A stretch of 64,000 bases of DNA from a virus (taxonomy: Duplodnaviria > Caudoviricetes): IMG/VR virus record IMGVR_UViG_3300028888_001628, positions 91,975-155,974 of that record; one strand, 5' to 3'. Shown in pieces: positions 1 through 64,000 of the stretch. The notes beneath the pieces are model-generated. The model was not told where the DNA came from. It saw nothing but the letters and a program-made list of their open reading frames with translations, and searched no databases. How positions within the stretch are numbered: position 1 is the stretch's first letter; each line of letters begins with the position of its first letter. The translations under genes were made by a program, and so were the position numbers.

Positions 1-2
1 CA

Positions 3-797
3 TACTATGATGGTACTTCTATAATGAGCTTAGATGATGTCTGCAATTGGGTATCATCCAACGGTAAATACTCAGATCTTTGGGAATATGGTACGTCAAA
101 TACTACAGAACCAGCTCAACAAAGTTTTTATCTTGAAATTTACTATTCATGGTTAAATGTGAAATGTGATAAGTTTAAAGATGGCGTTATTAACATTGGT
201 TCACAGACTGTTTTAACTGCACCTGCTAATATTGTAGTAAATAATATTTTAACTTCATGGCGTGAGCGCGGTGTTCAATATCCAGTTGCTGGTGATCAGT
301 ATGGTGTTCTTCCAAGTTATTGCTCGGTTGTACAGAATCCAAAACTTAAGTCAGATAGAGACCAGTTAGTTCAGTATAGAATTAATCCTATTTATGATAC
401 AGGTACAAGAGGCGTTCAGATTTACGGAAATGAAACATTAAATGCTGGCTATACAGATCTTAACGCTGCACATATCGCAAGAACTCTTGTTTATCTACGA
501 AGTGCTATCGATGAATATACAGAGACTCTAAAATTCTCTATTAACAGTCAGTTCTTATGGGATATTTGGAAAAACTATGTGTCACATAATATTCTAGACC
601 CTCTTAAAACTTTAAACGGTATTAGCGAATATGAAGTTCTAATGGGCCCAGAAACTACTTCACGAGAAGAGATTGCAAATCGCAGAGTCAACGGTGTTGT
701 CCGTGTGATTTTCTATCAGGCTGCTGAAATATTCAATTTAACGTACACTGTTTATTCATCTTCAACTACGATCGCTGAAGCAACAGCTAATACTTAA
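3..797 (+). CDS. Contractile tail sheath protein, C-terminal part (5' end lies outside the window)
   Basis: Sheath C-terminal pattern DRDQL..RINPI...GVQIYGNETL...ARTL..L...F..N...EIANRRV...IFNLTYTV; frame is open to the window edge. Confidence 0.85.
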   Translation, partial: YYDGTSIMSLDDVCNWVSSNGKYSDLWEYGTSNTTEPAQQSFYLEIYYSWLNVKCDKFKDGVINIGSQTVLTAPANIVVNNILTSWRERGVQYPVAGDQYGVLPSYCSVVQNPKLKSDRDQLVQYRINPIYDTGTRGVQIYGNETLNAGYTDLNAAHIARTLVYLRSAIDEYTETLKFSINSQFLWDIWKNYVSHNILDPLKTLNGISEYEVLMGPETTSREEIANRRVNGVVRVIFYQAAEIFNLTYTVYSSSTTIAEATANT

Positions 798-819
798 TAA
801 TATAACTAATTAAAATTCT

Positions 820-850
820 AAACCCTACTTTTACAAGTAGGGTTTTTATT
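820..850 (+). terminator. Rho-independent terminator after sheath gene
   Basis: aaaccctactt-ttac-aagtagggttttt hairpin followed by T-run. Confidence 0.8.
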
Positions 851-932
851 TTGCTTTGAAATAATACATTAAGTTGTAAATAGCAGTTCTGTTATTGTAT
901 ATTACTATTTATTATTTAGGAGGTAATTAGAA

Positions 933-1241
933 ATGCAACTATCAGATACAATAGAATTCATGGTCTCAAAAGATTGGAAAGAAAGACTAAAGGCTGAATA
1001 TTGGCAGACGATGATTCGTGCAGCTAATCTAGAGAATTACATAAATCAAGATAACAAAACAGATTCATACGCTTCAGGTGTTGACTTGTTACTGTTGACA
1101 GTGCAGAGAGATATTATGTATTCTTATTTAACATCTCTATATAATAGAATTATTACGCTTGGTTTGAAAGAATATGTTGATGATACTTCAGATATGTGTA
1201 GTGTTGAATCAGTGTGCACTTCAGATAATACTAGTGAGTAA
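933..1241 (+). CDS. Small conserved phage protein (crAss001_48-like)
   Basis: Strong SD aggagg; M.S.DWKERLKAEY.Q..IR...L motif. Confidence 0.55.
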   Translation: MQLSDTIEFMVSKDWKERLKAEYWQTMIRAANLENYINQDNKTDSYASGVDLLLLTVQRDIMYSYLTSLYNRIITLGLKEYVDDTSDMCSVESVCTSDNTSE

Positions 1242-1246
1242 TTAAA

Positions 1247-1906
1247 ATGTCTTCTAATAATAACATAAACAGAATTGCATTACTATACAAAGACTTATTA
1301 TCATCATCTATAAAGCCTCTTAGTGAATCAGATAAATCTATACTATTAAATATACAACCAATAAATAAAGTAGTCGCAGTGGGTGATATAGATCTTTCTA
1401 ACTGGAATGCATATGCTCTTACTTACCTCTTACACAATAAATTAGTTGCCCCAGTTGTATTAGATGAATCAAAGATTTATCAATCATGGCACGCGATGCG
1501 AACACATAATGAGAAAGTGGCTCATCCACAAACACTTATAAGTCAAAGTGTTGTTATTAGAATAATTGGCCTTGATAATTCTGCAAACATAAATGACTAT
1601 ATAAATTCTTTTATAAATATGTGTATAGCGTCAGATGAATGTAAGCTCATATTTGTAGTCGTAGATGGTAATAAGAAATTCTACAAAGATAATATTTATA
1701 TTAGAAAATCAAACTCTACATTTATAGAGACTTCTACTGGAAAACCCTATACAGTTGAAAGTACGCCTTTATGTATTTCACCTGATCAGATAGTGTTCTT
1801 TAATAGTAATAAGAAATTACAATCAAAGTCTACAAAGACAAGACAGATATCTATTAAAAATAGTACATCATGCACTTCAATGTTAGACGATAAAGACTTA
1901 TTCTAA
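1247..1906 (+). CDS. Hypothetical protein
   Basis: 219-aa ORF in operon context. Confidence 0.6.
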   Translation: MSSNNNINRIALLYKDLLSSSIKPLSESDKSILLNIQPINKVVAVGDIDLSNWNAYALTYLLHNKLVAPVVLDESKIYQSWHAMRTHNEKVAHPQTLISQSVVIRIIGLDNSANINDYINSFINMCIASDECKLIFVVVDGNKKFYKDNIYIRKSNSTFIETSTGKPYTVESTPLCISPDQIVFFNSNKKLQSKSTKTRQISIKNSTSCTSMLDDKDLF

Positions 1907-2961
1907 TGGGTTTACAGGCTATGAAAAATTTACATACATTTAAATATAGACGTTTATACACACTCGAAAGACGTATTAAAGAATTAGAAAGTTTACTATT
2001 AGAAGGTAAACGAGATCAAGAAATATTAAATAATTTTTTAGGCGATGATTACTATAATAAATTTCAAACTATAAAGAATAAAATAAAAGACCCTGAGTAC
2101 AAAGATATTTATAAAATAATTAAAAAGGATCCTGATGATGTAAAGAGTTATATTGACACTATACAATCTTCATCTGACAAGAGGCGTGAGGATAAGAAAG
2201 GTGCTCAATTACTATATGAAGATGATGACTGGAAAGTATATAGAATAACAACTTACCCAGCAGCTCAATTATATGGAAAGAACACAAAGTGGTGTATTAC
2301 TGGAAGATATCCTGGCGAGGAAGGTAAAGGTGAAGAATATTTTAATGATTATATAAATGATAACGATTTAGACGGTGGTTATTATTTTTATTTAAATAAA
2401 AAAGATCCATTTGAAAAATATTGCGTTCTTCAAAAAGATAATGGCAAAATACATTCTATCTGGGATGCGAGTGACTCTAAAAGAGGTTCGTTAAATATAA
2501 ATATAGGCCTTCCAGAGATACCACAAGTGAATTTTATTAAATCAACATCAGTTGATTTTGGAGGGTATAAGTGGACTAAGATAGGAGAGTTAAATGGTCA
2601 CTCTCTTTATCTGTGTTATGGAATAGTAAGAAATATGGCCTTTAATGATTCAAGTGAATCTAATAAATGGAGTGACTCTGACATTTGTAGATGGTTAAAC
2701 TCTAATTTTTACAGTACTTTACTCCCTGATGAAAAGTCAAAAATTATTCCTTATAAAGGAGACAAACTATTCTTATTGTCTAAAGAAGAATATAGAAAAT
2801 TTGAAAACAATATACCTATTATTGATAAATCCTGGTGGCTTAGATCATCAAGCAATATGCTCAACTTTGCTGACTATATTAATTATGATGGTAATGTACG
2901 AATTTTCGAAGTCGACTCTGGTAGGATAAGTGTCCGTCCAGCTGTTTTATTAGATGATTAA
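1906..2961 (+). CDS. Leader-tagged protein with a 'G..TKWC' domain and C-terminal DUF6273-like domain
   Basis: LERRIKELE leader; AAQLYGKNTKWCITG; C-terminal W..SD.C.WLN..FY...LFLLS.EEY...WWLRS...VRPAV. Confidence 0.7.
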   Translation: MGLQAMKNLHTFKYRRLYTLERRIKELESLLLEGKRDQEILNNFLGDDYYNKFQTIKNKIKDPEYKDIYKIIKKDPDDVKSYIDTIQSSSDKRREDKKGAQLLYEDDDWKVYRITTYPAAQLYGKNTKWCITGRYPGEEGKGEEYFNDYINDNDLDGGYYFYLNKKDPFEKYCVLQKDNGKIHSIWDASDSKRGSLNINIGLPEIPQVNFIKSTSVDFGGYKWTKIGELNGHSLYLCYGIVRNMAFNDSSESNKWSDSDICRWLNSNFYSTLLPDEKSKIIPYKGDKLFLLSKEEYRKFENNIPIIDKSWWLRSSSNMLNFADYINYDGNVRIFEVDSGRISVRPAVLLDD

Positions 2962-2991
2962 GATCTGTTTTAGATATAATGAGGTTAAAAT

Positions 2992-3663
2992 ATGAATCAT
3001 AAATTAGAAAATCGAATAGCTCGTCTTGAACGTATTATTAAAAATGAAAAACACAGATTTAAATCTAAATATGTTTATGAGGCTGAACAACAGTCTAATA
3101 ACAGGATTGAATTAGGTGGTTACACATGGACAAAAATAGGAAATATGAAAGGCTATCCTATTTATTTGTGTGATGAGTTTGTACAGTTGATGGCTTTTGA
3201 TGGAAGAGAAGAATCAAATGATTGGGAAGACTCTGATATTCGTAAATGGTTAAATTCTGGTTTTTACAATACTCTATCTACAGAAGAGAAATCTGAGATT
3301 TCTCCTTTTGAAGGTGATAGATTGTTTTTATTGTCTGAAGATGAATATGAAAAGTTTAAGGGTAATATATCTAAGATGAATAATTGGTGGTGGCTCAGAA
3401 CGTCACTTCCAGATTCAAGTAGTGCTGTTGCGTTTGTTCATCGAGATGGTGATATTGATTATACATATGCTAACTACCCAAAAGCTGGTGTTCGCCCTGC
3501 TGTTTTATTAAACGTAGTAGATAGGGAAAAATTAGACCAGCTGTTAGATAAAATTAGGGATGCTTACGCAAACTACAAGTCACTATGCAATGATTTTATT
3601 GATGAGGGTGGTGATGAAGATGAAATTGATGGTATCATCCATGATATAAATCAAGTTCTATAA
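2992..3663 (+). CDS. Leader-tagged DUF6273-like protein
   Basis: LENRIARLE leader; DWEDSDIRKWLN..FY...LFLLSEDEY...WWWLRT...GVRPAV; paralogous to C-terminus of 1906..2961. Confidence 0.75.
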   Translation: MNHKLENRIARLERIIKNEKHRFKSKYVYEAEQQSNNRIELGGYTWTKIGNMKGYPIYLCDEFVQLMAFDGREESNDWEDSDIRKWLNSGFYNTLSTEEKSEISPFEGDRLFLLSEDEYEKFKGNISKMNNWWWLRTSLPDSSSAVAFVHRDGDIDYTYANYPKAGVRPAVLLNVVDREKLDQLLDKIRDAYANYKSLCNDFIDEGGDEDEIDGIIHDINQVL

Positions 3664-3738
3664 TATAAAAATAGAAAAGTATATAAATTTTATAAATATA
3701 TAATTGTATATTATTTAAATAAAATTATGAGGTAAGTT

Positions 3739-4086
3739 ATGATTAAAAGAAAAGCTACTTTAGAACAACGTATTAGTCGTCTTGAACGTGCATTACGAAA
3801 GAATGAAGGTTTTGGTTATAGATTAAAACCAGGTGATGTAGTTGAAGATGTGGACGGGAGAACAGGTGTTGTTGCTGCAGTTGGCCTAGCTGGAAATCTG
3901 TTTAAGAAATTTAGATCTAGATTATGTGATAGCAGTATTGATGAGATTATGGATCTTATGAGTGAAGATCCAAGTTGGGAATCAATTAGCGATTGTGTTG
4001 TAGTTTGTTATGATGACACATCTGATATGGATGGTGGTGATTGTGCTTTATGGACTGATCCTGAAAATGGGTTAGATCTTATCTAA
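3739..4086 (+). CDS. Leader-tagged small protein (SH3/KOW-like start)
   Basis: LEQRISRLE...KNE leader then LKPGDVV..DGRTGVV. Confidence 0.65.
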   Translation: MIKRKATLEQRISRLERALRKNEGFGYRLKPGDVVEDVDGRTGVVAAVGLAGNLFKKFRSRLCDSSIDEIMDLMSEDPSWESISDCVVVCYDDTSDMDGGDCALWTDPENGLDLI

Positions 4087-4119
4087 TCTTACTAAAGATA
4101 ATTAACATAACAAATAAAT

Positions 4120-4150
4120 AAACCCTGGTAGTTAATTCTATCAGGGTTTT
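4120..4150 (+). terminator. Rho-independent terminator
   Basis: aaaccctggtag/ctatcagggtttt hairpin. Confidence 0.7.
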
Positions 4151-4215
4151 ATTGTATATTATATATTACAATAAATTACTTATTGCCTTTTAGCCAATTA
4201 GGAGTTATAAGAAAT

Positions 4216-6498
4216 ATGGCACCGAGAAAGAAAAAGTCAGAGTCAGATGAAATTAAAACAAGCCGTGGTAATTATGAGCATTATGTTCCAGCTGTACCGA
4301 TTCTAGAAAATTTTGAAGAGGTATATAAATTACAGTATCATCTTATAAAATCTTATGATGAACTCATGAGTTTTTATAATAATGAGTTTAAACCGAATTC
4401 ATTCTTTGCATGGGATACTGAAACTTCTTCATTGGATCCTACTCAATCAGTCTCACGTGGTGACATGGTTGAAGGAAGAATTGTTGGTTATTCATTTACG
4501 CAGAATGGTCGCGACGGTTATTATGTACCTCTTTGTCACCCTGATTATGCATTAGGATATAAAGCTTTAAAAGTTTTATATGCTATGATCAGTAGATCAA
4601 AGCTTCATCTGTTATATAACGCAAGATTCGATATGCGCTTTCTTGAGTTTATGACACCTGAGAAATATAATTATGAACCTGAGAAAGATGAGAAAGTTTA
4701 TAAGTTCGATCTTTCAAATACTAAATATTTCGATGTTCAGTGTTCAGTTTGGTTAGCAGACACGAATGTACCAATGCCTTCATTGAAAAAATCTGAAAAA
4801 CATTTTCTTGGGTGGAACCCTCCTACATTTTCAGATACAGTAGGTGATGAATCTAACTTTGGGTATTTACCTGCTGAACAAGGATATCGTTATGCTTGTA
4901 TAGACGCATTAGGTACATATCATTTATTTCTAAAGACAGAGAAATATTTAGCTGAATCAGGTGCAGCAGGTAAACTTGATAATGAAGTTCTTTATCCTTT
5001 AATGAAGTTAGAGAACACTCCTGTTTACATAGATCACGATTATCTTGCTTCTATGAAAACTGATATTAAGAATCACTTGCAAGAATTGAAAAATTATCTC
5101 TATGAGCAAGTTGGTGGAAATGAATATAATATTAGTTCAGGTCGAGAACTTGTAGGTGTATTTCAGCAGCTTGGGATTGATACAGGCGCAAGAACTGCTA
5201 CTGGTCAGATGAAAACAGATATTAAAACAATCGACAACTATTTAATTACGCACGGCGATAATGAGTATCTTCGAAAACTAATTGAGTATAAGAAATTATT
5301 CAAGTTCGATAATTCATATCTTGAGACACTTTTAAAAATCTCATCACCAAATGAGATTGAAAAGCATCCAATTAGATTTAATTATTTCACGTGCCGTGTT
5401 CCTACCGGTCGTTTAGCGTGTGGTACAGATGGAAAGAATTCATTTTTCAGTCCTGTGAACTTTCAATCACTTCCTAAACCACATTCACATAATTATCATG
5501 TACACAAAGCAACGCCTGAACAGATTGCAAATAATGAAGATCTATGTGGTTATATCTTTGATGATAATCCTGAGAATAGTTTAGGTTTAACTGAAGGTCA
5601 AGACCCACATTTGAATGTTCGTAAGTCAATTCGCCCACCTACAAATGATTCAGTAATAGTATCTGTCGATATGAAAGCTGAAGAACTTCGTCTTGCTGCC
5701 AATGTATTTAATGAACCTACATGGATAAATGCATTTAATACAGGGCAAGATGTTCATAAAATGACAGCAATAAAGATTTTCGGTGAAGAGAATTATTGTA
5801 AAGAAGCACGTAAAAAAGCAAAGACTGCAAACTTTGGAATTCTGTATGGGTCTTCTGCATACGGATTTCATAATCAGTTCCCTGATATGACACTTGAAGA
5901 GTGTGAAGACTTTATTGATAAATTTAAATCTGCACTTCCTTCTATTGAAGCTGCTCAACGAAACGCATTTAGATTTGCAAAAAAGAACGGTTATGTAAAG
6001 ACTTATTTTGGAAGACCTCGTCGAGTAAAGTTTTATATAAACAGCTCAAATAGATCGATGCAAGGATTTGCAAAAAGAACTTGCAGTAATACGGTTGTTC
6101 AAGGGTGCGCTGGTGACGCGTTAAAACTAATGTTAATTAGACTATGGAATGATTTATTTACGAAGTATTATGATAAGGGGCTACGTTGGATTGGGACGAT
6201 CCATGATGAGATCAATTATCTTGTACCAAAGAGTTTAATCGATGAAGTAGTTCCTATTATTATGAAGTGTCAAACTATTAAATTACCTGATTGGCCCGTT
6301 GTTCTCGAACCAGATCTTTCTATAGGTAAATCTTTTGGTGAATTAATTCCATTTAACGTTATTTATAATGAAGATGGTACTGTAAAAGAATTTGTCCCAC
6401 AAATGGAATCAACTAAAGAGAAAGATCTTCATCCAAGTGATTCTGCAATCGATAATTATATACCAGAGATTGAAGATGATTACGATTATATGCAGTAA
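4216..6498 (+). CDS. polA: Family A DNA polymerase with 3'-5' exonuclease
   Basis: ExoI WDTET, ExoII YNARFD, ExoIII YACIDA, TGRL, motif A DMKAEELR, motif B RKKAKTANFGILYG, motif C IHDE; ATG 4216 follows GGAG. Confidence 0.95.
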   Translation: MAPRKKKSESDEIKTSRGNYEHYVPAVPILENFEEVYKLQYHLIKSYDELMSFYNNEFKPNSFFAWDTETSSLDPTQSVSRGDMVEGRIVGYSFTQNGRDGYYVPLCHPDYALGYKALKVLYAMISRSKLHLLYNARFDMRFLEFMTPEKYNYEPEKDEKVYKFDLSNTKYFDVQCSVWLADTNVPMPSLKKSEKHFLGWNPPTFSDTVGDESNFGYLPAEQGYRYACIDALGTYHLFLKTEKYLAESGAAGKLDNEVLYPLMKLENTPVYIDHDYLASMKTDIKNHLQELKNYLYEQVGGNEYNISSGRELVGVFQQLGIDTGARTATGQMKTDIKTIDNYLITHGDNEYLRKLIEYKKLFKFDNSYLETLLKISSPNEIEKHPIRFNYFTCRVPTGRLACGTDGKNSFFSPVNFQSLPKPHSHNYHVHKATPEQIANNEDLCGYIFDDNPENSLGLTEGQDPHLNVRKSIRPPTNDSVIVSVDMKAEELRLAANVFNEPTWINAFNTGQDVHKMTAIKIFGEENYCKEARKKAKTANFGILYGSSAYGFHNQFPDMTLEECEDFIDKFKSALPSIEAAQRNAFRFAKKNGYVKTYFGRPRRVKFYINSSNRSMQGFAKRTCSNTVVQGCAGDALKLMLIRLWNDLFTKYYDKGLRWIGTIHDEINYLVPKSLIDEVVPIIMKCQTIKLPDWPVVLEPDLSIGKSFGELIPFNVIYNEDGTVKEFVPQMESTKEKDLHPSDSAIDNYIPEIEDDYDYMQ

Positions 6499-6563
6499 TT
6501 AATAATCCATGTATCTTACACTAATATAGTATATCTATTTATAGAAAATACTATATTAGTGAG

Positions 6564-6878
6564 GTGATAATTATGCCACTAAATAACAGAGAGTATATAA
6601 AGAATATTAAAGACATTATGCTGTGTCTTCAGACTATGGTAAAGACTAGATTCGGTAAGAAGACAAAGATTATATTTACAAGTGGAAAGTATAAAAGTGC
6701 ATACATGAGTTTTTACAAAGCACCTAGAGTTTGGCAGTTTTACTGTGAAGATCGTGTGAGTAATTATATGCTGTATCTTGTTAAAGATGATAAAGTTATT
6801 AGAAGTGAGATGATTAGAAAATCAGAGTTGATAGAGCATTTTTATACTAAAATATCACACTTGTTCACGTATATGTAA
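6564..6878 (+). CDS. Hypothetical protein
   Basis: ORF with gagg SD. Confidence 0.55.
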   Translation: MIIMPLNNREYIKNIKDIMLCLQTMVKTRFGKKTKIIFTSGKYKSAYMSFYKAPRVWQFYCEDRVSNYMLYLVKDDKVIRSEMIRKSELIEHFYTKISHLFTYM

Positions 6879-6893
6879 TATTGGAGATTTAGT

Positions 6894-7904
6894 ATGGATA
6901 ATATTGAAGATTTAAAAACTGATGCTAGTATAGCATATATACTCCAAAAACTTAAAGAAACTAAACCTGTTAAACAGCCTGAGGTTGAAACAGATACTGC
7001 TGATAAATCAGACAAAGACAATTCTCTAATAATCCCAGTAAAAGATATTCCAGTAAATAGTTTTAGTAAGAAAGAGTTTCCAGCAAAAGAGGTACAATTA
7101 GAGAAAGAACCAGAGACTCATGAGAATTCTTTTGCAGACAATAATATTCTTCCATGGTTTTCAAAAAGTGATAAAGATTTAAAGCTTATTCACTATCTGT
7201 CACTAAATGACTCAGGTTATTTAGTGCATAATAGTATTAAAGTTAGTAGTCCTGCTAATGATATAGCATCTTTAAAGCTTAAGAACAATTATGTCTGTGA
7301 CGTTGATTATTACAAGTCAAGACATTATGTGTTACACGTAGCTCATTTCGAAAGTAATTTCCCATACAGTAAAACATTCACACCTACTGATGAAAGTTTG
7401 CAGACAACTAATGAATCAGCAGAAAATCCAGAGTTAGTAAAAGTATCACAAGATGATGTTTGTAAAGAAGTTGCACAGAATGAGAAATATTTCCATTATG
7501 TAGTATTTACAGATTTGGGTATTGCTGATTTCATTGTTAGACAAGATTATCTTCCATTTCCATACGGTGAACCTGATTTAAATAAATGGTTTGAAGAATC
7601 GTCAAACTATGTTTCAATAGAAATGCCTAACTTTAAAGCTAACCCACATATTGTGTCTGATAAAGCAAATTCTATTAGAGATATAAAGCATGACATTATA
7701 ACAATGCACCGCCCTGGTATTATTACTTTAGATTCAGTTGATAATAATGATTCGAGTTATAGTATTCATCTTAAATTAAAGGATGAGTTTAATTTTATTC
7801 AGTTAAATAGAATTCTTGGTTGCTTAAAATATTATTCTCAAAATGAATCAAAGTCATTAGATAGTTTTAAGAGATTCATAAATAAATACTTCGATATAGA
7901 ATAG
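6894..7904 (+). CDS. Hypothetical protein
   Basis: 336-aa ORF with ggag SD. Confidence 0.65.
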   Translation: MDNIEDLKTDASIAYILQKLKETKPVKQPEVETDTADKSDKDNSLIIPVKDIPVNSFSKKEFPAKEVQLEKEPETHENSFADNNILPWFSKSDKDLKLIHYLSLNDSGYLVHNSIKVSSPANDIASLKLKNNYVCDVDYYKSRHYVLHVAHFESNFPYSKTFTPTDESLQTTNESAENPELVKVSQDDVCKEVAQNEKYFHYVVFTDLGIADFIVRQDYLPFPYGEPDLNKWFEESSNYVSIEMPNFKANPHIVSDKANSIRDIKHDIITMHRPGIITLDSVDNNDSSYSIHLKLKDEFNFIQLNRILGCLKYYSQNESKSLDSFKRFINKYFDIE

Positions 7905-7928
7905 TTATTCAATTACTCTTATAGTTTT

Positions 7929-7972
7929 AAACCTAATCTGTATATCAAATTTTTATACAGATTAGGTTTTAT
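7929..7972 (+). terminator. Rho-independent terminator (stem nearly identical to the one at 23285)
   Basis: aaacctaatctgtata...tatacagattaggtttt. Confidence 0.75.
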
Positions 7973-7992
7973 TTTATTATAAGAGGTTAACT

Positions 7993-10900
7993 ATGGCAGC
8001 CTATTTTGGTGATAGCTCACAAGCTAGTAGCAAAACATCTATAGAATCAGTATCACAGAAAGTGTGGAGCGATTTTTCATCACACATGAGAAATGCTAGT
8101 GCTGAAGAAAAGAAAACTTTTGATAAGCTTACAACTATAGTACAAAGAAATGCAAACTCAGAGGTAGTTAGATCTGAGAATGCTAGACGTGATTCACGTG
8201 CAGCGGCAGCAGCGGTACATGATAAAGTGGATAAAGGTATTAGTGCTATTGATAAACTTCGTGACGCATTAAAGGGTGCATTAGATAAACTATATGATAT
8301 GCTTAAGTCATCGTTAAAAGAATCACTTAAAAAATATGATGACTTTGCAAGATCTCTTAGGGAGAAGAATATTTCTAGTGCTGATAAGAAAGCGGCTCAA
8401 GCGGCAGCAACAAGAGCTAAAAATGTAGATGACGGTTTGTATGTAGCGCAAGAAAGCATCAATAGTTTACTTACAAACATGGCTGATGAAAATAATGCAT
8501 ATTTTAGAAAATTAACTACAGTTACAGAAAATGCTGCTGCAAACGCAGCAAATGATAAACGTATAAATATGTTAGCTTCTCTTGTAGAGAAGCAAGGTAT
8601 GTCTACTCAAGATGCTATCAAATTGTCGCAAAGTGTGTCAGATAAAGATTTAGACAAGTTAGAGTATTTTGTATTACAGTCTTCAGAGGGACTAGGCGGT
8701 AAACAGGTGCTTGATAGTGCCGTAAAAATGCTAAACTCCGCAGAAGGCCAATTAATGCTTCAATCAGGTAATGCGATAGATGCTCTTAATTCAATGGGAG
8801 ACTCTGCTAGAAAACTAGCAGCTATCGGTGGTAATTTTACAAGTCAGACATCCACTGCTCTAACAGAGCTTGGGATGCAGATGAAGACTGGTGTTTTAGA
8901 GAATATTAATACACAGAACTTAGTTGCAGCATTAGGCATTACTGGTGGTAAAATTAATAGTCCTGAAGAAATAATTGATTCTATTAATAACAAACTATTT
9001 GAAATACAGTCATTACAACAATCTGGTAATGAAGAGGGCGCTGAGAGACTAGCAAAGCAATTAGAAAATGGTTTAAGGCCGTTATTTGGTGAAAACGAAC
9101 AAGTCATGGCTGAGATGATGAGTTCAATTGGTGCTGCTAAGAAAGGTAATCTTGCTTTTGAAAACGTTAAAGTTGGTGAAGAGCTTTTAAAACAGGCGAA
9201 GCAAACTAATGAAGAAAACAGAAAAAATGGAAAGCTATCTGATTTAACTGATAGTTTTCTTGCAGGTGTTAATAACATCACTGCTGATATGTTTGGTATA
9301 GAAGGTGGTCTACTAGGCAATCTTGCTGTAAATTTAGATGAGATGTTTGGCGGTAGTCTTCCTATGAACGATGTAGTTAGTAATGGTTTTGCTTTAGTTG
9401 TTAGTTTGTTAGAGGGTATTAGATTAGGCCAAATAACTCAATCTATCGGTAGTTTCTTTGGCGGTTCTGGCATAGGTGGTATGTTCACTGGTGTTCTTGG
9501 AAAAGCTGGTGGTTTATTTGGAAAATTAGGTAATGTTTTTAGTAAACTTGGTCCAGTATTTACAAATATAGCGACAAAAGGATTACCTATAGCATTTGTG
9601 GCAGGTGCTGCTTTACTTGCGTATAAAGCGATTAAAGGTGAGATTGATCGTGGCGATGAAGTAGAAGCAGTAAAAGATGAGATTAAAGATAAAGATGCAG
9701 AAATAGCACGCAAAGAAGCTGAACTTCAAGCTGCTAAAGATTTTAATAATCCAAATGCAGGTAGAATTGAACAAGAATTAAATGCACTTAAAAAGTCAAG
9801 GGAAGGTCTTGATAAGAAGCTTGATGAAGCTGTTGGTAATGCTAGAACTAATAATGAAAAAACTTATGATGACTATGTAGCGTCGAACAGATTAAAGAGA
9901 GTTTCACTTGAGCAAGAAATAGATATGTTTGCTAAAAATGCAGAAAGATATCTTGCAATGGGTGATGCTGAAAATGCAGCTAAACAAAAATCAATGGCTG
10001 ATGCAGCAGATAAACAATTAAAAGAAATAGAAGCTCGCAATGAGGCACTTAAAGATTATAGTCATACAATGTTAGCTGCTATGTTAGAGCCACTAAATCT
10101 TGAAGCAGACAGTATGCTAAAATTAAATAAGTATAAAGATCTTATTTATTCGATTGTTTTAGGTTTATTTGGCCCTATTGGAAAGATAGGCAATGATATA
10201 AGACTTATTACAACTAATTGGGATAAGATAACTGCTAAGATAGGTTCTACTATAGGTAGTATTTTACCAACAGCCCAAGATTTTAGAGATACAATTAGTA
10301 ACGGCATAGATAAAGCTAAAGACCTTAAAGCTACGATTAGTAAAGGCGTTGATAATTTTAAAACTAAGATTTCCAATGTTATTAATCCATTTAAAGACTT
10401 TTTTAAACTTGAGTGGCTTCCGCAGAGTATAAAGAACTTTATCTTTGGCGGTGGCAAAGAAGCAGCTAGTAAGTCGTCGTGGATCGGAAATATTGGTAAT
10501 GTCATAACTACCACATTTAAAAATATTAGATCAGACTTTAAAAACTGGTGGAACGACTTTAAACTTTTTGCAAACGGTGGTGTTGTTGGTTCAGCCACAA
10601 AAGCTGTTGTCGGTGAAGCCGGCAAAGAAGTAATATTCCCATTAACTAAACCTGATCAGATACGAAATGTATTTTCTCAACTATCTAATAATGAAAAGTT
10701 CTTACTACTTAAAGAATTACTTAAATCAAATCAGTCTTTTTCTATTACAAGCCTCTCTAGTGTATTATATAATATACTGACTAATAAAGATAAACTTTAT
10801 AAACAAAGTGGAACTTCTAATAGAGAACTTGTATCTGGCGATGTTACACAGACGGATCTTACTAGAAAAATTATAGAAGGCGCAGCAGCACAGAAAGGTC

Positions 10901-11718
10901 ATACTTATTCAGAGATGGTATGTAATCAACTAGTTGAAGCTGCTCTTAAATACGCAGGATTCCCATTACCCACTAGAGGTGTTGTAACAAAGCACTTCAA
11001 TAACGATAAGATGAGATTAGTTTTAAATGATCCAATTAAAGGTATTTCACCTACAGATCCAGCACTAGTACCTGGTATGATTATGTTTTCTCATCCATTT
11101 ACACAAGAAGAAGCAGATCAGTTAAACGCTCAGAAGGGCGGTAAACGAAAAGCCGGTGATCCTGGTCACATGGGTATTTATGCTGGTAATGGTTTATGGT
11201 GGAACTCAACGTCATCGAAAAGCACCTATGATTATAGTAGTGGTGAAAAAATTAAATTTACAGAAAGCGGTGTTGCTCTCACTAAACCAATGACAACCGG
11301 TACATATAAATTATATGCGGCTGGATACTATGATGGAATGTTTGACAGTTCAGTTACTGGGAAGTTACCGACTGCTAATAAAAAATCAACTGTTTTAGAA
11401 CGCGCTACTGAGCAAACAAAACAGCTTCTTAAGAAAGCTGGGTCAGGGCAGCCATCAGTTAAAGGTACGGGTCTTTTATCAACTAATGAAATGATGACTA
11501 TACTTAATGAAGCTGGTATTAGAAACGCACCAATAATGAGTTCATATATAGAACAAGCAAAGAAATTACTTGCAAGTGGCTCTGATAAAGAAAACATTAT
11601 TGTATTACTTACAGAGATAGCAAGATACCTGAGATCAATGTCAATTAATAAGAACACTGCAGTCCCAGTTTCAAGACCACCAGCTGCAACTTATGGTGTA
11701 TCTGGTGCAGCTAGATAA
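7993..11718 (+). CDS. Tape measure protein with C-terminal NlpC/P60-like peptidase domain
   Basis: Long Ala/Lys-rich helical protein with Gly/hydrophobic stretch; FANGGVV..T.A.VGEAG.E.I.PL motif; CNQLV...GHMGIYAGNG Cys/His; upstream of baseplate genes. Confidence 0.8.
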   Translation: MAAYFGDSSQASSKTSIESVSQKVWSDFSSHMRNASAEEKKTFDKLTTIVQRNANSEVVRSENARRDSRAAAAAVHDKVDKGISAIDKLRDALKGALDKLYDMLKSSLKESLKKYDDFARSLREKNISSADKKAAQAAATRAKNVDDGLYVAQESINSLLTNMADENNAYFRKLTTVTENAAANAANDKRINMLASLVEKQGMSTQDAIKLSQSVSDKDLDKLEYFVLQSSEGLGGKQVLDSAVKMLNSAEGQLMLQSGNAIDALNSMGDSARKLAAIGGNFTSQTSTALTELGMQMKTGVLENINTQNLVAALGITGGKINSPEEIIDSINNKLFEIQSLQQSGNEEGAERLAKQLENGLRPLFGENEQVMAEMMSSIGAAKKGNLAFENVKVGEELLKQAKQTNEENRKNGKLSDLTDSFLAGVNNITADMFGIEGGLLGNLAVNLDEMFGGSLPMNDVVSNGFALVVSLLEGIRLGQITQSIGSFFGGSGIGGMFTGVLGKAGGLFGKLGNVFSKLGPVFTNIATKGLPIAFVAGAALLAYKAIKGEIDRGDEVEAVKDEIKDKDAEIARKEAELQAAKDFNNPNAGRIEQELNALKKSREGLDKKLDEAVGNARTNNEKTYDDYVASNRLKRVSLEQEIDMFAKNAERYLAMGDAENAAKQKSMADAADKQLKEIEARNEALKDYSHTMLAAMLEPLNLEADSMLKLNKYKDLIYSIVLGLFGPIGKIGNDIRLITTNWDKITAKIGSTIGSILPTAQDFRDTISNGIDKAKDLKATISKGVDNFKTKISNVINPFKDFFKLEWLPQSIKNFIFGGGKEAASKSSWIGNIGNVITTTFKNIRSDFKNWWNDFKLFANGGVVGSATKAVVGEAGKEVIFPLTKPDQIRNVFSQLSNNEKFLLLKELLKSNQSFSITSLSSVLYNILTNKDKLYKQSGTSNRELVSGDVTQTDLTRKIIEGAAAQKGHTYSEMVCNQLVEAALKYAGFPLPTRGVVTKHFNNDKMRLVLNDPIKGISPTDPALVPGMIMFSHPFTQEEADQLNAQKGGKRKAGDPGHMGIYAGNGLWWNSTSSKSTYDYSSGEKIKFTESGVALTKPMTTGTYKLYAAGYYDGMFDSSVTGKLPTANKKSTVLERATEQTKQLLKKAGSGQPSVKGTGLLSTNEMMTILNEAGIRNAPIMSSYIEQAKKLLASGSDKENIIVLLTEIARYLRSMSINKNTAVPVSRPPAATYGVSGAAR

Positions 11719-11781
11719 TTAACAATAAAACATCGCATATAGATTATAATCTATATGCGATATAATTATAGGATTTATATT

Positions 11782-13461
11782 ATGCCTTTATTAGATTCAA
11801 TCACATCAGCTATATCTAATGTAGCTCCAACTGTAGGTAATACTTTATCACAGGCTATATCTGGAAGATCTAGCGGTGAACCTCTTACATTAGGTGCTAA
11901 AAATACAGATGTTACTAATTTTAGAAATTTAGTTTATGCTAGTAAAGTTGGTAATAAAGATAATAGTTCACCTCCACCTAGTACACATACAGATGGGACA
12001 CCTACATCTCTTGCAATAGAATTTGATAAACAATTATATGATGCAGCATTAAATTTACCTGAAGCGAAAACAGTTTCATTTGAATACACTAATAAAGATT
12101 CAGATCGTCATTATGGTTTATTTAAGGGTGGGAAGATTTACAAATCTTTAAGTAAGACACCTGAAATTGCAAGTAATAATGCTAAACCTATGAAAGGCTG
12201 GTTAACACTAGACGGCAGTGATTTAGGTTTAGCAGAACTTGTGAATGAAAATACAAAGTACATTATAAATATAGCAGACTTTACACCAGAAAGAATAGTA
12301 AAAGATTTCACACCTCTTTATAATAAATTAAAGAATGCTAAATACGATAAATACGAGAGTGTTAAAGATGATACAAAAGCGGCCTCGTCAGAAGCTGCTA
12401 CAAATAATGAATCTACATCTAAAGACATTATAGATGACACATCTTCTACATACGAATTAGAGCAAACACCTTACTATGAAAAAGATAAAGACGGCAATAT
12501 TAATAACTATAAATATTATGGTCTGTATTACCCAGATCAAATTACTATAAAAGATAGACAAGTTACAAATAGTAGTGTATATAATAATGTACAAGCTGTG
12601 ATATATGACTTACCTAATTGTAATAGCTTAGATAATGCTTCTAGTTCTATTGAAAACAGTTTTACACAGTTATATTGCTATCAACAGCCTGAGTCAGTTT
12701 CATATACAGCGGCTGCACAGTATGATTCAGTATCACCTAGAGGATCTCAACAACCATTTCAATTTTATCAAAGTGCTAACACAATGAGTCTTGGTTTTAC
12801 ACTGAAGTGGCATATAGACGAAATAAGAACTATGTATAATAGGTCAGCTGGATCTAATAAATCATATACTATACAAGAAATAGCTAAAATAGCTGAAGAT
12901 TTCACACGTCCATGGCAGAATGGTTCATCTTTACTTCAAAAAGTATGCAAGGTAATATTACCAGGTGTATCTCATATTGGTTACATTACAGAAGCACAAA
13001 TAAATTATTCAGGTGATATGTCTGGTGATTATTCAACCGGCTCAGGCGTATTATCTGGTGGCGGTACAGATGGGTCAGATATTTCTATTAGGGAACCAGA
13101 AAATTACTTCTATTCTCAATTAGAAGTTACTTTTAGTATGATTATAATTAAAGACGTTCAGCTATATCATGTAAATGAAAGTAATGTAGGCGTAAAAACT
13201 ATTGTTTATAGTAAAGATAATAAATACAGTGCGAATACTACGACACAATCATCTGATAGGGAAGCACCTGCATCTGATGATTTAAATAAAGATGAAGCTA
13301 ATTCAACAGCTAATAATTCTAATGAAATGATGTCACCTGTTAGTGAGGAAGACATTCAAGCTTCAATAGATAGACCAGAACCACCACCTTATTCGCCGAT
13401 AATAAATGCAAGTAATCCATTTAATCAAATCGCTTCACGGTTTAATTTTATTAACGTATAA
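11782..13461 (+). CDS. Putative tail tube initiator / baseplate protein
   Basis: Follows TMP; PESVSY.AAAQYDSVSPRGS..PFQFY.S...L.F.L tube-like motif. Confidence 0.55.
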   Translation: MPLLDSITSAISNVAPTVGNTLSQAISGRSSGEPLTLGAKNTDVTNFRNLVYASKVGNKDNSSPPPSTHTDGTPTSLAIEFDKQLYDAALNLPEAKTVSFEYTNKDSDRHYGLFKGGKIYKSLSKTPEIASNNAKPMKGWLTLDGSDLGLAELVNENTKYIINIADFTPERIVKDFTPLYNKLKNAKYDKYESVKDDTKAASSEAATNNESTSKDIIDDTSSTYELEQTPYYEKDKDGNINNYKYYGLYYPDQITIKDRQVTNSSVYNNVQAVIYDLPNCNSLDNASSSIENSFTQLYCYQQPESVSYTAAAQYDSVSPRGSQQPFQFYQSANTMSLGFTLKWHIDEIRTMYNRSAGSNKSYTIQEIAKIAEDFTRPWQNGSSLLQKVCKVILPGVSHIGYITEAQINYSGDMSGDYSTGSGVLSGGGTDGSDISIREPENYFYSQLEVTFSMIIIKDVQLYHVNESNVGVKTIVYSKDNKYSANTTTQSSDREAPASDDLNKDEANSTANNSNEMMSPVSEEDIQASIDRPEPPPYSPIINASNPFNQIASRFNFINV

Positions 13462-13476
13462 TTATGAGGTGATCTA

Positions 13477-13731
13477 ATGGCAAGATATGATAGAAATTCT
13501 CGTTATTATGACTGTGATACTACTAATGATTTGCCACAAGATGAATTATTAAAAAAGTCATATTCATATTATACGATAGTTGTTAAAGCAAGTGAAAGTG
13601 GGAGATTAGATTTAGTTTCACAGCGTGTATATAATACACCTGTGCATTGGTGGATAATAGCAAGATTTAATGCGATCATTAATCCTGAGACTGCAATAGC
13701 CGGGACTGTATTGAGAATTCCACAGCTATAG
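13477..13731 (+). CDS. Baseplate protein, gp53/tail-X LysM-like
   Basis: GRLDLVSQRVYNTP..WWIIARFN.I..P.....GTVLRIP. Confidence 0.8.
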   Translation: MARYDRNSRYYDCDTTNDLPQDELLKKSYSYYTIVVKASESGRLDLVSQRVYNTPVHWWIIARFNAIINPETAIAGTVLRIPQL

Positions 13732-13743
13732 GATTTAAATCTT

Positions 13744-16185
13744 ATGAATTATGAATGTATAGACTATACTTATTGTGAAATAGACATTAACGGTTATATA
13801 ATTACAAATGTACAAAAGGCTGGATTTCCAGATAATAACTGTGGCGCTCATTTGGAATCTCTAACTATAGAATCACCTGTTGTTGGTAGCACAGAAGTTA
13901 ATAAAGATAGCATTGGTGCAAATGGCCGTATAAATGTAATCGATTATAAAGATGCAGTTTTTAAGTCACTTAATGTTCATTTAAAAGAATTCTTAGATAC
14001 ACGTGGTGAGCCTAAAGAAGACGGTAGCTATAGTGGTAGTTTAGAAAATGCAGAGAAGTATTTATCACGAGTAAAGATAACAATTAAAAGCTTTACTGAT
14101 ACTGTTACGTTTTATGGACAGATAATAGATTGGCAATTTAACTTTGTAGGATCTACACCTACGCTTGCGTTAGACTTTAAAGTTATTATACCTAGCTCAG
14201 ACAAAGAAAACCCACCACCAACGTATAAAACATATTCTTCACCAAAAGAATTAGTAAAAGCTCTTCGAGAAGCGTATAGCCCTGATATTCCAATAGTATA
14301 TTCAAATAACATGGGTTCTAGCTTAGCTGGGAAAGATCTCGACGATTACATTATTTTCATTAGTAGTGACGGTACTTTTTTATATAACAGTACAAGTTTA
14401 CCAAAGACTTGTGGTAATTCTTTAATAGATGCATACTTTTATTTAATAAAGAACTGTATTACAAAAGACGGTAAATATTTATCAGGTCACTATAATGGTG
14501 ATACTAATAAGTTTGAGATTTCATATAGAAATGTAAATAATAATCAGCCACCTAAAGATTCTGTTACTGATGAACTTGTATTTGTACAAAACGGTTGTTT
14601 CAAACCATATCAAAAAAGACCTGAAGATGGTAAGATAGTTATCCCAATGACTTCATTTAATTATGAAGTCAATCAGGCTAATCTTACGTTACAGTCTAGA
14701 ATATTACATAATCCTAATGGAACAACTGTAGTGCAGAACGGCGGTGATAATAGCACACGTACAATAGAACCAAATAGTGGTGGAAACCCTGGAAGCGACA
14801 ATGGTAATGGTGGCCCTAGTACTGTAAATGTGACATTTGATTGTTGTAACGTAACTGCTTTTAGAACAAACGATTTGAATAATAAAGTTCTATATGAGAT
14901 ATATAATGAGTTAGGTCAGAAGAGCATTGTTAGTGGTTATGGTACAGTTCAGAAATGTAGTTACACTTTATCAGGCGGTATGATTAAAGCTAGTGTTACC
15001 TGCTGTGAATATTTCAATAATAATGCTACTAAGGAAACTGGTTCAGGTAGTGCAGATAAAAAATCTAAAGAAGGTGTGTTTGATAAATTAAAGAAGCACG
15101 CAGAGAAGATAGCAGGGGCAAAAGCCGTGAGTAAATATGAAGTACCAAAAACTTATGAAGAATATCTTAGACAAGAAGATGATTTACCAATACCTCTCAG
15201 TATCGACAAGACTAGATCATGTTTAAAAGATGGTACCTTCGGAAAACATGTTGATATGTTCTTAGATCGATACGGTGATCTAAAATCAACCGCACGTAGG
15301 CTTGATTATTCTTTCATTAAAACTTTATATGATACTGGTGATTTCGGATTATTGTCATTATTGTATGGCCCAGCTCACTATGGAATTAAAGCATCAACTT
15401 TTCCTGATTATTGGCCTAAAAATGACGATGTAAAATGTCCTCCTAGAGATCCTGTATTACATGATCCAGGTCATAAAAATTCTAAAGAATTCTGTGCAGG
15501 AAGTATTGGTAAATTACCGTATCATTATAATGTAGGTGGGCTTGGAATTGCTCATTGGGATGCTGGAAACTTAGATGATATTTATACTACTTGCGGATTC
15601 GATCCATCTATGACTCAATCAGAACGAGATCATATCGCTAATCTTATAGTAAAGTCAGGTAAATGTACTGGGTGGCGAGTGGGGTCTTATAAAGGTGTTG
15701 AGCGTATATTTCCTATATTCGCAAAAGATAGTGTGATGAGAGTATTTGATAAAGGTTTAAAACAAGATGAGTTATGGTTAGGGTGGGCAAAGAATATTGT
15801 ATATTATAATGGAAGTAACGGTAGAATATATCAGCATTTTTTATTTGAGCTGTGGATTAGAAAAATGTGGCTTCCTACAATAAGTGAGCTTAATAAAGAA
15901 ACGTCTTCTAAAGACCACACTATATGCTTACAAGATGCTATTCGTATTTCTAGAGCTGCTAATAGTAAAACTGCATGGATATATGGTAAGGGGAGTCTTA
16001 GAAGAATGTGCGGGACTAACGTTTCTGAGCAATATGATATTTATACTAGCAACGGAGATAAACCGCATGCTGATAAGCAGAAGGCGTATTGCAAACGCTT
16101 ATGTAAAATATTAGAGTGGGAATACTCACATCAAAATAGTAATGTACCTGGTAGTACATCAGGCGGTAGTGGTAGCGCGAGGTAA
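13744..16185 (+). CDS. Putative baseplate hub with possible C-terminal lytic domain
   Basis: Position between LysM protein and spike; GGLGIAHWD weakly resembles tail lysozyme motifs. Confidence 0.5.
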   Translation: MNYECIDYTYCEIDINGYIITNVQKAGFPDNNCGAHLESLTIESPVVGSTEVNKDSIGANGRINVIDYKDAVFKSLNVHLKEFLDTRGEPKEDGSYSGSLENAEKYLSRVKITIKSFTDTVTFYGQIIDWQFNFVGSTPTLALDFKVIIPSSDKENPPPTYKTYSSPKELVKALREAYSPDIPIVYSNNMGSSLAGKDLDDYIIFISSDGTFLYNSTSLPKTCGNSLIDAYFYLIKNCITKDGKYLSGHYNGDTNKFEISYRNVNNNQPPKDSVTDELVFVQNGCFKPYQKRPEDGKIVIPMTSFNYEVNQANLTLQSRILHNPNGTTVVQNGGDNSTRTIEPNSGGNPGSDNGNGGPSTVNVTFDCCNVTAFRTNDLNNKVLYEIYNELGQKSIVSGYGTVQKCSYTLSGGMIKASVTCCEYFNNNATKETGSGSADKKSKEGVFDKLKKHAEKIAGAKAVSKYEVPKTYEEYLRQEDDLPIPLSIDKTRSCLKDGTFGKHVDMFLDRYGDLKSTARRLDYSFIKTLYDTGDFGLLSLLYGPAHYGIKASTFPDYWPKNDDVKCPPRDPVLHDPGHKNSKEFCAGSIGKLPYHYNVGGLGIAHWDAGNLDDIYTTCGFDPSMTQSERDHIANLIVKSGKCTGWRVGSYKGVERIFPIFAKDSVMRVFDKGLKQDELWLGWAKNIVYYNGSNGRIYQHFLFELWIRKMWLPTISELNKETSSKDHTICLQDAIRISRAANSKTAWIYGKGSLRRMCGTNVSEQYDIYTSNGDKPHADKQKAYCKRLCKILEWEYSHQNSNVPGSTSGGSGSAR

Positions 16186-16189
16186 TTAT

Positions 16190-16855
16190 ATGTCAGATAG
16201 TTTATCTCAATATGAAATACCTAGAAATAGTATTTCTTGTTATATTGGAAGAATAAGTGAAACTCCAAGTGAAGATTTTGCTAGTAACGGAATTTTAATC
16301 GTCGATATTGGTAATGTTGAAAGTGATGATGACGATGGTAATGTAGAGAATGAAGGCCCTGATTATACAGAGAACGGAACTACAAAACTAACCGCAATAG
16401 CATCATGGACTTTACGATCAGCATATATAGCATGGTCCACACCACCAAAGATTAAATTCAAGGGAAACGTAAAACTTCATGGAAAAGTCTCAATGAATAA
16501 TGCACAGTTGAGTAGTATTAATATATCAGGTGGACCACCTATGCAAGGTACTATTACTTCGCCATCTGGACCAGGAACATCAACTACGCCAGTATCTATA
16601 TCTTCAGCTTCAGGCACAGCAAAAATTGAGCAGTCTTCAGATGCAGAAATAGAAATGGAAACTGGAGATGATTTAACTATAGAGTTAACTTCACAGTTAG
16701 GTGCACAGCTTCCATGGTGTGTAAATCCAACTAAAGCTCAAGAAGGTGATGATATTGATGATGGTCTTCCATTTATAAAGAAAGGTGACAAAGCTCTATG
16801 CCTTGCATTTGGTAATTCTCTATCAAATTTATTTGTAGTGGATATATTTAGATAG
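16190..16855 (+). CDS. Putative baseplate central spike
   Basis: Immediately upstream of gp25; OB-like ends (LPFIKKGDKALCLAF) around a beta-rich core. Confidence 0.5.
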   Translation: MSDSLSQYEIPRNSISCYIGRISETPSEDFASNGILIVDIGNVESDDDDGNVENEGPDYTENGTTKLTAIASWTLRSAYIAWSTPPKIKFKGNVKLHGKVSMNNAQLSSINISGGPPMQGTITSPSGPGTSTTPVSISSASGTAKIEQSSDAEIEMETGDDLTIELTSQLGAQLPWCVNPTKAQEGDDIDDGLPFIKKGDKALCLAFGNSLSNLFVVDIFR

Positions 16856-16864
16856 GATTATGAA

Positions 16865-17215
16865 ATGAAAACTTTTACAGGTAAATATGTTAATGGAAGT
16901 TTCGTTTATTCTGAAGATGTAGATGCAATTAAGTCTCAGTTAGTGTCTATATTAAATACACCTGCTGGATCAAGATTTTATATGCCTTCGTATGGATCAC
17001 ATTTAAATGAATATAGGTTCAGCGTCTTAAATTACTTTACGATTAATATGATTGGTCAAGAAGTAAAAGAGGCTATTAACATGATGTCAGGCGTTACTTT
17101 ATCAGAGATATCATATACTGTTAATGATAATAGTATAATATTTAATATAGACTTAATGCAGAATTCAGATACAATTAGATTTAGTTTAGCTATAACAGAT
17201 GGTGTAGCATATTAA
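16865..17215 (+). CDS. Baseplate wedge subunit, GPW/gp25 family
   Basis: IKSQL..ILNTPAGSRFYMPSYGS.L. Confidence 0.9.
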   Translation: MKTFTGKYVNGSFVYSEDVDAIKSQLVSILNTPAGSRFYMPSYGSHLNEYRFSVLNYFTINMIGQEVKEAINMMSGVTLSEISYTVNDNSIIFNIDLMQNSDTIRFSLAITDGVAY

Positions 17216-17232
17216 TATATTATGGGGTTACT

Positions 17233-19629
17233 ATGGCATCAAGAATAACGGGTCGCGATTATACCACGCTGCGCCAAGAAATAATAGATCTTCTTAGACA
17301 AAAACTACCAGTTGACTGGGATTATCAAAACCTAGCTGATCCTGTAGTTATATTTGCAGAATGTCTAGCTAGAGTCGGTGATCAATTACATTTTACAATA
17401 GATGAGCTTAGACGCGAATGCGATATGGCTACAGCTAATAGAGCATCGTCTATATATTCTTACGCTATGCGAGAAGGTTATAAGATGATGCTACCGAAAG
17501 CGTCATTTGGTACTCTATCTTTAAATTATAAAGTTAATTTAGGTAGTGATGGGAAAGACGCTGATGCTAATAAATGGCGCATTAATCTAAATAAGTTTGA
17601 TGAGATAAAAGCAATTCCATTCGGTGAATCTCTTTACGTTGTAAATGATAGTATATCTGCAACATTATATCCTCCTTTAGATTCTGAATATAGTAAAAAG
17701 TTAAGTGACTATTATAATGATGACGATGAAATAGACAAGGGTAAGTTAAGTATTTATAATGCGTATATGCAAGACGAGTATAATAAAACTGTTCGCATAA
17801 ACGTAGTATTAGGTACTAAATCAGAGTTCTCATTTACATACAGTAATATAAATAATGATTCTACTGTAGAATTACCTGATTCATTTATCGATAGAGATCT
17901 AGTCAGACTTACATATAACAATAATGATGAAAGAAATGTTGAAATTACCTACGTAGATGATGTTATTAGCTCTGGTTTTAATAGTAAGTCATTTACTTTA
18001 ACACCAAAGTTTATAGGTGGCGCTATTCATTTGTATATAGAATTTCCAACTAACTATCGCGATATATTTAAAGATCATACTACATCATTTAAATTTGAGT
18101 ATATTAGAATAAAAGATTCTAAGATAGAGTCTTTAATGAGTTACCAAACTGGTAAAGACACATTTAATTTCGGTAACGCTTTAGACCATGATGGTGAATT
18201 AAGTGAAGGTAGTGACATTATTGTTTCGATAGGTAACGGCATCAAAGGCTATGAAGAATATGAAAATGCAAATGTTACACGTGAACACTATAAGCAATTT
18301 GTGCAAAGCTATTCTTCTTTATTAACTAAGAGTGATTATGAAAGCTATATAAAAGCTACTTCCGCGGCTCATTGTAAAGTATATGATCATGGTGATATGT
18401 ATGTAAGTCCGCGAGTACTTCCAGATAATACAGACTTAATTCCGCGTGTCATATATACTATTACAGATAATAATTATGAATCACGAATGGAATTATGGTA
18501 TGACTTAAAAGAACGATCTGCACGGTCAGATTGTATTATTATGATTCCATTTGGAATCGATCCATATACAGTCATAGTTAAAGCTGATTGTTATTTAGTT
18601 GGTACTTCAACTGCAGAAATAGCGACAAGTGTAAAATCAGCTATTATGAGTTATTATTCAGCATCAACCGGTGAACGTATACCTAAACGATCGGTGATAG
18701 ATTATCTTGCACATAATGCATCAGATAAGATTATTAGATTAGACAATATAATTGTTAGAGATTCAACATACGGAAAAGTTGATTCTACATTCTCGAATGT
18801 AAACACTTTAAGTAATGCAAAAATAGATCAGTTATTTAAAGCACTATCATCAGGTGATATTACATTTAGTTCTGATTTAGAAACTGATATAACTAGCAGA
18901 TATTATTTACGTGGTAATATTTACAGAGACAGTGATAACAACACTTACACTTATGAAGAATTGCAGAAGCTAGAAATAGAAAATGACGGATCAGATCTAC
19001 CTGAATCACTTACGTTAGAATATTATTGTAAATACACAATGGTATTTGAAAAACAATCAGATGAAGATTCAGATAATGGATTAATAAACGAATATAACGA
19101 TTTCCCAAAAGAATTTCCAAAGATATATTATGTTCACAATGGTTCAGAATCAGTAATAGATGAGTATGATAATCTTGTAGATCACCAAATTACATACGGT
19201 GAACTTGATTCAGAAGATTGGGATTTTGAAGAAAAAGATATATTTAGTTATAACACTGTAACAGATAATACAATGACATCTGTGTCAGATAGTCAGTATT
19301 ACGGTTGGGTTGTTTATAGTGATGAAAGTGTAGATTATTATATTAGACGAGACGAGTTAACTCTTGTATCAGAAGGTGAGAATGTAAATACATACGAAAA
19401 AGCTGAAGGCGTAGAAAAACTAACTCTATATAGCAGCCCCATTGATCTATTACATTATGCTACAGATAAAGAAGTTACATACGATCAGAATGGTAGGTTT
19501 ACAGGATCAGTTTATTGTAAATTAGCAACTGCGTCTATAAATAATGATTATACAAAACATCATTACATGACACCTGTAATAAACAATGTAATTGTTTTAA
19601 TAAAGGCTGTAAACACAAACATAAGATAA
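17233..19629 (+). CDS. Baseplate wedge subunit (gp6/baseplate J-like)
   Basis: RDYTTLRQEI...WD....DP....E..A..GD.L.F.ID...RE...TA...SS....A...GY; later LLTKSDYE. Confidence 0.85.
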   Translation: MASRITGRDYTTLRQEIIDLLRQKLPVDWDYQNLADPVVIFAECLARVGDQLHFTIDELRRECDMATANRASSIYSYAMREGYKMMLPKASFGTLSLNYKVNLGSDGKDADANKWRINLNKFDEIKAIPFGESLYVVNDSISATLYPPLDSEYSKKLSDYYNDDDEIDKGKLSIYNAYMQDEYNKTVRINVVLGTKSEFSFTYSNINNDSTVELPDSFIDRDLVRLTYNNNDERNVEITYVDDVISSGFNSKSFTLTPKFIGGAIHLYIEFPTNYRDIFKDHTTSFKFEYIRIKDSKIESLMSYQTGKDTFNFGNALDHDGELSEGSDIIVSIGNGIKGYEEYENANVTREHYKQFVQSYSSLLTKSDYESYIKATSAAHCKVYDHGDMYVSPRVLPDNTDLIPRVIYTITDNNYESRMELWYDLKERSARSDCIIMIPFGIDPYTVIVKADCYLVGTSTAEIATSVKSAIMSYYSASTGERIPKRSVIDYLAHNASDKIIRLDNIIVRDSTYGKVDSTFSNVNTLSNAKIDQLFKALSSGDITFSSDLETDITSRYYLRGNIYRDSDNNTYTYEELQKLEIENDGSDLPESLTLEYYCKYTMVFEKQSDEDSDNGLINEYNDFPKEFPKIYYVHNGSESVIDEYDNLVDHQITYGELDSEDWDFEEKDIFSYNTVTDNTMTSVSDSQYYGWVVYSDESVDYYIRRDELTLVSEGENVNTYEKAEGVEKLTLYSSPIDLLHYATDKEVTYDQNGRFTGSVYCKLATASINNDYTKHHYMTPVINNVIVLIKAVNTNIR

Positions 19630-19716
19630 AAACTTACCCTCTAGAAACTTTCTCTAGAGGGATTTTTAATATCTATAGTTTATTACTATAATAATATATT
19701 ACTGAAGGCTCATAAC

Positions 19717-22170
19717 ATGAAGATACTACCAGATTATATCATACAATACTTACCAGTACTAGAAGAGGTACTAGAAGAACTGCGCTTGTCTGTATTAGAT
19801 CATGCTTATGAACTACTAAAACGATTAGACATAGACGAATTATCTTCAGATGAAATAAGACAGAAGCTAGAGTTATATAATATTAAGATCGATAATATGA
19901 CTAAAGAATGGCTTCCAAATGGAAGATTCTATAGATTATATCCATCGATAAAACATCATCGTACACGTCAAAACACTATAAAAGCTATAGCCAAATCTGG
20001 TGGTCAGTTTGAGGGTCTTTGGTCTAACGATTTTAGCAATAAAACTGAGTATAACTTTAATAAGATACAGATAGCTAGACATTATGAATTTGCATCAGAT
20101 GCAGATGGCTACTTCTATGTAAGTGGTGATACTATAACAGATGGAAGAGGCACTGTAATTAGTTCAGCTGCAAAAGCTCTATCTACAGATATTCTAATAA
20201 ATCAATCTTTACCAGCAGGTTATACATATTTATATATTCCATGGCCAAGACCTGTATACCCTGGTGATTCTGGGTTCTTTTATAATGTACATATGCTTAT
20301 GTATGATAGATTATATTATACAGAAGATTGTAACAATAATAGCTACACAATAGCAGATCTATCAACACCTGCTTCTACTCATTATAATTGGCGTGAAGGT
20401 ATTGGAACACCTTATAAAACACCGTACTGGTTTGATTATCATTATATGCATGATTCTAGACACACAGAACCAAATGCATTAAACGATCATGCTGGTACTT
20501 GGCCTATAGAAGAATCTGGCTATTATTACGATAAAGATGGTATTCCAGTTGCTGATCCTGCTGAAGCTGTATTATATAAACTAGACAATAAATGTAAACA
20601 GCTAAGTGATAGTAAGTCAGAATTTCAAACTAATTGTTATTTGTATTCAAGAAATAAAACTACTGTGCCTAATAGGCTACAAGTATTTACACCTAAAGAA
20701 CTAATCAGTAGTGAAGAATTTAAATATACTATAGATGCAAATAAATACATAGAGTACAAATATGTAAATAATATACCTGATAGCTTGGAATCACCTGGCG
20801 CATACAGATGGGATTTAATCACACCAGGCTACCACTATCACACACGTGAATCTCTTCATCATATAAAAATCTATAAGCCGTTTTGGAATGAATCTTCACC
20901 ATGGCTAGCGATGGCGCAGTCTACAAAGAATTCATATAACAATGGTAACTGGGGAACTAACAATCATTCTCTGTATCATTGGATGCATTTAAAACAAGAA
21001 GAGAATGTTCCTAATCTAAATAGTGATAGTTATTATATTGAAAGTGTAAATAGATTCAATGAACCACCTGTATCTGAAATCACATTTGGTTCGTATGATA
21101 GACCTACAGCAGGTAAACTTGATCCAATATTCGTAGGATATTTCAATAATACAAATATAGGTAATGATAAAGTTTTAAGTACAGATTCACCGTATAATAA
21201 TATCTTTTACAGATATGATTTAGAGACAGATTCTGCAGTCTTAATTGAGAATGATGTTACTTTATCATATAATATAGTGAGTCTTAATAATGAATCAGAC
21301 ACATTGTATGACAATGTAAATCCAATAATAAAGTGCGAGCCTTTCAGTGATTTACTATATGTGGATTTAAGCGTTGTAGATACTTCTGAGACATATAGCT
21401 ATAGTGATGTGTTATATAAAACTTCAAAGATTCATAAATTGTATGTAAACAGTGATAAGTCGTCTAAAGAAATGAGCTATCTGTTTAATACACTATATAA
21501 TACAGCCGGTTCTTCAGAAATATATTTCTTTGACGAGAATAGCACTGCACATGAATCTCATTCATTGAAATTTACTATAGTTGGCATATATGACAGTGAC
21601 GGTAATAAACTACAGTACAATGATTCTGCATATATGTTGTTTACTTATCGTGAGAACCAAGATCAGACACATAGCTATGATGTCACAATAAGTAATATAG
21701 CTAATGATAGCAGAATCTCATTAAATGTATCTTATATACTGTTTACAGTAGAATTAGTAAATACTCCAACTGAGAAGATAGAGCCTGAGAATGTAACTGC
21801 TATAAGCCCTGAAGGTGAATCTATAAATGCAGTTAGAATCACAAATGCGAATTTAAGTTTAGACATTATAGATGTTGGTAACGGATATATAACAATAGAG
21901 CAGTTTTATGAAGAAGGTTACTCTTTCGGTGGTATTTCTTCTACTATATTTGACATTGTTACGGGTGAAGAATCAAAGCTATCTGATATAGATATGCCTG
22001 TGTCGATGAATGTAGATCAGATAGAGATTCCGCACCTAGATACAGAGTTTGAAGTAATTAATCCTTCACAGATTGAAGATTTAGATGTTAGTAATATTCA
22101 TATTATGAATATTAGTGAAGAATTTACGACTATAAATGGTCCTTCAATGGACGAGTTAGATATATCATAG
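19717..22170 (+). CDS. Putative baseplate wedge / tail-associated protein
   Basis: Follows gp6-like gene; 817 aa. Confidence 0.55.
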   Translation: MKILPDYIIQYLPVLEEVLEELRLSVLDHAYELLKRLDIDELSSDEIRQKLELYNIKIDNMTKEWLPNGRFYRLYPSIKHHRTRQNTIKAIAKSGGQFEGLWSNDFSNKTEYNFNKIQIARHYEFASDADGYFYVSGDTITDGRGTVISSAAKALSTDILINQSLPAGYTYLYIPWPRPVYPGDSGFFYNVHMLMYDRLYYTEDCNNNSYTIADLSTPASTHYNWREGIGTPYKTPYWFDYHYMHDSRHTEPNALNDHAGTWPIEESGYYYDKDGIPVADPAEAVLYKLDNKCKQLSDSKSEFQTNCYLYSRNKTTVPNRLQVFTPKELISSEEFKYTIDANKYIEYKYVNNIPDSLESPGAYRWDLITPGYHYHTRESLHHIKIYKPFWNESSPWLAMAQSTKNSYNNGNWGTNNHSLYHWMHLKQEENVPNLNSDSYYIESVNRFNEPPVSEITFGSYDRPTAGKLDPIFVGYFNNTNIGNDKVLSTDSPYNNIFYRYDLETDSAVLIENDVTLSYNIVSLNNESDTLYDNVNPIIKCEPFSDLLYVDLSVVDTSETYSYSDVLYKTSKIHKLYVNSDKSSKEMSYLFNTLYNTAGSSEIYFFDENSTAHESHSLKFTIVGIYDSDGNKLQYNDSAYMLFTYRENQDQTHSYDVTISNIANDSRISLNVSYILFTVELVNTPTEKIEPENVTAISPEGESINAVRITNANLSLDIIDVGNGYITIEQFYEEGYSFGGISSTIFDIVTGEESKLSDIDMPVSMNVDQIEIPHLDTEFEVINPSQIEDLDVSNIHIMNISEEFTTINGPSMDELDIS

Positions 22171-22180
22171 AGGTAATTAT

Positions 22181-23275
22181 ATGGCACTTGGGATATCTTC
22201 ATTCGTAATGGATAAAAGTAATAATTACAGTAATGGGTTGACATACGGGAAACTACTATTAACTAATTTTGCCAACGCGTTAGTAACAGCAAGTAACAAT
22301 TATAGTATTGAGAGTGCAGTAGAGATAATGGGTAGTCGAATGTCTGAATCAACTAGTTATTGCAGACATACAATACTGTTAAAGAATAATTATACTGGCG
22401 AATATTTACGTATTTGGTGCTTTAATGGTAGTAGCCCTAGTATTATTAGTTCTACTGGTGATAATACATCTAGTAGTGATTGTAAAATATATAAAGGTAA
22501 CTACTTATGTCAAGGTGCGAATAGTAATAATTACTATACTGCTTCTAGTTTATACTTTGGTGTAAAGGATACTTCCATCGATACAGACCCTGCACATGAT
22601 TTAGGTTTAAAGATACCTATATTTTCACTTGCTGGCGGCTTATACACAAATAGTGGCGTAAGCGTTATAGATTTAGTGGCCAATGGTTATAAATCTAAAT
22701 ATTGTATAACTTCAGACGGTTCTGGCTTTACGTTCATTTATCATGTGTATGAGTCAAGCAATCCAACTGGCTCTGGGTGTTTAATATATCACCCACAAGC
22801 TATATCTACACAATCAGGTGATACTCACACTGAGGGTTGCTTATTATTAAGCAGAGATACCACTAGTCCATATATAAGTTATGAAATAGATAGAATGAGA
22901 GGTATATGGACAAGCGCAGGCGGAAGTTTTAGTTATGGGCAATGGCTTGATTCATTAGATCCATTAAATGCTACTGCTGTCACGCCTATGGGTGATAAAG
23001 TATCTTGCATCCCATCTATATTATTCTCAAGCGCGCCTAATTATGCACAAAGTACTTCTTATCTAAATGCAGAAGGTACTGCATCTGCTGGGAGTTTTCC
23101 TGACAACAGTATAGGGTTTAAAGGATATACTAATCAGAATTTAGTTCGCAGATGTAGTGCTGACAGGGTTTCCACTATTGGTGCTGTTTACGGTGGGTGG
23201 TTATGTATTGGTAAAGGGTGGCTTATTCCATGGGCTTCAGGACATGATTCTGATTCACCTTATGTAGAAACTTAA
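22181..23275 (+). CDS. Putative virion/tail-fibre-associated protein; paralog of 39136..40227
   Basis: Ser/Gly/Thr-rich; collinear motif matches to 39136..40227. Confidence 0.6.
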   Translation: MALGISSFVMDKSNNYSNGLTYGKLLLTNFANALVTASNNYSIESAVEIMGSRMSESTSYCRHTILLKNNYTGEYLRIWCFNGSSPSIISSTGDNTSSSDCKIYKGNYLCQGANSNNYYTASSLYFGVKDTSIDTDPAHDLGLKIPIFSLAGGLYTNSGVSVIDLVANGYKSKYCITSDGSGFTFIYHVYESSNPTGSGCLIYHPQAISTQSGDTHTEGCLLLSRDTTSPYISYEIDRMRGIWTSAGGSFSYGQWLDSLDPLNATAVTPMGDKVSCIPSILFSSAPNYAQSTSYLNAEGTASAGSFPDNSIGFKGYTNQNLVRRCSADRVSTIGAVYGGWLCIGKGWLIPWASGHDSDSPYVET

Positions 23276-23284
23276 TTTACAAAT

Positions 23285-23322
23285 AAACCTAATCTATATA
23301 ATAAATTATAGATTAGGTTTTT
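23285..23322 (+). terminator. Rho-independent terminator
   Basis: aaacctaatctata...tatagattaggttttt. Confidence 0.75.
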
Positions 23323-23389
23323 GTATATTTATATAGTATCAAATTGTAATAATGTAATAGACAACTAATTAGTCCAGGAGAATTACTTT

Positions 23390-26218
23390 ATGGCAATTAA
23401 TGTAAACGATGATTATGATAAATTAGTAAAATTATTCTATCCTTCATTAGAAGCGTCTGGGAATATATATTATGGACAGACAAGAAAACTCACTATGGAT
23501 GAGATTCTTGGTAAAAATGACATGGGGTTTGAATCTCATATAGAATCTGAGAAGCAAGATGGTGAATATTGTAAATTCTTTAATTGGAAAATCGGGCCTC
23601 TTCATGGGTCTGTTAGAGTAGGCGACTTAGAGACATTCCCATTAGCTTATGCAAAGTATAAATTAGTAATTACAAATCGCACAGTAGAGAATCATTTAAA
23701 TTCAACAAGCTTTCCTACTTATGAGAATGAGATAGCTTGTATCTTTGATAGCATTGCATATACTACAGGTAATCCTGTAGACGAATCAGAGTCATGGGAT
23801 GGTAGACATTTCTATGTAGATGATAGCGGCACAGATAAGTATCTGTACATTGCATTAGTTGATTACTATTCTAATAAAAAAGAGGATACAGACTATTATA
23901 AAAATTTATTACATACGCCATTGTGCATCAGTCTAACTAATGGCCCACAATCAAATATAAGCATCTCACTTAACGTTGAAGGTGAGTTACAAGAGGATGA
24001 ATTAAACGATACACAGTATTGGTTTAGCTATGATGGCATAACAGTTGCTGATGGTGGTACGTGGGATCCAATTACATTAAACAGTACAGTTATAAATCTA
24101 TCATATGAGGGTGCTCAACGCGTATATATTGTTGGTCATAGAGGGTTTGTACAAAATGAGTCTAAATATATTCACTTTGAATGTATAACAAGCTCTGCTG
24201 ACACACTTGAGATAAGCGGTAATATAAATAGCTTATTAGATGAAGGTAATTTTGGTGATGTAGATGTATCAAGAGAGTATGATTTTTCTAATATAGATGA
24301 TCTAAGTGATCAGTATACGCCAAATGGTTATTTAATAGGCAGTTATACTTTTTATAAACTGTTTGCCAATTCACTAGACGGTACTAACAATATATATGGT
24401 TATGAATTGTTACTGCCAGCCAAAAAGCTAATAAATAGTTGTTACAGTAATATGTTTTATAAGCAGTTTGCTTTAAGACAAGCACCAGATTTACCTGCTG
24501 TAGAATTAGCAGAAAGTTGCTATGAAAGTATGTTCGCTTATTGTGATATAGCTACATCTCCAAAGCTATATGCTATATCACTGAGAAACTCGTGCTATAA
24601 AAATATGTTCACTTGGTGTAGTAGGTTAGGTAATGTAAAGATATTAGCAAGCGATATTTCAGCTGAGGACTCACTTAGTGGTTGGCTTCAAGATGTATCA
24701 TCTACAGGCATATTGTACTATAACTCAAATGCAGATGATGTAAGTGCATTTAATATACCTTCTGGCTGGGATACTAAAGATTTATATGAAGAAATTAAAG
24801 ACGGTGAGATTGATGAAGAAAAGACGAGTGTATATAGATCACAGTATATGATTACATCAGGATCTGACTCTGATCAGAATGGTAAAGGTAAGCTAGATGG
24901 TAGTGGTGAGTGTGAATCTTCATTCGATGAGTATCATTCACATCCAATGGGATCATATAACTCAGACGGATCATATAATCAAGAGATCTGGGGATATAAA
25001 TCATTTAATAGTCCTGTACAATTTAGAAATGGTATTTATGGTGACAGTAAAGGATTATACATATCTGGTAACACAGAGCTATCTGGCAATCTAAATATTG
25101 TTGGTACTGTTACAGCTGATAGCTTTGAAACACCTGATATGTCACGTAGATTTGTAACAGTATATAACAAAGATGACACATCTATAGGAGACGATCAAAC
25201 TATATTAGGCGTAAAAACCTTTGATAACGACATTAAGGCTAAATACATTATATCTAGAGAAAGTGATGATATTAAATTTATTCTTGATGGGGTTGTTGAT
25301 CAGATTATACTATCTGTAAACAGCAATGATATATTTAGAGTTGGTAATAACGCAGTGTATGTTGATGGAGCAATGTATACAGATGGAAGTATTAATATTA
25401 CAGAGCCTATAACGTGCGAAGACCCGTACACTAATAATCAACCAGCGGCTAATGCATCAATAGGTACTCAAGAAATACCAATGCCAATAATATATTGCAC
25501 GTCTGAATATGCAACAGATATACACTGTAGCAGCAGTTTCACAAATTCACTTAGAACTGATTCTTTACAGAGTTATACAAACGCAGCAAATGTTATAGCT
25601 CTTAATTCCAACATTGTACCTAAGTATGATAACACGTATTCAATAGGCGATGAAGGATATAGGATAAAATCTCTCTATACAAGCGATGCCAGATTTGATA
25701 CTATACATTCTGCTTCAAACGGTTCTTCAGTTACTGTGTATAATAATATTATACCTCCAAGAAATAGTAGTGTTAGTCTAGGTACTTATCAAAATTTATT
25801 TGACAATATATGGTCTCGTACATACAAGGTTGGGATTTTAGACGCGCTAGACAGCAGTGAAGATATTGATATTAAATTAAAGAAGACAATATCACCAAAT
25901 GTAAATTCATCGATTAGTCTAGGTAATGATAGTTATAAATTTAGAAACGTGTATGCCAATAATTTTGTTGGTAATATCCCTTATGCTGAATATAATGGTA
26001 GTACTCGCAGTATAGATGTACCAATTGGGTCATTTATATGCGTTGACAGTACTGATAGACATTATAATATATCCGGTAGTATAGTTGATGTGCTTCCTAA
26101 TACAGTACCGATACTACACCGTGTCGGTGGTTTAGGGTCTATTTTCATACCTGAAGGTAGGTATGTTGTTATAGCACCAGTATCAACTATAATTGCAATT
26201 TTAATGAGAATAGAATAA
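23390..26218 (+). CDS. Tail fibre / receptor-binding protein
   Basis: LPA..L...CY..MF repeats; Q.I.G.K.F fibre motifs; three [I].P..[ND]..[YVI]S[LI]G....[FI]...[YW] repeats. Confidence 0.7.
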   Translation: MAINVNDDYDKLVKLFYPSLEASGNIYYGQTRKLTMDEILGKNDMGFESHIESEKQDGEYCKFFNWKIGPLHGSVRVGDLETFPLAYAKYKLVITNRTVENHLNSTSFPTYENEIACIFDSIAYTTGNPVDESESWDGRHFYVDDSGTDKYLYIALVDYYSNKKEDTDYYKNLLHTPLCISLTNGPQSNISISLNVEGELQEDELNDTQYWFSYDGITVADGGTWDPITLNSTVINLSYEGAQRVYIVGHRGFVQNESKYIHFECITSSADTLEISGNINSLLDEGNFGDVDVSREYDFSNIDDLSDQYTPNGYLIGSYTFYKLFANSLDGTNNIYGYELLLPAKKLINSCYSNMFYKQFALRQAPDLPAVELAESCYESMFAYCDIATSPKLYAISLRNSCYKNMFTWCSRLGNVKILASDISAEDSLSGWLQDVSSTGILYYNSNADDVSAFNIPSGWDTKDLYEEIKDGEIDEEKTSVYRSQYMITSGSDSDQNGKGKLDGSGECESSFDEYHSHPMGSYNSDGSYNQEIWGYKSFNSPVQFRNGIYGDSKGLYISGNTELSGNLNIVGTVTADSFETPDMSRRFVTVYNKDDTSIGDDQTILGVKTFDNDIKAKYIISRESDDIKFILDGVVDQIILSVNSNDIFRVGNNAVYVDGAMYTDGSINITEPITCEDPYTNNQPAANASIGTQEIPMPIIYCTSEYATDIHCSSSFTNSLRTDSLQSYTNAANVIALNSNIVPKYDNTYSIGDEGYRIKSLYTSDARFDTIHSASNGSSVTVYNNIIPPRNSSVSLGTYQNLFDNIWSRTYKVGILDALDSSEDIDIKLKKTISPNVNSSISLGNDSYKFRNVYANNFVGNIPYAEYNGSTRSIDVPIGSFICVDSTDRHYNISGSIVDVLPNTVPILHRVGGLGSIFIPEGRYVVIAPVSTIIAILMRIE

Positions 26219-26254
26219 AATAAGTTGGTTATAATTAACCTAAGGAAATAAATT

Positions 26255-27454
26255 ATGGCAATATATACTCAATACGGAAGATACTTAAAGGCAAAACAAT
26301 TTAAAGAATTATTAACAGAGACTAATGATACTTATATGGTATTTGGGATAGGTAATCCACAATGGGATAATCCTGCTAGTGGTCAAAATATAACTGTAGC
26401 ACCATATAATACTTCTATACTAAAAGAAAATGACGTTACTACTAATCAATTTTATGATGATAAAGTATGTCAGTATTTCCAATGTTATAATAAAGGCGGC
26501 GGTGGTGGAACACTTTATACCCACATTTCTATTGAAGATTCAGATATAAATTATTCAACGCAAAATTCAAATCAAGACTCTAATAATTATTCAGACGAAG
26601 GAAGATATGTTTACGCGTGTCAAGATGTAAATCCTGTATTTCCAAGTACATGGCATGGCACTGACGAACATGGTGAGGCAATTATTAATAGTGTTACACA
26701 AAGTAATTATCACGAATTCTATATAACTAAAGATGACGGTACTGGAGATTTTAATCTTTATAAAATAAATAGTAGTGATGATCCTGTTACTGTCACAGTA
26801 CCTGATGATAATTTAAAACGGCAGTACTTTTATGAAATGTATATTCGTGGAAAGTCACTTGAGCGTAACTATTCAATTCAAAATACTTTACCAGGGATTA
26901 GAGTTCCAGTTGGGCTACTAGGTGCAGTTAGATGCAGTGTAAACTTTGTAAAAGATATTGGTGACAACTATACTGGTGATATAGATCAGTTCTGGTATGG
27001 TGATCGTTATTGGAAGATAGTTAGACCTGATGACGATCCTATTTCAAGTAATGTTTCATTAGATGATAGATTCCCTCATCATTTACTTATTACTGCTACT
27101 GTAAATCCTCGCTATCTTTGTAGTGAAATTTCTGTAGACAATTTATTAGTTCCACGTCAAATTGCAATCTATACTGCTCCTAAAAATGAAAGCCACGAGA
27201 GATATTATAGAGCTTACGAAAACATATTTAACTTTGGGCAATATAGTAGTGATGATATTAACAATATGACTGAGCATATTATGACTGAACACACAAATTA
27301 TTATGGTAAGATTCTAAACTTCACTATTCCAACTTCAGTTGATACATACGAAACAACTGATGGTGAATTTAAATTAGTACTACATGATTATATTAGAGGA
27401 CAGATACGAGATGCACATTCTGTAGATCGATTCGGTTATGTAATTAGCTTCTAG
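26255..27454 (+). CDS. Baseplate protein (T4 gp8-like)
   Basis: MAI.T..GR..KA..F......Y...G....W start; RQIAI and IR....DRF.YVISF end. Confidence 0.6.
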   Translation: MAIYTQYGRYLKAKQFKELLTETNDTYMVFGIGNPQWDNPASGQNITVAPYNTSILKENDVTTNQFYDDKVCQYFQCYNKGGGGGTLYTHISIEDSDINYSTQNSNQDSNNYSDEGRYVYACQDVNPVFPSTWHGTDEHGEAIINSVTQSNYHEFYITKDDGTGDFNLYKINSSDDPVTVTVPDDNLKRQYFYEMYIRGKSLERNYSIQNTLPGIRVPVGLLGAVRCSVNFVKDIGDNYTGDIDQFWYGDRYWKIVRPDDDPISSNVSLDDRFPHHLLITATVNPRYLCSEISVDNLLVPRQIAIYTAPKNESHERYYRAYENIFNFGQYSSDDINNMTEHIMTEHTNYYGKILNFTIPTSVDTYETTDGEFKLVLHDYIRGQIRDAHSVDRFGYVISF

Positions 27455-27532
27455 TATCTTGTAGATTAAATTTGTAGAGCGGTTATTGTATATCTATTAC
27501 AATAATCGCTTTGTTATATAAGGAGACTTAGT

Positions 27533-27889
27533 ATGGAAAGATATAATTCTTGTAATAATATAGAAAAGCACGCATTAGATGTGCTATACAACTATTTAGG
27601 TTTTAATGAGATAGTCTCTTTTGAAGAATATATTAACTTTATGTTCTTGAATGCGAAAGGCTGCATTACATTCGCACACATATTTAATCATTCTATAAAA
27701 CACATCGTAATGTCCTTCTGGGAATCTTATCCTGAATATAAGGGAAATTATATTAAAACGTTTTGGATTAAGCCTGAAGAGATCGACAGATATGTAGAAG
27801 TGGGTTCTAAAGATGAGTTTGATCCAAAGGGTGTATTGAGATTCTTTGTTAAGAACAGCTTTAAAAGATTAGTTGCTACAAAGAAATAG
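27533..27889 (+). CDS. Hypothetical protein
   Basis: ORF with aggag SD. Confidence 0.6.
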   Translation: MERYNSCNNIEKHALDVLYNYLGFNEIVSFEEYINFMFLNAKGCITFAHIFNHSIKHIVMSFWESYPEYKGNYIKTFWIKPEEIDRYVEVGSKDEFDPKGVLRFFVKNSFKRLVATKK

Positions 27890-27900
27890 AGGTCACGTGT

Positions 27901-28326
27901 ATGAGTAATCATCAGATAAGTCATGGTAAGACTATCTTTGACATATTTAATATGATTAATCCAAACTGCTATCAAGCTTTTATTATTCAATGTATTATTG
28001 AGAATAAGAAAGAAGAAGCAGTTCAGTATTGTGATGAGTTATCAACAGCAATAGAATTCTATAAATGGGAATCTAAAACAAGTCAGTCTAGTTACGTTGA
28101 TAGCTTAATATGTGAATCACAGTTAGAGAAATGGCAAAAGCTTTCAATAATTCATATTATAGCAAATGAAATTGCAGCTTGTAAGTCTATCTTGGAAGAG
28201 AAGATTTTAGAAGAAAAGAAAGATGCAGAAAAACGAATAAACGAAGCTAAGAACTACAGAGACTATCCTAAAAATTCTATGGAAGATCTATATAAATTAT
28301 TTGGATTCGGCTCACTTCAATTCTAA
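27901..28326 (+). CDS. Hypothetical protein
   Basis: ORF with gagg SD. Confidence 0.6.
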   Translation: MSNHQISHGKTIFDIFNMINPNCYQAFIIQCIIENKKEEAVQYCDELSTAIEFYKWESKTSQSSYVDSLICESQLEKWQKLSIIHIIANEIAACKSILEEKILEEKKDAEKRINEAKNYRDYPKNSMEDLYKLFGFGSLQF

Positions 28327-28342
28327 GATAGGTAAGTGTATT

Positions 28343-28891
28343 ATGGCAAAAGTTATTTATTTCTATGGATGCGTTGGTTGTAGCAAAAGTATGCAGCTTC
28401 TGTCTATTGCACATAATTATGAAAGCTGTAATTGGAATGTGTGTACAATAAAACCTGCAGCTGATACAAGAAGTGAACTTATAGAGACAAGAGCAAAAGT
28501 ACCACCAAGAAAAGCAAATATAGTTATATCAGATGAAGAAAGTTTGTATGATTATAACGATATAATAAATGAAGCAGATGTAATATTAGTAGATGAATGT
28601 CAATTCTTATCTGTAAATCAAATAAATGAACTTCGTTCTATTTCTAATGATAGAAATATAGATGTGCTTTGCTTTGGTTTACGTACAGACTTTAATGCGA
28701 ACCTGTTCCCTGCTTCAAAACGATTATTTGAGATAGCAGATGAAGTAAATGAAGTCAAAACTATCTGTACAGTATGTGGAAAGCATGCTTCATTTAACAA
28801 GAAAGTTTGCTATACAGGTGAAGGTTTAGTTATACCTAGTTGGGACGCATTCGAAGCAAGATGCTGGAATCACTTTATTAATGATGAGTAA
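28343..28891 (+). CDS. tdk: Thymidine kinase
   Basis: P-loop variant YGCVGCSKS, VDECQF, FGLRTDF..LF.AS.RL.E.AD, C..C zinc site. Confidence 0.92.
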   Translation: MAKVIYFYGCVGCSKSMQLLSIAHNYESCNWNVCTIKPAADTRSELIETRAKVPPRKANIVISDEESLYDYNDIINEADVILVDECQFLSVNQINELRSISNDRNIDVLCFGLRTDFNANLFPASKRLFEIADEVNEVKTICTVCGKHASFNKKVCYTGEGLVIPSWDAFEARCWNHFINDE

Positions 28892-28896
28892 TTATT

Positions 28897-29115
28897 ATGT
28901 ATTTCGTAGTAAATCCATTCTTTTATTATATAGCTAATCAAGAAAGTATAGATCGATATTTATCTGTAGAATCAAACGGTGAGTTACCGTATCAAATGAC
29001 ATATAGTAAATTAAGATCTATAATAGAATCTTTTGTGAATAACAATAGTCATGGAGTTGACGCAAATAAGATAGACAGCTATATAGATTATATATGTAAA
29101 AAGCTATGCAGCTAA
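28897..29115 (+). CDS. Hypothetical protein
   Basis: Short ORF in operon. Confidence 0.45.
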   Translation: MYFVVNPFFYYIANQESIDRYLSVESNGELPYQMTYSKLRSIIESFVNNNSHGVDANKIDSYIDYICKKLCS

Positions 29116-29128
29116 TTCCAAGGTTATT

Positions 29129-29308
29129 ATGTTCACTAAACATAAAATTTATTATACAGTAGAAGTTAAGACAGATGACTCATTCTTGTTTGTATGTTCA
29201 TTCGCAACATTCAGTGAAGCTAATGAAACAGTATCTAAACTTAAAGAACAGACTGGAAATGAGTATAGAATTTTAAAGATAGAAAAAGATATAGAAGAAG
29301 TTTCGTAG
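29129..29308 (+). CDS. Small hypothetical protein (59 aa, absent from ORF track)
   Basis: ATG after aagg; MFTKHKIYYTVEVKT...IEEVS-stop fills the gap. Confidence 0.5.
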   Translation: MFTKHKIYYTVEVKTDDSFLFVCSFATFSEANETVSKLKEQTGNEYRILKIEKDIEEVS

Positions 29309-29321
29309 GAGAAATATAAAT

Positions 29322-29912
29322 ATGTTTTTGAATGATGCTGAAATTACATTACCAGTTACAATAAATGGTGTAACTTATAATTCTAAAATGAAATTATTGA
29401 AGGCTTTAGTTGAGACTAATAATTTATTTGCAGACATTATTATAAACACTAAAATCATTAGTGCTGGTATTGTATCATTTAATTATAATAGCGGCTATGT
29501 TATTGCAAGTGTAGATACACATATTGCATTAACACAGAATGAACCATTTACTAATGTTCAAGTAGGCATTCACCCTGCAGGTGAAGATAATTTCATTCTT
29601 TCTAATACTGATGTAAATAGCACTATTCCAAGTAATGATGTTGATGTAGACTTATTCTTTATTGTTGGGAATGTATTTCCATATAATGATCTAAAGAAAG
29701 TTGTCCCAGAATCACATTTCATTAGTATGGGCACAAAAAATATGCCACAGATTAACTTTGACGATCTTCCATCTGCTGTTGAATCTGGTGGCGGTGAAGA
29801 ATCAGGTTCTGGTAAAGAAGAGTTAGGCGGAGGTGGAGGCGGTGGTAAAGAAGAACCGGGTGGAGGCGGTGGTAAAGAAGAACCGGGTGGTGGCGGTACA
29901 GGCGGTAAATAA
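29322..29912 (+). CDS. Hypothetical protein with Gly-rich repeat tail
   Basis: aggag SD; C-terminal GKEE(L/P)GGGG repeats. Confidence 0.65.
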   Translation: MFLNDAEITLPVTINGVTYNSKMKLLKALVETNNLFADIIINTKIISAGIVSFNYNSGYVIASVDTHIALTQNEPFTNVQVGIHPAGEDNFILSNTDVNSTIPSNDVDVDLFFIVGNVFPYNDLKKVVPESHFISMGTKNMPQINFDDLPSAVESGGGEESGSGKEELGGGGGGGKEEPGGGGGKEEPGGGGTGGK

Positions 29913-29936
29913 TAATACAAATTGTTATAGTTAATT

Positions 29937-29965
29937 AATAGGGCTCGTTTGTGAGCCCTATTTTA
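29937..29965 (+). terminator. Rho-independent terminator
   Basis: aatagggctc-gtttgt-gagccctatttt. Confidence 0.8.
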
Positions 29966-30030
29966 TTATGTTACTATAATAAGAATTCTTTTGTATATTA
30001 ATATACGATCTTATTTGTTAGAGGTTAGTT

Positions 30031-30330
30031 ATGGCTAAAAAGAAAATAGAAGAAGCTTCTAAGTACAGATTTATGTGCGTGAAGAAAAAGAATGGGAACT
30101 ATACAAAAGAATTTGAGTCTAAAGATGAAGCATTGCAATATGCAAATGAGCTTGACGATAAAGATATAGAGTGGTACGGAATATACGAAGTCAGTCCTTA
30201 CTCACCGTATCTAAATACTATAGTATCTAAAAGGCTTATTCCACATGATCTATGCTATATAGTTCCATCAAATAATAAACCTAGTACAGAAAGTAAAGTA
30301 AAGCGATCTAGATCATCTAAAAATAAATAA
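30031..30330 (+). CDS. Hypothetical protein
   Basis: ORF with gagg SD. Confidence 0.6.
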   Translation: MAKKKIEEASKYRFMCVKKKNGNYTKEFESKDEALQYANELDDKDIEWYGIYEVSPYSPYLNTIVSKRLIPHDLCYIVPSNNKPSTESKVKRSRSSKNK

Positions 30331-30403
30331 AGAGTTATAATAGCAAAGTTTAATGTGGTTTTATTGTGGTTATAATAGTGTGTATATTTTGGAGTCTACA
30401 TAA

Positions 30404-32440
30404 ATGAACGGTGAAAATGAAAGTCTAGATCTTTTAAACAATGATTCTATTATTGAGGATGAGTTTGTAAAGAATAAGATAGAATTCATAAACAAATTTA
30501 AACAGGCGTCTAATGCTGCGAATGCTACCGTAGATGACAATTCAAATGTAGCTAATAAGAATATTGCAATCTTAAATGCAGAGATTCATAAGAGTGACAA
30601 TATTAAGATCTCTCGTGCCATGGTGATGAGTAAATTAAAAGAGCTCTACCCAGAATTTAACTCTAAAAGATACGTTAGAGATCTTGAAGATCACGTTATT
30701 TATAAACACGATGAAAGCTCTTTTGCTGGTGCTATCTCACCTTACTGTGTGTCTGTTACGATGTACCCATTCTTAATGGATGGAATAAAGGGCCTAGGCG
30801 GCTTATCAGCTTCACCAAAAAATATTAAATCATTCTGTGGAATATTCTGCAACATGATCTTTGCAATTAGTTCGCAGTTTGCAGGTGCAGTTGCAGTAAG
30901 TGAAGCTCTGTTGTATTTCACGTACTTCTGCAAAAAAGAGTGGGGCGATGATTTCTATAAAAGACCTGATGAAGTTGTAGAAACTACAAACGATGGAAAT
31001 ACACGAACTATTCTTAAAGAGATTCAGCAGTATTGGCAACAGATTATTTATACAATCAATCAGCCTGCTGCAGCAAGAGGTTTTCAGTCTGCATTTGTAA
31101 ATTTCTCTTATTTCGATAAACCGTTCTTTGATGAGATGTTTGGGAATTTCTATTTCCCTGACGGAACACAGCCTGATTGGGAATCACTTAAATGGATTCA
31201 GATGGAATTTATGAAGTGGTTTAATGCAGAACGTCTTAGAACAATTCTAACATTTCCAGTTGAGACTGTTACACTATTATACAAAGACGGTAAATTCGTA
31301 GACGAAGAAATGTTTAAGTTTGTATGTGAAGAATATTCAAGAGGGCATTCATTCTTTACATATATTTCTGATTCTGTTGATTCGATCGCCAGCTGTTGTC
31401 GCTTGAAAAATTCAATACATACAAAGGAATTTAGCTTTACTAACGGCAACGTTGGAATCGAACTTGGAAGCAAATCTGTAATCACATTTAATCTTAACCG
31501 TCTAATTCAGATGTGGTACAGAAAAGAATGTGAGAAAAAAGATGTTGATTCATTTGAATTTACAGATCAGCATTATTCATCACTAAAGAAATATTTATCA
31601 AAACTAACTGATCGCGTATATAAATATCATCACGCATACAATGAACTGTTATGGGATATGTATGACGCGAAACTTCTTCCTGCATATACAGCTGGATTCA
31701 TTGATCTTAATAAGCAATATCTCACATTAGGATTAAATGGATTAAATCAAGCTGCAGAATTTCTTGGTATGGAATGTAATGTAAATGACAGATATTCTAA
31801 ATTCTGTCAAGAAATATTCTCGTTCTTTAAAGAACAGAATGAATTACATAAAGACAAGACAAGTAAGCATCATTTAGTTTTCAATACAGAACAAGTTCCT
31901 GCTGAATCACTCGCTATCAAGAATTACAATTTCGACAAAAACGATGGATTCTGGGTACCTGACGATACGAATCTTTATGCGAGTTATGTATTTAAACCAA
32001 ATGATAATATGGTCTCTATCTTAGATAAAATAAAACTACACGGGAAAGATTATATTGGTGATTATTTAGACGGTGGCGCTGCAGCACATTTAAATTTAGA
32101 CAGTCATCTTTCTAAAGATCAATATGAGAAACTGTTAGAGTACGCAGCTAAAGAAGGTTGTAATTATCTTACATTCAATGTACCTAATGCAGAATGTAGA
32201 GATTGCGGATTTATTGCAAAGCAACCATTTGATAAATGCCCACAATGTGGAAGTACTCATGTAGATCTATATGATAGAATCATTGGTTACCTTACGAAGG
32301 TTAAAAACTGGAGTGACGGTAGACAGAAAGAACAGAGTACAAGAATATATAATCATTTGGATGAGAATGACTGTGATGAAAAGACTATTGAATACATTAA
32401 ATATAAGCAATTTAAAAACACAATATCAAATAAACAATAG
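30404..32440 (+). CDS. nrdD: Anaerobic ribonucleoside-triphosphate reductase (class III)
   Basis: YCVS, SCCRL, TFPVET, EQVPAE, C..C..C..C zinc site, RIIGYL glycyl-radical loop; no N-terminal ATP cone seen. Confidence 0.96.
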   Translation: MNGENESLDLLNNDSIIEDEFVKNKIEFINKFKQASNAANATVDDNSNVANKNIAILNAEIHKSDNIKISRAMVMSKLKELYPEFNSKRYVRDLEDHVIYKHDESSFAGAISPYCVSVTMYPFLMDGIKGLGGLSASPKNIKSFCGIFCNMIFAISSQFAGAVAVSEALLYFTYFCKKEWGDDFYKRPDEVVETTNDGNTRTILKEIQQYWQQIIYTINQPAAARGFQSAFVNFSYFDKPFFDEMFGNFYFPDGTQPDWESLKWIQMEFMKWFNAERLRTILTFPVETVTLLYKDGKFVDEEMFKFVCEEYSRGHSFFTYISDSVDSIASCCRLKNSIHTKEFSFTNGNVGIELGSKSVITFNLNRLIQMWYRKECEKKDVDSFEFTDQHYSSLKKYLSKLTDRVYKYHHAYNELLWDMYDAKLLPAYTAGFIDLNKQYLTLGLNGLNQAAEFLGMECNVNDRYSKFCQEIFSFFKEQNELHKDKTSKHHLVFNTEQVPAESLAIKNYNFDKNDGFWVPDDTNLYASYVFKPNDNMVSILDKIKLHGKDYIGDYLDGGAAAHLNLDSHLSKDQYEKLLEYAAKEGCNYLTFNVPNAECRDCGFIAKQPFDKCPQCGSTHVDLYDRIIGYLTKVKNWSDGRQKEQSTRIYNHLDENDCDEKTIEYIKYKQFKNTISNKQ

Positions 32441-32516
32441 CGCTTGAGTTACTTTTCTGCGGTCATTTAATGCAGTTACTAACATAAACAAACACTTTAT
32501 GAAGTTGAGATATACT

Positions 32517-33020
32517 ATGAATAGTGATCTAGAGTTTAGAGTTTCTAAATTAGAAAGGCTAATCTTACGTAAAATAAAATCTAGTAATCGTATTTTAGAG
32601 AAACGTATTGCTAGGCTTGAATCAATAAGGTTACCTATTGATTCAAAGTTTGTATATATTATTAATTCAACAATGACTGATAATAATTTCTATTTTATAT
32701 CTGATGATAAGTCAAAGCTAAAGTCATTAATTGACAAAATCACAAAATTATTTTTGGAATCAACCTACTGTGAAGACGATGATGAGCGTGATTTATTGTT
32801 TAACAGGATTATTGATTTATGCAAAGTGAATAATATTCAATACGCTGATGATATAGATGAAAGCCCAATTGTAACATATGCTGAGTATCTTGATTCCATT
32901 GGGATTGATCCGTACGAAGATGAATATGATAAATCAATAGATCTTGATGAAGAAATTATAGTTGATAATGATAAACCATATACTTTTAAAGTAATTGGTA
33001 AACATCACAGTAGATTTTAA
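32517..33020 (+). CDS. Leader-tagged acidic protein (two leader copies)
   Basis: LEFRVSKLER and LEKRIARLES. Confidence 0.65.
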   Translation: MNSDLEFRVSKLERLILRKIKSSNRILEKRIARLESIRLPIDSKFVYIINSTMTDNNFYFISDDKSKLKSLIDKITKLFLESTYCEDDDERDLLFNRIIDLCKVNNIQYADDIDESPIVTYAEYLDSIGIDPYEDEYDKSIDLDEEIIVDNDKPYTFKVIGKHHSRF

Positions 33021-33129
33021 ACTTTGAAGTAAACCACTGTATGATTCTAATTAAATCTACAGTGGTATTGTTGTATAATATCTAAACTACTATTATCAAT
33101 GGGTTTAAATCTTATTAGAGGATTCAAAT

Positions 33130-34524
33130 ATGAATTATTTAGAAAGAAGATTAAGTATTTTAGAAAGACGGATGATAGAAGCTATTGGTAGTCAGGTAAT
33201 ATCACTAAGCCTTTCAAATATTTCTAACTTTTATAAAAGCTATATTAAAGAGAATAAACAAAAAATGATATCCGAGTTAAATAGAATCGGGTATTATGTT
33301 TTAAAGAATAAAGTCTCTATTGGAAATAGTCCGACTACTACAAAAGATATTCAAATCTGTACTTACTTTGCCAGCATGGATTTTATAGATGAATGTAATG
33401 CTGCATTAGCAAATAAGTACAATGTAAGTGTCGATATTCAGAGTGTAGGTGGATTCTTTGTTCCAGCTACAAATGAATTAGTAGTAATCGTAAAAGTTTA
33501 TAATGATGATTTAGAAAAATCGTTAAAAGACGCTGATATCAGATCTACAATAGAGCACGAATTAACTCACGCGTTTGATCACACAAACAAAGATAGAAGA
33601 TTAGCTGATCAGAATAACGTTCCAGGTGTAGGTGAGAATTTCTTGTCTATGTGTGCGTATTTAGGTTGCGCTTCAAGATCTGATATTTTCAATCTAATGG
33701 GAACTGATATACTGACTAACGGTGCAGCATCAGAGTGTATTTATTCTATTAGCATTATTTTGTATAAGCTATTTACTATTACAGAATTCAATGCTCACCA
33801 GATGTCAGATCTAGACAGTCTTCATAAAGTAGACATTAATAGATCAGATAGAGTTAGAAAGGCATTACGTAAAGATATCCTAACTGACACGAAATTAACA
33901 GAAAGAAATTTAAAGTCAGCTATTAAAATAACACCTGAAAAATCGCCTGAACTATGGAAGATAGTTGGAAATGTTCTTACATATATGGGCTATAATTTAG
34001 ACGGTAAATCACCATCTGCAGTTTATCAATTCTTTAAACGTGAAAGTAGAAAGCTATTCGATAAATTCATTTCTAGAAAGATGAAGAATCAAGTGAAAGC
34101 GATTATTTCTTTACGTGAGAAGAATAATTTAAAAGAGAAAATTATTTCTTGTATAAAAAATAATGATATGCAGAGAGGTGTTTCATTTTGGTTTTCTCCA
34201 TCAGGCGACACAAACTCATATCTGTGCAGAATTACAGCCTCTACAAGCACTGTAGCACTTACTATTAATCGTGAACGTGTAAAACTATATGGTAATGCAG
34301 ATGCAATCTATAAACGGGCTGTAGATGCAAACAATGATAGAAATAGAGCAGCTTTTGAATTTGCCATAGACAATCTTGTCGATATTATAGTTCAATCTAT
34401 AGAACGTAACTTTAATGATATTAAATATGATCCTGTTTATGATATTACAATTCCACAGGATGAGTTACAGATTAGTAAATCAAATAAAATCTCTAGTAGA
34501 TTTGCTGATTTAGACTGGGATTAA
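33130..34524 (+). CDS. Leader-tagged zincin-like metallopeptidase
   Basis: LERRLSILE leader; GGFF strand, IEHELTH (HExxH), downstream TEFNAH. Confidence 0.65.
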   Translation: MNYLERRLSILERRMIEAIGSQVISLSLSNISNFYKSYIKENKQKMISELNRIGYYVLKNKVSIGNSPTTTKDIQICTYFASMDFIDECNAALANKYNVSVDIQSVGGFFVPATNELVVIVKVYNDDLEKSLKDADIRSTIEHELTHAFDHTNKDRRLADQNNVPGVGENFLSMCAYLGCASRSDIFNLMGTDILTNGAASECIYSISIILYKLFTITEFNAHQMSDLDSLHKVDINRSDRVRKALRKDILTDTKLTERNLKSAIKITPEKSPELWKIVGNVLTYMGYNLDGKSPSAVYQFFKRESRKLFDKFISRKMKNQVKAIISLREKNNLKEKIISCIKNNDMQRGVSFWFSPSGDTNSYLCRITASTSTVALTINRERVKLYGNADAIYKRAVDANNDRNRAAFEFAIDNLVDIIVQSIERNFNDIKYDPVYDITIPQDELQISKSNKISSRFADLDWD

Positions 34525-34530
34525 ATTAGA

Positions 34531-35004
34531 ATGCTTAAATACGTACCTGAAGATACATTAGTATGCTTTTCTGAAATTAAATCAGAGATATCACTTGGGA
34601 TTAATATCAGTGGTTGTCCGCATAGATGCCCAGGATGCCATAGTCAATACTTACAAACAGACATTGGTGAAGAATTAACTACTGATATTATAGACAACCT
34701 AATAAATAAAAACCAGGGAATAACGTGTGTATTATTCCTTGGTGGTGACGGTGATAAGTGTACTTTAATTAATTTAGCAAGATATATAAGAAATAACTAT
34801 GATTTATTAGTCGGATGGTATAGCGGTGATTCACATATAGATCTAAATGAGTACGGAAGGTACTTTGATTATATTAAAGTAGGTCCGTATGTAAAAGAAT
34901 TTGGGCCACTAAACTCACCATCCACTAATCAGCGATTATACTTTATTAAAAGAAATAATGGCTCAATATCTGTTGAAGATATCACATCTTCTTTTTGGAG
35001 GTGA
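34531..35004 (+). CDS. nrdG: Anaerobic RNR activating radical-SAM protein
   Basis: ISGCPHRCPGCHS CxxxCxxC; IKVGPY..E.G.L....TNQR. Confidence 0.93.
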   Translation: MLKYVPEDTLVCFSEIKSEISLGINISGCPHRCPGCHSQYLQTDIGEELTTDIIDNLINKNQGITCVLFLGGDGDKCTLINLARYIRNNYDLLVGWYSGDSHIDLNEYGRYFDYIKVGPYVKEFGPLNSPSTNQRLYFIKRNNGSISVEDITSSFWR

Positions 35005-35006
35005 TT

Positions 35007-35252
35007 ATGAATAAGAAATTAGAATCAAGAATTGCAAGATTAGAAAGAATGATGAATCGTAAGTCGGTTAAAAATGAATCTATGCTTACTAATGATCTAA
35101 ATAAGGTTGTTCGCAGTCTTTCAATGGCTGATAGAGTACTTGTTGAACTTGTCAATGATTATTATGGTACTGATAATCCAATGAGAGATAGATGGAATTC
35201 AATGGCTAATCAGATTGAAGATATGATTAGTGAGCTTAGAGGGATGGTCTAA
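35007..35252 (+). CDS. Leader-tagged small helical protein
   Basis: ggaggt SD; MNKKLESRIARLERMMNRKSVKNE. Confidence 0.7.
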   Translation: MNKKLESRIARLERMMNRKSVKNESMLTNDLNKVVRSLSMADRVLVELVNDYYGTDNPMRDRWNSMANQIEDMISELRGMV

Positions 35253-35275
35253 TAACTAATATTAATATAAATAGT

Positions 35276-35311
35276 AAACCCATAGAGACAATTAAATCTC
35301 TATGGGTTTTG
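35276..35311 (+). terminator. Rho-independent terminator
   Basis: aaacccatagaga...tctctatgggtttt. Confidence 0.8.
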
Positions 35312-35343
35312 TTGTATATAATCATTATTAGTTTTATACAGTA

Positions 35344-35643
35344 TTGCAATTAAAGGAATTGATTATGAGGATTTATGACATTATAAGTAGTGGAGATTTT
35401 GAACAGGATTTAAAAAATATGTTTGATCTTCTTGTTTACTTTAGAGTTATTACTAGTTCCAAGAAAAACTATTTAGAGCACGTGAAAGAGTGTGGCACTA
35501 AGTATGAGGACGAGGAATTGTATGTCAGTCCTAATTATTCACTTGAAAAGCTGCAAAGTATAATGCAAAAAGAAATTAGTGCTATTGATGAACTAGCAGG
35601 AACTATATCTGATCATCTTGATTTGTTTCACGATTGGGATTAG
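35344..35643 (+). CDS. Hypothetical protein
   Basis: ORF; start probably the ATG at 35365. Confidence 0.5.
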   Translation: MQLKELIMRIYDIISSGDFEQDLKNMFDLLVYFRVITSSKKNYLEHVKECGTKYEDEELYVSPNYSLEKLQSIMQKEISAIDELAGTISDHLDLFHDWD

Positions 35644-35917
35644 TATGAAAGATAACTTTATAGTGCGTGTTTATAGAGATAGCAGTCTTAGAAAAGATGA
35701 TTACGCATTTGAATGGGAAGGTGAACTTAGTTATATTCTTGTAAACAATAGTTATATACGTATCACAGACTGGTCATATTTTGAAGACGCTTTAGACAAC
35801 TCTAATATAACTGATTATTATCCTGTTGTATTTTGGAGATACCGCTCTGAAAATGATATGTTTGAAATTGGACAGGCTAGCGTGGTAAATAAAAAGCCAT
35901 ACACTACAATATTATAA
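35618..35917 (+). CDS. Hypothetical protein
   Basis: ORF in operon; start probably the ATG at 35645. Confidence 0.5.
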   Translation: MICFTIGISMKDNFIVRVYRDSSLRKDDYAFEWEGELSYILVNNSYIRITDWSYFEDALDNSNITDYYPVVFWRYRSENDMFEIGQASVVNKKPYTTIL

Positions 35918-35929
35918 GGTGTAAAATAA

Positions 35930-36238
35930 ATGATAGCACAAGAAGAAATATTAGATTTTATACATAGACGATTCAAACAGGACTGCGATTGGAAAACAGG
36001 TAACTGCTATTATTTTGCAGTTATCTTAGCAACACGATTTGAGAATTATGATCCCGTGTTATATTATGACACACTTGATGGGCATTTCCTTTGCAGAATA
36101 AATAACATATTTTATGATTGGAGCGGTGCTGTAACATTCAGTGATGAGTATGATAATAAATACCTAAAGAGGTGGGCCGACTTGTGGAAAGAGGATCCTA
36201 TTTGGAGTAATCGTATAATTAGAGATGTTATATTATAG
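35930..36238 (+). CDS. Small papain/transglutaminase-like fold protein
   Basis: GNCYYFA...GHF...YDWSG candidate Cys-His-Asp triad. Confidence 0.45.
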   Translation: MIAQEEILDFIHRRFKQDCDWKTGNCYYFAVILATRFENYDPVLYYDTLDGHFLCRINNIFYDWSGAVTFSDEYDNKYLKRWADLWKEDPIWSNRIIRDVIL

Positions 36239-36250
36239 TTTGGGTTAGAT

Positions 36251-36676
36251 ATGAATAGTGATAAAGTTTGCGATACTAAATTTGTAATTGAATCTATAGA
36301 CCCTATAGGTAGAATGTATTATGATGGTTACCTTTCAAATGATGATATTAATACCCTACAGTCAAATGTAGCAGATGTAAGTTATTACATTAAAACTGAA
36401 GATTTCGGTGATAATATAGACGATCAGCGTCGCTACGCTAATATATTTGTAAAGTTTTATCAGTCATATGAGGTGATTGAGATTATTAACAAAATGGTGG
36501 CGAGCGTATATAACATTACACTTATATATTCGACTCACTCAATTAAGTTTAGTGAGTGCATGATTTACGATATGAAATCTTTGCACAACCATGATGATAT
36601 ATTCGTTGAAGTAAAATTTACGTGTAAGCCTAAAATTGGTTTGCACGTAGAGTTTGAGCATCAGTTGTTAGGTTAA
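36251..36676 (+). CDS. Hypothetical protein
   Basis: ORF. Confidence 0.5.
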   Translation: MNSDKVCDTKFVIESIDPIGRMYYDGYLSNDDINTLQSNVADVSYYIKTEDFGDNIDDQRRYANIFVKFYQSYEVIEIINKMVASVYNITLIYSTHSIKFSECMIYDMKSLHNHDDIFVEVKFTCKPKIGLHVEFEHQLLG

Positions 36677-36725
36677 TTTGTTAATATGATTTAAAAAGAA
36701 CATTTATATTCTAATAGGTATAAGT

Positions 36726-36962
36726 ATGAAATGGTACAAATTGTCTGAAGAGCCTATACCAGAAATATTATATAGAACCAATTCAGCTATAGTAATAAAG
36801 AGAAAAAATGGCACACAAGATATAGTATATCCTAATAAAGATGGTTACATTGCATTATCATTTATTTGCAACGAGCCATTAGTGATGTACAAACCAGACT
36901 TAGATGATATACAGTATTGGGCAAATATAGATGAAGTTTTAGAGAGTAACAGTAATGAATGA
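36726..36962 (+). CDS. Hypothetical protein (DUF551-like MKW...W pattern)
   Basis: MKWYKLSEEP.P...IQYWA. Confidence 0.5.
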   Translation: MKWYKLSEEPIPEILYRTNSAIVIKRKNGTQDIVYPNKDGYIALSFICNEPLVMYKPDLDDIQYWANIDEVLESNSNE

Positions 36963-37212
36963 TTTTAAGATTGTAATTAATGGTAAAGAGTGTTCATGTA
37001 CTAAATGTGATAAAGTATATGTAGAGTTTGATAGATCAGTAGAAAGAAGCGATATTGATTATACAGAGCTAAATAGTTTGATTGAGTCTTTCAATATCCC
37101 AAGAGAGCCTATCTCATGCACAATCCATATTAAAAAGAAAAGCCCTAACTATAAAAGAATACATAAACTTTTCAAGAAGCTATACAGGGAATGTAATCAA
37201 AATGAGAACTGA
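36955..37212 (+). CDS. Hypothetical protein
   Basis: ORF overlapping its neighbours. Confidence 0.45.
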   Translation: MNDFKIVINGKECSCTKCDKVYVEFDRSVERSDIDYTELNSLIESFNIPREPISCTIHIKKKSPNYKRIHKLFKKLYRECNQNEN

Positions 37213-37457
37213 CGAAGAATTAATTGCTGAACACAATGTTCAGATCATAGCATCTGTGTTGCTTGAAGTAATAAACGTATTTTGCAAAGTCGAAGGTTGC
37301 GAAAATAGATATATTAGAGATCTTGGAGATGCATTATTTCACAAGTATGGCGAGCAATTAAAAGATATTGTTGATAATGGAAATAGCATATAAAGATTAA
37401 GTATTTAGTTAGTAAACTTAATGCATTTAATGATATAATGAAAGAGGCTTGTAAATA

Positions 37458-38126
37458 ATGGACGATACTGATGAAAGCAGATATATGTGGACTATTGTAT
37501 TTAATAATTCTCCATATACAATTTTAAATGATGAATCTTTTGATGTAAGTAATACAATTTATGTAAGTAGTCTTAATAGTGAAATTTTAAATACACTGTC
37601 AGATATATCTCTTAATATTGTAGGCGTATATAGTGAAGAAACATATAAAGCGTTTACAAAATGGATAAACGATATCTTTAAAGTATCACCGCCAGCATAT
37701 GATTTTGAGACATTTGGCAAATTATTAAAATTTAACGAAAATGGTGTTTTACTTCAAACATATAATCTTGTAAATATATATCCAAAATCAGTCACTTGCG
37801 GTGATTTTTATAGAAATAGACTATTAATTGATGTTAGGTTAAATTGTACAATAATTCATCAAAATGAATATTGCAGTACTATAAAAGTCAATAATGATTC
37901 TGTAAAAACTAAAATTGATACACCTGCGAGTAAAGAGGAGAATAATACGATGGACACTAGTATGGTTAAACCTATTACCAATATGCTTGATGAGATTGAT
38001 TCTTTATACAACGAGATTAATGGTAATGATGATTTATACGATGAAGACTTTGTTGACGCATTAAATGACTATAAAGGGGTTCTTAAAGATAATCTTGTAG
38101 AGCTCATTAGAAATAATTGTAAATGA
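37458..38126 (+). CDS. Tail-tube (T4 gp19)-like fold protein outside the tail module
   Basis: ETYKAFTKWI...GKLLKFNENGVLLQTYNLVNIYPKSV..GD pattern. Confidence 0.5.
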   Translation: MDDTDESRYMWTIVFNNSPYTILNDESFDVSNTIYVSSLNSEILNTLSDISLNIVGVYSEETYKAFTKWINDIFKVSPPAYDFETFGKLLKFNENGVLLQTYNLVNIYPKSVTCGDFYRNRLLIDVRLNCTIIHQNEYCSTIKVNNDSVKTKIDTPASKEENNTMDTSMVKPITNMLDEIDSLYNEINGNDDLYDEDFVDALNDYKGVLKDNLVELIRNNCK

Positions 38127-38184
38127 CTATCTATAAACTATAGTGTAAATCTTAGTTCTTAAAATACTACGAGCTTATAATTAT

Positions 38185-38562
38185 ATGAAAAGACATAAAA
38201 CACAGTATAATAAAGAGTTTGTCGTAAATAATCATACAGTAAATATTGAGCTGTTTTCACAATGTGTTACGTCTAACCCACAAGAAAGATCTTATCGAAA
38301 GAAGCTATGTAAAGTAACATTCTTAGGTGCTGTTATTAATAATAAAAGAAAAAGTGTAGATATAAATTTCTCAAGCATGAGAGCAGCAACTGTATTTATT
38401 GCTAATAATATTGACATTCATACAATGACTATTAATGTATTTGGTGAACAGTACAGCGCTAGCACAATAGTACTGTTATGCAATTATAAATTATACACTA
38501 TCTACAGTATAAACAACAAAGATGTTTGGATGCAGTCTTTAGAATATAACAATATAATCTAA
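38185..38562 (+). CDS. Hypothetical protein
   Basis: ORF. Confidence 0.5.
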   Translation: MKRHKTQYNKEFVVNNHTVNIELFSQCVTSNPQERSYRKKLCKVTFLGAVINNKRKSVDINFSSMRAATVFIANNIDIHTMTINVFGEQYSASTIVLLCNYKLYTIYSINNKDVWMQSLEYNNII

Positions 38563-38615
38563 TAATTATATCACATGAGTCTTTATAGATTAATTACGCT
38601 TTAAGGATATAATTT

Positions 38616-39119
38616 ATGATTGACGAGTCATATTTGCAGTTACACACGTTAGCTGTAGAACTATATAAGCTTGGTATGCGACAAGCCGCAGGAGATTTTG
38701 ACTATTTAGCGTCTTGGTTGGATTCTGCTAATTGGAAAGGGCAAGATGGCGTTAGAGTTGGTGTTATACCCAATGGAAAGCAAGAAAGTGGATCTACTCT
38801 TCCACCCATTCCATGTTTTAGCGAAAACGATATTATTAGATGTAGTGATTTAGATACTGCTAATATAGTTCTTAATGCAGTGTATCAGTGCATCGGTGAA
38901 ATAAAAGCTTCTGCAGTTGACATTGATGTTTTAGAATCGCTCGACTGTTTTGAGACTTATACAGAAGAAGTAATTGAAGAAGGTGGTGGTGATCCACCTG
39001 TTCCACCAACCCCGCCAGTTCCACCTCCAACTTGTGGATTTAAGATTATTACTATCGATCTTATAACAGATAAAGAGTCTTCATGTAGTGCACCTAATAT
39101 AGATTATATAGACTTATAA
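38616..39119 (+). CDS. Hypothetical protein with Pro-rich linker
   Basis: GGGDPPVPPTPPVPPPT. Confidence 0.6.
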   Translation: MIDESYLQLHTLAVELYKLGMRQAAGDFDYLASWLDSANWKGQDGVRVGVIPNGKQESGSTLPPIPCFSENDIIRCSDLDTANIVLNAVYQCIGEIKASAVDIDVLESLDCFETYTEEVIEEGGGDPPVPPTPPVPPPTCGFKIITIDLITDKESSCSAPNIDYIDL

Positions 39120-39135
39120 TATAAAGGAACACATA

Positions 39136-40227
39136 ATGGCTTTCATATCATCTAGTTTTACTATGCCATCTTTCAGTAGTTCGAGATTACCTACTGTACA
39201 AGATTGGTGTGATTCATTACTAACGAATTTAAAAGACGCGTTTATAGCTGCCAATTCTGCATGGGAGCAAGTAGGTACGATTGAGACTATCGGAACAAAC
39301 ACCGATACAGGGTATGGAACAAGAACAATCCAAATACATTCAACCGTAAGTGGAAAGTACGTTCGGATATGGGCGTTTGCAAAAGACATAATAGGGAACT
39401 TTGTAGAAGACCCAACACCTAGCAATAGTTATAATGACCTTAAGATATACTTTGGAAACGTATTAAGATACTCTAGCAATTATGTTCGCTTCGGTAACTC
39501 ATACGTTACAGAGCTTTGCTTTGCAGTATCCAGTAATAATATAGGTGTAGACTTTGGTTTGGACTTAGGGCTATCTTGTCCTGCTTTCGGCATAGTAAAC
39601 TCTGAAATAAATGCAGACTATGGTACAACACTTTCAGATTCTTATAATAGTAGGACATTTAAGTTCGGTGCTGATCATATAGTCATAACAGATGGGAATA
39701 TGTTTTCAGTGCTTAGAAAAATCACTCCAAATACTACATGGCACGGTTGCTTCTACGCACCTGACATGATGATCCCAGCAAGTGGAGATGATACAAATAC
39801 CGAAGGTGTAGTAACTACTAGAAGTCTTGATCCAACTATCTATTTCGGTAATAATGAACCATATAACGCTGAACAAGAGTTGAGTATTCTATATAACGAT
39901 GCAAATGGTAATCACGACTTTAGAGGTTGGGGACTAGGAATATATAATAACAAAGGATATCTTTGTATGTCAGAGTCTGCAAGTAAATTACTATGTGCAC
40001 CTCTTGAGGCACATCTTTATACTTTAAATTATTCTGGGTCTACAATGCCAGGGATAGCTAACGGTGTCGGAACAAAGGGTTGGGTAAATACAGATTATTT
40101 AAGAAGTTGTAGTATAACACAGCTCACAAGTAGTTCTATCGGTCGTACATTTGTTGATGGAAGATGGGTTTGTCCAAAAGAAGGTGTTTTAATCTGTTGG
40201 GATAAAAATAATACAAACCCATTTTAA
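39136..40227 (+). CDS. Putative virion protein; paralog of 22181..23275
   Basis: Shared LLTN, G.Y.RIW.F, KIY.GN.L, DLGL..P.F, G.KG..N...R.CS, G.W.C...G.LI.W. Confidence 0.65.
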   Translation: MAFISSSFTMPSFSSSRLPTVQDWCDSLLTNLKDAFIAANSAWEQVGTIETIGTNTDTGYGTRTIQIHSTVSGKYVRIWAFAKDIIGNFVEDPTPSNSYNDLKIYFGNVLRYSSNYVRFGNSYVTELCFAVSSNNIGVDFGLDLGLSCPAFGIVNSEINADYGTTLSDSYNSRTFKFGADHIVITDGNMFSVLRKITPNTTWHGCFYAPDMMIPASGDDTNTEGVVTTRSLDPTIYFGNNEPYNAEQELSILYNDANGNHDFRGWGLGIYNNKGYLCMSESASKLLCAPLEAHLYTLNYSGSTMPGIANGVGTKGWVNTDYLRSCSITQLTSSSIGRTFVDGRWVCPKEGVLICWDKNNTNPF

Positions 40228-40311
40228 TACTATCGAGTTAAATTATTCTTATGTGCTATTGTATATAACTATTATTTAATTTACAATCACAGATAAAATG
40301 AGGTAATTAGT

Positions 40312-40524
40312 ATGAACAATCAAATTGAACTTGAGATTATTAATGATTCTGATAATCAGTTTTACGATCTAAATGGTATTTGCGAAAATGCAGATTCAAT
40401 TTTCTGGACACTTGTACCAAATGAAATGCTTTCTTTATGGAATCTTCCATTAAAGATTTATAATTGTTACACAAATGCAGATGCTGATTCAGTAGTTAAT
40501 AAGCTCGCTAATACAGACTTTTAA
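40312..40524 (+). CDS. Hypothetical protein
   Basis: gaggt SD. Confidence 0.5.
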   Translation: MNNQIELEIINDSDNQFYDLNGICENADSIFWTLVPNEMLSLWNLPLKIYNCYTNADADSVVNKLANTDF

Positions 40525-40526
40525 TT

Positions 40527-40802
40527 ATGGATGAATCTTTGATTTATACATTGGGAATGATTGGTAACTTACTATTCGGTGTTAAATCATTCCCACAAAT
40601 AATTACTTGTTATAAACAAAAGAGTACGTCTGGGATATCTAAATGGATGTTACTTCTTGATTTTGGTGGAAACACATTGTGTGCTGCATTTATTTACGGA
40701 ACAACCGGATTTACATTGTGGCCACAATTTGTAAATTATTTCTGTGCAACGTTATTCTTGCTAATATTGTTTATTATGACATTTTTATATAGAAATAATT
40801 AA
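40527..40802 (+). CDS. PQ-loop / SemiSWEET-like 3-TM membrane protein
   Basis: FPQII..YK.KST.GIS motif and three hydrophobic segments. Confidence 0.8.
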   Translation: MDESLIYTLGMIGNLLFGVKSFPQIITCYKQKSTSGISKWMLLLDFGGNTLCAAFIYGTTGFTLWPQFVNYFCATLFLLILFIMTFLYRNN

Positions 40803-40917
40803 ACAGACAAGATTCACGTTGTATATACTAATACGTAACACATTTGTTACAAACTAAACTTATTTAACATTAGTTGCTAATTAAAACTAATGTGTATTGT
40901 GAGGAGATATTTATAAT

Positions 40918-41658
40918 ATGAAAAATCTAATGTTTATTATGTTTGCTCTTTTCGCTTTCTGTTTTGTTTCATGTGAAGGCGATAAGAATGAAGCACCTGC
41001 AGAACCTAAGTGTGAACCTGCTTGTTTAGAAAACACAGAATGCAAGTGCGTCGAAAATGATTGCCATTGTGAAGCAGTCGTAGATCCTAAACCTGAAAAC
41101 GTCTGTGATCCTGCTTGCAAAGATACAGAAGAGTGTAAATGTGAAAATGACAAATGTGAATGTAAAGAAAAAGTTGTAGTTCCTGAGCCATGTAAATGTG
41201 AAGATGGCACTGATTGTCCTGAAGGTGATGCTGCTAAATGTGAAAAGCATGTAGTTGAAGATCCATGTAAAGATAAAGCCGCAGGTGATGAGTGTGGTGA
41301 GAATAAAATCTGTACTGCAGCTGAAGATGGTAAATTAGCTTGTATGGATAAGGTTGAAGAAAAACCTGCACCTAAATGTGAACCTGTTTGCAAAGATACA
41401 GAAGAATGCTTCTGTGAAGCTGACAAATGTGAATGCAAAGAAAAAGTCGTAACTGAAGAATGCTTCTGTGATGAAGAAAAGAAAGTTGCTTGCCCTGAAG
41501 GTGGAAAAGACGCTTGTGAAAAAGCTGAATCAGAACAACCTAAATGTGAACCTGCTTGTGAGGGTGAATCTGAATGTGTTTGCGAAGCTGACAAGTGTGA
41601 ATGCAAGGTTCCTGATAAAGTTGATCCAGAACCACAACCAGAAAATCCTGGTAAATAA
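40918..41658 (+). CDS. Cysteine-rich repeat lipoprotein
   Basis: gaggag SD; signal peptide ending FVSC (lipobox); 38 Cys, mostly in repeated modules. Confidence 0.75.
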   Translation: MKNLMFIMFALFAFCFVSCEGDKNEAPAEPKCEPACLENTECKCVENDCHCEAVVDPKPENVCDPACKDTEECKCENDKCECKEKVVVPEPCKCEDGTDCPEGDAAKCEKHVVEDPCKDKAAGDECGENKICTAAEDGKLACMDKVEEKPAPKCEPVCKDTEECFCEADKCECKEKVVTEECFCDEEKKVACPEGGKDACEKAESEQPKCEPACEGESECVCEADKCECKVPDKVDPEPQPENPGK

Positions 41659-41689
41659 TAACAATATAAATTACATATAAATAAAATTT

Positions 41690-41722
41690 AATCCCATACA
41701 AATACAGTGTATGGGATTTTTT
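41690..41722 (+). terminator. Rho-independent terminator
   Basis: aatcccataca...tgtatgggattttt. Confidence 0.75.
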
Positions 41723-41782
41723 GTATATCTAATTATACAATATTAGTATTTACATAAGATAATTGTTACAGAGGTTACATAA

Positions 41783-42751
41783 ATGTATAAAGACTATGAT
41801 AGAGAGTTAGAACGCAGGGTTAGAGATTTAGAACGAGCTGTTATTGATGAAGGTTTATTTGATAAGTTATTTAATAGAGATAAAGAATCATTTGATGTAA
41901 AAGATGTTATTAGTAAATTACCAAGTGCTTTATCATTTGGTAATAAAAAATCAAAGATGAATTGGAAATTAGACAAAGATGGTAAACCTATTATCACATC
42001 AAGTTTAGTTATCCCTCTTACTAATAAACCTGGAAATTTCATACAGCTCGTTACTGTATTATCATTAGGCTTGAAGAAAAAGATCTTCTCATTAAAACAG
42101 AGAATTACACAGTCTATAAATAACAAACAGACTTTAAAAGAAGACTTTCCATTATGGGAAAATGAATCATTTAAATCATTTAAAGATCTTTTAACAAAAG
42201 TAAAAGATTCACTAATGGATTCTACAACTGGAAAGATAAATGATCTTTTAAAGAAAGTTGGAATAAAAGAATCATTTTGTATATTAGAAGAAGACGAGGA
42301 TGAAGGCGTAATTCGTAAAGTTGGAAATAAATGGAAGATTCTTAAAAAGAATAGAAAGGATTATTGGGATGCAGACTATAAAACTAAAGCTGATGCTGAA
42401 GCTGCATTGAGAGCGTATTGGGCTAACAAGCGTGAGTGCAGAAAACATAATCATAAAATTTTAAAGTTAGAAGACTTTACACATGGTGATGGGCGAGATC
42501 TTTTAAAGAATGTACAGCATTATCTGATCAAAATATTTGGGCCAACTTTATACTTCGATCACGATACAGATACTTCTGTTGACCTCTTCTATAAAGGTTC
42601 ATTAGTTGCTGAACTACTATACAATAATAAAACTTCAGAGATAGTGATTATGCCTGACAATCAAGATATCGCACCAGTTGCTTTCTACGACACTTCAGAA
42701 TACGAAATACAAGATTACCTATCTGACTTGATTATTGGTGATATAAAGTGA
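41783..42751 (+). CDS. Leader-tagged multidomain protein
   Basis: LERRVRDLE..IDE leader; internal IRKVGNKWKI...YKTKADAEAAL module. Confidence 0.7.
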   Translation: MYKDYDRELERRVRDLERAVIDEGLFDKLFNRDKESFDVKDVISKLPSALSFGNKKSKMNWKLDKDGKPIITSSLVIPLTNKPGNFIQLVTVLSLGLKKKIFSLKQRITQSINNKQTLKEDFPLWENESFKSFKDLLTKVKDSLMDSTTGKINDLLKKVGIKESFCILEEDEDEGVIRKVGNKWKILKKNRKDYWDADYKTKADAEAALRAYWANKRECRKHNHKILKLEDFTHGDGRDLLKNVQHYLIKIFGPTLYFDHDTDTSVDLFYKGSLVAELLYNNKTSEIVIMPDNQDIAPVAFYDTSEYEIQDYLSDLIIGDIK

Positions 42752-42799
42752 TCTAGTCGATAGAATGGCTTAATTATCATCATTCAGCACTATAAAAAT

Positions 42800-42829
42800 A
42801 AACCCTCTATGAATTTCATAGAGGGTTTT
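42800..42829. terminator. Bidirectional terminator between convergent genes
   Basis: aaaccctctatgaa-t-ttcatagagggtttt flanked by A/T runs. Confidence 0.8.
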
Positions 42830-42838
42830 GATGTATTA

Positions 42839-43723
42839 TTACTTTGATAAGAATTTCTTAAACTGTTCTAGATCTTCTGCATCTTGATTTGCTTTTGCAC
42901 ACATACCAAATATTATGCGAGGAGATCCTGCACAAGTTAGTTTCATAATTCTGTACTCATTTGGCTTTTGATTTTTATCTGATAAGAACAACTTTAGATC
43001 ACCTACGTCTATATAGTTATTGTCGATAGTCTTGTTTAACTTAATAATCATTTTCTTCCCATCAAACTTTATCGATAATGGTTTTAATTTACTCTTTAAT
43101 TCAGATGTTACCTCGTCTCTATAAATAACAGGTAAATCAGTAGATCCACTAGAATAATATCGTGCATAAGCATTTATATCGAAGTACTTGCAAATATTTT
43201 TAGATGTATTTTTAAATATAGAAAATTCATTATTAAGAAATGTCATAAAGAACTCTACATTCTTACTCTTATAATAGTTACTTATCCAATCTGCAAATAC
43301 AGATTGGTCTAATTCTATCTTAACCTTACTTGTGTGAGGTTCAGTGAGCCTTACAAATGAGTCTATATTTGTGTTTATATAAGACATGATTTTATTAGCA
43401 GTTTCGTTACCTTTTGCTGTGTCAGAACACTCAAATACTTTACTATCTTCATTAAGTTTTATACCAAAACCAGTCGACTGCACACCGCAAATTTTATTAT
43501 TCTGTTCAGTCATCTTACATTCAATATAAAACTTATCGTCTACAAGAATATCTGAAACTGATCTATTATTTCCACCTCTTACTGTAAATTTATGATCTGG
43601 AAATTGTTTACGAAGATATCTTGCACATTTGTGCTCGAACTTGTCAGATTCTTTTGATTCATATATAATACTGTCTATAGAACTGTATATTTTATTTATG
43701 ATTAACATTTTATTTATTACCAT
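42839..43723 (-). CDS. PD-(D/E)XK restriction-endonuclease-like protein
   Basis: FE..C..YL...SDILV...YIECK catalytic pattern. Confidence 0.6.
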   Translation of the reverse strand: MVINKMLIINKIYSSIDSIIYESKESDKFEHKCARYLRKQFPDHKFTVRGGNNRSVSDILVDDKFYIECKMTEQNNKICGVQSTGFGIKLNEDSKVFECSDTAKGNETANKIMSYINTNIDSFVRLTEPHTSKVKIELDQSVFADWISNYYKSKNVEFFMTFLNNEFSIFKNTSKNICKYFDINAYARYYSSGSTDLPVIYRDEVTSELKSKLKPLSIKFDGKKMIIKLNKTIDNNYIDVGDLKLFLSDKNQKPNEYRIMKLTCAGSPRIIFGMCAKANQDAEDLEQFKKFLSK

Positions 43724-43821
43724 TAAGATTAACTATTTATCATAAAAATGTATATCTATATAGATAATTACAATTAGTTATCTATAACTAAATAATATTT
43801 CTTTTAGAGGTAGACGGTATT

Positions 43822-44817
43822 ATGGGAAAGAAAGTTTCAGAGTGCTGTGATCAGTGGAATGATTTACAAACAATGGCGCTCGCTGATAAAATGGATGTAG
43901 ATGCTTTTAAACCTTCACTGAATAATTGTAGCTCATTAGACGATTACGAGCTTAAAGTTCGTAATGGTGTTGAAGATAATATAGATCAGTGCAGATCTGA
44001 GTTTGGTGAGCTTGATCCAAATAATACAGCACAGTTAATGGCAATCGCAGCATTAGATTGTGTAGATGTTGACGCTATAGTTAAAGCTATAGTGGGATTC
44101 TACAGGCCACAGCTTTGTGTATTATCTTTAGAAAAGAGAGTTAATAAATTATACAATAGATTTGTAGAAAGTAAATCTAGGGTAAATGAGAGGGAAACAA
44201 CACCTGCTCATGATGGTGAGATCGCTGCATTTGACATTAAGACAAAATTCGATAAAGATGATCTTGACGTAGATTCTGAAGTTGATGTCAAAAATAAGAA
44301 AGACGCATGGATTTTGCGACTTATCTATAACGATGGAAATAAAGAAAATCTTTCAATGGTGAAGCCTAATGATGACAAAGATGATTATGTTATGACTTCA
44401 GATAAAGATAAGTTGAAAGTGAAGTTTTCAGATGATCCAGATGATGGTACTTTGAATGTCCCACAGACTGTAATAGATCATATTGCAAAGCAAATAGAGC
44501 AAGCTGAAAAGAATGCAGAAAATGATAAAAAGAATAATGATTCAGATCTTGCTCATGAGATCGCTTACGATATTAAGAAAGAATTTCCAAACTATGATAT
44601 GGAAGTTATTGAGGGCGATGCTGGAAGTAATAAGTGGTCTATTGAGATTGTATATAAAAATGGCAACAAAGATCATTTTGTAATTACAAAGATTGGTAAG
44701 ATTTACATTATGAGATCAGATGATTCTTTCATTTCAAAATTCACATTAGATGAATTAAAGAATTTCCCAAAGAAATTAAAATCACATATAGAAGATCACG
44801 TTAAAGAGGCCAAATAA
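43822..44817 (+). CDS. Acidic protein with internal leader-like motif and duplicated C-terminal domain
   Basis: LEKRVNKL; two EIA[FY]DIK..F...W...I.Y..GNK repeats. Confidence 0.65.
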   Translation: MGKKVSECCDQWNDLQTMALADKMDVDAFKPSLNNCSSLDDYELKVRNGVEDNIDQCRSEFGELDPNNTAQLMAIAALDCVDVDAIVKAIVGFYRPQLCVLSLEKRVNKLYNRFVESKSRVNERETTPAHDGEIAAFDIKTKFDKDDLDVDSEVDVKNKKDAWILRLIYNDGNKENLSMVKPNDDKDDYVMTSDKDKLKVKFSDDPDDGTLNVPQTVIDHIAKQIEQAEKNAENDKKNNDSDLAHEIAYDIKKEFPNYDMEVIEGDAGSNKWSIEIVYKNGNKDHFVITKIGKIYIMRSDDSFISKFTLDELKNFPKKLKSHIEDHVKEAK

Positions 44818-45446
44818 TGAGTAACATTCAAGGTTTAGATTTATATTCTTATGAAGAGATTGTGAATCTAGTTAGAGATTTCATAAATGATAAGCTTGAA
44901 GATAATGGTTATTTCTCTGATGACATTATCGTAAAAGATATTAAACTACATGGCTCTAGATTAAGAGGGCAGGCAAGAGATGATTCTGATCTTGATGTGG
45001 TTGTTCAATATGACGGCGATATCAGGGAAGATGACTTTTTCGATATGCTAAATGACGATCCTCTATATATCGATAATGTAGCAGTGGACATTAATCCTAT
45101 TAAAGAAGACATGGGTGATTATATGAATAGATCAGATCAATATGATAAGAAAAAGTTAGGTCTAGAAAATAAGAGATTAGAATCATTAGAAAAGCGTCTT
45201 GTTAAATTAGAAAAGAAATACGGAATAAATCTCAAACCAACTAACGAGATCGCACCTATTCTTGCAAAAATTATCCCAATGATTATTAAAAATCTTCCAT
45301 TAATTTTAAAAGCATTACCTACTTTGGTAGATGCTCTTAAAACAGATCAGATCAATGATAATAGTGAGAAGATTGATAAGATAAATAAATTCGTAGAAAT
45401 TGGTACCGAAATTGTAAATATGTTTAATAAAAATAGTGAGGCATGA
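44817..45446 (+). CDS. Pol-beta superfamily nucleotidyltransferase
   Basis: LHGSRLRG...DSDLDVVV...VDINP. Confidence 0.8.
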   Translation: MSNIQGLDLYSYEEIVNLVRDFINDKLEDNGYFSDDIIVKDIKLHGSRLRGQARDDSDLDVVVQYDGDIREDDFFDMLNDDPLYIDNVAVDINPIKEDMGDYMNRSDQYDKKKLGLENKRLESLEKRLVKLEKKYGINLKPTNEIAPILAKIIPMIIKNLPLILKALPTLVDALKTDQINDNSEKIDKINKFVEIGTEIVNMFNKNSEA

Positions 45447-45447
45447 T

Positions 45448-45660
45448 ATGAATAAAGATACATTAGAAAAACGTATTGCAAAACTTGAAAATGCACTTCG
45501 TAAACGATTTAAAAATGAAGAGTATGAGATGTCCGCATTTGAAGATTTTAAGAGCGAGCTTGCAGATCTTCTAGAGTATTACGGATTAGAGATGTATGCG
45601 GGTGGTAATAACGTCGTGTTTTCACATAATGGTGAAGACGTTGGTGTTTGGGACTATTAA
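45448..45660 (+). CDS. Leader-tagged small protein
   Basis: MNKDTLEKRIAKLENALRKRFKNE. Confidence 0.7.
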   Translation: MNKDTLEKRIAKLENALRKRFKNEEYEMSAFEDFKSELADLLEYYGLEMYAGGNNVVFSHNGEDVGVWDY

Positions 45661-45683
45661 TCGTAATAAAACTTAATATACTA

Positions 45684-45718
45684 TAAAATCCTATGTAAAT
45701 TATTTACATAGGATTTTA
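45684..45718 (+). terminator. Rho-independent terminator
   Basis: aaaatcctatgtaaat-t-atttacataggatttt. Confidence 0.75.
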
Positions 45719-45723
45719 TTTTT

Positions 45724-46200
45724 ATGGTAATTATTATGAAAGTACTACAAGAAGTAAATAAGATTTTTAACAAATACAAAGAATATGATTATATTGATTC
45801 TGATCTTTCTAAACACAGAATAAAGAGTATAGATGAATTTGAAAGACAGCGTGGAGGTATCTGCTGGGATTTCATTAGCCCTATATCACATCATCTCATC
45901 AGTAGAAATATTATTCACCATTGTTATTTCACTGAAGTACAGAAAGATAATAAAACAATCTCAACACATACTTACATAATAGTTAGAGATGGCTCGTTTT
46001 ATTATTGGATTGAATGCGCTTGGCAAAAGTACAAAGGTGTAAATCTTGTATTTTCGTATAAAGATATAGAGCGATTATTAAAAGAAGAATATAACGCAGA
46101 TGAAGTTCACACTGTTGTGTATGACCCAAACGCAGTAGAAGGTAATACAGCTGATGAATTTTTCGAGTATCTTAACAAAGAAGGAATAGAACTTACATAA
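45724..46200 (+). CDS. Transglutaminase/papain-like protein
   Basis: GGICWD...THTY...WIECAW candidate Cys-His-Glu triad. Confidence 0.55.
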   Translation: MVIIMKVLQEVNKIFNKYKEYDYIDSDLSKHRIKSIDEFERQRGGICWDFISPISHHLISRNIIHHCYFTEVQKDNKTISTHTYIIVRDGSFYYWIECAWQKYKGVNLVFSYKDIERLLKEEYNADEVHTVVYDPNAVEGNTADEFFEYLNKEGIELT

Positions 46201-46213
46201 ATGGAGACTAGCA

Positions 46214-46480
46214 ATGAACAGTTCATTTGGACAATCTGTTTTATCATTATATACTCTTATTGAAGGAAAGACTCTATCATACGGATATTCAAATCGTGAA
46301 ATACCAAGTGAAGTTAGAGACTTTCAGAATTTATTTAGATCAACACTTATTAGTTATATTGAAAATCATGATGATTTATCAAAGCATTTTCTTGAACTAT
46401 GTATAGATCACATTAAAGATATTTTAGATGAGAAATTTAACTTCTTAACTAATGTAGAGAGTAAACAAATATATGAATGA
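46214..46480 (+). CDS. Hypothetical protein
   Basis: ggag SD. Confidence 0.5.
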   Translation: MNSSFGQSVLSLYTLIEGKTLSYGYSNREIPSEVRDFQNLFRSTLISYIENHDDLSKHFLELCIDHIKDILDEKFNFLTNVESKQIYE

Positions 46481-47060
46481 AGAATCGTTATTTATAACAG
46501 ATGAACTAGGGAATGTCATTTCAACAAAAGATAATATAGATGAACAAGATATATATCTTAAATGCGATAATACTATAACTCAAAATCTAAATGAAGATCA
46601 TCTATCTTGGGATGAATACTTTGCAAATATTTCATTACTTGCTGCATTGCGTAGTAAAGATACAAATACAAAAGTAGGCGCTATCATTGTAGATAAGAAC
46701 AACAGAATCTTAGGAACTGGGTACAATGGATTACCTTCAGGAATAGATGAATCTCTGTTTCCAACAACGAATGATAAAGAACACAATTCATTTGAAAACA
46801 CAAAGTATCCTTATGTTATTCATGCTGAAATGAATGCACTATGTAATACGACTGTATTTGATGTAAGTGGTTCAAAGATATACTGTACATTATATCCTTG
46901 TTGCCATTGTGCAAAGTTATTAGTACAGCGTGGAATCTCCGAAGTTATATATTTATCTGACAAACATCATAATGATCCAGAGTATATAGCTGCTAGGAAA
47001 TTATTTAATGCAGCTAATGTCATTACTAGACAGTACTTAGGAAGAGTATTTCTTCTTTGA
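46473..47060 (+). CDS. dCMP deaminase
   Basis: WDEYF, RSKD..TKVGA, GYNG, HAE, PCxxC. Confidence 0.93.
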   Translation: MNEESLFITDELGNVISTKDNIDEQDIYLKCDNTITQNLNEDHLSWDEYFANISLLAALRSKDTNTKVGAIIVDKNNRILGTGYNGLPSGIDESLFPTTNDKEHNSFENTKYPYVIHAEMNALCNTTVFDVSGSKIYCTLYPCCHCAKLLVQRGISEVIYLSDKHHNDPEYIAARKLFNAANVITRQYLGRVFLL

Positions 47061-47086
47061 GCTATTCTTCTTATTAAAACTAATCT

Positions 47087-47113
47087 ACCCTAACATTTAT
47101 TATGTTAGGGTTT
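47087..47113 (+). terminator. Terminator ending the + strand block
   Basis: accctaacat-ttatt-atgttagggttt. Confidence 0.7.
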
Positions 47114-47710
47114 AAATTTATATATAGACATTGAGAATATCTCTATCGTAAATAGATAAAATTTACAAATATAGTTTCAATGGTATTTCTGAGATAATAT
47201 CTATAGGGATTCTTCATCATCTAGAAAATTCAATCTAAATTATATCATCTTCTAGAAAGTACAACTGAAAATATATTATTCAGAAATATAATTCCAATTA
47301 TATTTTATAGAATATATTAATCGTATTATCAGATTATATAACAGGAAAATATATATTCTGTCTATGATTAAAGACATAAAAATACTAACCCAATTGAACT
47401 CGCCTCTTGGGGTATATCTTATATCATCTCTATAAATAGAATTTCTATAATATATAAAAATAAATTTATCACGGAACCCGATCAGCCTAACACAAATGAA
47501 TCAGCGCGTAGCATAATCCGACCAGCATCTGCTTTCAACTTCATCCGTTTAGTTACTGCGCCTCAGAGAGTTGCTCACGGTACAATGTCATCAGCGGTGT
47601 AATTAATAAAACTATTCATCATATAATATTAGTTTCTATTACTAGAGAAATCTTAACTGATTCTATAAATATAGATATTGAAGAAAAAAATAAAAATTTT
47701 TTCTGAATAA

Positions 47711-47746
47711 AAAATCCCAATAACTACTGTTATTGGGATTAAAAAA
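47711..47746 (-). terminator. Terminator ending the - strand block
   Basis: aatcccaataac-tact-gttattgggatt with flanking A-runs. Confidence 0.75.
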
Positions 47747-47767
47747 TAATTTAGATAATTTAGAATT

Positions 47768-48019
47768 TTAATAAGAACCTACATTGATTCCCCAGTTATC
47801 TGCGACATCTTGAAGCTCATCTAACATAGAATTTATAGTCTCATAACAATCATCTGAGTCAAGATCACTTGAAGCGTTCTGTAAAAAGATAAGCGCATTA
47901 TAAGCATCTTTGATAGCTTCACTGATGTCAGCTGTATTAAACATCTGCTCGTTCTTAACAGCTCTTTTAGAAAGCATTCTTTCTAGACGAGCAATTCGAC
48001 TTTCTAATTTATTATTCAT
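47768..48019 (-). CDS. Leader-tagged small helical protein
   Basis: MNNKLESRIARLERMLSKRAVKNE, nearly the same leader as 35007..35252. Confidence 0.7.
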   Translation of the reverse strand: MNNKLESRIARLERMLSKRAVKNEQMFNTADISEAIKDAYNALIFLQNASSDLDSDDCYETINSMLDELQDVADNWGINVGSY

Positions 48020-48080
48020 ATTTACCTCTATAAAATGTTTTAAGAATTCATCTTTATATGATTATTAGATATAATTAGTT

Positions 48081-48455
48081 TTATAAATTAAAGAATCTTT
48101 CTTTGAATTTGAAATTGTTAATCAGATCTTTCTTTATTATTAGTGGATCTAGATCTATGTAATCACCATTTAAATTAGTAGCTGAAACAATTATATTACC
48201 ACATAGATTGCTTGGAATAATTCCCAATGATACAGGTATAGTGAAATACTCATTTACTATTGAGAAAGTCTGTATATCATCATTCACTATAGCATCAAGA
48301 ATATAATTCTGATTATAATTTCTATATAGTGTAATCAAATCAAGATTATTTGATTGAAGTATATTAAACACGCTAGAGACATTATCAGAATCAATTACTT
48401 TTGTGTAGATCTTATCTTTCATTGAAATAGGTATTATAACTGATCTGATATTCAT
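48081..48455 (-). CDS. DUF3846-like protein
   Basis: IVNDD...N...LCGNIIV...G...DL pattern. Confidence 0.45.
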   Translation of the reverse strand: MNIRSVIIPISMKDKIYTKVIDSDNVSSVFNILQSNNLDLITLYRNYNQNYILDAIVNDDIQTFSIVNEYFTIPVSLGIIPSNLCGNIIVSATNLNGDYIDLDPLIIKKDLINNFKFKERFFNL

Positions 48456-48479
48456 AAGACTGCCTCTAGTGAAGTTCTT

Positions 48480-48830
48480 TTAAATAGCGTCTATAATTTT
48501 CTGTATAGAATCTATTGCGATTTCGATTGCTTTTCCGAGTTCAGTTGGATTTACCATTTCATACTTATTTGGCACATGATCATCTCTACGCCATTTATTA
48601 TGGCGTATTAGAATATTCATAGCATCTTGCAATGACATTTCATTAGTATCACCATCCCAACTAATAGATTCATCCCAATCTTCTTTAGAAAAAGAACTTA
48701 CATCTACACCACCATAATCTACATCAAATAACATACATTTTGTATTGCAATAAATGTCACCGTTGTAAATCACGTATGTGTCATTGTTAATATCGTATTT
48801 AAGCTTTTTCCCGCAATGTTTACAGAACAT
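48480..48830 (-). CDS. Zn-ribbon hypothetical protein
   Basis: MFCKHCG...YCNTKC. Confidence 0.55.
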   Translation of the reverse strand: MFCKHCGKKLKYDINNDTYVIYNGDIYCNTKCMLFDVDYGGVDVSSFSKEDWDESISWDGDTNEMSLQDAMNILIRHNKWRRDDHVPNKYEMVNPTELGKAIEIAIDSIQKIIDAI

Positions 48831-48850
48831 ATTATATTACCTCCGCTTCC

Positions 48851-49222
48851 CTAAGTATCATAATCCAAATCGAATCTATAATCACGTGGCTCTGTAATTA
48901 AAATCTCTTTTTTGTCTGGTTCTATTATATTCTCCAATTCTGGAAAATATTTTAATGCATCAGAAATAAAAGTTTCTTTTTGCGGTAACGGTAGAAAACA
49001 TAGAACTTCACTTATTCTAAAATTATCTAACGCAGGTCCAAATCCAGTGTGTGAAAATATATTTCTATCTTCTTGTGTTTTACGTGCAGGAGCCTCATCA
49101 AAGTAAAAATATATAGTACGAAAGAAATGAATTTTATTGTGTCTTTTTGCTATAATATAAACTGTAGATCCACTCTCTACATCGTAATCATGTGGATTAC
49201 CTCTAAGCCATTTTAACTCCAT
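48851..49222 (-). CDS. Hypothetical protein
   Basis: ggag SD. Confidence 0.55.
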   Translation of the reverse strand: MELKWLRGNPHDYDVESGSTVYIIAKRHNKIHFFRTIYFYFDEAPARKTQEDRNIFSHTGFGPALDNFRISEVLCFLPLPQKETFISDALKYFPELENIIEPDKKEILITEPRDYRFDLDYDT

Positions 49223-49234
49223 AGTAAACTCCGA

Positions 49235-49483
49235 TTATAGGTATGGTTTAATCCCTACATCCTTAAAACTACAATCCGCTACTCTCTCACCATAATTATC
49301 ATAGAATTCTACTGATGGATTATCATAAAAGTGAATTGTAGCCTTACCATTATAATTTAAAGATTTACTCTTCATAGTAGTAACAGCGTCATTGTAATAT
49401 GTCACTGTTAGGTACGTTTTACGTTTATCTGAGTTCTCATCTGTATAACCATATAAAGCAAGTACACACAGCTTATTATCCAT
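49235..49483 (-). CDS. Hypothetical protein
   Basis: aggag SD. Confidence 0.55.
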   Translation of the reverse strand: MDNKLCVLALYGYTDENSDKRKTYLTVTYYNDAVTTMKSKSLNYNGKATIHFYDNPSVEFYDNYGERVADCSFKDVGIKPYL

Positions 49484-49551
49484 AATAACTCCTATCGGTA
49501 GTATTTAAAGAAGTGATTTAATTCATTATACATGATGTGCCTTATAGAAAT

Positions 49552-49791
49552 TTACAATTCCATATTGTGAAGTTCAGCTGCAGTGTGTATCGTAAAGGCT
49601 GGCAAACCTTCACGCTTAGGTTTTGCTGTAAATATACAACAACCGTCGCTAGTAACTCCATAATAATAAACTTTAACACCTTTGAACTTTTCCGGATACT
49701 CTGTTCGCCTGCATTCTCTCAAATGCTTAACACATACACGATATTTTTTGTGTTCTAACAAATACGTACCCTGAGGACTAAATGCTTTCAT
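49552..49791 (-). CDS. Early hypothetical protein
   Basis: Downstream of promoter-hairpin cassette; aggag SD. Confidence 0.6.
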   Translation of the reverse strand: MKAFSPQGTYLLEHKKYRVCVKHLRECRRTEYPEKFKGVKVYYYGVTSDGCCIFTAKPKREGLPAFTIHTAAELHNMEL

Positions 49792-49835
49792 TTAAGCTTC
49801 TCCTTACCTATTACTTAAGTAAGTCAATTAAATTT

Positions 49836-49899
49836 ATTGGAAGGAACCATTCCATCCAATTTATGAGTTATTTATAAATCACTTTATAGATGATGTAAA
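49836..49899 (-). promoter_or_regulatory. Sigma70 promoter + 5' hairpin cassette (copy 1)
   Basis: TTTACA-17-TATAAA, then CATAAA and hairpin TTGGATGGAA-TGG-TTCCTTCCAA. Confidence 0.8.
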
Positions 49900-49937
49900 T
49901 AAAAATCACCAGCTTTATTTACATCATCGTTCTTTTA

Positions 49938-50363
49938 TTATTTCAATCTACGATAGTTAGCCCACGCTTCTAATGGGTAAGACCCATCTTTCAATTCATC
50001 TTCCCAATCAGCAAATCCTGTAGCTGGATTTACTGCACCCTCTGAGCCACCATCTTCTCCATCCATGTCATACGGATTATCATCACTCAATGAACGCCAA
50101 ACCATCACTTTATTCAATGAAGGAATTATACTAACATTTTCATAGTGATTATCTGCTTCACTAAACTGAAATACAAATAATGAGTCAGGATCATCTTTAG
50201 GAAAGTCTTCCAATTTATCTATGTAGCCATAGCAAGGACTATCAATATAGAAGTTACTGAAATTGAGCTCGATACCAGTCATGTTAGTAAAATCTTTTGC
50301 CATCTGATCAGCAACTTTACGAGCACCTTCAAGATTAAGCTTCTTTTCAAATTTACATTTCAT
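49938..50363 (-). CDS. Early hypothetical protein
   Basis: Start MKCKFEK after ggag SD. Confidence 0.6.
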   Translation of the reverse strand: MKCKFEKKLNLEGARKVADQMAKDFTNMTGIELNFSNFYIDSPCYGYIDKLEDFPKDDPDSLFVFQFSEADNHYENVSIIPSLNKVMVWRSLSDDNPYDMDGEDGGSEGAVNPATGFADWEDELKDGSYPLEAWANYRRLK

Positions 50364-50385
50364 GTTCTTATCTCCAATTAGGTTT

Positions 50386-50449
50386 ATTGGAAGGAACCAT
50401 TCCATCCAATTTATGAATTATTTATAATACAGATTATCTATCATGTAAA
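50386..50449 (-). promoter_or_regulatory. Promoter-hairpin cassette (copy 2)
   Basis: Same layout and hairpin as copy 1. Confidence 0.8.
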
Positions 50450-50455
50450 CAAAAA

Positions 50456-50683
50456 TCACGCATGATCTTTAAATTTTTCTATTTCATGTAGAACAGCGTA
50501 ATCCGGATCAAGTTCGCTTTCATATACTACAATAACATCATCGTCAAATTTCTCTTTATAGATGATAGTGTCTTTACAGTGTAGACTTCCTTGCACTTTA
50601 TTATCATTAGGTAAACAGAATCCAATAATCAGTAGCAGTATCTGAATTCCATAAAATACAGAAATAAAAATTATCATTTCCAT
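50456..50683 (-). CDS. Small membrane protein
   Basis: N-terminal hydrophobic helix. Confidence 0.5.
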   Translation of the reverse strand: MEMIIFISVFYGIQILLLIIGFCLPNDNKVQGSLHCKDTIIYKEKFDDDVIVVYESELDPDYAVLHEIEKFKDHA

Positions 50684-50765
50684 GACTATCCCTGCTTTCT
50701 GATTATTGAAAACTGTTTATCTCGTTATTTATGTCACAGTATTCTTTAGTGATGAAGCTTCATTT

Positions 50766-51404
50766 TCAACTTTCATCTTCATCCTCTTCATCATCGTATT
50801 TCTCATCCATCTCTCTATCCATCTCATCAATCACCTGCCCAAACTCAGGTTTATGTTTAGTTTTTATCCAACTAACTCTTTTATTTTTACTCACAACTTT
50901 AGTTGTTATAGAAATATTAAAGCAAGATTGCCAATCTCCATTAAGTATTCTAACAACCTCTTTTGGTAACTGTTCAATAGAATAAACCCACGCCATTACA
51001 ATACCATTAGATGTTTGAACTGGAACTAGCGTTCTGTGGTACAGTTGATTATTTTTATTTGGATTAAATCTCTCTATTCTGTCAATCTCTCTTAATGACT
51101 TTTCAGTATTATCCAGAAGTGGAATTCTATATAACTCACCGTAAACTCTACCAAACTCCAAGTTAAATGGAAGTGAATCTTTCTTATTTTCAACTTGTTT
51201 GTGATAATCATTGAGATAGTCAAATGAACCAGTTACTTGGTCCTGTGTTTTAGGAATCTGAACCATCGGATAATTACCACAGGCGTAATGATAAAGATTA
51301 CCTGTGATAAAACCTAGAGTCTTTTTTGCACACTTTGGAATGAACATGTTGTTACGGAAGTTGGACATCAGTGTACCATAGACAAACAGATTGAAGTAAC
51401 GCAT
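50766..51404 (-). CDS. Gamma-glutamylcyclotransferase (AIG2-like)
   Basis: LFVYGTLM....N, VYGELY, DRIE, Y.R..V, AWVY. Confidence 0.88.
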   Translation of the reverse strand: MRYFNLFVYGTLMSNFRNNMFIPKCAKKTLGFITGNLYHYACGNYPMVQIPKTQDQVTGSFDYLNDYHKQVENKKDSLPFNLEFGRVYGELYRIPLLDNTEKSLREIDRIERFNPNKNNQLYHRTLVPVQTSNGIVMAWVYSIEQLPKEVVRILNGDWQSCFNISITTKVVSKNKRVSWIKTKHKPEFGQVIDEMDREMDEKYDDEEDEDES

Positions 51405-51467
51405 TATACTCTCCTTTATAGAGTTTGTTAAAGATTTTTGTAAAGTTTGAAGCAATGTATATCTTTA

Positions 51468-51938
51468 TTAGTCAGAAAGAAGTGACTTAATAAGATTTAG
51501 TTCGTTATTAGGAATTTTGTGATAAACCCAAGAAGATCCATATTCATAATTGTTTTCATCTTCATATAAATCAATGCTTTTAAGATATTCACAAGCTTTA
51601 TCATAATTCGGAATTACTCCAAATTCTGCTATCAAAGCATCTTTTTGTGATCTACTTGCTGGACACATATCGTTCAAATGATAAAGTTTCCATAAACGAT
51701 AAAGTTCTTTAAATGTGGGATCAGAATTTAACTCATCAAATTTAGCAAGTTCATCAAGACATTGTCCGAACATTACAACATGAGTATGAGTTGCATTCCA
51801 TAAGTCACCTGATATACTAAGTTTTGGTTTATCAGTATCAGCGTCTATAAGCACCATCTCAACTACAGGAAGATTTACTTTACGATAAGATGTACAAGCA
51901 ACTTTACTGAACTTGAATTCTTTCTTGAGATCTGCCAT
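51468..51938 (-). CDS. Conserved phage hypothetical protein
   Basis: GQCLDE...LW..YHLNDM...YGS.W. Confidence 0.65.
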   Translation of the reverse strand: MADLKKEFKFSKVACTSYRKVNLPVVEMVLIDADTDKPKLSISGDLWNATHTHVVMFGQCLDELAKFDELNSDPTFKELYRLWKLYHLNDMCPASRSQKDALIAEFGVIPNYDKACEYLKSIDLYEDENNYEYGSSWVYHKIPNNELNLIKSLLSD

Positions 51939-51956
51939 TTTAAGCTCCTTTGGTTT

Positions 51957-52023
51957 ATTAAATGGAATCCATTTTCCATTTAATTTATGAGTTATTTATA
52001 AGCTATTTTTAGCTATTTGTAAA
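51957..52023 (-). promoter_or_regulatory. Promoter-hairpin cassette (copy 3)
   Basis: TTTACA-17-TATAAA; TTAAATGGAA-AATGGA-TTCCATTTAA. Confidence 0.85.
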
Positions 52024-52408
52024 TAAAATTTGAAGCTATAATAGCACTTTTTGACTTTTCAATATAGACTTCACAGTGCTCTATTTCTATGCATTTTAAA
52101 GCATGCTTTTTTGCTTCACCGAGAGTTTTACAACACCGATCGTAAATAGGCCATTCTTCTATATTAGCAAGAGGTCTATAAATTACTCCATCTTCAATTA
52201 GATTATCGTCTTCTGATTTATTAAGATCTGTTATCTTCAATTTGTAGCATTCTTCTATATTCCAGGCCTTGTCTTTATAGTCATTATCTAACGACTGCTC
52301 TTTTGCTTCTTCTAGTGTTTGAAATACTTTAATATCGTACATATTCATAAAGTCTTTTTCTTTAGAAGAATCTCTGTAGACTGTTAAAACGTAGAATGGA
52401 TTGTTCAT
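52013..52408 (-). CDS. Hypothetical protein
   Basis: Two TL.EAK motifs. Confidence 0.55.
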   Translation of the reverse strand: MNNPFYVLTVYRDSSKEKDFMNMYDIKVFQTLEEAKEQSLDNDYKDKAWNIEECYKLKITDLNKSEDDNLIEDGVIYRPLANIEEWPIYDRCCKTLGEAKKHALKCIEIEHCEVYIEKSKSAIIASNFIYK

Positions 52409-52441
52409 ATTATTTACCCTTTGCGTTAAACAAAATACCCA

Positions 52442-52645
52442 TTATTTTGTTTTATTTTCTTCTTTTAAGATCTCAGTAAAATCTTTGCGAACAGAAATAG
52501 CTACATCTGCTCTGCAACGATGTATCTTAATCTTGCCGTTTGTCATTCTAATATTATGCTTTACTGCGTAATTATATGCAGAATGAGCACTTGCGAAAAA
52601 TACGATATTTAAACCGATCGAATTTATTGTGTAACAGTAACTCAT
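52442..52645 (-). CDS. Early hypothetical protein
   Basis: aggag SD after cassette. Confidence 0.55.
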   Translation of the reverse strand: MSYCYTINSIGLNIVFFASAHSAYNYAVKHNIRMTNGKIKIHRCRADVAISVRKDFTEILKEENKTK

Positions 52646-52664
52646 TTTAAGATCTCCTACGAAT

Positions 52665-52732
52665 AATTAAATGGAATCCAATTTCCATTTAATTTATGAA
52701 TTACTTATAAGCTATTCTTAATCACTTGTAAA
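52665..52732 (-). promoter_or_regulatory. Promoter-hairpin cassette (copy 4)
   Basis: TTTACA-17-TATAAG plus hairpin. Confidence 0.85.
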
Positions 52733-52797
52733 TAGAAAAGTGAATGTAATTTAAACTAATTTATGTCATACTGTATTAAGAATTTCTTATTCATACA

Positions 52798-52840
52798 AAT
52801 AAACCCATTATATACTGATTAGGTATATAATGGGTTTATT
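52798..52840 (-). terminator. Terminator of the stable-RNA operon
   Basis: aataaacccattatatac/gtatataatgggtttatt 18-bp stem directly 3' of tRNA-Ser. Confidence 0.8.
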
Positions 52841-52843
52841 AAA

Positions 52844-52932
52844 CGGAGATTGTAAGATTCGAACTTACGATACAAACTAAACTGTATATCTGATTAGCAG
52901 TCAGACCTCTTAAACCACTCGAGCAAATCTCC
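52844..52932 (-). tRNA. tRNA-Ser(GCT)
   Basis: GGAGATT acceptor; TCTGA-CTGCTAA-TCAGA; long variable arm; TTCGAAT. Confidence 0.92.
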
Positions 52933-53051
52933 ATAATAACAAATCATATCTCACAACATTACTTGTTATAAATTATAAATGCACAATAATAAGTAAAGGA
53001 TGAGAAATAATTCTAAGGAGAATAATGTAAATATGTGCTACGTGAATTTAA

Positions 53052-53123
53052 CAGGGAATAAATGAGTCGAACATTTGTCTGCGATTTTGGAGACCGCTAT
53101 TCTAGCCACTGAACTAATTCCCT
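53052..53123 (-). tRNA. tRNA-Trp(CCA)
   Basis: AGGGAAT acceptor; GCGGT-CTCCAAA-ATCGC. Confidence 0.9.
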
Positions 53124-53161
53124 ACAAGTAACTCTATGTATTGATTCCATACAGAGAGAAA

Positions 53162-53246
53162 TGGACAAGAGAGGATTCGAACCTCTTTCTCCGCATGTTT
53201 CTATGCCTCGCGAGTGGTGTTTTGCCCTATTGTAAACTACTTGCCC
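53162..53246 (-). tRNA. tRNA-like RNA with aberrant anticodon arm
   Basis: Intact acceptor GGGCAAG/CTTGTCC, D arm and T arm AGAGG-TTCGAAT-CCTCT; no canonical anticodon stem-loop. Confidence 0.7.
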
Positions 53247-53260
53247 TAAGAAACTTTAAA

Positions 53261-53332
53261 TACCCACGCCCGAATCCGAGTCGGGACTAATAGTTTAGAA
53301 GACTATTGTGCTTCCAATTACACCACGCGGGC
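53261..53332 (-). tRNA. tRNA-Arg(TCT)
   Basis: ATAGT-CTTCTAA-ACTAT; atypical T loop CTCGGAT. Confidence 0.85.
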
Positions 53333-53369
53333 AGAAGGCGATTGCTCTATCCAATTGAGCTACTGGAGT
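53333..53369 (-). pseudogene. 5' half of a second tRNA-Arg(TCT)
   Basis: ACTCCAG-TA-GCTCAATTGGATAGAGC-A-ATCGC-CT-TCT, then the next tRNA begins directly. Confidence 0.7.
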
Positions 53370-53511
53370 AAAATACCCATATTACTATGGGCTGCCATAA
53401 CCCTAAGAGACCGTGTACTTAAGTCTCATACAGGAATCATGGACTTTATTGAATCTCATGTTTGAGCATTATTCAAATCACAGAATAAGAGGCTTAGAGA
53501 TTTCTCTAAAA

Positions 53512-53833
53512 TAATCTCATTGCGTGCTGTTACACCAAAGTGGAGTACAATCCTTACCAGTTACGGGGTGATTGTCTACTTCAATCGGAGTGACCACTCA
53601 CCTATACACCATTACACTTCACTCTGTCAATTTGATGTATAGCCTGATCCGCCTATTTACTCATTCGTTAAATTTTACTTTAACTGATTTGTCATGGTGC
53701 AGATCATTACACCAGAGGGCGATGTAGCTTTAATGCGTTTCCCATCTTGTTAGATGGTGCAATCAGGATATGCGAGTGGCGATTGCCACACTCATTAAGG
53801 ATGGACGCTTTTAATCCAACCACAATAAGATTA
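53512..53833 (-). ncRNA. Structured ncRNA containing a split mimic of 23S rRNA H43/H44 (GTPase-associated centre)
   Basis: 13-bp terminal stem; GTTGGATTAAAAGCGTCCATC at the 5' end, GT-GTAACA-GC at the 3' end; many internal helices. Confidence 0.75.
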
Positions 53834-53834
53834 A

Positions 53835-53911
53835 CGGGAAATGAAAGAATCGAACGTTCATCTAACGGCCCAAACTAAGGCCGGTTATTTTACCAATTAA
53901 ACTAATTTCCC
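53835..53911 (-). tRNA. tRNA-like RNA with extended, non-canonical anticodon arm
   Basis: GGGAAAT/ATTTCCC acceptor, D and T arms; anticodon arm ACCGGCCT-TAGTTT-GGGCCGTT. Confidence 0.7.
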
Positions 53912-53912
53912 A

Positions 53913-53987
53913 TGGTAGCGGATGAGAGAATTGCACTCTCGACTAAAGATTTATAAGACCTCTGTTCTACTTCTGAACTAATCCGCT
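53913..53987 (-). tRNA. tRNA-Ile(TAT) with encoded CCA
   Basis: AGCGGAT/ATCCGCT-A-CCA; GAGGT-CTTATAA-ATCTT; T loop TGCAATT. Confidence 0.88.
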
Positions 53988-53991
53988 ATAA

Positions 53992-54076
53992 TGGAGAGGG
54001 GAAGATTCGAACTTCCGAACCACGAATGGAAAGCGTTTACAGCGCTCCGAGTTTGACCACTTCTCTGTACCTCTCC
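53992..54076 (-). tRNA. tRNA-Tyr(GTA)
   Basis: GGAGAGG acceptor; GAGCG-CTGTAAA-CGCTT; long variable arm. Confidence 0.92.
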
Positions 54077-54107
54077 AAACAAATTAAATAGATATCTTTC
54101 TCTTATT

Positions 54108-54169
54108 CAGTTGTCAAAGAACGTTTTAAATTATAGATATATTATACATTGGAAAGTTTGAAATGTAAA
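54108..54169 (-). promoter_or_regulatory. Sigma70 promoter and rrn-type boxA of the stable-RNA operon
   Basis: TTTACA(54169-64)-17-TATAAT(54146-41); CGTTCTTTGACAAC at 54123-54110. Confidence 0.8.
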
Positions 54170-54607
54170 CTAAATTTTAAATTTATTTTCACGAACCCAG
54201 AGAGGATTTACATCTTCAACGTAAGACCCAGAATATGAACGATAAACATCGCAATCTTCATCAGATAAATTATTAAACTCTACAAACTTACCATTCACAT
54301 AAGCAGCACATGGAAAATCATAATCATTTACTTTATAGATAAATGCGATAAAGTCTTCAAGATACCAAGGTTCAGTGAAATTGTGAGCTGAGTTTTTAAT
54401 TCCTGCAATAGAGTTATATGTTTTACACATATAAAATGTTTTATGGAAGTCAAGCTCTGCACCAGCGTAAGGATCAGAATGCCATTTAGCAATATGCTGT
54501 TCACGATCCTTTTGTCGTTCATCTGCTTTTTCAGGCGTAAGTCGGAACTTAATAACAAAGCCAGAATTCTTGCGAGGTTTAAAGATTATGTTGTTATAGT
54601 CTGCCAT
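54170..54607 (-). CDS. Hypothetical protein
   Basis: 145-aa ORF. Confidence 0.55.
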   Translation of the reverse strand: MADYNNIIFKPRKNSGFVIKFRLTPEKADERQKDREQHIAKWHSDPYAGAELDFHKTFYMCKTYNSIAGIKNSAHNFTEPWYLEDFIAFIYKVNDYDFPCAAYVNGKFVEFNNLSDEDCDVYRSYSGSYVEDVNPLWVRENKFKI

Positions 54608-54619
54608 AATGTTTTCTAC

Positions 54620-54787
54620 TTAACCAATCCCAATTGAGAACTTTCCGAAATTAGTATCAATGTCTTTTTCGTCAATTCCGTACTCGTAATATTCATCAGT
54701 GTAATAACCTGAATCAGGGGCTTCAATGACAACTTCCATATCAGGATCCACTGTCTTTAATTTTTCAATAAGTTCTCTAGCTGTCAT
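54620..54787 (-). CDS. Small protein MTARELIEKL.. (55 aa, absent from ORF track); paralog of neighbour
   Basis: aggag SD; N-terminus similar to 54805..54975. Confidence 0.65.
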   Translation of the reverse strand: MTARELIEKLKTVDPDMEVVIEAPDSGYYTDEYYEYGIDEKDIDTNFGKFSIGIG

Positions 54788-54804
54788 TGTTATTTCTCCT
54801 ATTA

Positions 54805-54975
54805 TTAATCAAAGTTAATACCCAACCGCTCAATATCTTTACCGTCTTTTGTATGCCAAGTTTCTGTTTGAATTACTGCATCATCTAAACAGAAAGTGCC
54901 ACCATCTGCCGAAACTAAAACTTCCAAGTTCTCATCAAACTCTTTTAATTTCTCAATCAGTTCCTTAACTGTCAT
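54805..54975 (-). CDS. Small protein MTVKELIEKL..
   Basis: aggag SD; common phage N-terminal motif. Confidence 0.65.
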   Translation of the reverse strand: MTVKELIEKLKEFDENLEVLVSADGGTFCLDDAVIQTETWHTKDGKDIERLGINFD

Positions 54976-54999
54976 GATGTTCTCTCCTTTTGAGTTTAT

Positions 55000-55061
55000 T
55001 GAATGGATCCATTCCATTCATTTTATGAGTATGTTATATCACAGAACGGAATTGCTGTCAG
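55000..55061 (-). promoter_or_regulatory. Promoter-hairpin cassette (copy 5)
   Basis: CTGACA-17-TATAAC; TGAATGGA-ATGGA-TCCATTCA. Confidence 0.8.
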
Positions 55062-55072
55062 TAGGAATTTTT

Positions 55073-55423
55073 CTATCCCCAAATCCATGAACCACGTTCT
55101 AGTTGACGAATCTCACCTTCACAGATTTTCGCTTCGACAACCTGGCCTGCGTATTTAGTAACCATCCGTTTCACAGCGGTTAACTGTTTTGCAGTGAAGA
55201 ACCCTTTGCCCCGGTACCATTTTGCAAAGGATGAACCTAGTTTGGCATCCTGTGGCTTAAACCCTACACCGTTGTGATACTTAACAGTTTCCTGACGTTG
55301 TTCATCAGCAACCTGACGGTCATACACAAACATAAGGGTATGAATTGCAGTGGAGTCTTTGTCAGCAATCTGTTTACGAAGTTTTTCGACTATTTCTTTT
55401 TTGCTTGTGAACTGAATTGCCAT
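55073..55423 (-). CDS. Conserved large-phage hypothetical protein
   Basis: YDRQ.ADEQ....T...NGVGF...DA...S.FA...T.KQ...KY..Q. Confidence 0.65.
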   Translation of the reverse strand: MAIQFTSKKEIVEKLRKQIADKDSTAIHTLMFVYDRQVADEQRQETVKYHNGVGFKPQDAKLGSSFAKWYRGKGFFTAKQLTAVKRMVTKYAGQVVEAKICEGEIRQLERGSWIWG

Positions 55424-55444
55424 GCCAAATATCCTTATCCCTAA

Positions 55445-55506
55445 TGAATGGATCCATTCCATCCAATTTATGAATTATATATAACTCATTTTCCACTTAG
55501 TGTAAA
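55445..55506 (-). promoter_or_regulatory. Promoter-hairpin cassette (copy 6)
   Basis: TTTACA -35, TATA-type -10, hairpin. Confidence 0.8.
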
Positions 55507-55635
55507 CTAAAAAATGCACAGATATTTTATGTGTCAAATAGATGGGGCTAATTGCCCCCTAGAAAAGAAGTTTGTACTTTACGAAAAATGGTTTGTTTTG
55601 GGAGGTCGTCGTAATGAGTAATAGAAAGATATAAC

Positions 55636-56118
55636 TTATGACCTTTCATGCAAAGCTCCCTTTTCTTTTAATACCACTTTCATAATTACTTTTTGACACA
55701 CTAGAGCATATAATTCACTATCTTGTGATTCTGCAACTCTTTTTGAGAATATTTCTTGTGCATCCTGTTTTTCACTATCAGTGTAAATAATATTCTTTGT
55801 TGTTGGGTTGAAAGAATCATCTGAATTTACTTTAACAACATGGTAAATTGTTTTTACAAGTTCTTCTGGAGGTTGAATCTCAGAACAATCATCATACCCC
55901 ATAAACCGTTTTACACAATCGAAAGAACAATATTTTCGCCCCTGATTGTCAACGTATGGAATGCTAGTGATAAAATTTCCACACAACTGACAAGTATCAT
56001 AACGTAAAAACTTGTCTGCAAAGCACTTTCCACACAAATACAAATCAGCAAATTTTCCGTCTGCTGTCATATAATGTTTGTGCATTGTTGCCTGATTCTT
56101 GCAGTTGTCACACTTCAT
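55636..56118 (-). CDS. Zn-finger protein
   Basis: CDNC, CGKC, CQLC, CSFDC. Confidence 0.6.
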   Translation of the reverse strand: MKCDNCKNQATMHKHYMTADGKFADLYLCGKCFADKFLRYDTCQLCGNFITSIPYVDNQGRKYCSFDCVKRFMGYDDCSEIQPPEELVKTIYHVVKVNSDDSFNPTTKNIIYTDSEKQDAQEIFSKRVAESQDSELYALVCQKVIMKVVLKEKGALHERS

Positions 56119-56353
56119 TGCTTTGCTCCTTACATTCTCTAATGCAGTTTTCTGCATACTCTTTAATGCAGCCCTCAACAAAGCCTGCTAAATCGTAGGC
56201 ATATTGCTCAACTTCATACTCACTGTAACTGTGCTTTTCCATATCAGCTTTACTAACAATAGATTTAGCATTGGCGGCTCCGATAATAGGATAGTTACTG
56301 AATATATCACGCTCTAAGTCTTTAAGAAATTTGCTGTATTCTTCGCTTGTCAT
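56108..56353 (-). CDS. Early hypothetical protein
   Basis: aggag SD after cassette. Confidence 0.6.
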   Translation of the reverse strand: MTSEEYSKFLKDLERDIFSNYPIIGAANAKSIVSKADMEKHSYSEYEVEQYAYDLAGFVEGCIKEYAENCIRECKEQSNEV

Positions 56354-56371
56354 TGTTCTTTCTCCTAAATG

Positions 56372-56438
56372 ATTAAATGGAATCCATTTTCCATTTAATT
56401 TATGAATTACTTATAACATGGATTCTACTTCTTGTAAA
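56372..56438 (-). promoter_or_regulatory. Promoter-hairpin cassette (copy 7)
   Basis: Consensus copy. Confidence 0.85.
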
Positions 56439-56704
56439 TAAAAAAGTGCATCCTTCTTTTGTAGTTCTTCATAAACATCATCTATGTAACACCATGCAAC
56501 GACATTAATCCATTGCAGAGACCCCATATTAACATCAAAACCTTCATCATCATAGAAAGATACTGCAAAAGGTTTATGGTGATAATCTTCATCGTCATCA
56601 TAGGATGAGTAGCCCGTTTTAAGCACGTCACCATCCTCACACTTCACTATTATATTGGCATACCATTTAGGATAACCATCATCTTTAATATAATGCCATT
56701 TCAT
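56411..56704 (-). CDS. Hypothetical protein (DUF551-like)
   Basis: MKWH.IK...P...VVAW. Confidence 0.55.
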   Translation of the reverse strand: MKWHYIKDDGYPKWYANIIVKCEDGDVLKTGYSSYDDDEDYHHKPFAVSFYDDEGFDVNMGSLQWINVVAWCYIDDVYEELQKKDALFYLQEVESML

Positions 56705-56716
56705 ACCTTATTCTCC

Positions 56717-57373
56717 TTATTTAATATTCTCATAAAGAAGTGTAAGATGATTTTTCTTAATAAGACCATCAATGGTTTTATTACGAGGTGTCTTGTTCAG
56801 AAACTCTGTAATGCTAAACGGATGAGTAATAATATGTTTACCTGACTTTGTTGGAATTACAGTAACAACTTTCTTTTTAGGTTCACATGACTCAATTATC
56901 TTAATATAATTATTGACAAGATCATCTACTGTCATAGGCGTGTTAAGGCTATAATGATCAGCATCATCTTTATCAACATCAACTATCCAAAGCTGATTAG
57001 CTAGTTCTACATACTTAGCTGCAGTTGAATCAAATACTGAGTAAGGCTTATCAAAGTTACCACGTGCAATACGGTCTGCATATTCAGCCATCGTATTAAG
57101 AGTCACTTGCTTCATAGATTTATAGTTAACTGAAAAATAAGCTCTCATATTAAGTGTGTCGCTTAGCAATTTAATTTCATTCTCGTACTTATCAAGATAT
57201 TCCATTGTTCTGATATAGTATGTTTTGAATTTGTGGTTACCTGCTATAATATCAGCGTTGTCTTTGGCACGACCTATAATTTCTATTGTATAAAATATAT
57301 CAGTAAAGGAATCAAATTGACCATCCCATTGAGATTGGATAAACTCTTTAATAAGCTTAAAGTTATCAGTCAT
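56717..57373 (-). CDS. Putative AEP/primase-polymerase-like protein
   Basis: ggagg SD; WIVDVD and PTKSGKHII motifs. Confidence 0.45.
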   Translation of the reverse strand: MTDNFKLIKEFIQSQWDGQFDSFTDIFYTIEIIGRAKDNADIIAGNHKFKTYYIRTMEYLDKYENEIKLLSDTLNMRAYFSVNYKSMKQVTLNTMAEYADRIARGNFDKPYSVFDSTAAKYVELANQLWIVDVDKDDADHYSLNTPMTVDDLVNNYIKIIESCEPKKKVVTVIPTKSGKHIITHPFSITEFLNKTPRNKTIDGLIKKNHLTLLYENIK

Positions 57374-57537
57374 AACAACCTCCACTATAACTGGTAATAG
57401 CAAAAAGCCATGAAAGCTACCATTAGTATAATGGTAATAGACCAAGCTATCATATCATCTTTAGTCACAATTACCATATTCAGCCTCTACGATTCTTGTT
57501 TCAACTCTTATCACTGCCATTTTTCAATCTCATATAT

Positions 57538-57605
57538 AATTAAATGGAATCCATTTTCCATTTAATTTATGAATTATTTATAATACAATTTTAAGTTCTT
57601 GTAAA
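57538..57605 (-). promoter_or_regulatory. Promoter-hairpin cassette (copy 8)
   Basis: Consensus copy, TTTACA-17-TATAAA. Confidence 0.85.
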
Positions 57606-57616
57606 CAAAAAGTGCA

Positions 57617-58042
57617 TTACATATGATTAGTAATTAGATCCCATCTATTTTCATAGCTTTTGATAAAGCTAAGATCTATGCAATCTACTCCACCAGAAGG
57701 TATGCTACGATTATTACTGTTCATTACAGTTTGAATCTTATCAACATCAGAATGTGTTAACACATAATAGTGTGAAATATTATCATCATCTATTTTACAG
57801 AAAATCCAATATGACACTGGGTTATTTTTATCGTGATATCGTTCATCAAAGAAGTGAGTTACAAACCTATCTGATCTTGTAGCCCTTACGACAGCTATAG
57901 ATTGTGAGCCATCTTTGTATTTAATAGAAATGTTATTGCATCGATTAGACACAATAGAAGCTGATAAGTCTCTCTTAAAAAGCTCAGATAATACGCCATA
58001 TTTACCTATGTTACTTAAGTTCTTTTTATTTACAGCTACCAT
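57617..58042 (-). CDS. Possible degenerate PD-(D/E)XK-like protein
   Basis: IGKY.V.SEL..R start, acidic catalytic residues not evident. Confidence 0.35.
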   Translation of the reverse strand: MVAVNKKNLSNIGKYGVLSELFKRDLSASIVSNRCNNISIKYKDGSQSIAVVRATRSDRFVTHFFDERYHDKNNPVSYWIFCKIDDDNISHYYVLTHSDVDKIQTVMNSNNRSIPSGGVDCIDLSFIKSYENRWDLITNHM

Positions 58043-58077
58043 AGTTTTCTCCTAGATGTGATTTTTATTTGTTGATG

Positions 58078-59100
58078 TTAGACAAGTTTCCAAACTAATT
58101 TCGAGTAATTTTTATTATCATATATTGCAAACATTACATGAGGATATTTACATGATTTAAAATATTTAGCTGCGTCAGCGCGTGACTCAAAGTTATCTTT
58201 GTATTCTGATTTACATAATGACTCAATTTTCAAGAATTCATTTTCTAACTCATTTACAATATCATCAAAGTAAAGTAATGCTTCTTCTGATAAATTATCA
58301 GCGATCTTTGATCGTAGTTTATCAGCATTATTATTTATAAGAGACTCGAGAACTAGTTTCTTAGTAAGATACTGTTTTGCAGTATGAGCTTTGAAATATT
58401 CTTTGAATTTTAATTTGAGTCGAAAACCATTAGAGAATTTTATTACAAAACCTTCACGATTAGACCCATCTGAATCTAATCGAAATTGCAAGTAGTCTTT
58501 CACATTATCGAACTTATCTGCAGTTTTAAACAAATCTTTGTAATCAGAAATATCTGATTCTTTTCCTGACTCATTATCTATCACTGCTAATAAGAATAAG
58601 TCGTCAGTATCACCGTAATCTACAACTAAATTTGAATCTTGTCCGTGTGGGATAATTATCTCAAACAGATAAGATTTTGATCTGTCTAATAAATGAAGTT
58701 TATCAGCATATTTAGAATAAAGTAATTTATTAGCATGGTTAGCTTGATCTGATACAAATGAACCACGAGTTGCTACGTATGGTTTACCATTTGCGAAATA
58801 CAAGATTCCAAGTGAGCCATCTAATTTTTCATATACTTCAAATGGAAGATCTGGAATATCTTTACAGTCATTTACGAGTTCTTCATAATTGTAGAACTTT
58901 TCAAAAGATCGTGCAATTATATTATAGTCTTTATCACAAATAACACCGCGACAGAATTCAGTTGCTTCATTCCACACGTGCTCGCCTGAAGCTTTCTTTG
59001 TATAATTGTAAATATACAGATCGTACTCAGGATGTTTATTTACAGAGATGTACCCTTTATCGATCATCTCTTTAACTAGTTCAATATGTGGGAGTTTCAT
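58078..59100 (-). CDS. RNA ligase, T4 Rnl1-like
   Basis: YNY, CRG, F.KF.N, EKLDGSLG (motif I), ATRGSF, FEII, EGFV, KLK. Confidence 0.9.
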   Translation of the reverse strand: MKLPHIELVKEMIDKGYISVNKHPEYDLYIYNYTKKASGEHVWNEATEFCRGVICDKDYNIIARSFEKFYNYEELVNDCKDIPDLPFEVYEKLDGSLGILYFANGKPYVATRGSFVSDQANHANKLLYSKYADKLHLLDRSKSYLFEIIIPHGQDSNLVVDYGDTDDLFLLAVIDNESGKESDISDYKDLFKTADKFDNVKDYLQFRLDSDGSNREGFVIKFSNGFRLKLKFKEYFKAHTAKQYLTKKLVLESLINNNADKLRSKIADNLSEEALLYFDDIVNELENEFLKIESLCKSEYKDNFESRADAAKYFKSCKYPHVMFAIYDNKNYSKLVWKLV

Positions 59101-59116
59101 AACTTAATCCTATATT

Positions 59117-59183
59117 ATTAAATGGAACCCATTTTCCATTTAATTTATGAATTATTTATAATACAAATCTTAGTCCTTGTAAA
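59117..59183 (-). promoter_or_regulatory. Promoter-hairpin cassette (copy 9) driving the RNA ligase gene
   Basis: Consensus copy, loop AATGGG. Confidence 0.85.
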
Positions 59184-59191
59184 TAAAAATA

Positions 59192-59223
59192 AACACGGTA
59201 TAGAAAATTTTCTATACCGTGTT
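59192..59223 (-). terminator. Terminator
   Basis: aacacggtatagaaa/tttctataccgtgtt. Confidence 0.7.
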
Positions 59224-59231
59224 AGATAAAT

Positions 59232-59582
59232 TTATCTCTGGAATAAAACTTTTGTATGAAGATCTCTATGGTGATCTGAAGTTGAATTTGAAGCCATAAA
59301 GTTATAATAGTGCCTTAAACTTGGAGTAACATTCCCTTTACATTTATCATTTACTTCTTTGTAAATACATGACTCAGATAATTTAGTTTTGAGATCAAGA
59401 AGCTTATGAAGACTCTTTATATCGTAAATAGATCCGTCAATGATATCTTCTTTGTAGAGATTCTTAGACAGAGTGTTTAAAGACCAAATGTAAAGTGACG
59501 CTGTGTAATATGAAAGCCCACAACGGCTCATAAGATAGCGACGAAAGTTAGAACGAGTAATACGATCATTTCCAAGAGACAT
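59232..59582 (-). CDS. Hypothetical helical protein (integrase SAM-like start)
   Basis: FRRYL....GLS..TA..Y...L...Y..F. Confidence 0.5.
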   Translation of the reverse strand: MSLGNDRITRSNFRRYLMSRCGLSYYTASLYIWSLNTLSKNLYKEDIIDGSIYDIKSLHKLLDLKTKLSESCIYKEVNDKCKGNVTPSLRHYYNFMASNSTSDHHRDLHTKVLFQR

Positions 59583-59604
59583 GGTTAACTCCTTTGTAGG
59601 TTTT

Positions 59605-59668
59605 AATCAAGGAACCTATTTCCTTGATTTGTTGTAATTATATTAACTAAAAACTTAGTGAAAGTAAA
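59605..59668 (-). promoter_or_regulatory. Divergent promoter-hairpin cassette (copy 10)
   Basis: AATCAAGGAA-ATAGG-TTCCTTGATT, stem changed but fully paired. Confidence 0.7.
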
Positions 59669-59700
59669 CTAAAATCACCATTTAAAATTGTAACTTTAGT

Positions 59701-59904
59701 TTAATGAACAGAATCAGCAACTTCGTTACATTTATCTATGGCTTTAATGCTAACAAATAGAAGATGACTATAATCACTCGATGTAGCATCTTTGAAGTAA
59801 GAATCGCGTTCTTCTTTAGAAAAGCGGCACTCTTTCATGGCGCTCATAACGTAACCCATAACTGAAAAAGCGTTTCCGTCTATTCCAACTAAATTGTACT
59901 TCAT
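59701..59904 (-). CDS. Conserved small phage protein
   Basis: LVG.DGNAF.VMG.V..AM...EE..Y...A.S.DY..LL. Confidence 0.7.
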   Translation of the reverse strand: MKYNLVGIDGNAFSVMGYVMSAMKECRFSKEERDSYFKDATSSDYSHLLFVSIKAIDKCNEVADSVH

Positions 59905-59923
59905 TTTTAATCTCCTATGAGTG

Positions 59924-59990
59924 ATTAAATGGAACCCATTTTCCATTTAATTTATGAGTTATTTATAATACAGATTTAAGTACTTGTAAA
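59924..59990 (-). promoter_or_regulatory. Promoter-hairpin cassette (copy 11)
   Basis: Consensus copy. Confidence 0.85.
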
Positions 59991-60003
59991 TAAAAATGAT
60001 GCG

Positions 60004-60159
60004 TCAAATTGAATCATTTTTATTCTCATTAATTGTTTCTTTCCAAGTACGATCAATAGTATCTCCATGTGTCATAGCAAAATGGACTAATAAATGCGCA
60101 AGAACTACTGGAAATACAATAAATATAGCAAACATTGCAGTGAAAGCATTGATGTCCAT
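60004..60159 (-). CDS. Small membrane protein (51 aa, absent from ORF track)
   Basis: ggag SD after cassette; MDINAFTAMFAIFIVFPVVLAHLL. Confidence 0.6.
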   Translation of the reverse strand: MDINAFTAMFAIFIVFPVVLAHLLVHFAMTHGDTIDRTWKETINENKNDSI

Positions 60160-60176
60160 AAAAGTCTCCAAGTACT

Positions 60177-60243
60177 ATTAAATGGAATCCATTTTCCATT
60201 TAATTTATGAATTATTTATAATACAAATTTAAATACTTGTAAA
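60177..60243 (-). promoter_or_regulatory. Promoter-hairpin cassette (copy 12)
   Basis: Consensus copy. Confidence 0.85.
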
Positions 60244-60404
60244 CAAAAATAGTGTATCAGATTGTTTCACTAAAATGATTTAATCTGATACACTTTAATT
60301 TATATTACTTCTTTGAAACGAAATAATATATTACATAAATTACTGAAAGAATTATGATAAGTGAAGCTATTACTAATAATATACTAGACACAAACATAAT
60401 TACC

Positions 60405-60809
60405 TCACAAAGGACTTAGATTAGCGTATTTAGGATCTTCTACTAATTCTTTCTTTAATGTAAACAATAGTTCTTTTGCTATTTCTCTTAAATCATTAAC
60501 TGACTGTTGCACATAAGGTGCTCTAGATTCATCATTTGCAACTCCTGTTAAATAAAACTCGCCTTTTGAAATTAAAAGATCTACTACCTCTTTATGAAGT
60601 ATTTCTCTACCACCCTCTTTAACAAGAAGTTTATATTTCTTGAGTGATTCAATTACTGACATATACATAAATAGCATAGTTTCAGTACGAATGTCATTTC
60701 TATCTAATGACTTTAATTTCTTATAAATCCCATCGATAAATAGAAGTTCAAACTCAAGATCATTTAACTCTTTCAGTGACTCAACTGCTGATTCAATCGT
60801 ATCGCTCAT
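60405..60809 (-). CDS. Hypothetical protein
   Basis: aagga SD. Confidence 0.6.
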   Translation of the reverse strand: MSDTIESAVESLKELNDLEFELLFIDGIYKKLKSLDRNDIRTETMLFMYMSVIESLKKYKLLVKEGGREILHKEVVDLLISKGEFYLTGVANDESRAPYVQQSVNDLREIAKELLFTLKKELVEDPKYANLSPL

Positions 60810-60822
60810 ATTAATCCTTTAC

Positions 60823-61524
60823 TTAATAGTCTAATTTCTTTCCATTATTTAATATGTGAAGTTTGTATGGTTCTACAGCAACCCATGGTTCATTTGATAA
60901 TTTAGTTGTAGAAATATGTACGCCTGTATATGTTTGTAAATAAAACAACGTGTTAGGGTGATTCATATATACATACATATTATGCGTTTTATTATCGGTA
61001 AAGATAAGATTTACTTTACCTAAGTCTGAAAGTTCAGATAGAGTCGACTCTATTCTCATATACAAATTATTAAGTAACTCTTCTTCGTATTCAATAAAAG
61101 AATGTTCATAAAAAGAATTAACTGCTTCAATTATTGCAAGAAGAATTCTTTCACTGTCTGTCTCGCCCTGCTGTATAGTACCTAATGCTGCAGTCACAGG
61201 TGTATCATCTATATAACCATTATGAATAAGAGACCATTCTGTGCCATGTGTATCTTTTATAATAAACGGGTGACAATTAGATATAGATGCAGGACCATGT
61301 GTTTTAAATCGTATATGACATAGCGCTAATTTAGAATTAAATTTCTTTTTCTGTAACTTATTAATCAAAGTCATAGCTGAATTTTGATTCACATAAAAAT
61401 CATTTTTATCAGCTAAATAGAATCCAAACCCATCCTGATGCACTCTAGAATGCAACCAAAATTCGTCTGTATATTTATTAAGATTTGTAGAAACTGATCC
61501 ACAGAACCCGTAAATTTCACACAT
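60823..61524 (-). CDS. Class II glutamine amidotransferase
   Basis: Start MCE gives the N-terminal nucleophile Cys (aggagg SD); DGFG, HIR..THG, NCHPF, HNG, GETDSE. Confidence 0.92.
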   Translation of the reverse strand: MCEIYGFCGSVSTNLNKYTDEFWLHSRVHQDGFGFYLADKNDFYVNQNSAMTLINKLQKKKFNSKLALCHIRFKTHGPASISNCHPFIIKDTHGTEWSLIHNGYIDDTPVTAALGTIQQGETDSERILLAIIEAVNSFYEHSFIEYEEELLNNLYMRIESTLSELSDLGKVNLIFTDNKTHNMYVYMNHPNTLFYLQTYTGVHISTTKLSNEPWVAVEPYKLHILNNGKKLDY

Positions 61525-61540
61525 AATCAACCCTCCTATG

Positions 61541-61580
61541 AATAAATGGACACATTCCATTTATTACTATAATATACAAA
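61541..61580 (-). promoter_or_regulatory. Hairpin variant (copy 13) preceded by TGTATAT motif
   Basis: AATAAATGGA-ATGTG-TCCATTTATT; upstream TTTGTATATT. Confidence 0.6.
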
Positions 61581-61585
61581 GAATT

Positions 61586-62566
61586 CTATGAAGATTGAAG
61601 TGCTCGTGATCTAAAACTAATAACACGTGCTATAAAGAAGCTTATTAGTTTCGTATCCAGATCATAGTATGTAAGAATCTCAAATATATTCTTACGCGTA
61701 ACAGACGATAAATAAGCAGTATCTGATGCGTTTGTTAATAAGTCGTATAGTATGTAAGACTGTAATCTAGCCCAATTAAGAATTAGGTTTAAATTAAGTG
61801 TTCCTTCTAACTGTCTAAATTCAAAGTGAAGTTTTTTGCATGAGCCATTATAGTTAAATTCACAGAATCTAGAACTAAGTTTTTGGTACTTATTGTGTAA
61901 GTAAATAGATGTTGGTTTACAATACTTATTTCGTCTACGTGACGTAGGCACTATCGTATCAAACACTCTCTTTTCCATACAATTATACGCAGATAGAGTA
62001 TTACGTACAGAACCTGCAACTACATTATCTGATTTAAAACCTATATGTATATGAGTACCGCATGACTGATTTACGTAACCCTTAAGATGCTTTTCTATTA
62101 AAGAAATAACTTTTGACAAAGTTGCTATATCATCTTCGCTGTTAAAATTAAGCTTTGGTGTAGATAATTCATAACCAAACGGTTGAGGTAAATATGAGTT
62201 TCTATAACGTATAGAGCCATCCCTACCTAATATATAGCAATCACCATCGTTATGCGTATATTCACCTAAGTAGATATACTTATCATGTAGTAGTCTTGAC
62301 ATTTCTTTATTAAATTCAGATAAATCTTTCGATAAATAACTGCCTACAAACTCAAACTCAATACCAAATGTAATATCAGGAAGATCTATATGCTTCTTAG
62401 TATCAGCTTTACTTAGAGCAGATAGTAGTACTTCATAAAGAGATTTAGAAATTTTTGTGTCTTTATTAAATCCATTTAATTGGAGAACTGAAGAACCTTT
62501 TAACTCTTTTTTAAGAGTGATACCATAAGATTCTAATAGCTGCTTGTTTGATTCATTTATAGGCAT
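61586..62566 (-). CDS. Putative amidoligase (COOH-NH2 ligase type 2)
   Basis: TFGIEFE, DGSI, ELSTP, SCGTHIHIG, SRR.N.YC, EFR..GT. Confidence 0.9.
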   Translation of the reverse strand: MPINESNKQLLESYGITLKKELKGSSVLQLNGFNKDTKISKSLYEVLLSALSKADTKKHIDLPDITFGIEFEFVGSYLSKDLSEFNKEMSRLLHDKYIYLGEYTHNDGDCYILGRDGSIRYRNSYLPQPFGYELSTPKLNFNSEDDIATLSKVISLIEKHLKGYVNQSCGTHIHIGFKSDNVVAGSVRNTLSAYNCMEKRVFDTIVPTSRRRNKYCKPTSIYLHNKYQKLSSRFCEFNYNGSCKKLHFEFRQLEGTLNLNLILNWARLQSYILYDLLTNASDTAYLSSVTRKNIFEILTYYDLDTKLISFFIARVISFRSRALQSS

Positions 62567-62576
62567 AGCATTACCT

Positions 62577-62810
62577 CTACAAAGACTTACGTTCAAAAAG
62601 TATTTCTAAATAGTGACTATTATCTTTTTGTGAACAAAGAACATAAGTGCAAAATTCTTTACTAGACTTTAAGCAATCATAAATACGTTTATTTGCTTCA
62701 TTATAATCGTTTGTAGATAATACAACATGATTACGACTGTCGAGCAAATAAACACCATCACACTTTTTCTTAATAACATAATATTTCATATTACTTACAC
62801 TTCTTACCAT
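62577..62810 (-). CDS. Hypothetical protein
   Basis: ORF in operon. Confidence 0.45.
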   Translation of the reverse strand: MVRSVSNMKYYVIKKKCDGVYLLDSRNHVVLSTNDYNEANKRIYDCLKSSKEFCTYVLCSQKDNSHYLEILFERKSL

Positions 62811-63027
62811 CTACATAAACTGCGATATGAGAAGATTCTACTTCACAGAAATCGCTTCCATTATAGTAACCTTTGCATTTCCAAACGCTTGCTCTACGAC
62901 CTGTCTCTTTAGAGATTGTTTTAGCGAATGTTGTCGCTTCTTTCTTTTTAGTCTTTGCGAAATATTCTATTGAGTTATCGTTTGTAAATGAGTTTTTGAA
63001 GTAAGATACACTTATAAGTTCGTTCAT
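62791..63027 (-). CDS. Early hypothetical protein
   Basis: aggag SD after cassette. Confidence 0.6.
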   Translation of the reverse strand: MNELISVSYFKNSFTNDNSIEYFAKTKKKEATTFAKTISKETGRRASVWKCKGYYNGSDFCEVESSHIAVYVDGKKCK

Positions 63028-63045
63028 GAGCTGTCTCCTTATGTG

Positions 63046-63113
63046 TTAGAGGGAATCCCACTATTCCCTCTAATTTATGATGGTATTATAACACAGAATT
63101 CTATTTCTGTAAA
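63046..63113 (-). promoter_or_regulatory. Divergent promoter-hairpin cassette (copy 14)
   Basis: TTTACA-17-TATAAT; TTAGAGGGAAT-AGTGGG-ATTCCCTCTAA. Confidence 0.85.
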
Positions 63114-63730
63114 CTAATTTTTGAAGTAGCGAGATCTTTTTTGTCGAACCAGAGAGTTTCAGAGAAATTCTTATTATCACGTTTAATCACAATAGCAAGT
63201 TCTCTACCAAGATCTCTATAAGAGAAGTAAACATCGTATAAATTGTAGCTATCTTTACTAAGATCCAATCTCGAAGATACAAGTTTGTGAATGTATGATT
63301 TTGTATTATCAGATAATTTCTCTAAGTCTAAGTACTGTGTAGTACCATAATTTGTTTTAGAATTAAAGCGATCTTCATTCTTTTTATTTGCTTGTATAGC
63401 GTCAAAAACATCTTTAGAGTAATAGTTTTTACCTACATAATAGAATATCTCATTATAGGAATAACACATTCCAGTAAGGTTAAATTTATCAGTACTGATC
63501 TCAATTATGTTGAGATAACGTGAGTTTTTATTATCGAATATTCTTTTGCTTTCAAGAGCAACTTTAACTGTAACATTAGAATCACGTTTTGATTGAAGAA
63601 AAACTGATCTATTAATTCCATTTGAAGTGTATTCAACTTCTTGTGAGCAAGGAACTTCTGTAAAAGCGTATCTGTAAGATTTAACTACTTCGTTAAAGTG
63701 AGTGTGAATTTGATGAAGTGTGTAACCCAT
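63101..63730 (-). CDS. Early hypothetical protein
   Basis: aggag SD after cassette. Confidence 0.6.
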   Translation of the reverse strand: MGYTLHQIHTHFNEVVKSYRYAFTEVPCSQEVEYTSNGINRSVFLQSKRDSNVTVKVALESKRIFDNKNSRYLNIIEISTDKFNLTGMCYSYNEIFYYVGKNYYSKDVFDAIQANKKNEDRFNSKTNYGTTQYLDLEKLSDNTKSYIHKLVSSRLDLSKDSYNLYDVYFSYRDLGRELAIVIKRDNKNFSETLWFDKKDLATSKISLQK

Positions 63731-63748
63731 TGTTTTCTCTCCTATGTG

Positions 63749-63815
63749 ATTAAATGGAATCCATTTTTCATTTAATTTATGAGTGTATTATAACTAAACT
63801 AATTAGTCTTGTAAA
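63749..63815 (-). promoter_or_regulatory. Promoter-hairpin cassette (copy 15)
   Basis: TTTACA-17-TATAAT plus hairpin. Confidence 0.85.
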
Positions 63816-64000
63816 CAAAAATTTAAGTTAATTGTAGTTTTACTCTTATAGTCACAAATAGTAAGTGTTAAAATAGTCTATCTAAAATGTGCTATTTTTA
63901 AAATATCAATTAGTAGTAAATACGAGTTGACATAAAGAGTCTAGCTATATACAGTAATCTCTAGACTTTGAGAAAATGAGGATATTCTAATGCTTATTGT

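Follow-up and report, generated by a model that had tools for sequence, protein, structure and literature searches.

The window, by which we mean the whole 64,000 bp stretch analysed here (positions 91,975–155,974 of record IMGVR_UViG_3300028888_001628), contains nine ORFs that carry near the N-terminus a short leader with the strict pattern LE-x-R-[ILVM]-x-x-LE. Eight are on the plus strand, starting at 1906, 2992, 3739, 32499, 33130, 35007, 41783 and 45448, and one, at 47768, is on the minus strand. The source phage is T4-like and uncultured, and comes from sheep and goat guts. The first product (1906..2961, 351 aa) has its leader, LERRIKELESLLLE, at residues 20–33, followed by a GKRDQEILNNF body and a C-terminal DUF6273 domain. 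In its orthologues in the related contigs G001 and G003 the junction of leader and body, E↓GK(R/H)DQE (the arrow marks the junction here and below), is kept. The product of 2992..3663 (223 aa) has a DUF6273 body preceded by a leader at residues 5–13 and IIKNE at residues 14–18. Among its homologues the leader is long, consists of the short MRLRKVE↓ or, in the bacterial-type DUF6273 proteins, is missing altogether.

The 115 aa product of 3739..4086 (leader at residues 8–16, then RKNE↓G) has a small acidic body of no known family, and 32499..33020 (173 aa) encodes two tandem leaders, at residues 11–19 and 33–41, and an acidic body. Small bodies also follow the leader in 35007..35252 (81 aa; MMNRKSVKNE↓S, helical) and 45448..45660 (70 aa; ALRKRFKNE↓E, acidic). 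In the minus-strand ORF, 47768..48019 (83 aa), the leader is followed by MLSKRAVKNE↓Q; this is the last gene of a leftward block, and a terminator lies 3' of it at 47740–47713. The 464 aa product of 33130..34524 has a leader at residues 4–12 that closes with MIE↓AIGSQ; the leader of its G001 orthologue is shorter and closes with YLE↓AISSQ. Judged from HELTH at residue 143, the body is possibly a metallopeptidase. The label zincin, given to it previously, agrees with the HExxH motif, though all Pfam matches are sub-threshold.

The 322 aa product of 41783..42751 (leader at residues 9–17, then AVIDE↓G) has a C-terminal domain that in G001 is fused to a nucleotidyltransferase domain. A Pol-beta-type nucleotidyltransferase domain is also found in 44817..45446 (plus strand, 209 aa), where an internal copy of the leader at residue 124 is followed by PTNE, and this ORF looks like a fusion across a tag. 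In 43822..44817 (plus strand, 331 aa) there is only a degenerate internal look-alike, LEKRVNKLYNRFVE, in which LEKRVNKLY (residue 103) is not followed by the second LE, and with an HMM E-value of 0.47 it is not a significant member. A prior reading of the window made without database searches, here called the sequence-only reading, had listed 11 leader-bearing proteins; the nine N-terminally tagged ORFs and the internal copy in 44817 stand and 43822 is removed. The leader peptides that it quoted were all found where it had placed them.

When the whole 155,974 bp record was searched, 18 copies of the strict pattern were found in 17 ORFs, whereas 300 residue shuffles gave a mean of 0.01 copies and a maximum of 1. 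The start of 15 of the 18 copies falls within the first 30 residues. The genome-wide scan with a profile that the sequence-only reading had called for returned 20 ORFs with an N-terminal tag, nine of them inside the window, and others in related contigs. Ten further tagged ORFs are located upstream of the window, at genome positions 24131, 26798, 28584, 30496, 33377, 35527, 38276, 49693, 84476 and 84806. The codons used for the invariant Arg of the leader are mixed (CGT 9, AGA 8, CGA 4, AGG 1), indicating that the conserved entity is the peptide, on which selection acts, and not a DNA repeat. The bodies of the 20 tagged ORFs fall into 13 clusters. The system is common to four related contigs, with 20 profile-tagged ORFs in this record and 12, 5 and 6 in G001, G002 and G003, and clustering by body sorted 45 tagged proteins from the four genomes into 24 groups. 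The cultured relatives LIS04, GXN1 and HSE3, which gave 0 to 1 weak profile match, are without the system. Judged by sequence, the tag is a movable module found on 24 or more unrelated body families.

The leader is 15–30 residues long and has the sequence pattern of a two-heptad coiled coil. In the helix L-E-x-R-[ILV]-x-x-L-E-[RK]-h-h, L, I, L and h occupy a/d core positions, and the invariant Arg and Glu are at the spacing of a g-to-e' pair. Amphipathic helices this short are common coiled-coil elements. The claim that the leader is an N-terminal tag holds for most copies, but others are at C-termini, where they are preceded by x-D-E or x-x-E, or between the domains of fusion proteins.

The same helix is found at the C-terminus of two conserved head-module proteins, an acidic 146 aa protein and a 309 aa protein, p309. 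The C-terminal motif is present on both in all four relatives and in all full-length representatives, and for p309 in 120/120 of the homologues among the matches listed. In every relative both genes are located in the stretch from the capsid-protein gene to the head-tail adaptor gene, and both products have conserved KNE sites. The 146 aa protein appears to be scaffold-like, as suggested by its acidic helical composition, gene position and KNE sites and not by homology; its C-terminus has a weak match to Pfam Sugarporin_N. Foldseek found no match to p309 in the PDB, and VIA-align returned T3SS chaperones, YbjN and FP domains with Z 5–7, which is within the range of common arrangements.

A prohead protease of the T4 gp21 family is encoded (PF03420, Peptidase_S77, 49.4 bits with a cut-off of 27; phrog_207). 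Compared with the T4 gp21 structure 5jbl it gave an E-value of 3e-4, with His and Ser aligned to the catalytic positions. Cleavage by the T4 enzyme follows L/I-x-E, and in gp22 it falls on a Glu-Ala bond (PMC9026906). In the proteome of 47,781 residues there are 15 KNE tripeptides, and 8/15 follow a leader at a distance of no more than 14 residues (binomial p about 3e-15), a concentration that recurs in G001–G003. The other KNE sites include those at residues 52–54 of the major capsid protein, in the scaffold-like protein and in p309. The capsid-protein site, KNES at residues 52–55, is conserved in all relatives at the end of the propeptide, and is within about 9 residues of the mapped T4 mature N-terminus. 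Outside the tagged and head proteins KNE was observed 4 times against 12.7 expected, though in G001, with 12 against 16.4, the depletion is not clear.

In the family with AKQVGTLYH bodies, 52/54 metagenomic members have a Glu directly before [A/G/S]KQVG, although the leaders are 9 to 29 residues long and sometimes internal, and the conserved body starts right after a Glu in six other families too. At P3 the leader sites mostly have K, R, L, I, V or F. No obvious x-N-E site is present near some leaders, including those at 32499 and genome position 33377. Clipping after Glu at KNE or xxE had been proposed; the sites are present and conserved, and the cutting itself is predicted.

Domains in the tagged bodies include a predicted ADP-ribosyltransferase (ART) fold, ankyrin, DUF6273 and nucleotidyltransferase. 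Most tagged bodies had no match in Pfam or PHROGs, and no cultured phage matched the cargo region in a megablast search. A structure model of the AKQVGTLYH body (pLDDT 78) aligned to Tpt1 with VIA-align Z 8.9 (rmsd 2.2, 90 residues aligned) and to DarT with Z 8.5 (132 aligned); the top rows were all ART folds, and the best Foldseek E-value was 3e-3. H28, S63, T65, R66, E122 and E123 are invariant or nearly so in the family alignment. As modelled, the AKQVGTLYH body is an ART-fold domain, and the start of the predicted domain coincides exactly with the junction of leader and body. This would parallel T4 Alt, an ADP-ribosyltransferase bearing a capsid-targeting sequence (CTS) (PMC9026906).

The sequence-only reading had described the motif as absent from tail, metabolic and early-cassette genes. 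None of the proteins with a recognised replication, tail or capsid-shell function has the tag, but the tagged genes are interleaved with those for DNA polymerase, NrdD, NrdG and nucleotide metabolism. Moreover, two of them, at genome position 24131 and, on the minus strand, at window position 47768, close operons headed by strong early-type promoters. The description is correct in part only. The promoter element TTGTATAT is found upstream of some tagged genes and also of replication genes, and is thus uninformative on timing. TTGTATA[TA], which has the look of an extended -10, stands before replication genes as well as structural genes and therefore does not date the tagged genes either. A scan for consensus promoters found fewer sites than its own shuffles. 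The read layout over window positions 30001–50000 consisted of fragmented contigs, with joints towards about 47,680–47,745 that have 20–24-letter sides. Contigs from RNA libraries cover some tagged genes, which is not proof of transcription or timing.

In T4 the CTS is carried by IPI, IPII, IPIII and Alt and is removed by the gp21 prohead protease (Mullaney and Black 1996, as reviewed in PMC9026906, PMC3012670, PMC5694885). The system described here is like it in having a common N-terminal peptide on otherwise unrelated, fast-evolving proteins, a leader that ends in Glu at a gp21-type site, an encoded gp21-family protease, a capsid-protein propeptide that ends in the same kind of site, a cargo with a predicted ART fold and genes scattered outside the head module. 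However, inspection of the leader alignment and position counts revealed no similarity to MKTYQEFIAE, the leaders are 15–30 rather than about 10 residues long, and the short 7–9-residue leaders of relatives (MLIKKPIIE, MRLRKVE) are also unlike the T4 CTS. The preferred site is h-K-N-E here and L/I-x-E in T4, and there are about 20 tagged genes per genome instead of four. Tags are also found at C-termini and between fused domains, and two head proteins end in a matching helix, a hint at an explicit docking partner.

Propeptides of phiKZ, 201phi2-1 and SPN3US offer a second comparison. In those phages a protease related to gp21 cleaves many internal proteins of the head after Glu (PMC5694885, PMC10052503), as we infer from sequence for the phage studied here. 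Paralogues with conserved N-termini and a candidate autocleavage site in the protease tail are further likenesses. On the other hand, the A/S/G-x-E sites of phiKZ and SPN3US, with a small P3, differ from the leader sites here, propeptides in the three phages often exceed 100 residues, and these phages are not known to share a short coiled-coil tag across unrelated bodies. The phage described here is also smaller and does not belong to the phiKZ type. Encapsulin cargo-loading peptides are likewise short terminal peptides common to unrelated cargo, and direct it into an HK97-fold shell. They differ from the leaders in their C-terminal location, in binding directly to the shell protein, in being retained on the cargo and in not forming coiled coils.

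We favour, at rather better than even odds, an interpretation in which the leader, a two-heptad amphipathic helix of the coiled-coil kind, serves like the CTS of T4 as a propeptide that directs proteins to the prohead (the capsid interior). The system is probably an enlarged, zipper-style version of the T4 signal for loading into the head and then clipping. The leader helix would zip onto the near-identical C-terminal helix of the scaffold-like protein and p309, and the tagged protein would thereby be built into the assembling core. The gp21-family protease would then cut after the Glu that closes the leader, mostly at h-K-N-E and otherwise at h-x-E, before a small residue. It may act on the same site at the end of the major-capsid-protein propeptide, in the scaffold-like protein and p309 and in its own tail. 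By analogy with T4 IPI–III and Alt, the freed bodies would remain inside the head and probably pass into the host along with the DNA. That a coiled-coil tag loads varied proteins into the head had been proposed in the sequence-only reading; all sequence tests that were run fit this, with packaging, cleavage, late expression and ejection as its predicted steps.

The heptad pattern and the g/e' charge pair would suit homotypic pairing, and the occurrence of the tag at N-termini, at C-termini and internally, on products of genes that lie among replication genes, is compatible with a generic self-association module that makes accessory proteins dimeric or trimeric. Head loading would then play no part, and the Glu would mark a helix or domain boundary. 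We consider this unlikely, as it does not explain why an invariant Glu also ends short 9-residue leaders of the same body family that are not coiled coils, why the end of the capsid-protein propeptide and the head proteins have KNE as well, or why the helix is at the C-terminus of two conserved head-module proteins.

Docking of the tag, via the two proteins with the C-terminal motif, onto another phage assembly, for example a hub for replication or transcription or a part of the neck or tail, appears quite improbable; in that case these two proteins would not be internal head proteins. Neither p309 nor the 146 aa protein is of a recognised family, the weak resemblance of p309 domains is to T3SS-chaperone and YbjN folds and not to any known scaffold, and some tagged genes may be expressed early. 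Nevertheless, the location of both partner genes in the head module of every relative, their conserved KNE sites, like that of the capsid propeptide, and the acidic, helical make-up of the 146 aa protein, typical of scaffolds, argue for the head. A RiPP-like role, with the leader as the recognition sequence of a modifying enzyme, is suggested by the single radical-SAM match, a weak one, between tagged genes (window 34609–34755). This ORF is 157 aa, falls below the Pfam cut-off and is near nrdD, as expected of an NrdG activase, and it was rejected as a modifying enzyme. As none of the possible target residues Cys, Ser, Thr or Gly is conserved in the leader and the matching helices on head proteins would be unexplained, such a role is very improbable.

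To our knowledge, recognition of the T4 CTS by the prohead core has never been structurally resolved. For the targeting propeptide favoured here, tag and likely partner are visibly the same helix, giving a simple hypothesis that is open to peptide-binding and co-expression tests. We tentatively suggest that recognition is a homotypic zipper, in which one self-complementary two-heptad helix makes up the cargo leaders as well as the C-termini of the scaffold-like protein and p309. Any protein with the helix at either end or between domains would then be drawn into the core and released at flanking Glu sites. Such a docking code, explicit in the sequence, would be the first for a T4-type head, and foreign proteins could be loaded into T4-type capsids by means of a compact tag that works at any position. 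If the targeting interpretation is correct, the tag labels the proteins that a large clade of uncultured ruminant-gut phages delivers into its hosts, among them a predicted ART-fold enzyme, ankyrin-repeat proteins and a possible metallopeptidase, and the many small acidic tagged proteins could be anti-defence factors. The injected-protein repertoire of the whole rumen phage clade would then be readable from sequence.

All of the leader peptides quoted in the sequence-only reading were found at their coordinates in the window. The strict pattern LE.R[ILVM]..LE is present in 18 copies in the proteome, against a mean of 0.01 in 300 shuffles, and 15 of the 18 lie within the first 30 residues of a protein. 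When a 25-column profile of the leader (A1) was used to scan the whole record and its relatives, 20 N-terminally tagged ORFs were returned from this record, with nine in the window and ten more upstream of it, together with 12, five and six from the related IMG/VR contigs G001, G002 and G003, respectively. The AT-rich phage genomes GXN1, HSE3 and LIS04, which are of similar size and served as the negative control, yielded no match to the profile (GXN1 and HSE3) or one weak match (LIS04, E 0.02). Of the two internal copies claimed, that in the ORF starting at window position 44817 is genuine, and that in 43822 was not significant in the profile search. As the codons used for the invariant Arg of the tag differ (CGT, AGA, CGA and AGG), selection acts on the peptide rather than on a DNA repeat.

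The 155,974 bp virus contig, of which the window is bases 91,975–155,974, is approximately 31% G+C and ~68% complete (CheckV). Its closest cultured relatives are Listeria phage LIS04, Bacillus phages HSE3 and SP-15 and Streptococcus phage GXN1, with capsid-protein identities of only ~30%, and near-identical DNA is found in sheep and goat gut metagenomes. The capsid protein is 69–82% identical to those of four related IMG/VR contigs, G001 (204 kb, 95% complete) to G004, which were compared as full contigs. The portal protein, prohead protease and gp23-like major capsid protein are all encoded upstream of the window. The protease (genome 73423–74406; L004:13423–14406) belongs to the T4 gp21 family (Pfam Peptidase_S77, 49 bits; PDB 5jbl, E 3e-4), and its His and Ser fall at the catalytic positions when aligned to 5jbl. 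A C-terminal extension of ~130 residues contains a conserved F/L-N-E site, and its last segment, LE(R/K)MC..FRR..YE, is also conserved and faintly echoes the tail of an acidic, scaffold-like 146 aa head-module protein. The extension possibly serves the protease itself, for targeting or autocleavage.

Aligned on its core, the tag has the consensus (K/T)-L-E-x-R-[I/V/L]-[A/S]-[R/K]-L-E-[R/K/S]-h-h, with its hydrophobic residues in the 4-3-4 spacing of a/d core positions. The invariant Arg and the second Glu stand five residues apart, as would suit a salt bridge from g to e' between parallel helices of a coiled coil. In the AlphaFold model of one tagged protein, the leader is a free helix (residues 3–17) that is followed by lower-confidence coil at the junction (18–24) and then by the folded body.

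The tripeptide KNE occurs only 15 times in the 47,781 residues of the proteome, and eight of these are no more than 14 residues after a leader versus 0.07 expected (binomial p ~3e-15); post-leader enrichment is likewise seen in G001–G003. Among orthologues, the spacer between helix and KNE has indels and the KNE is retained. Residues 52–54 of the capsid protein are also KNE, within ~9 residues of the mapped mature N-terminus of T4 gp23, and KNES is kept in all relatives. The acidic 146 aa protein has one KNE, as does p309, a 309 aa head-module protein in which it sits in a predicted interdomain linker and is kept in 120/120 among the homologues listed. T4 gp21 cleaves after Glu in L/I-x-E, with gp22 cut at a Glu-Ala bond (PMC9026906), and phiKZ-type proteases likewise cleave after Glu (PMC5694885). 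The clearest evidence for a putative protease-type site closing the tag comes from the AKQVGTLYH body family, where Glu directly precedes [A/G/S]KQVG in 52 of 54 metagenomic members, whether what lies before it is a 9-residue basic leader, a coiled coil of 20–29 residues or a stretch inside a fusion protein. Six further families have a conserved body right after the Glu (E↓[KR]T.GRG, E↓GKRDQE, E↓GGASGHM, E↓AI[GS]SQ, KNE↓F and KNE↓[SA], with the arrow at the junction). Among the tagged ankyrin paralogues, a 402 aa protein (genome 32122–33330; L002:12122–13330) starts MKYKIVKNE↓S, which looks like a short leader of T4 length ending in KNE, and in metagenomes some homologues of the tagged bodies begin with comparably short leaders (MLIKKPIIE↓ and MRLRKVE↓).

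Clustering the bodies of the 45 proteins with an N-terminal tag in four genomes gave 24 groups, of which 13 are represented in this record. Many of the bodies are confined to a single genome, and the majority are acidic. The DUF6273 and nucleotidyltransferase domains named earlier were recovered, the latter of Pol-beta type, and ankyrin repeats are a further recognisable domain. The protein at 33130, which had been read as a zincin, does contain an HExxH motif, and its metallopeptidase matches are all sub-threshold. Bacterial-type DUF6273 homologues begin directly with the domain whereas members from this phage clade bear a long or short leader, so it looks as though the tag was grafted onto domains that had been captured. 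The AKQVGTLYH...SFTR...EE proteins (genome 49693–50691, L003:9693–10691; and 33377–34378, L002:13377–14378) have a body that is predicted to adopt an ADP-ribosyltransferase (ART) fold starting exactly at the junction. VIA-align placed it nearest Tpt1/KptA (Z 8.9 to Tpt1) and DarT (Z 8.0–8.5, 130–133 residues aligned), and every top row was an ART fold. A tagged body with an ART-like predicted fold recalls T4 Alt, an ADP-ribosyltransferase that bears a capsid-targeting sequence (CTS) and is injected along with the DNA (PMC9026906). One paralogue and many homologues from metagenomes carry ankyrin repeats fused to this body. In another protein (genome 38276–39040; L002:18276–19040), two leader copies flank a run of ~45 Asp/Glu residues, a make-up like that of the acidic region of the scaffold-like protein or of a DNA mimic.

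Tagged genes flank those for DNA polymerase, NrdD, an NrdG-like protein and nucleotide-metabolism enzymes. Two are located between nrdD (30404–32440) and a 157 aa ORF (window 34531–35004) whose radical-SAM match is sub-threshold and which probably encodes the NrdG activase; a third follows that ORF. The 246 aa ORF at window 40918–41658, with a lipoprotein-signal-like N-terminus (LFAFCFVSC) and EGDKNE directly after it, may encode a phage lipoprotein. Thirteen near-identical strong promoters on the minus strand (window 49866–63782; genome 141840–155756) drive a leftward block, with the layout TTTACA, 17 nt, a TATAAT-like element and then a TCATAAATTAAATGGAAAATGG..CCATTTAA hairpin, and the plus strand has five more such promoters, at genome 14.6–20.3 kb. 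In two cases (genome 24131; window 47768, minus strand), the last gene downstream of strong early-type promoters with the leader hairpin is a tagged one. The common TTGTATAT element did not separate timing classes. Summed contig depth at window 47343–48009 was 3–5x that of neighbouring bins in 4/4 metagenome and metatranscriptome runs. Many contigs end or jump at ~47,665–47,745, around the terminator hairpin adjoining the tagged gene, which may mark a variable region's shared boundary, although the sides that support it are short.

Two conserved genes between those for the capsid protein and the head-tail adaptor encode p309 (genome 76392–77321, upstream of the window; L004:16392–17321) and the 146 aa protein, a putative scaffold. 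Both products end in the tag helix and are weak matches to the leader profile. The ending of p309 is ...LSRRITKLENLF... (LE(K/R)RLSRLESLY in relatives), and that of the 146 aa protein is ...IENRLAALERRF... (LE(E/D)RLAALERRF in relatives). The p309 ending is kept in 120/120 among the homologues listed and in all full-length representatives recovered from a library of 1.84 billion proteins, where the family is narrow at only 17 representative clusters. Judged by their sequences, the two proteins are candidate docking partners for the tag. In relatives, the helix is C-terminal in some proteins, after V-D-E or D-E; one of these is a cytidylyltransferase-like enzyme, and one metagenomic protein is a single-chain fusion of such an enzyme with the helix and an AKQVG body. 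From these C-terminal, internal and fused copies, we conclude that the helix behaves as a module that does not depend on position and has Glu sites at its flanks. The p309 model (pLDDT 71) has two alpha/beta domains with a long helix after each. Domain 2, like the ESM Atlas model, bears a weak likeness to type III secretion class-I chaperones, YbjN and FP domains (VIA-align Z 5–7; TM <0.5), scores in the range of common arrangements.

A plain oligomerisation module would account for neither the invariant Glu behind short non-helical leaders nor the link between KNE and the capsid propeptide. The tag could dock to a non-capsid assembly only if p309 and the 146 aa protein were not head-internal. 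For a reading of the tag as a RiPP-like recognition sequence, this phage offers no supporting enzyme beyond the NrdG-like ORF. We consider it probable from these patterns that the tag is a head targeting and clipping signal; that it docks by a specific zipper mechanism is a more tentative proposal.

As predicted from sequence, the tag system would work like the T4 CTS and in the same enzymatic context. However, the tag has no sequence relation to the CTS, is longer and of coiled-coil build, has the site preference h-K-N-E, marks ~20 genes per genome and seems itself to identify the partner to which it would dock. If true, a role for p309 as a chaperone-like cargo receptor, hinted at by its weak fold likeness, would be of interest.

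Follow-up and report, generated by a model that had tools for sequence, protein, structure and literature searches.

We find that a 322-nt locus on the minus strand of a phage genome almost certainly belongs to a large, phage-specific family of non-coding RNAs that mimic the GTPase-associated centre (GAC) of 23S rRNA. The locus lies in a 64-kb stretch of DNA (hereafter called the window), which comes from a 156-kb IMG/VR virus record judged to be 68% complete. As read from alignments, the ends of each member are a self-closed copy of the 23S GAC, comprising the top of H42, H43, the 1082-1090 junction and H44, and an accessory domain of variable size is grafted into each member at about 1090/1091. 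The pattern of conservation argues that the family is under strong selection to retain both the GAC sequence and its helices.

Viruses are known to mimic tRNAs, and leaders of cellular mRNAs are known to mimic rRNA sites. A functional centre of the ribosome copied by a virus as a free-standing RNA is apparently undescribed, as we found no earlier account of such a copy; Rfam 15 holds no description of the family, and we found none in the full-text literature. The family is large and sharply conserved. Its unannotated presence in cultured phages of Pseudomonas, Aeromonas and Xanthomonas already makes it amenable to bench experiments.

Architecture of the element and its locus

The original prediction had read the locus as H43 and H44 rebuilt around a large insert, inside a tRNA operon. 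Checking this reading, we found all of the listed sequence features on the minus strand, each where it had been placed, and the E. coli 23S sequence used there for the comparison agreed with rrlH of MG1655, our 23S reference. The reading itself held: the homologues described below keep the ends, their closing helix covaries, and a covariance model of the family (R1) recognises the GAC of E. coli.

The longest open reading frame in the element is at most 51 aa, and its predicted MFE is -95.3 kcal/mol (z = -3.5 against shuffles). As predicted, it sits within a cluster of tRNA genes, with six to seven of them on the same strand in no more than 1.3 kb, and a tRNA-like gene adjoins it with a gap of 0-1 nt. 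The anticodon loop of this tRNA-like gene has 8 nt, and ARAGORN assigns a four-base anticodon to it. The promoter-like site listed in Table 1 is a consensus match only and lies about 64 nt ahead of tRNA-Tyr, the first tRNA. A search for LSU rRNA came up empty both for the window and for the entire viral record, and the flanks of the element are tRNAs. Because no rRNA sequence was found beyond the GAC, the locus is not a large-subunit rRNA gene or a fragment of one. Most large proteins of the source virus record are without a PHROG match.

Other features of the neighbourhood were also noted. A hairpin just 3′ of the mimic (53452-53501, minus strand) gave a sub-threshold match to abiF RNA (25.9 bits, with a gathering score of 37). 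A tRNA-like sequence at 53162-53246 (minus strand) scored 38.6 bits with Rfam and was not called by ARAGORN. At 53334-53369 (minus strand), we noticed an apparent tRNA 5′ half, consisting of the acceptor, the D arm and the anticodon stem up to a TCT anticodon, which continues directly into a complete tRNA-Arg(tct) at 53260-53333. A T4 Rnl1-type RNA ligase is encoded at 58078-59100 (minus strand), 4 kb upstream of the tRNA/mimic cluster. RtcB is also encoded on a related phage contig (L003:3862-5046), so these phages possess enzymes of RNA repair.

Using the alignments, we assigned the parts of the element in rRNA numbering by homology (Table 1). The order is P1, a non-canonical pair, H43, the 1082-1090 junction, P2, a 4-nt linker, H44, three junction nucleotides and the 3′ strand of P1, with the insert at the equivalent of 23S 1090/1091. 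The window copy forms 11 P1 pairs and 4 P2 pairs, as expected of a family member. The 1082-1090 strand does not run into H44 to give a three-way junction; it is broken by P2 and the 242-nt insert, and the junction is therefore four-way. The non-canonical pair, which replaces G1056-A1103, is U-G in the window copy and C-A, A-A or U-A in other members. The 1057-1081 pair is missing in the subgroup of the window copy, and the junction there is one base pair shorter. The terminal stem had been described as 13 pairs long. Nucleotides 1-13 and 310-322 do pair (11 Watson-Crick and 2 G-U pairs), but the two innermost pairs are likelier to be GAC junction pairs, given the homology with relatives that have a longer junction.

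The H43-like segment (nt 14-34) is identical to E. coli 1059-1079 at 17 of 21 positions, just as had been claimed. It carries the compensatory change of C1064-G1074 to A-U, a pair at which the family also varies, and a further compensatory pair, G13-C35, which the original prediction had not listed, stands in place of U1058-A1080. The conserved nine-nt loop and the U-U mismatch of the stem are both there, and the loop retains the equivalents of A1067, A1069, A1070, G1071 and C1072. The H44-like hairpin has a 2-bp stem and a six-nt loop of the rRNA type, with A at the 1095 position, so that the adenines predicted at both 1067 and 1095 are indeed present in the window copy. The second H44-like pair is U-G in the window copy and C-G in the relatives. 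With this U-G pair, the changes of G1068 to A and of A1073 to G, and a junction 1 nt shorter, the window copy is among the more diverged members of the family; it is also one of the largest.

Table 1. Features of the mimic RNA and its locus in the window; 23S numbers are E. coli equivalents assigned by homology
Feature	Position	Strand	Basis or remark
Phage GAC-mimic RNA, 322 nt, non-coding	53512..53833	-	Model R1, end-to-end match
tRNA-like gene adjoining the 5′ end of the element	53834..53912	-	ARAGORN and Rfam tRNA, 46.3 bits
Promoter-like site preceding the tRNA/mimic unit	54141..54169	-	11/12 match to sigma-70 consensus
Terminator-like hairpin downstream of the RNA	53375..53392	-	Consensus scan; consensus match only
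P1 5′ strand, nt 1-11, counterpart of the top of 23S H42	53823..53833	-	Pairs with 53512-53522
H43-like hairpin, nt 13-35 = 23S 1058-1080, including the A1067 position	53799..53821	-	17/21 identity to 1059-1079
Junction strand, nt 36-44 = 23S 1082-1090, 1 nt shorter than in rRNA	53790..53798	-	Near-invariant in the family
P2 5′ strand, nt 45-48, insert-closing helix	53786..53789	-	Pairs with 53540-53543
Structured insert, 242 nt, specific to the nine-member subgroup	53544..53785	-	RNAalifold
P2 3′ strand, nt 291-294	53540..53543	-	Pairs with 53786-53789
4-nt linker and H44-like hairpin (nt 299-308 = 23S 1091-1100, including the A1095 position)	53526..53539	-	
3′ junction nucleotides, nt 309-311 = 23S 1101-1103	53523..53525	-	Collinear with E. 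coli 23S in the model alignment
P1 3′ strand, nt 312-322	53512..53522	-	Pairs with the P1 5′ strand

Relatives, conservation and covariation

Searching with the window copy directly yielded no relatives: blastn against 50,697 phage records gave no match, an exact 22-mer from its H43 had no match in viral contigs, and the nearby RNA ligase led to none in viral contigs. A 17-mer from the insert gave three matches (L014-L016), which were dismissed as chance. The first full-length homologue was reached via RNA-ligase homologues in a large protein database and look-ups of their contigs. This homologue, on a metagenome contig, is 87% identical to the window copy; tRNA-Leu and tRNA-Arg flank it at distances of 1 and 3 nt. 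A copy in IMG/VR, found by conserved words from the alignment, is 78% identical. Relatives sharing the core only were found too, and their inserts are shorter and quite different.

Running a degenerate core pattern over a metagenome collection, we obtained 45 loci. In every case, the 3′ H44-like motif follows the core at a variable distance, and the 13 nt after this motif complement the 13 nt that precede the H43-like segment. BLAST with a short member as the query revealed unannotated copies in four cultured phages, namely Pseudomonas phages pf16 and UNO-G1W1, Aeromonas phage 4_4572 and Xanthomonas jumbo phage XacN1. The pf16 and UNO-G1W1 copies each lie between two tRNA genes, and a tRNA-Met gene is found shortly downstream of the copy in 4_4572. 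The junction strand of the cultured-phage copies has the length of 23S 1081-1090 and nearly the same letters; over E. coli 1055-1089, the sole difference of the XacN1 copy is one compensatory pair. A pattern made for the second (full-length) type of junction found 17 further viral contigs.

In total, 62 different members of 95-403 nt were collected from viral and metagenome contigs with a GC content of 32-62%. About three quarters of the member loci contain tRNAs, which are all on the strand of the element and often abut it or lie 0-25 nt from it. Clustering the ORFs within 6 kb of the RNA, we found no shared protein family beyond close relatives. No uL11 gene was found in the source record or in five complete phage genomes that carry a member.

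The first core pattern had zero matches in 185,579 prokaryote species (one genome each). The second core pattern matched five contigs of the same species genomes, four of which are genuine archaeal 23S genes. A 281-nt mimic (L101:3540-3820, minus strand) lies on a 3.9-kb contig with 13 tRNA genes in an 'uncultured Thermoplasmatales' MAG; this contig is probably mis-binned phage DNA.

A few individual members are worth recording. One metagenome contig has two mimic copies about 1 kb apart (L048:5615-5794 and 6655-6917, minus strand). A 395-nt member (L040:7453-7847, plus strand; identical in L052) carries the sarcin-ricin loop core, 12 of 12 nt, in a hairpin of its own. This loop is absent from the window element and occurs only in L040/L052, that is, in one of the 62 different members. 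A bL12-like domain (Pfam PF00542, 36 bits) is found at 96300-96383 (plus strand) in the record of UNO-G1W1, one of the phages with a mimic RNA.

Comparing the window copy alone with E. coli 23S rRNA by BLAST, we obtained no significant match, so the case for GAC likeness is carried by the relatives. Fourteen members are identical to E. coli 1059-1079 at all 21 positions (E ~1e-7; BLAST with a 2.9-kb search space), and several of these also match 1090-1100 at 11 of 11 positions, in the same order as in 23S rRNA. Model R1 was made from 12 short members, none of them from the subgroup of the window copy. It matched the window locus with 77.8 bits over model positions 1-169 of 169, which was its sole match in the 64-kb window, and the true E. 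coli GAC (nt 1045-1114) with 27.4 bits; the E-values of about 1e-20 and 1e-6, respectively, are rough. R1 also finds the copies in cultured phages. Scanning Rfam, we found nothing at gathering score, nothing relevant at E<=10 for the window copy and nothing relevant at E<=1 for short members; the element thus belongs to no named family there, GOLLD, ROOL and LSU rRNA included.

Covariation was tested on a MAFFT alignment of 24 short members, with the structure named in advance. In this alignment, 84.7% of the cells are paired, whereas shuffles give 68.3%. The structure attains a covariation score of 0.43; shuffles score 0.13, with none of 500 as high, and slid partners score 0.10-0.15. Both-sided changes occur in 10 of 11 P1 pairs and in 3 of 4 P2 pairs. 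In the model alignment of 67 sequences, which is biased towards the structure of the model, the pairing is 88.4% versus 66.7%, the covariation score is 0.52 versus 0.15, and all four P2 pairs covary. For the closing stem, 10.6 of 13 positions pair with their true partners, compared with 7.2 (s.d. 0.27) when partners are shuffled among sequences. The comparison of homologues thus came out in favour of the original prediction, with GAC-like ends and a terminal stem that are conserved and with strong covariation.

The equivalents of G1059, U1060, G1062, G1063, U1066, A1069, G1071, C1072, C1075-C1079, A1084, A1085 and U1090 are invariant in all 67 sequences. Positions 2, 3 and 6 of the H44-like loop are near-invariant, and the 3′ junction C pairs with an invariant G, being G-C in 65 of 67. 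The 1064-1074 pair is C-G in 50 sequences, A-U in 14 and G-C in 2. The A1067 equivalent is A in 61 sequences and G or U in the other 6, so not every factor contact is preserved. At position 1061, which faces an invariant A, members have U, G or A; natural GAC sequences are likewise free to vary there (PMC6239185).

The insert and a competing pairing

Folding the nine members of the subgroup with RNAalifold, we obtained 84 pairs, 16 of which show compensatory changes; the insert takes the form of a long helix with two branches and a terminal hairpin. The insert stems that the original prediction had listed exist, and several of them covary in the subgroup. GAGTG/TACTC had been taken to close the insert. 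Covariation in the family instead backs nt 45-48/291-294 (GUGG/CCAC) as the closing helix. With P2 in this role, the preceding GAGU is free as the equivalent of 23S 1087-1090.

In the subgroup, the junction GAGUG is able to pair with an internal CACUC, and this fold has a lower computed energy than the family-consistent one. For the nine-member consensus, the values are -66.4 when unconstrained (with GAGUG/CACUC) and -44.8 for the family-consistent fold. If real, the GAGUG/CACUC pairing would sequester the A1088 equivalent and disrupt the GAC fold. The family covariation favours P2 rather than this pairing, and the two may represent alternative states in the subgroup.

The insert is highly variable in sequence and size between family members. 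A terminal hairpin module at its 3′ end recurs in 21 of 71 collected family sequences, including the cultured-phage copies, and consists of a tetraloop of the GNRA or UMAC kind atop a covarying 3-bp stem. This module may buttress the fold. A likeness of the recurrent module to 23S nt 1682-1706 was judged to be chance, as the arrangement of stem and tetraloop differs. Placed at 1090/1091, the insertion may hinder uL11 binding or leave it intact. The natural variants, from the 95-nt minimal to the 400-nt ornate, offer a ready mutational series for the much-studied GAC fold.

Comparison with known systems and possible function

Compared with the 23S GAC (E. coli nt 1051-1108), an autonomous domain that binds uL11 and thiostrepton, the mimic is collinear in its helices and junction strands, shares the invariant nucleotides of the H43 loop and stem and of the H44 loop, varies at the same position, 1061, and covaries at the same pair, 1064-1074. 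The alignment of the true E. coli GAC to the family model likewise runs from one end to the other. Unlike the GAC, which is part of 23S rRNA, the mimic is free-standing (95-403 nt) with its own closing helix, has an extra domain at about 1090/1091 and, in the subgroup, a junction 1 bp shorter, and is encoded by phages in tRNA arrays.

The leaders of r-protein mRNAs, such as the L10 leader and the L1 site in the L11 operon mRNA, are likewise off-ribosome copies of protein-binding sites of rRNA. However, they are cis-regulatory parts of cellular mRNAs and copy only part of the site, whereas the mimic is a separate stable-RNA gene in phages, has no regulated ORF and copies a whole domain near letter for letter. 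Phage tRNAs and tRNA-like RNAs share with the mimic their place, strand and implied expression and processing, and they too are copies of RNAs of host translation. The mimic differs from them in copying a piece of rRNA. Such a piece cannot replace its ribosomal counterpart, which leaves it with roles in mimicry or as a decoy only. Pseudo-ToxI of phage PhiTE, which neutralises a protein, is likewise a phage RNA imitating a cellular RNA; it imitates the antitoxin RNA of one defence system, whereas the model of the mimic is a universal ribosomal domain (PMC3475682). ROOL and GOLLD are also large, structured, phage-associated and near tRNA genes, but they lack an rRNA-like core, and the Rfam models of both have no match to the element at E<=10.

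We propose that the RNA would be co-transcribed with the tRNAs and excised by tRNA-processing enzymes as a stable RNA, and we infer this mode of release from the 0-1 nt gap to the tRNA-like gene. The core would then take the autonomous tertiary fold of the GAC and be bound by host uL11, with which the RNA is probably loaded; the GAC is known as an autonomous fold recognised by uL11 (PMC6239185). The free RNA or RNP would compete, off the ribosome, for a ligand that normally reads the ribosomal GAC. The ligand we favour would be an effector that serves host defence or bacterial warfare by acting on translation at the GAC, for which a Tre23-like ADP-ribosyltransferase or a nuclease are candidates. 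The RNA would thus serve as a decoy sparing the ribosomes, by the same logic as proposed for phage tRNA arrays against tRNA-targeting defences. We think it quite probable that the RNA acts off the ribosome by competition. A defence or toxin effector is possible as the ligand that matters, with the doubt somewhat outweighing the confidence. The account as a whole, namely a GAC mimic bound by uL11 and acting as a decoy for a GAC-directed effector, is our best explanation, one that we stop just short of calling probable.

A decoy would face tens of thousands of competing ribosomes, which counts against this reading, and we know of no GAC-directed anti-phage effector, Tre23 being a type VI secretion toxin. 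What makes us favour the decoy is the company that the RNA keeps, which includes phage tRNAs, odd tRNA-like RNAs, the Rnl1-type ligase and, in relatives, RtcB, together with the existence of enzymes that attack exactly the GAC site, as Tre23 ADP-ribosylates H44 at 1095-1098 (PMC8661411). The mimic RNA might in turn point to host effectors attacking the GAC.

Other readings were weighed against the decoy. RelA depends on uL11 and the GAC, and the RNA could act by titrating free or exchanging host uL11, so that ribosomes would be left without uL11, RelA would not be activated and the stringent response, which otherwise shuts down the translation machinery during infection, would be blunted. The conserved core is the uL11-binding domain, and the spread of the family over very different hosts fits a universal host target. 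As no phage uL11 gene was found, any bound uL11 would be the host's. RelA activation on the ribosome is the subject of PMC5829649. We nevertheless consider titration of uL11 unlikely, because uL11 already in ribosomes would need to leave them by exchange, the RNA has no linked gene related to (p)ppGpp, and the member bearing the sarcin-ricin loop is left unexplained. That member, joining copies of both rRNA elements of the factor-binding site, is what speaks for a different use of the RNA, in which it would bind EF-G, EF-Tu, IF2, RF3 or a related GTPase off the ribosome, with or without uL11, and either withdraw the factor or present it to a phage partner. The modest affinity of factors for the isolated GAC counts against such a trap or platform. 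Withdrawing elongation factors would harm phage translation too, and the sarcin-ricin copy is found in one of 62 different members and is absent from the window. We regard the capture of GTPases as improbable, even though the A1067 and A1095 equivalents are mostly retained, one member-carrying phage encodes a bL12-like domain, and isolated rRNA pieces of the factor site bind EF-G and IF2 in vitro (PMC3496166).

The element travels with tRNAs and abuts them, and its insert is highly variable. These observations would also fit an element with no mimic function at all, either a decaying piece of captured host 23S rRNA or a structured spacer that aids processing of the tRNA transcript. We find this very hard to reconcile with GAC-like positions that are invariant over 67 sequences, from phages of 32-62% GC, while the closing helices covary, since a decaying fragment would lose these positions and a spacer would not need them; the two copies on one contig argue against it as well. 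Leaders of mRNAs are known to mimic rRNA (one example is the Rfam L10 leader), and the element could accordingly be a cis-acting leader in the style of r-protein operons, an rRNA-like mRNA site bound by a protein to control the downstream gene. This reading is hardly credible: many loci have tRNAs on both flanks, we found no downstream ORF conserved among members and no r-protein gene nearby, and the leader families of Rfam gave no match.

Returning to the decoy, a broader formulation can be offered. Phages from many environments may make a natural 'ribosome in pieces', that is, a stable copy of the GAC, joined in rare cases by the sarcin-ricin loop, as a countermeasure to a new class of ribosome-directed host effectors or as a means of turning off the uL11-dependent stringent response; we put this forward as a possibility of which we are less than half convinced. 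In 'ribosome-in-pieces' work, isolated rRNA pieces of the factor site reportedly bind factors. If the formulation is true, it would add a new category of viral RNA mimicry, of rRNA rather than tRNA. Binding of the RNA to uL11 or to a GAC-directed effector, if it occurs, would reveal a new layer of phage-host conflict over the translation machinery.

A minor observation concerns the smallest copies. In the minimal members of 95-96 nt (L083:2243-2337, plus strand; L089:8881-8976, minus strand), the insert is a single hairpin. The contigs of both carry tRNAs with CTA and TCA anticodons, which are suppressor-like, and this hints at stop-codon recoding in the phages concerned.
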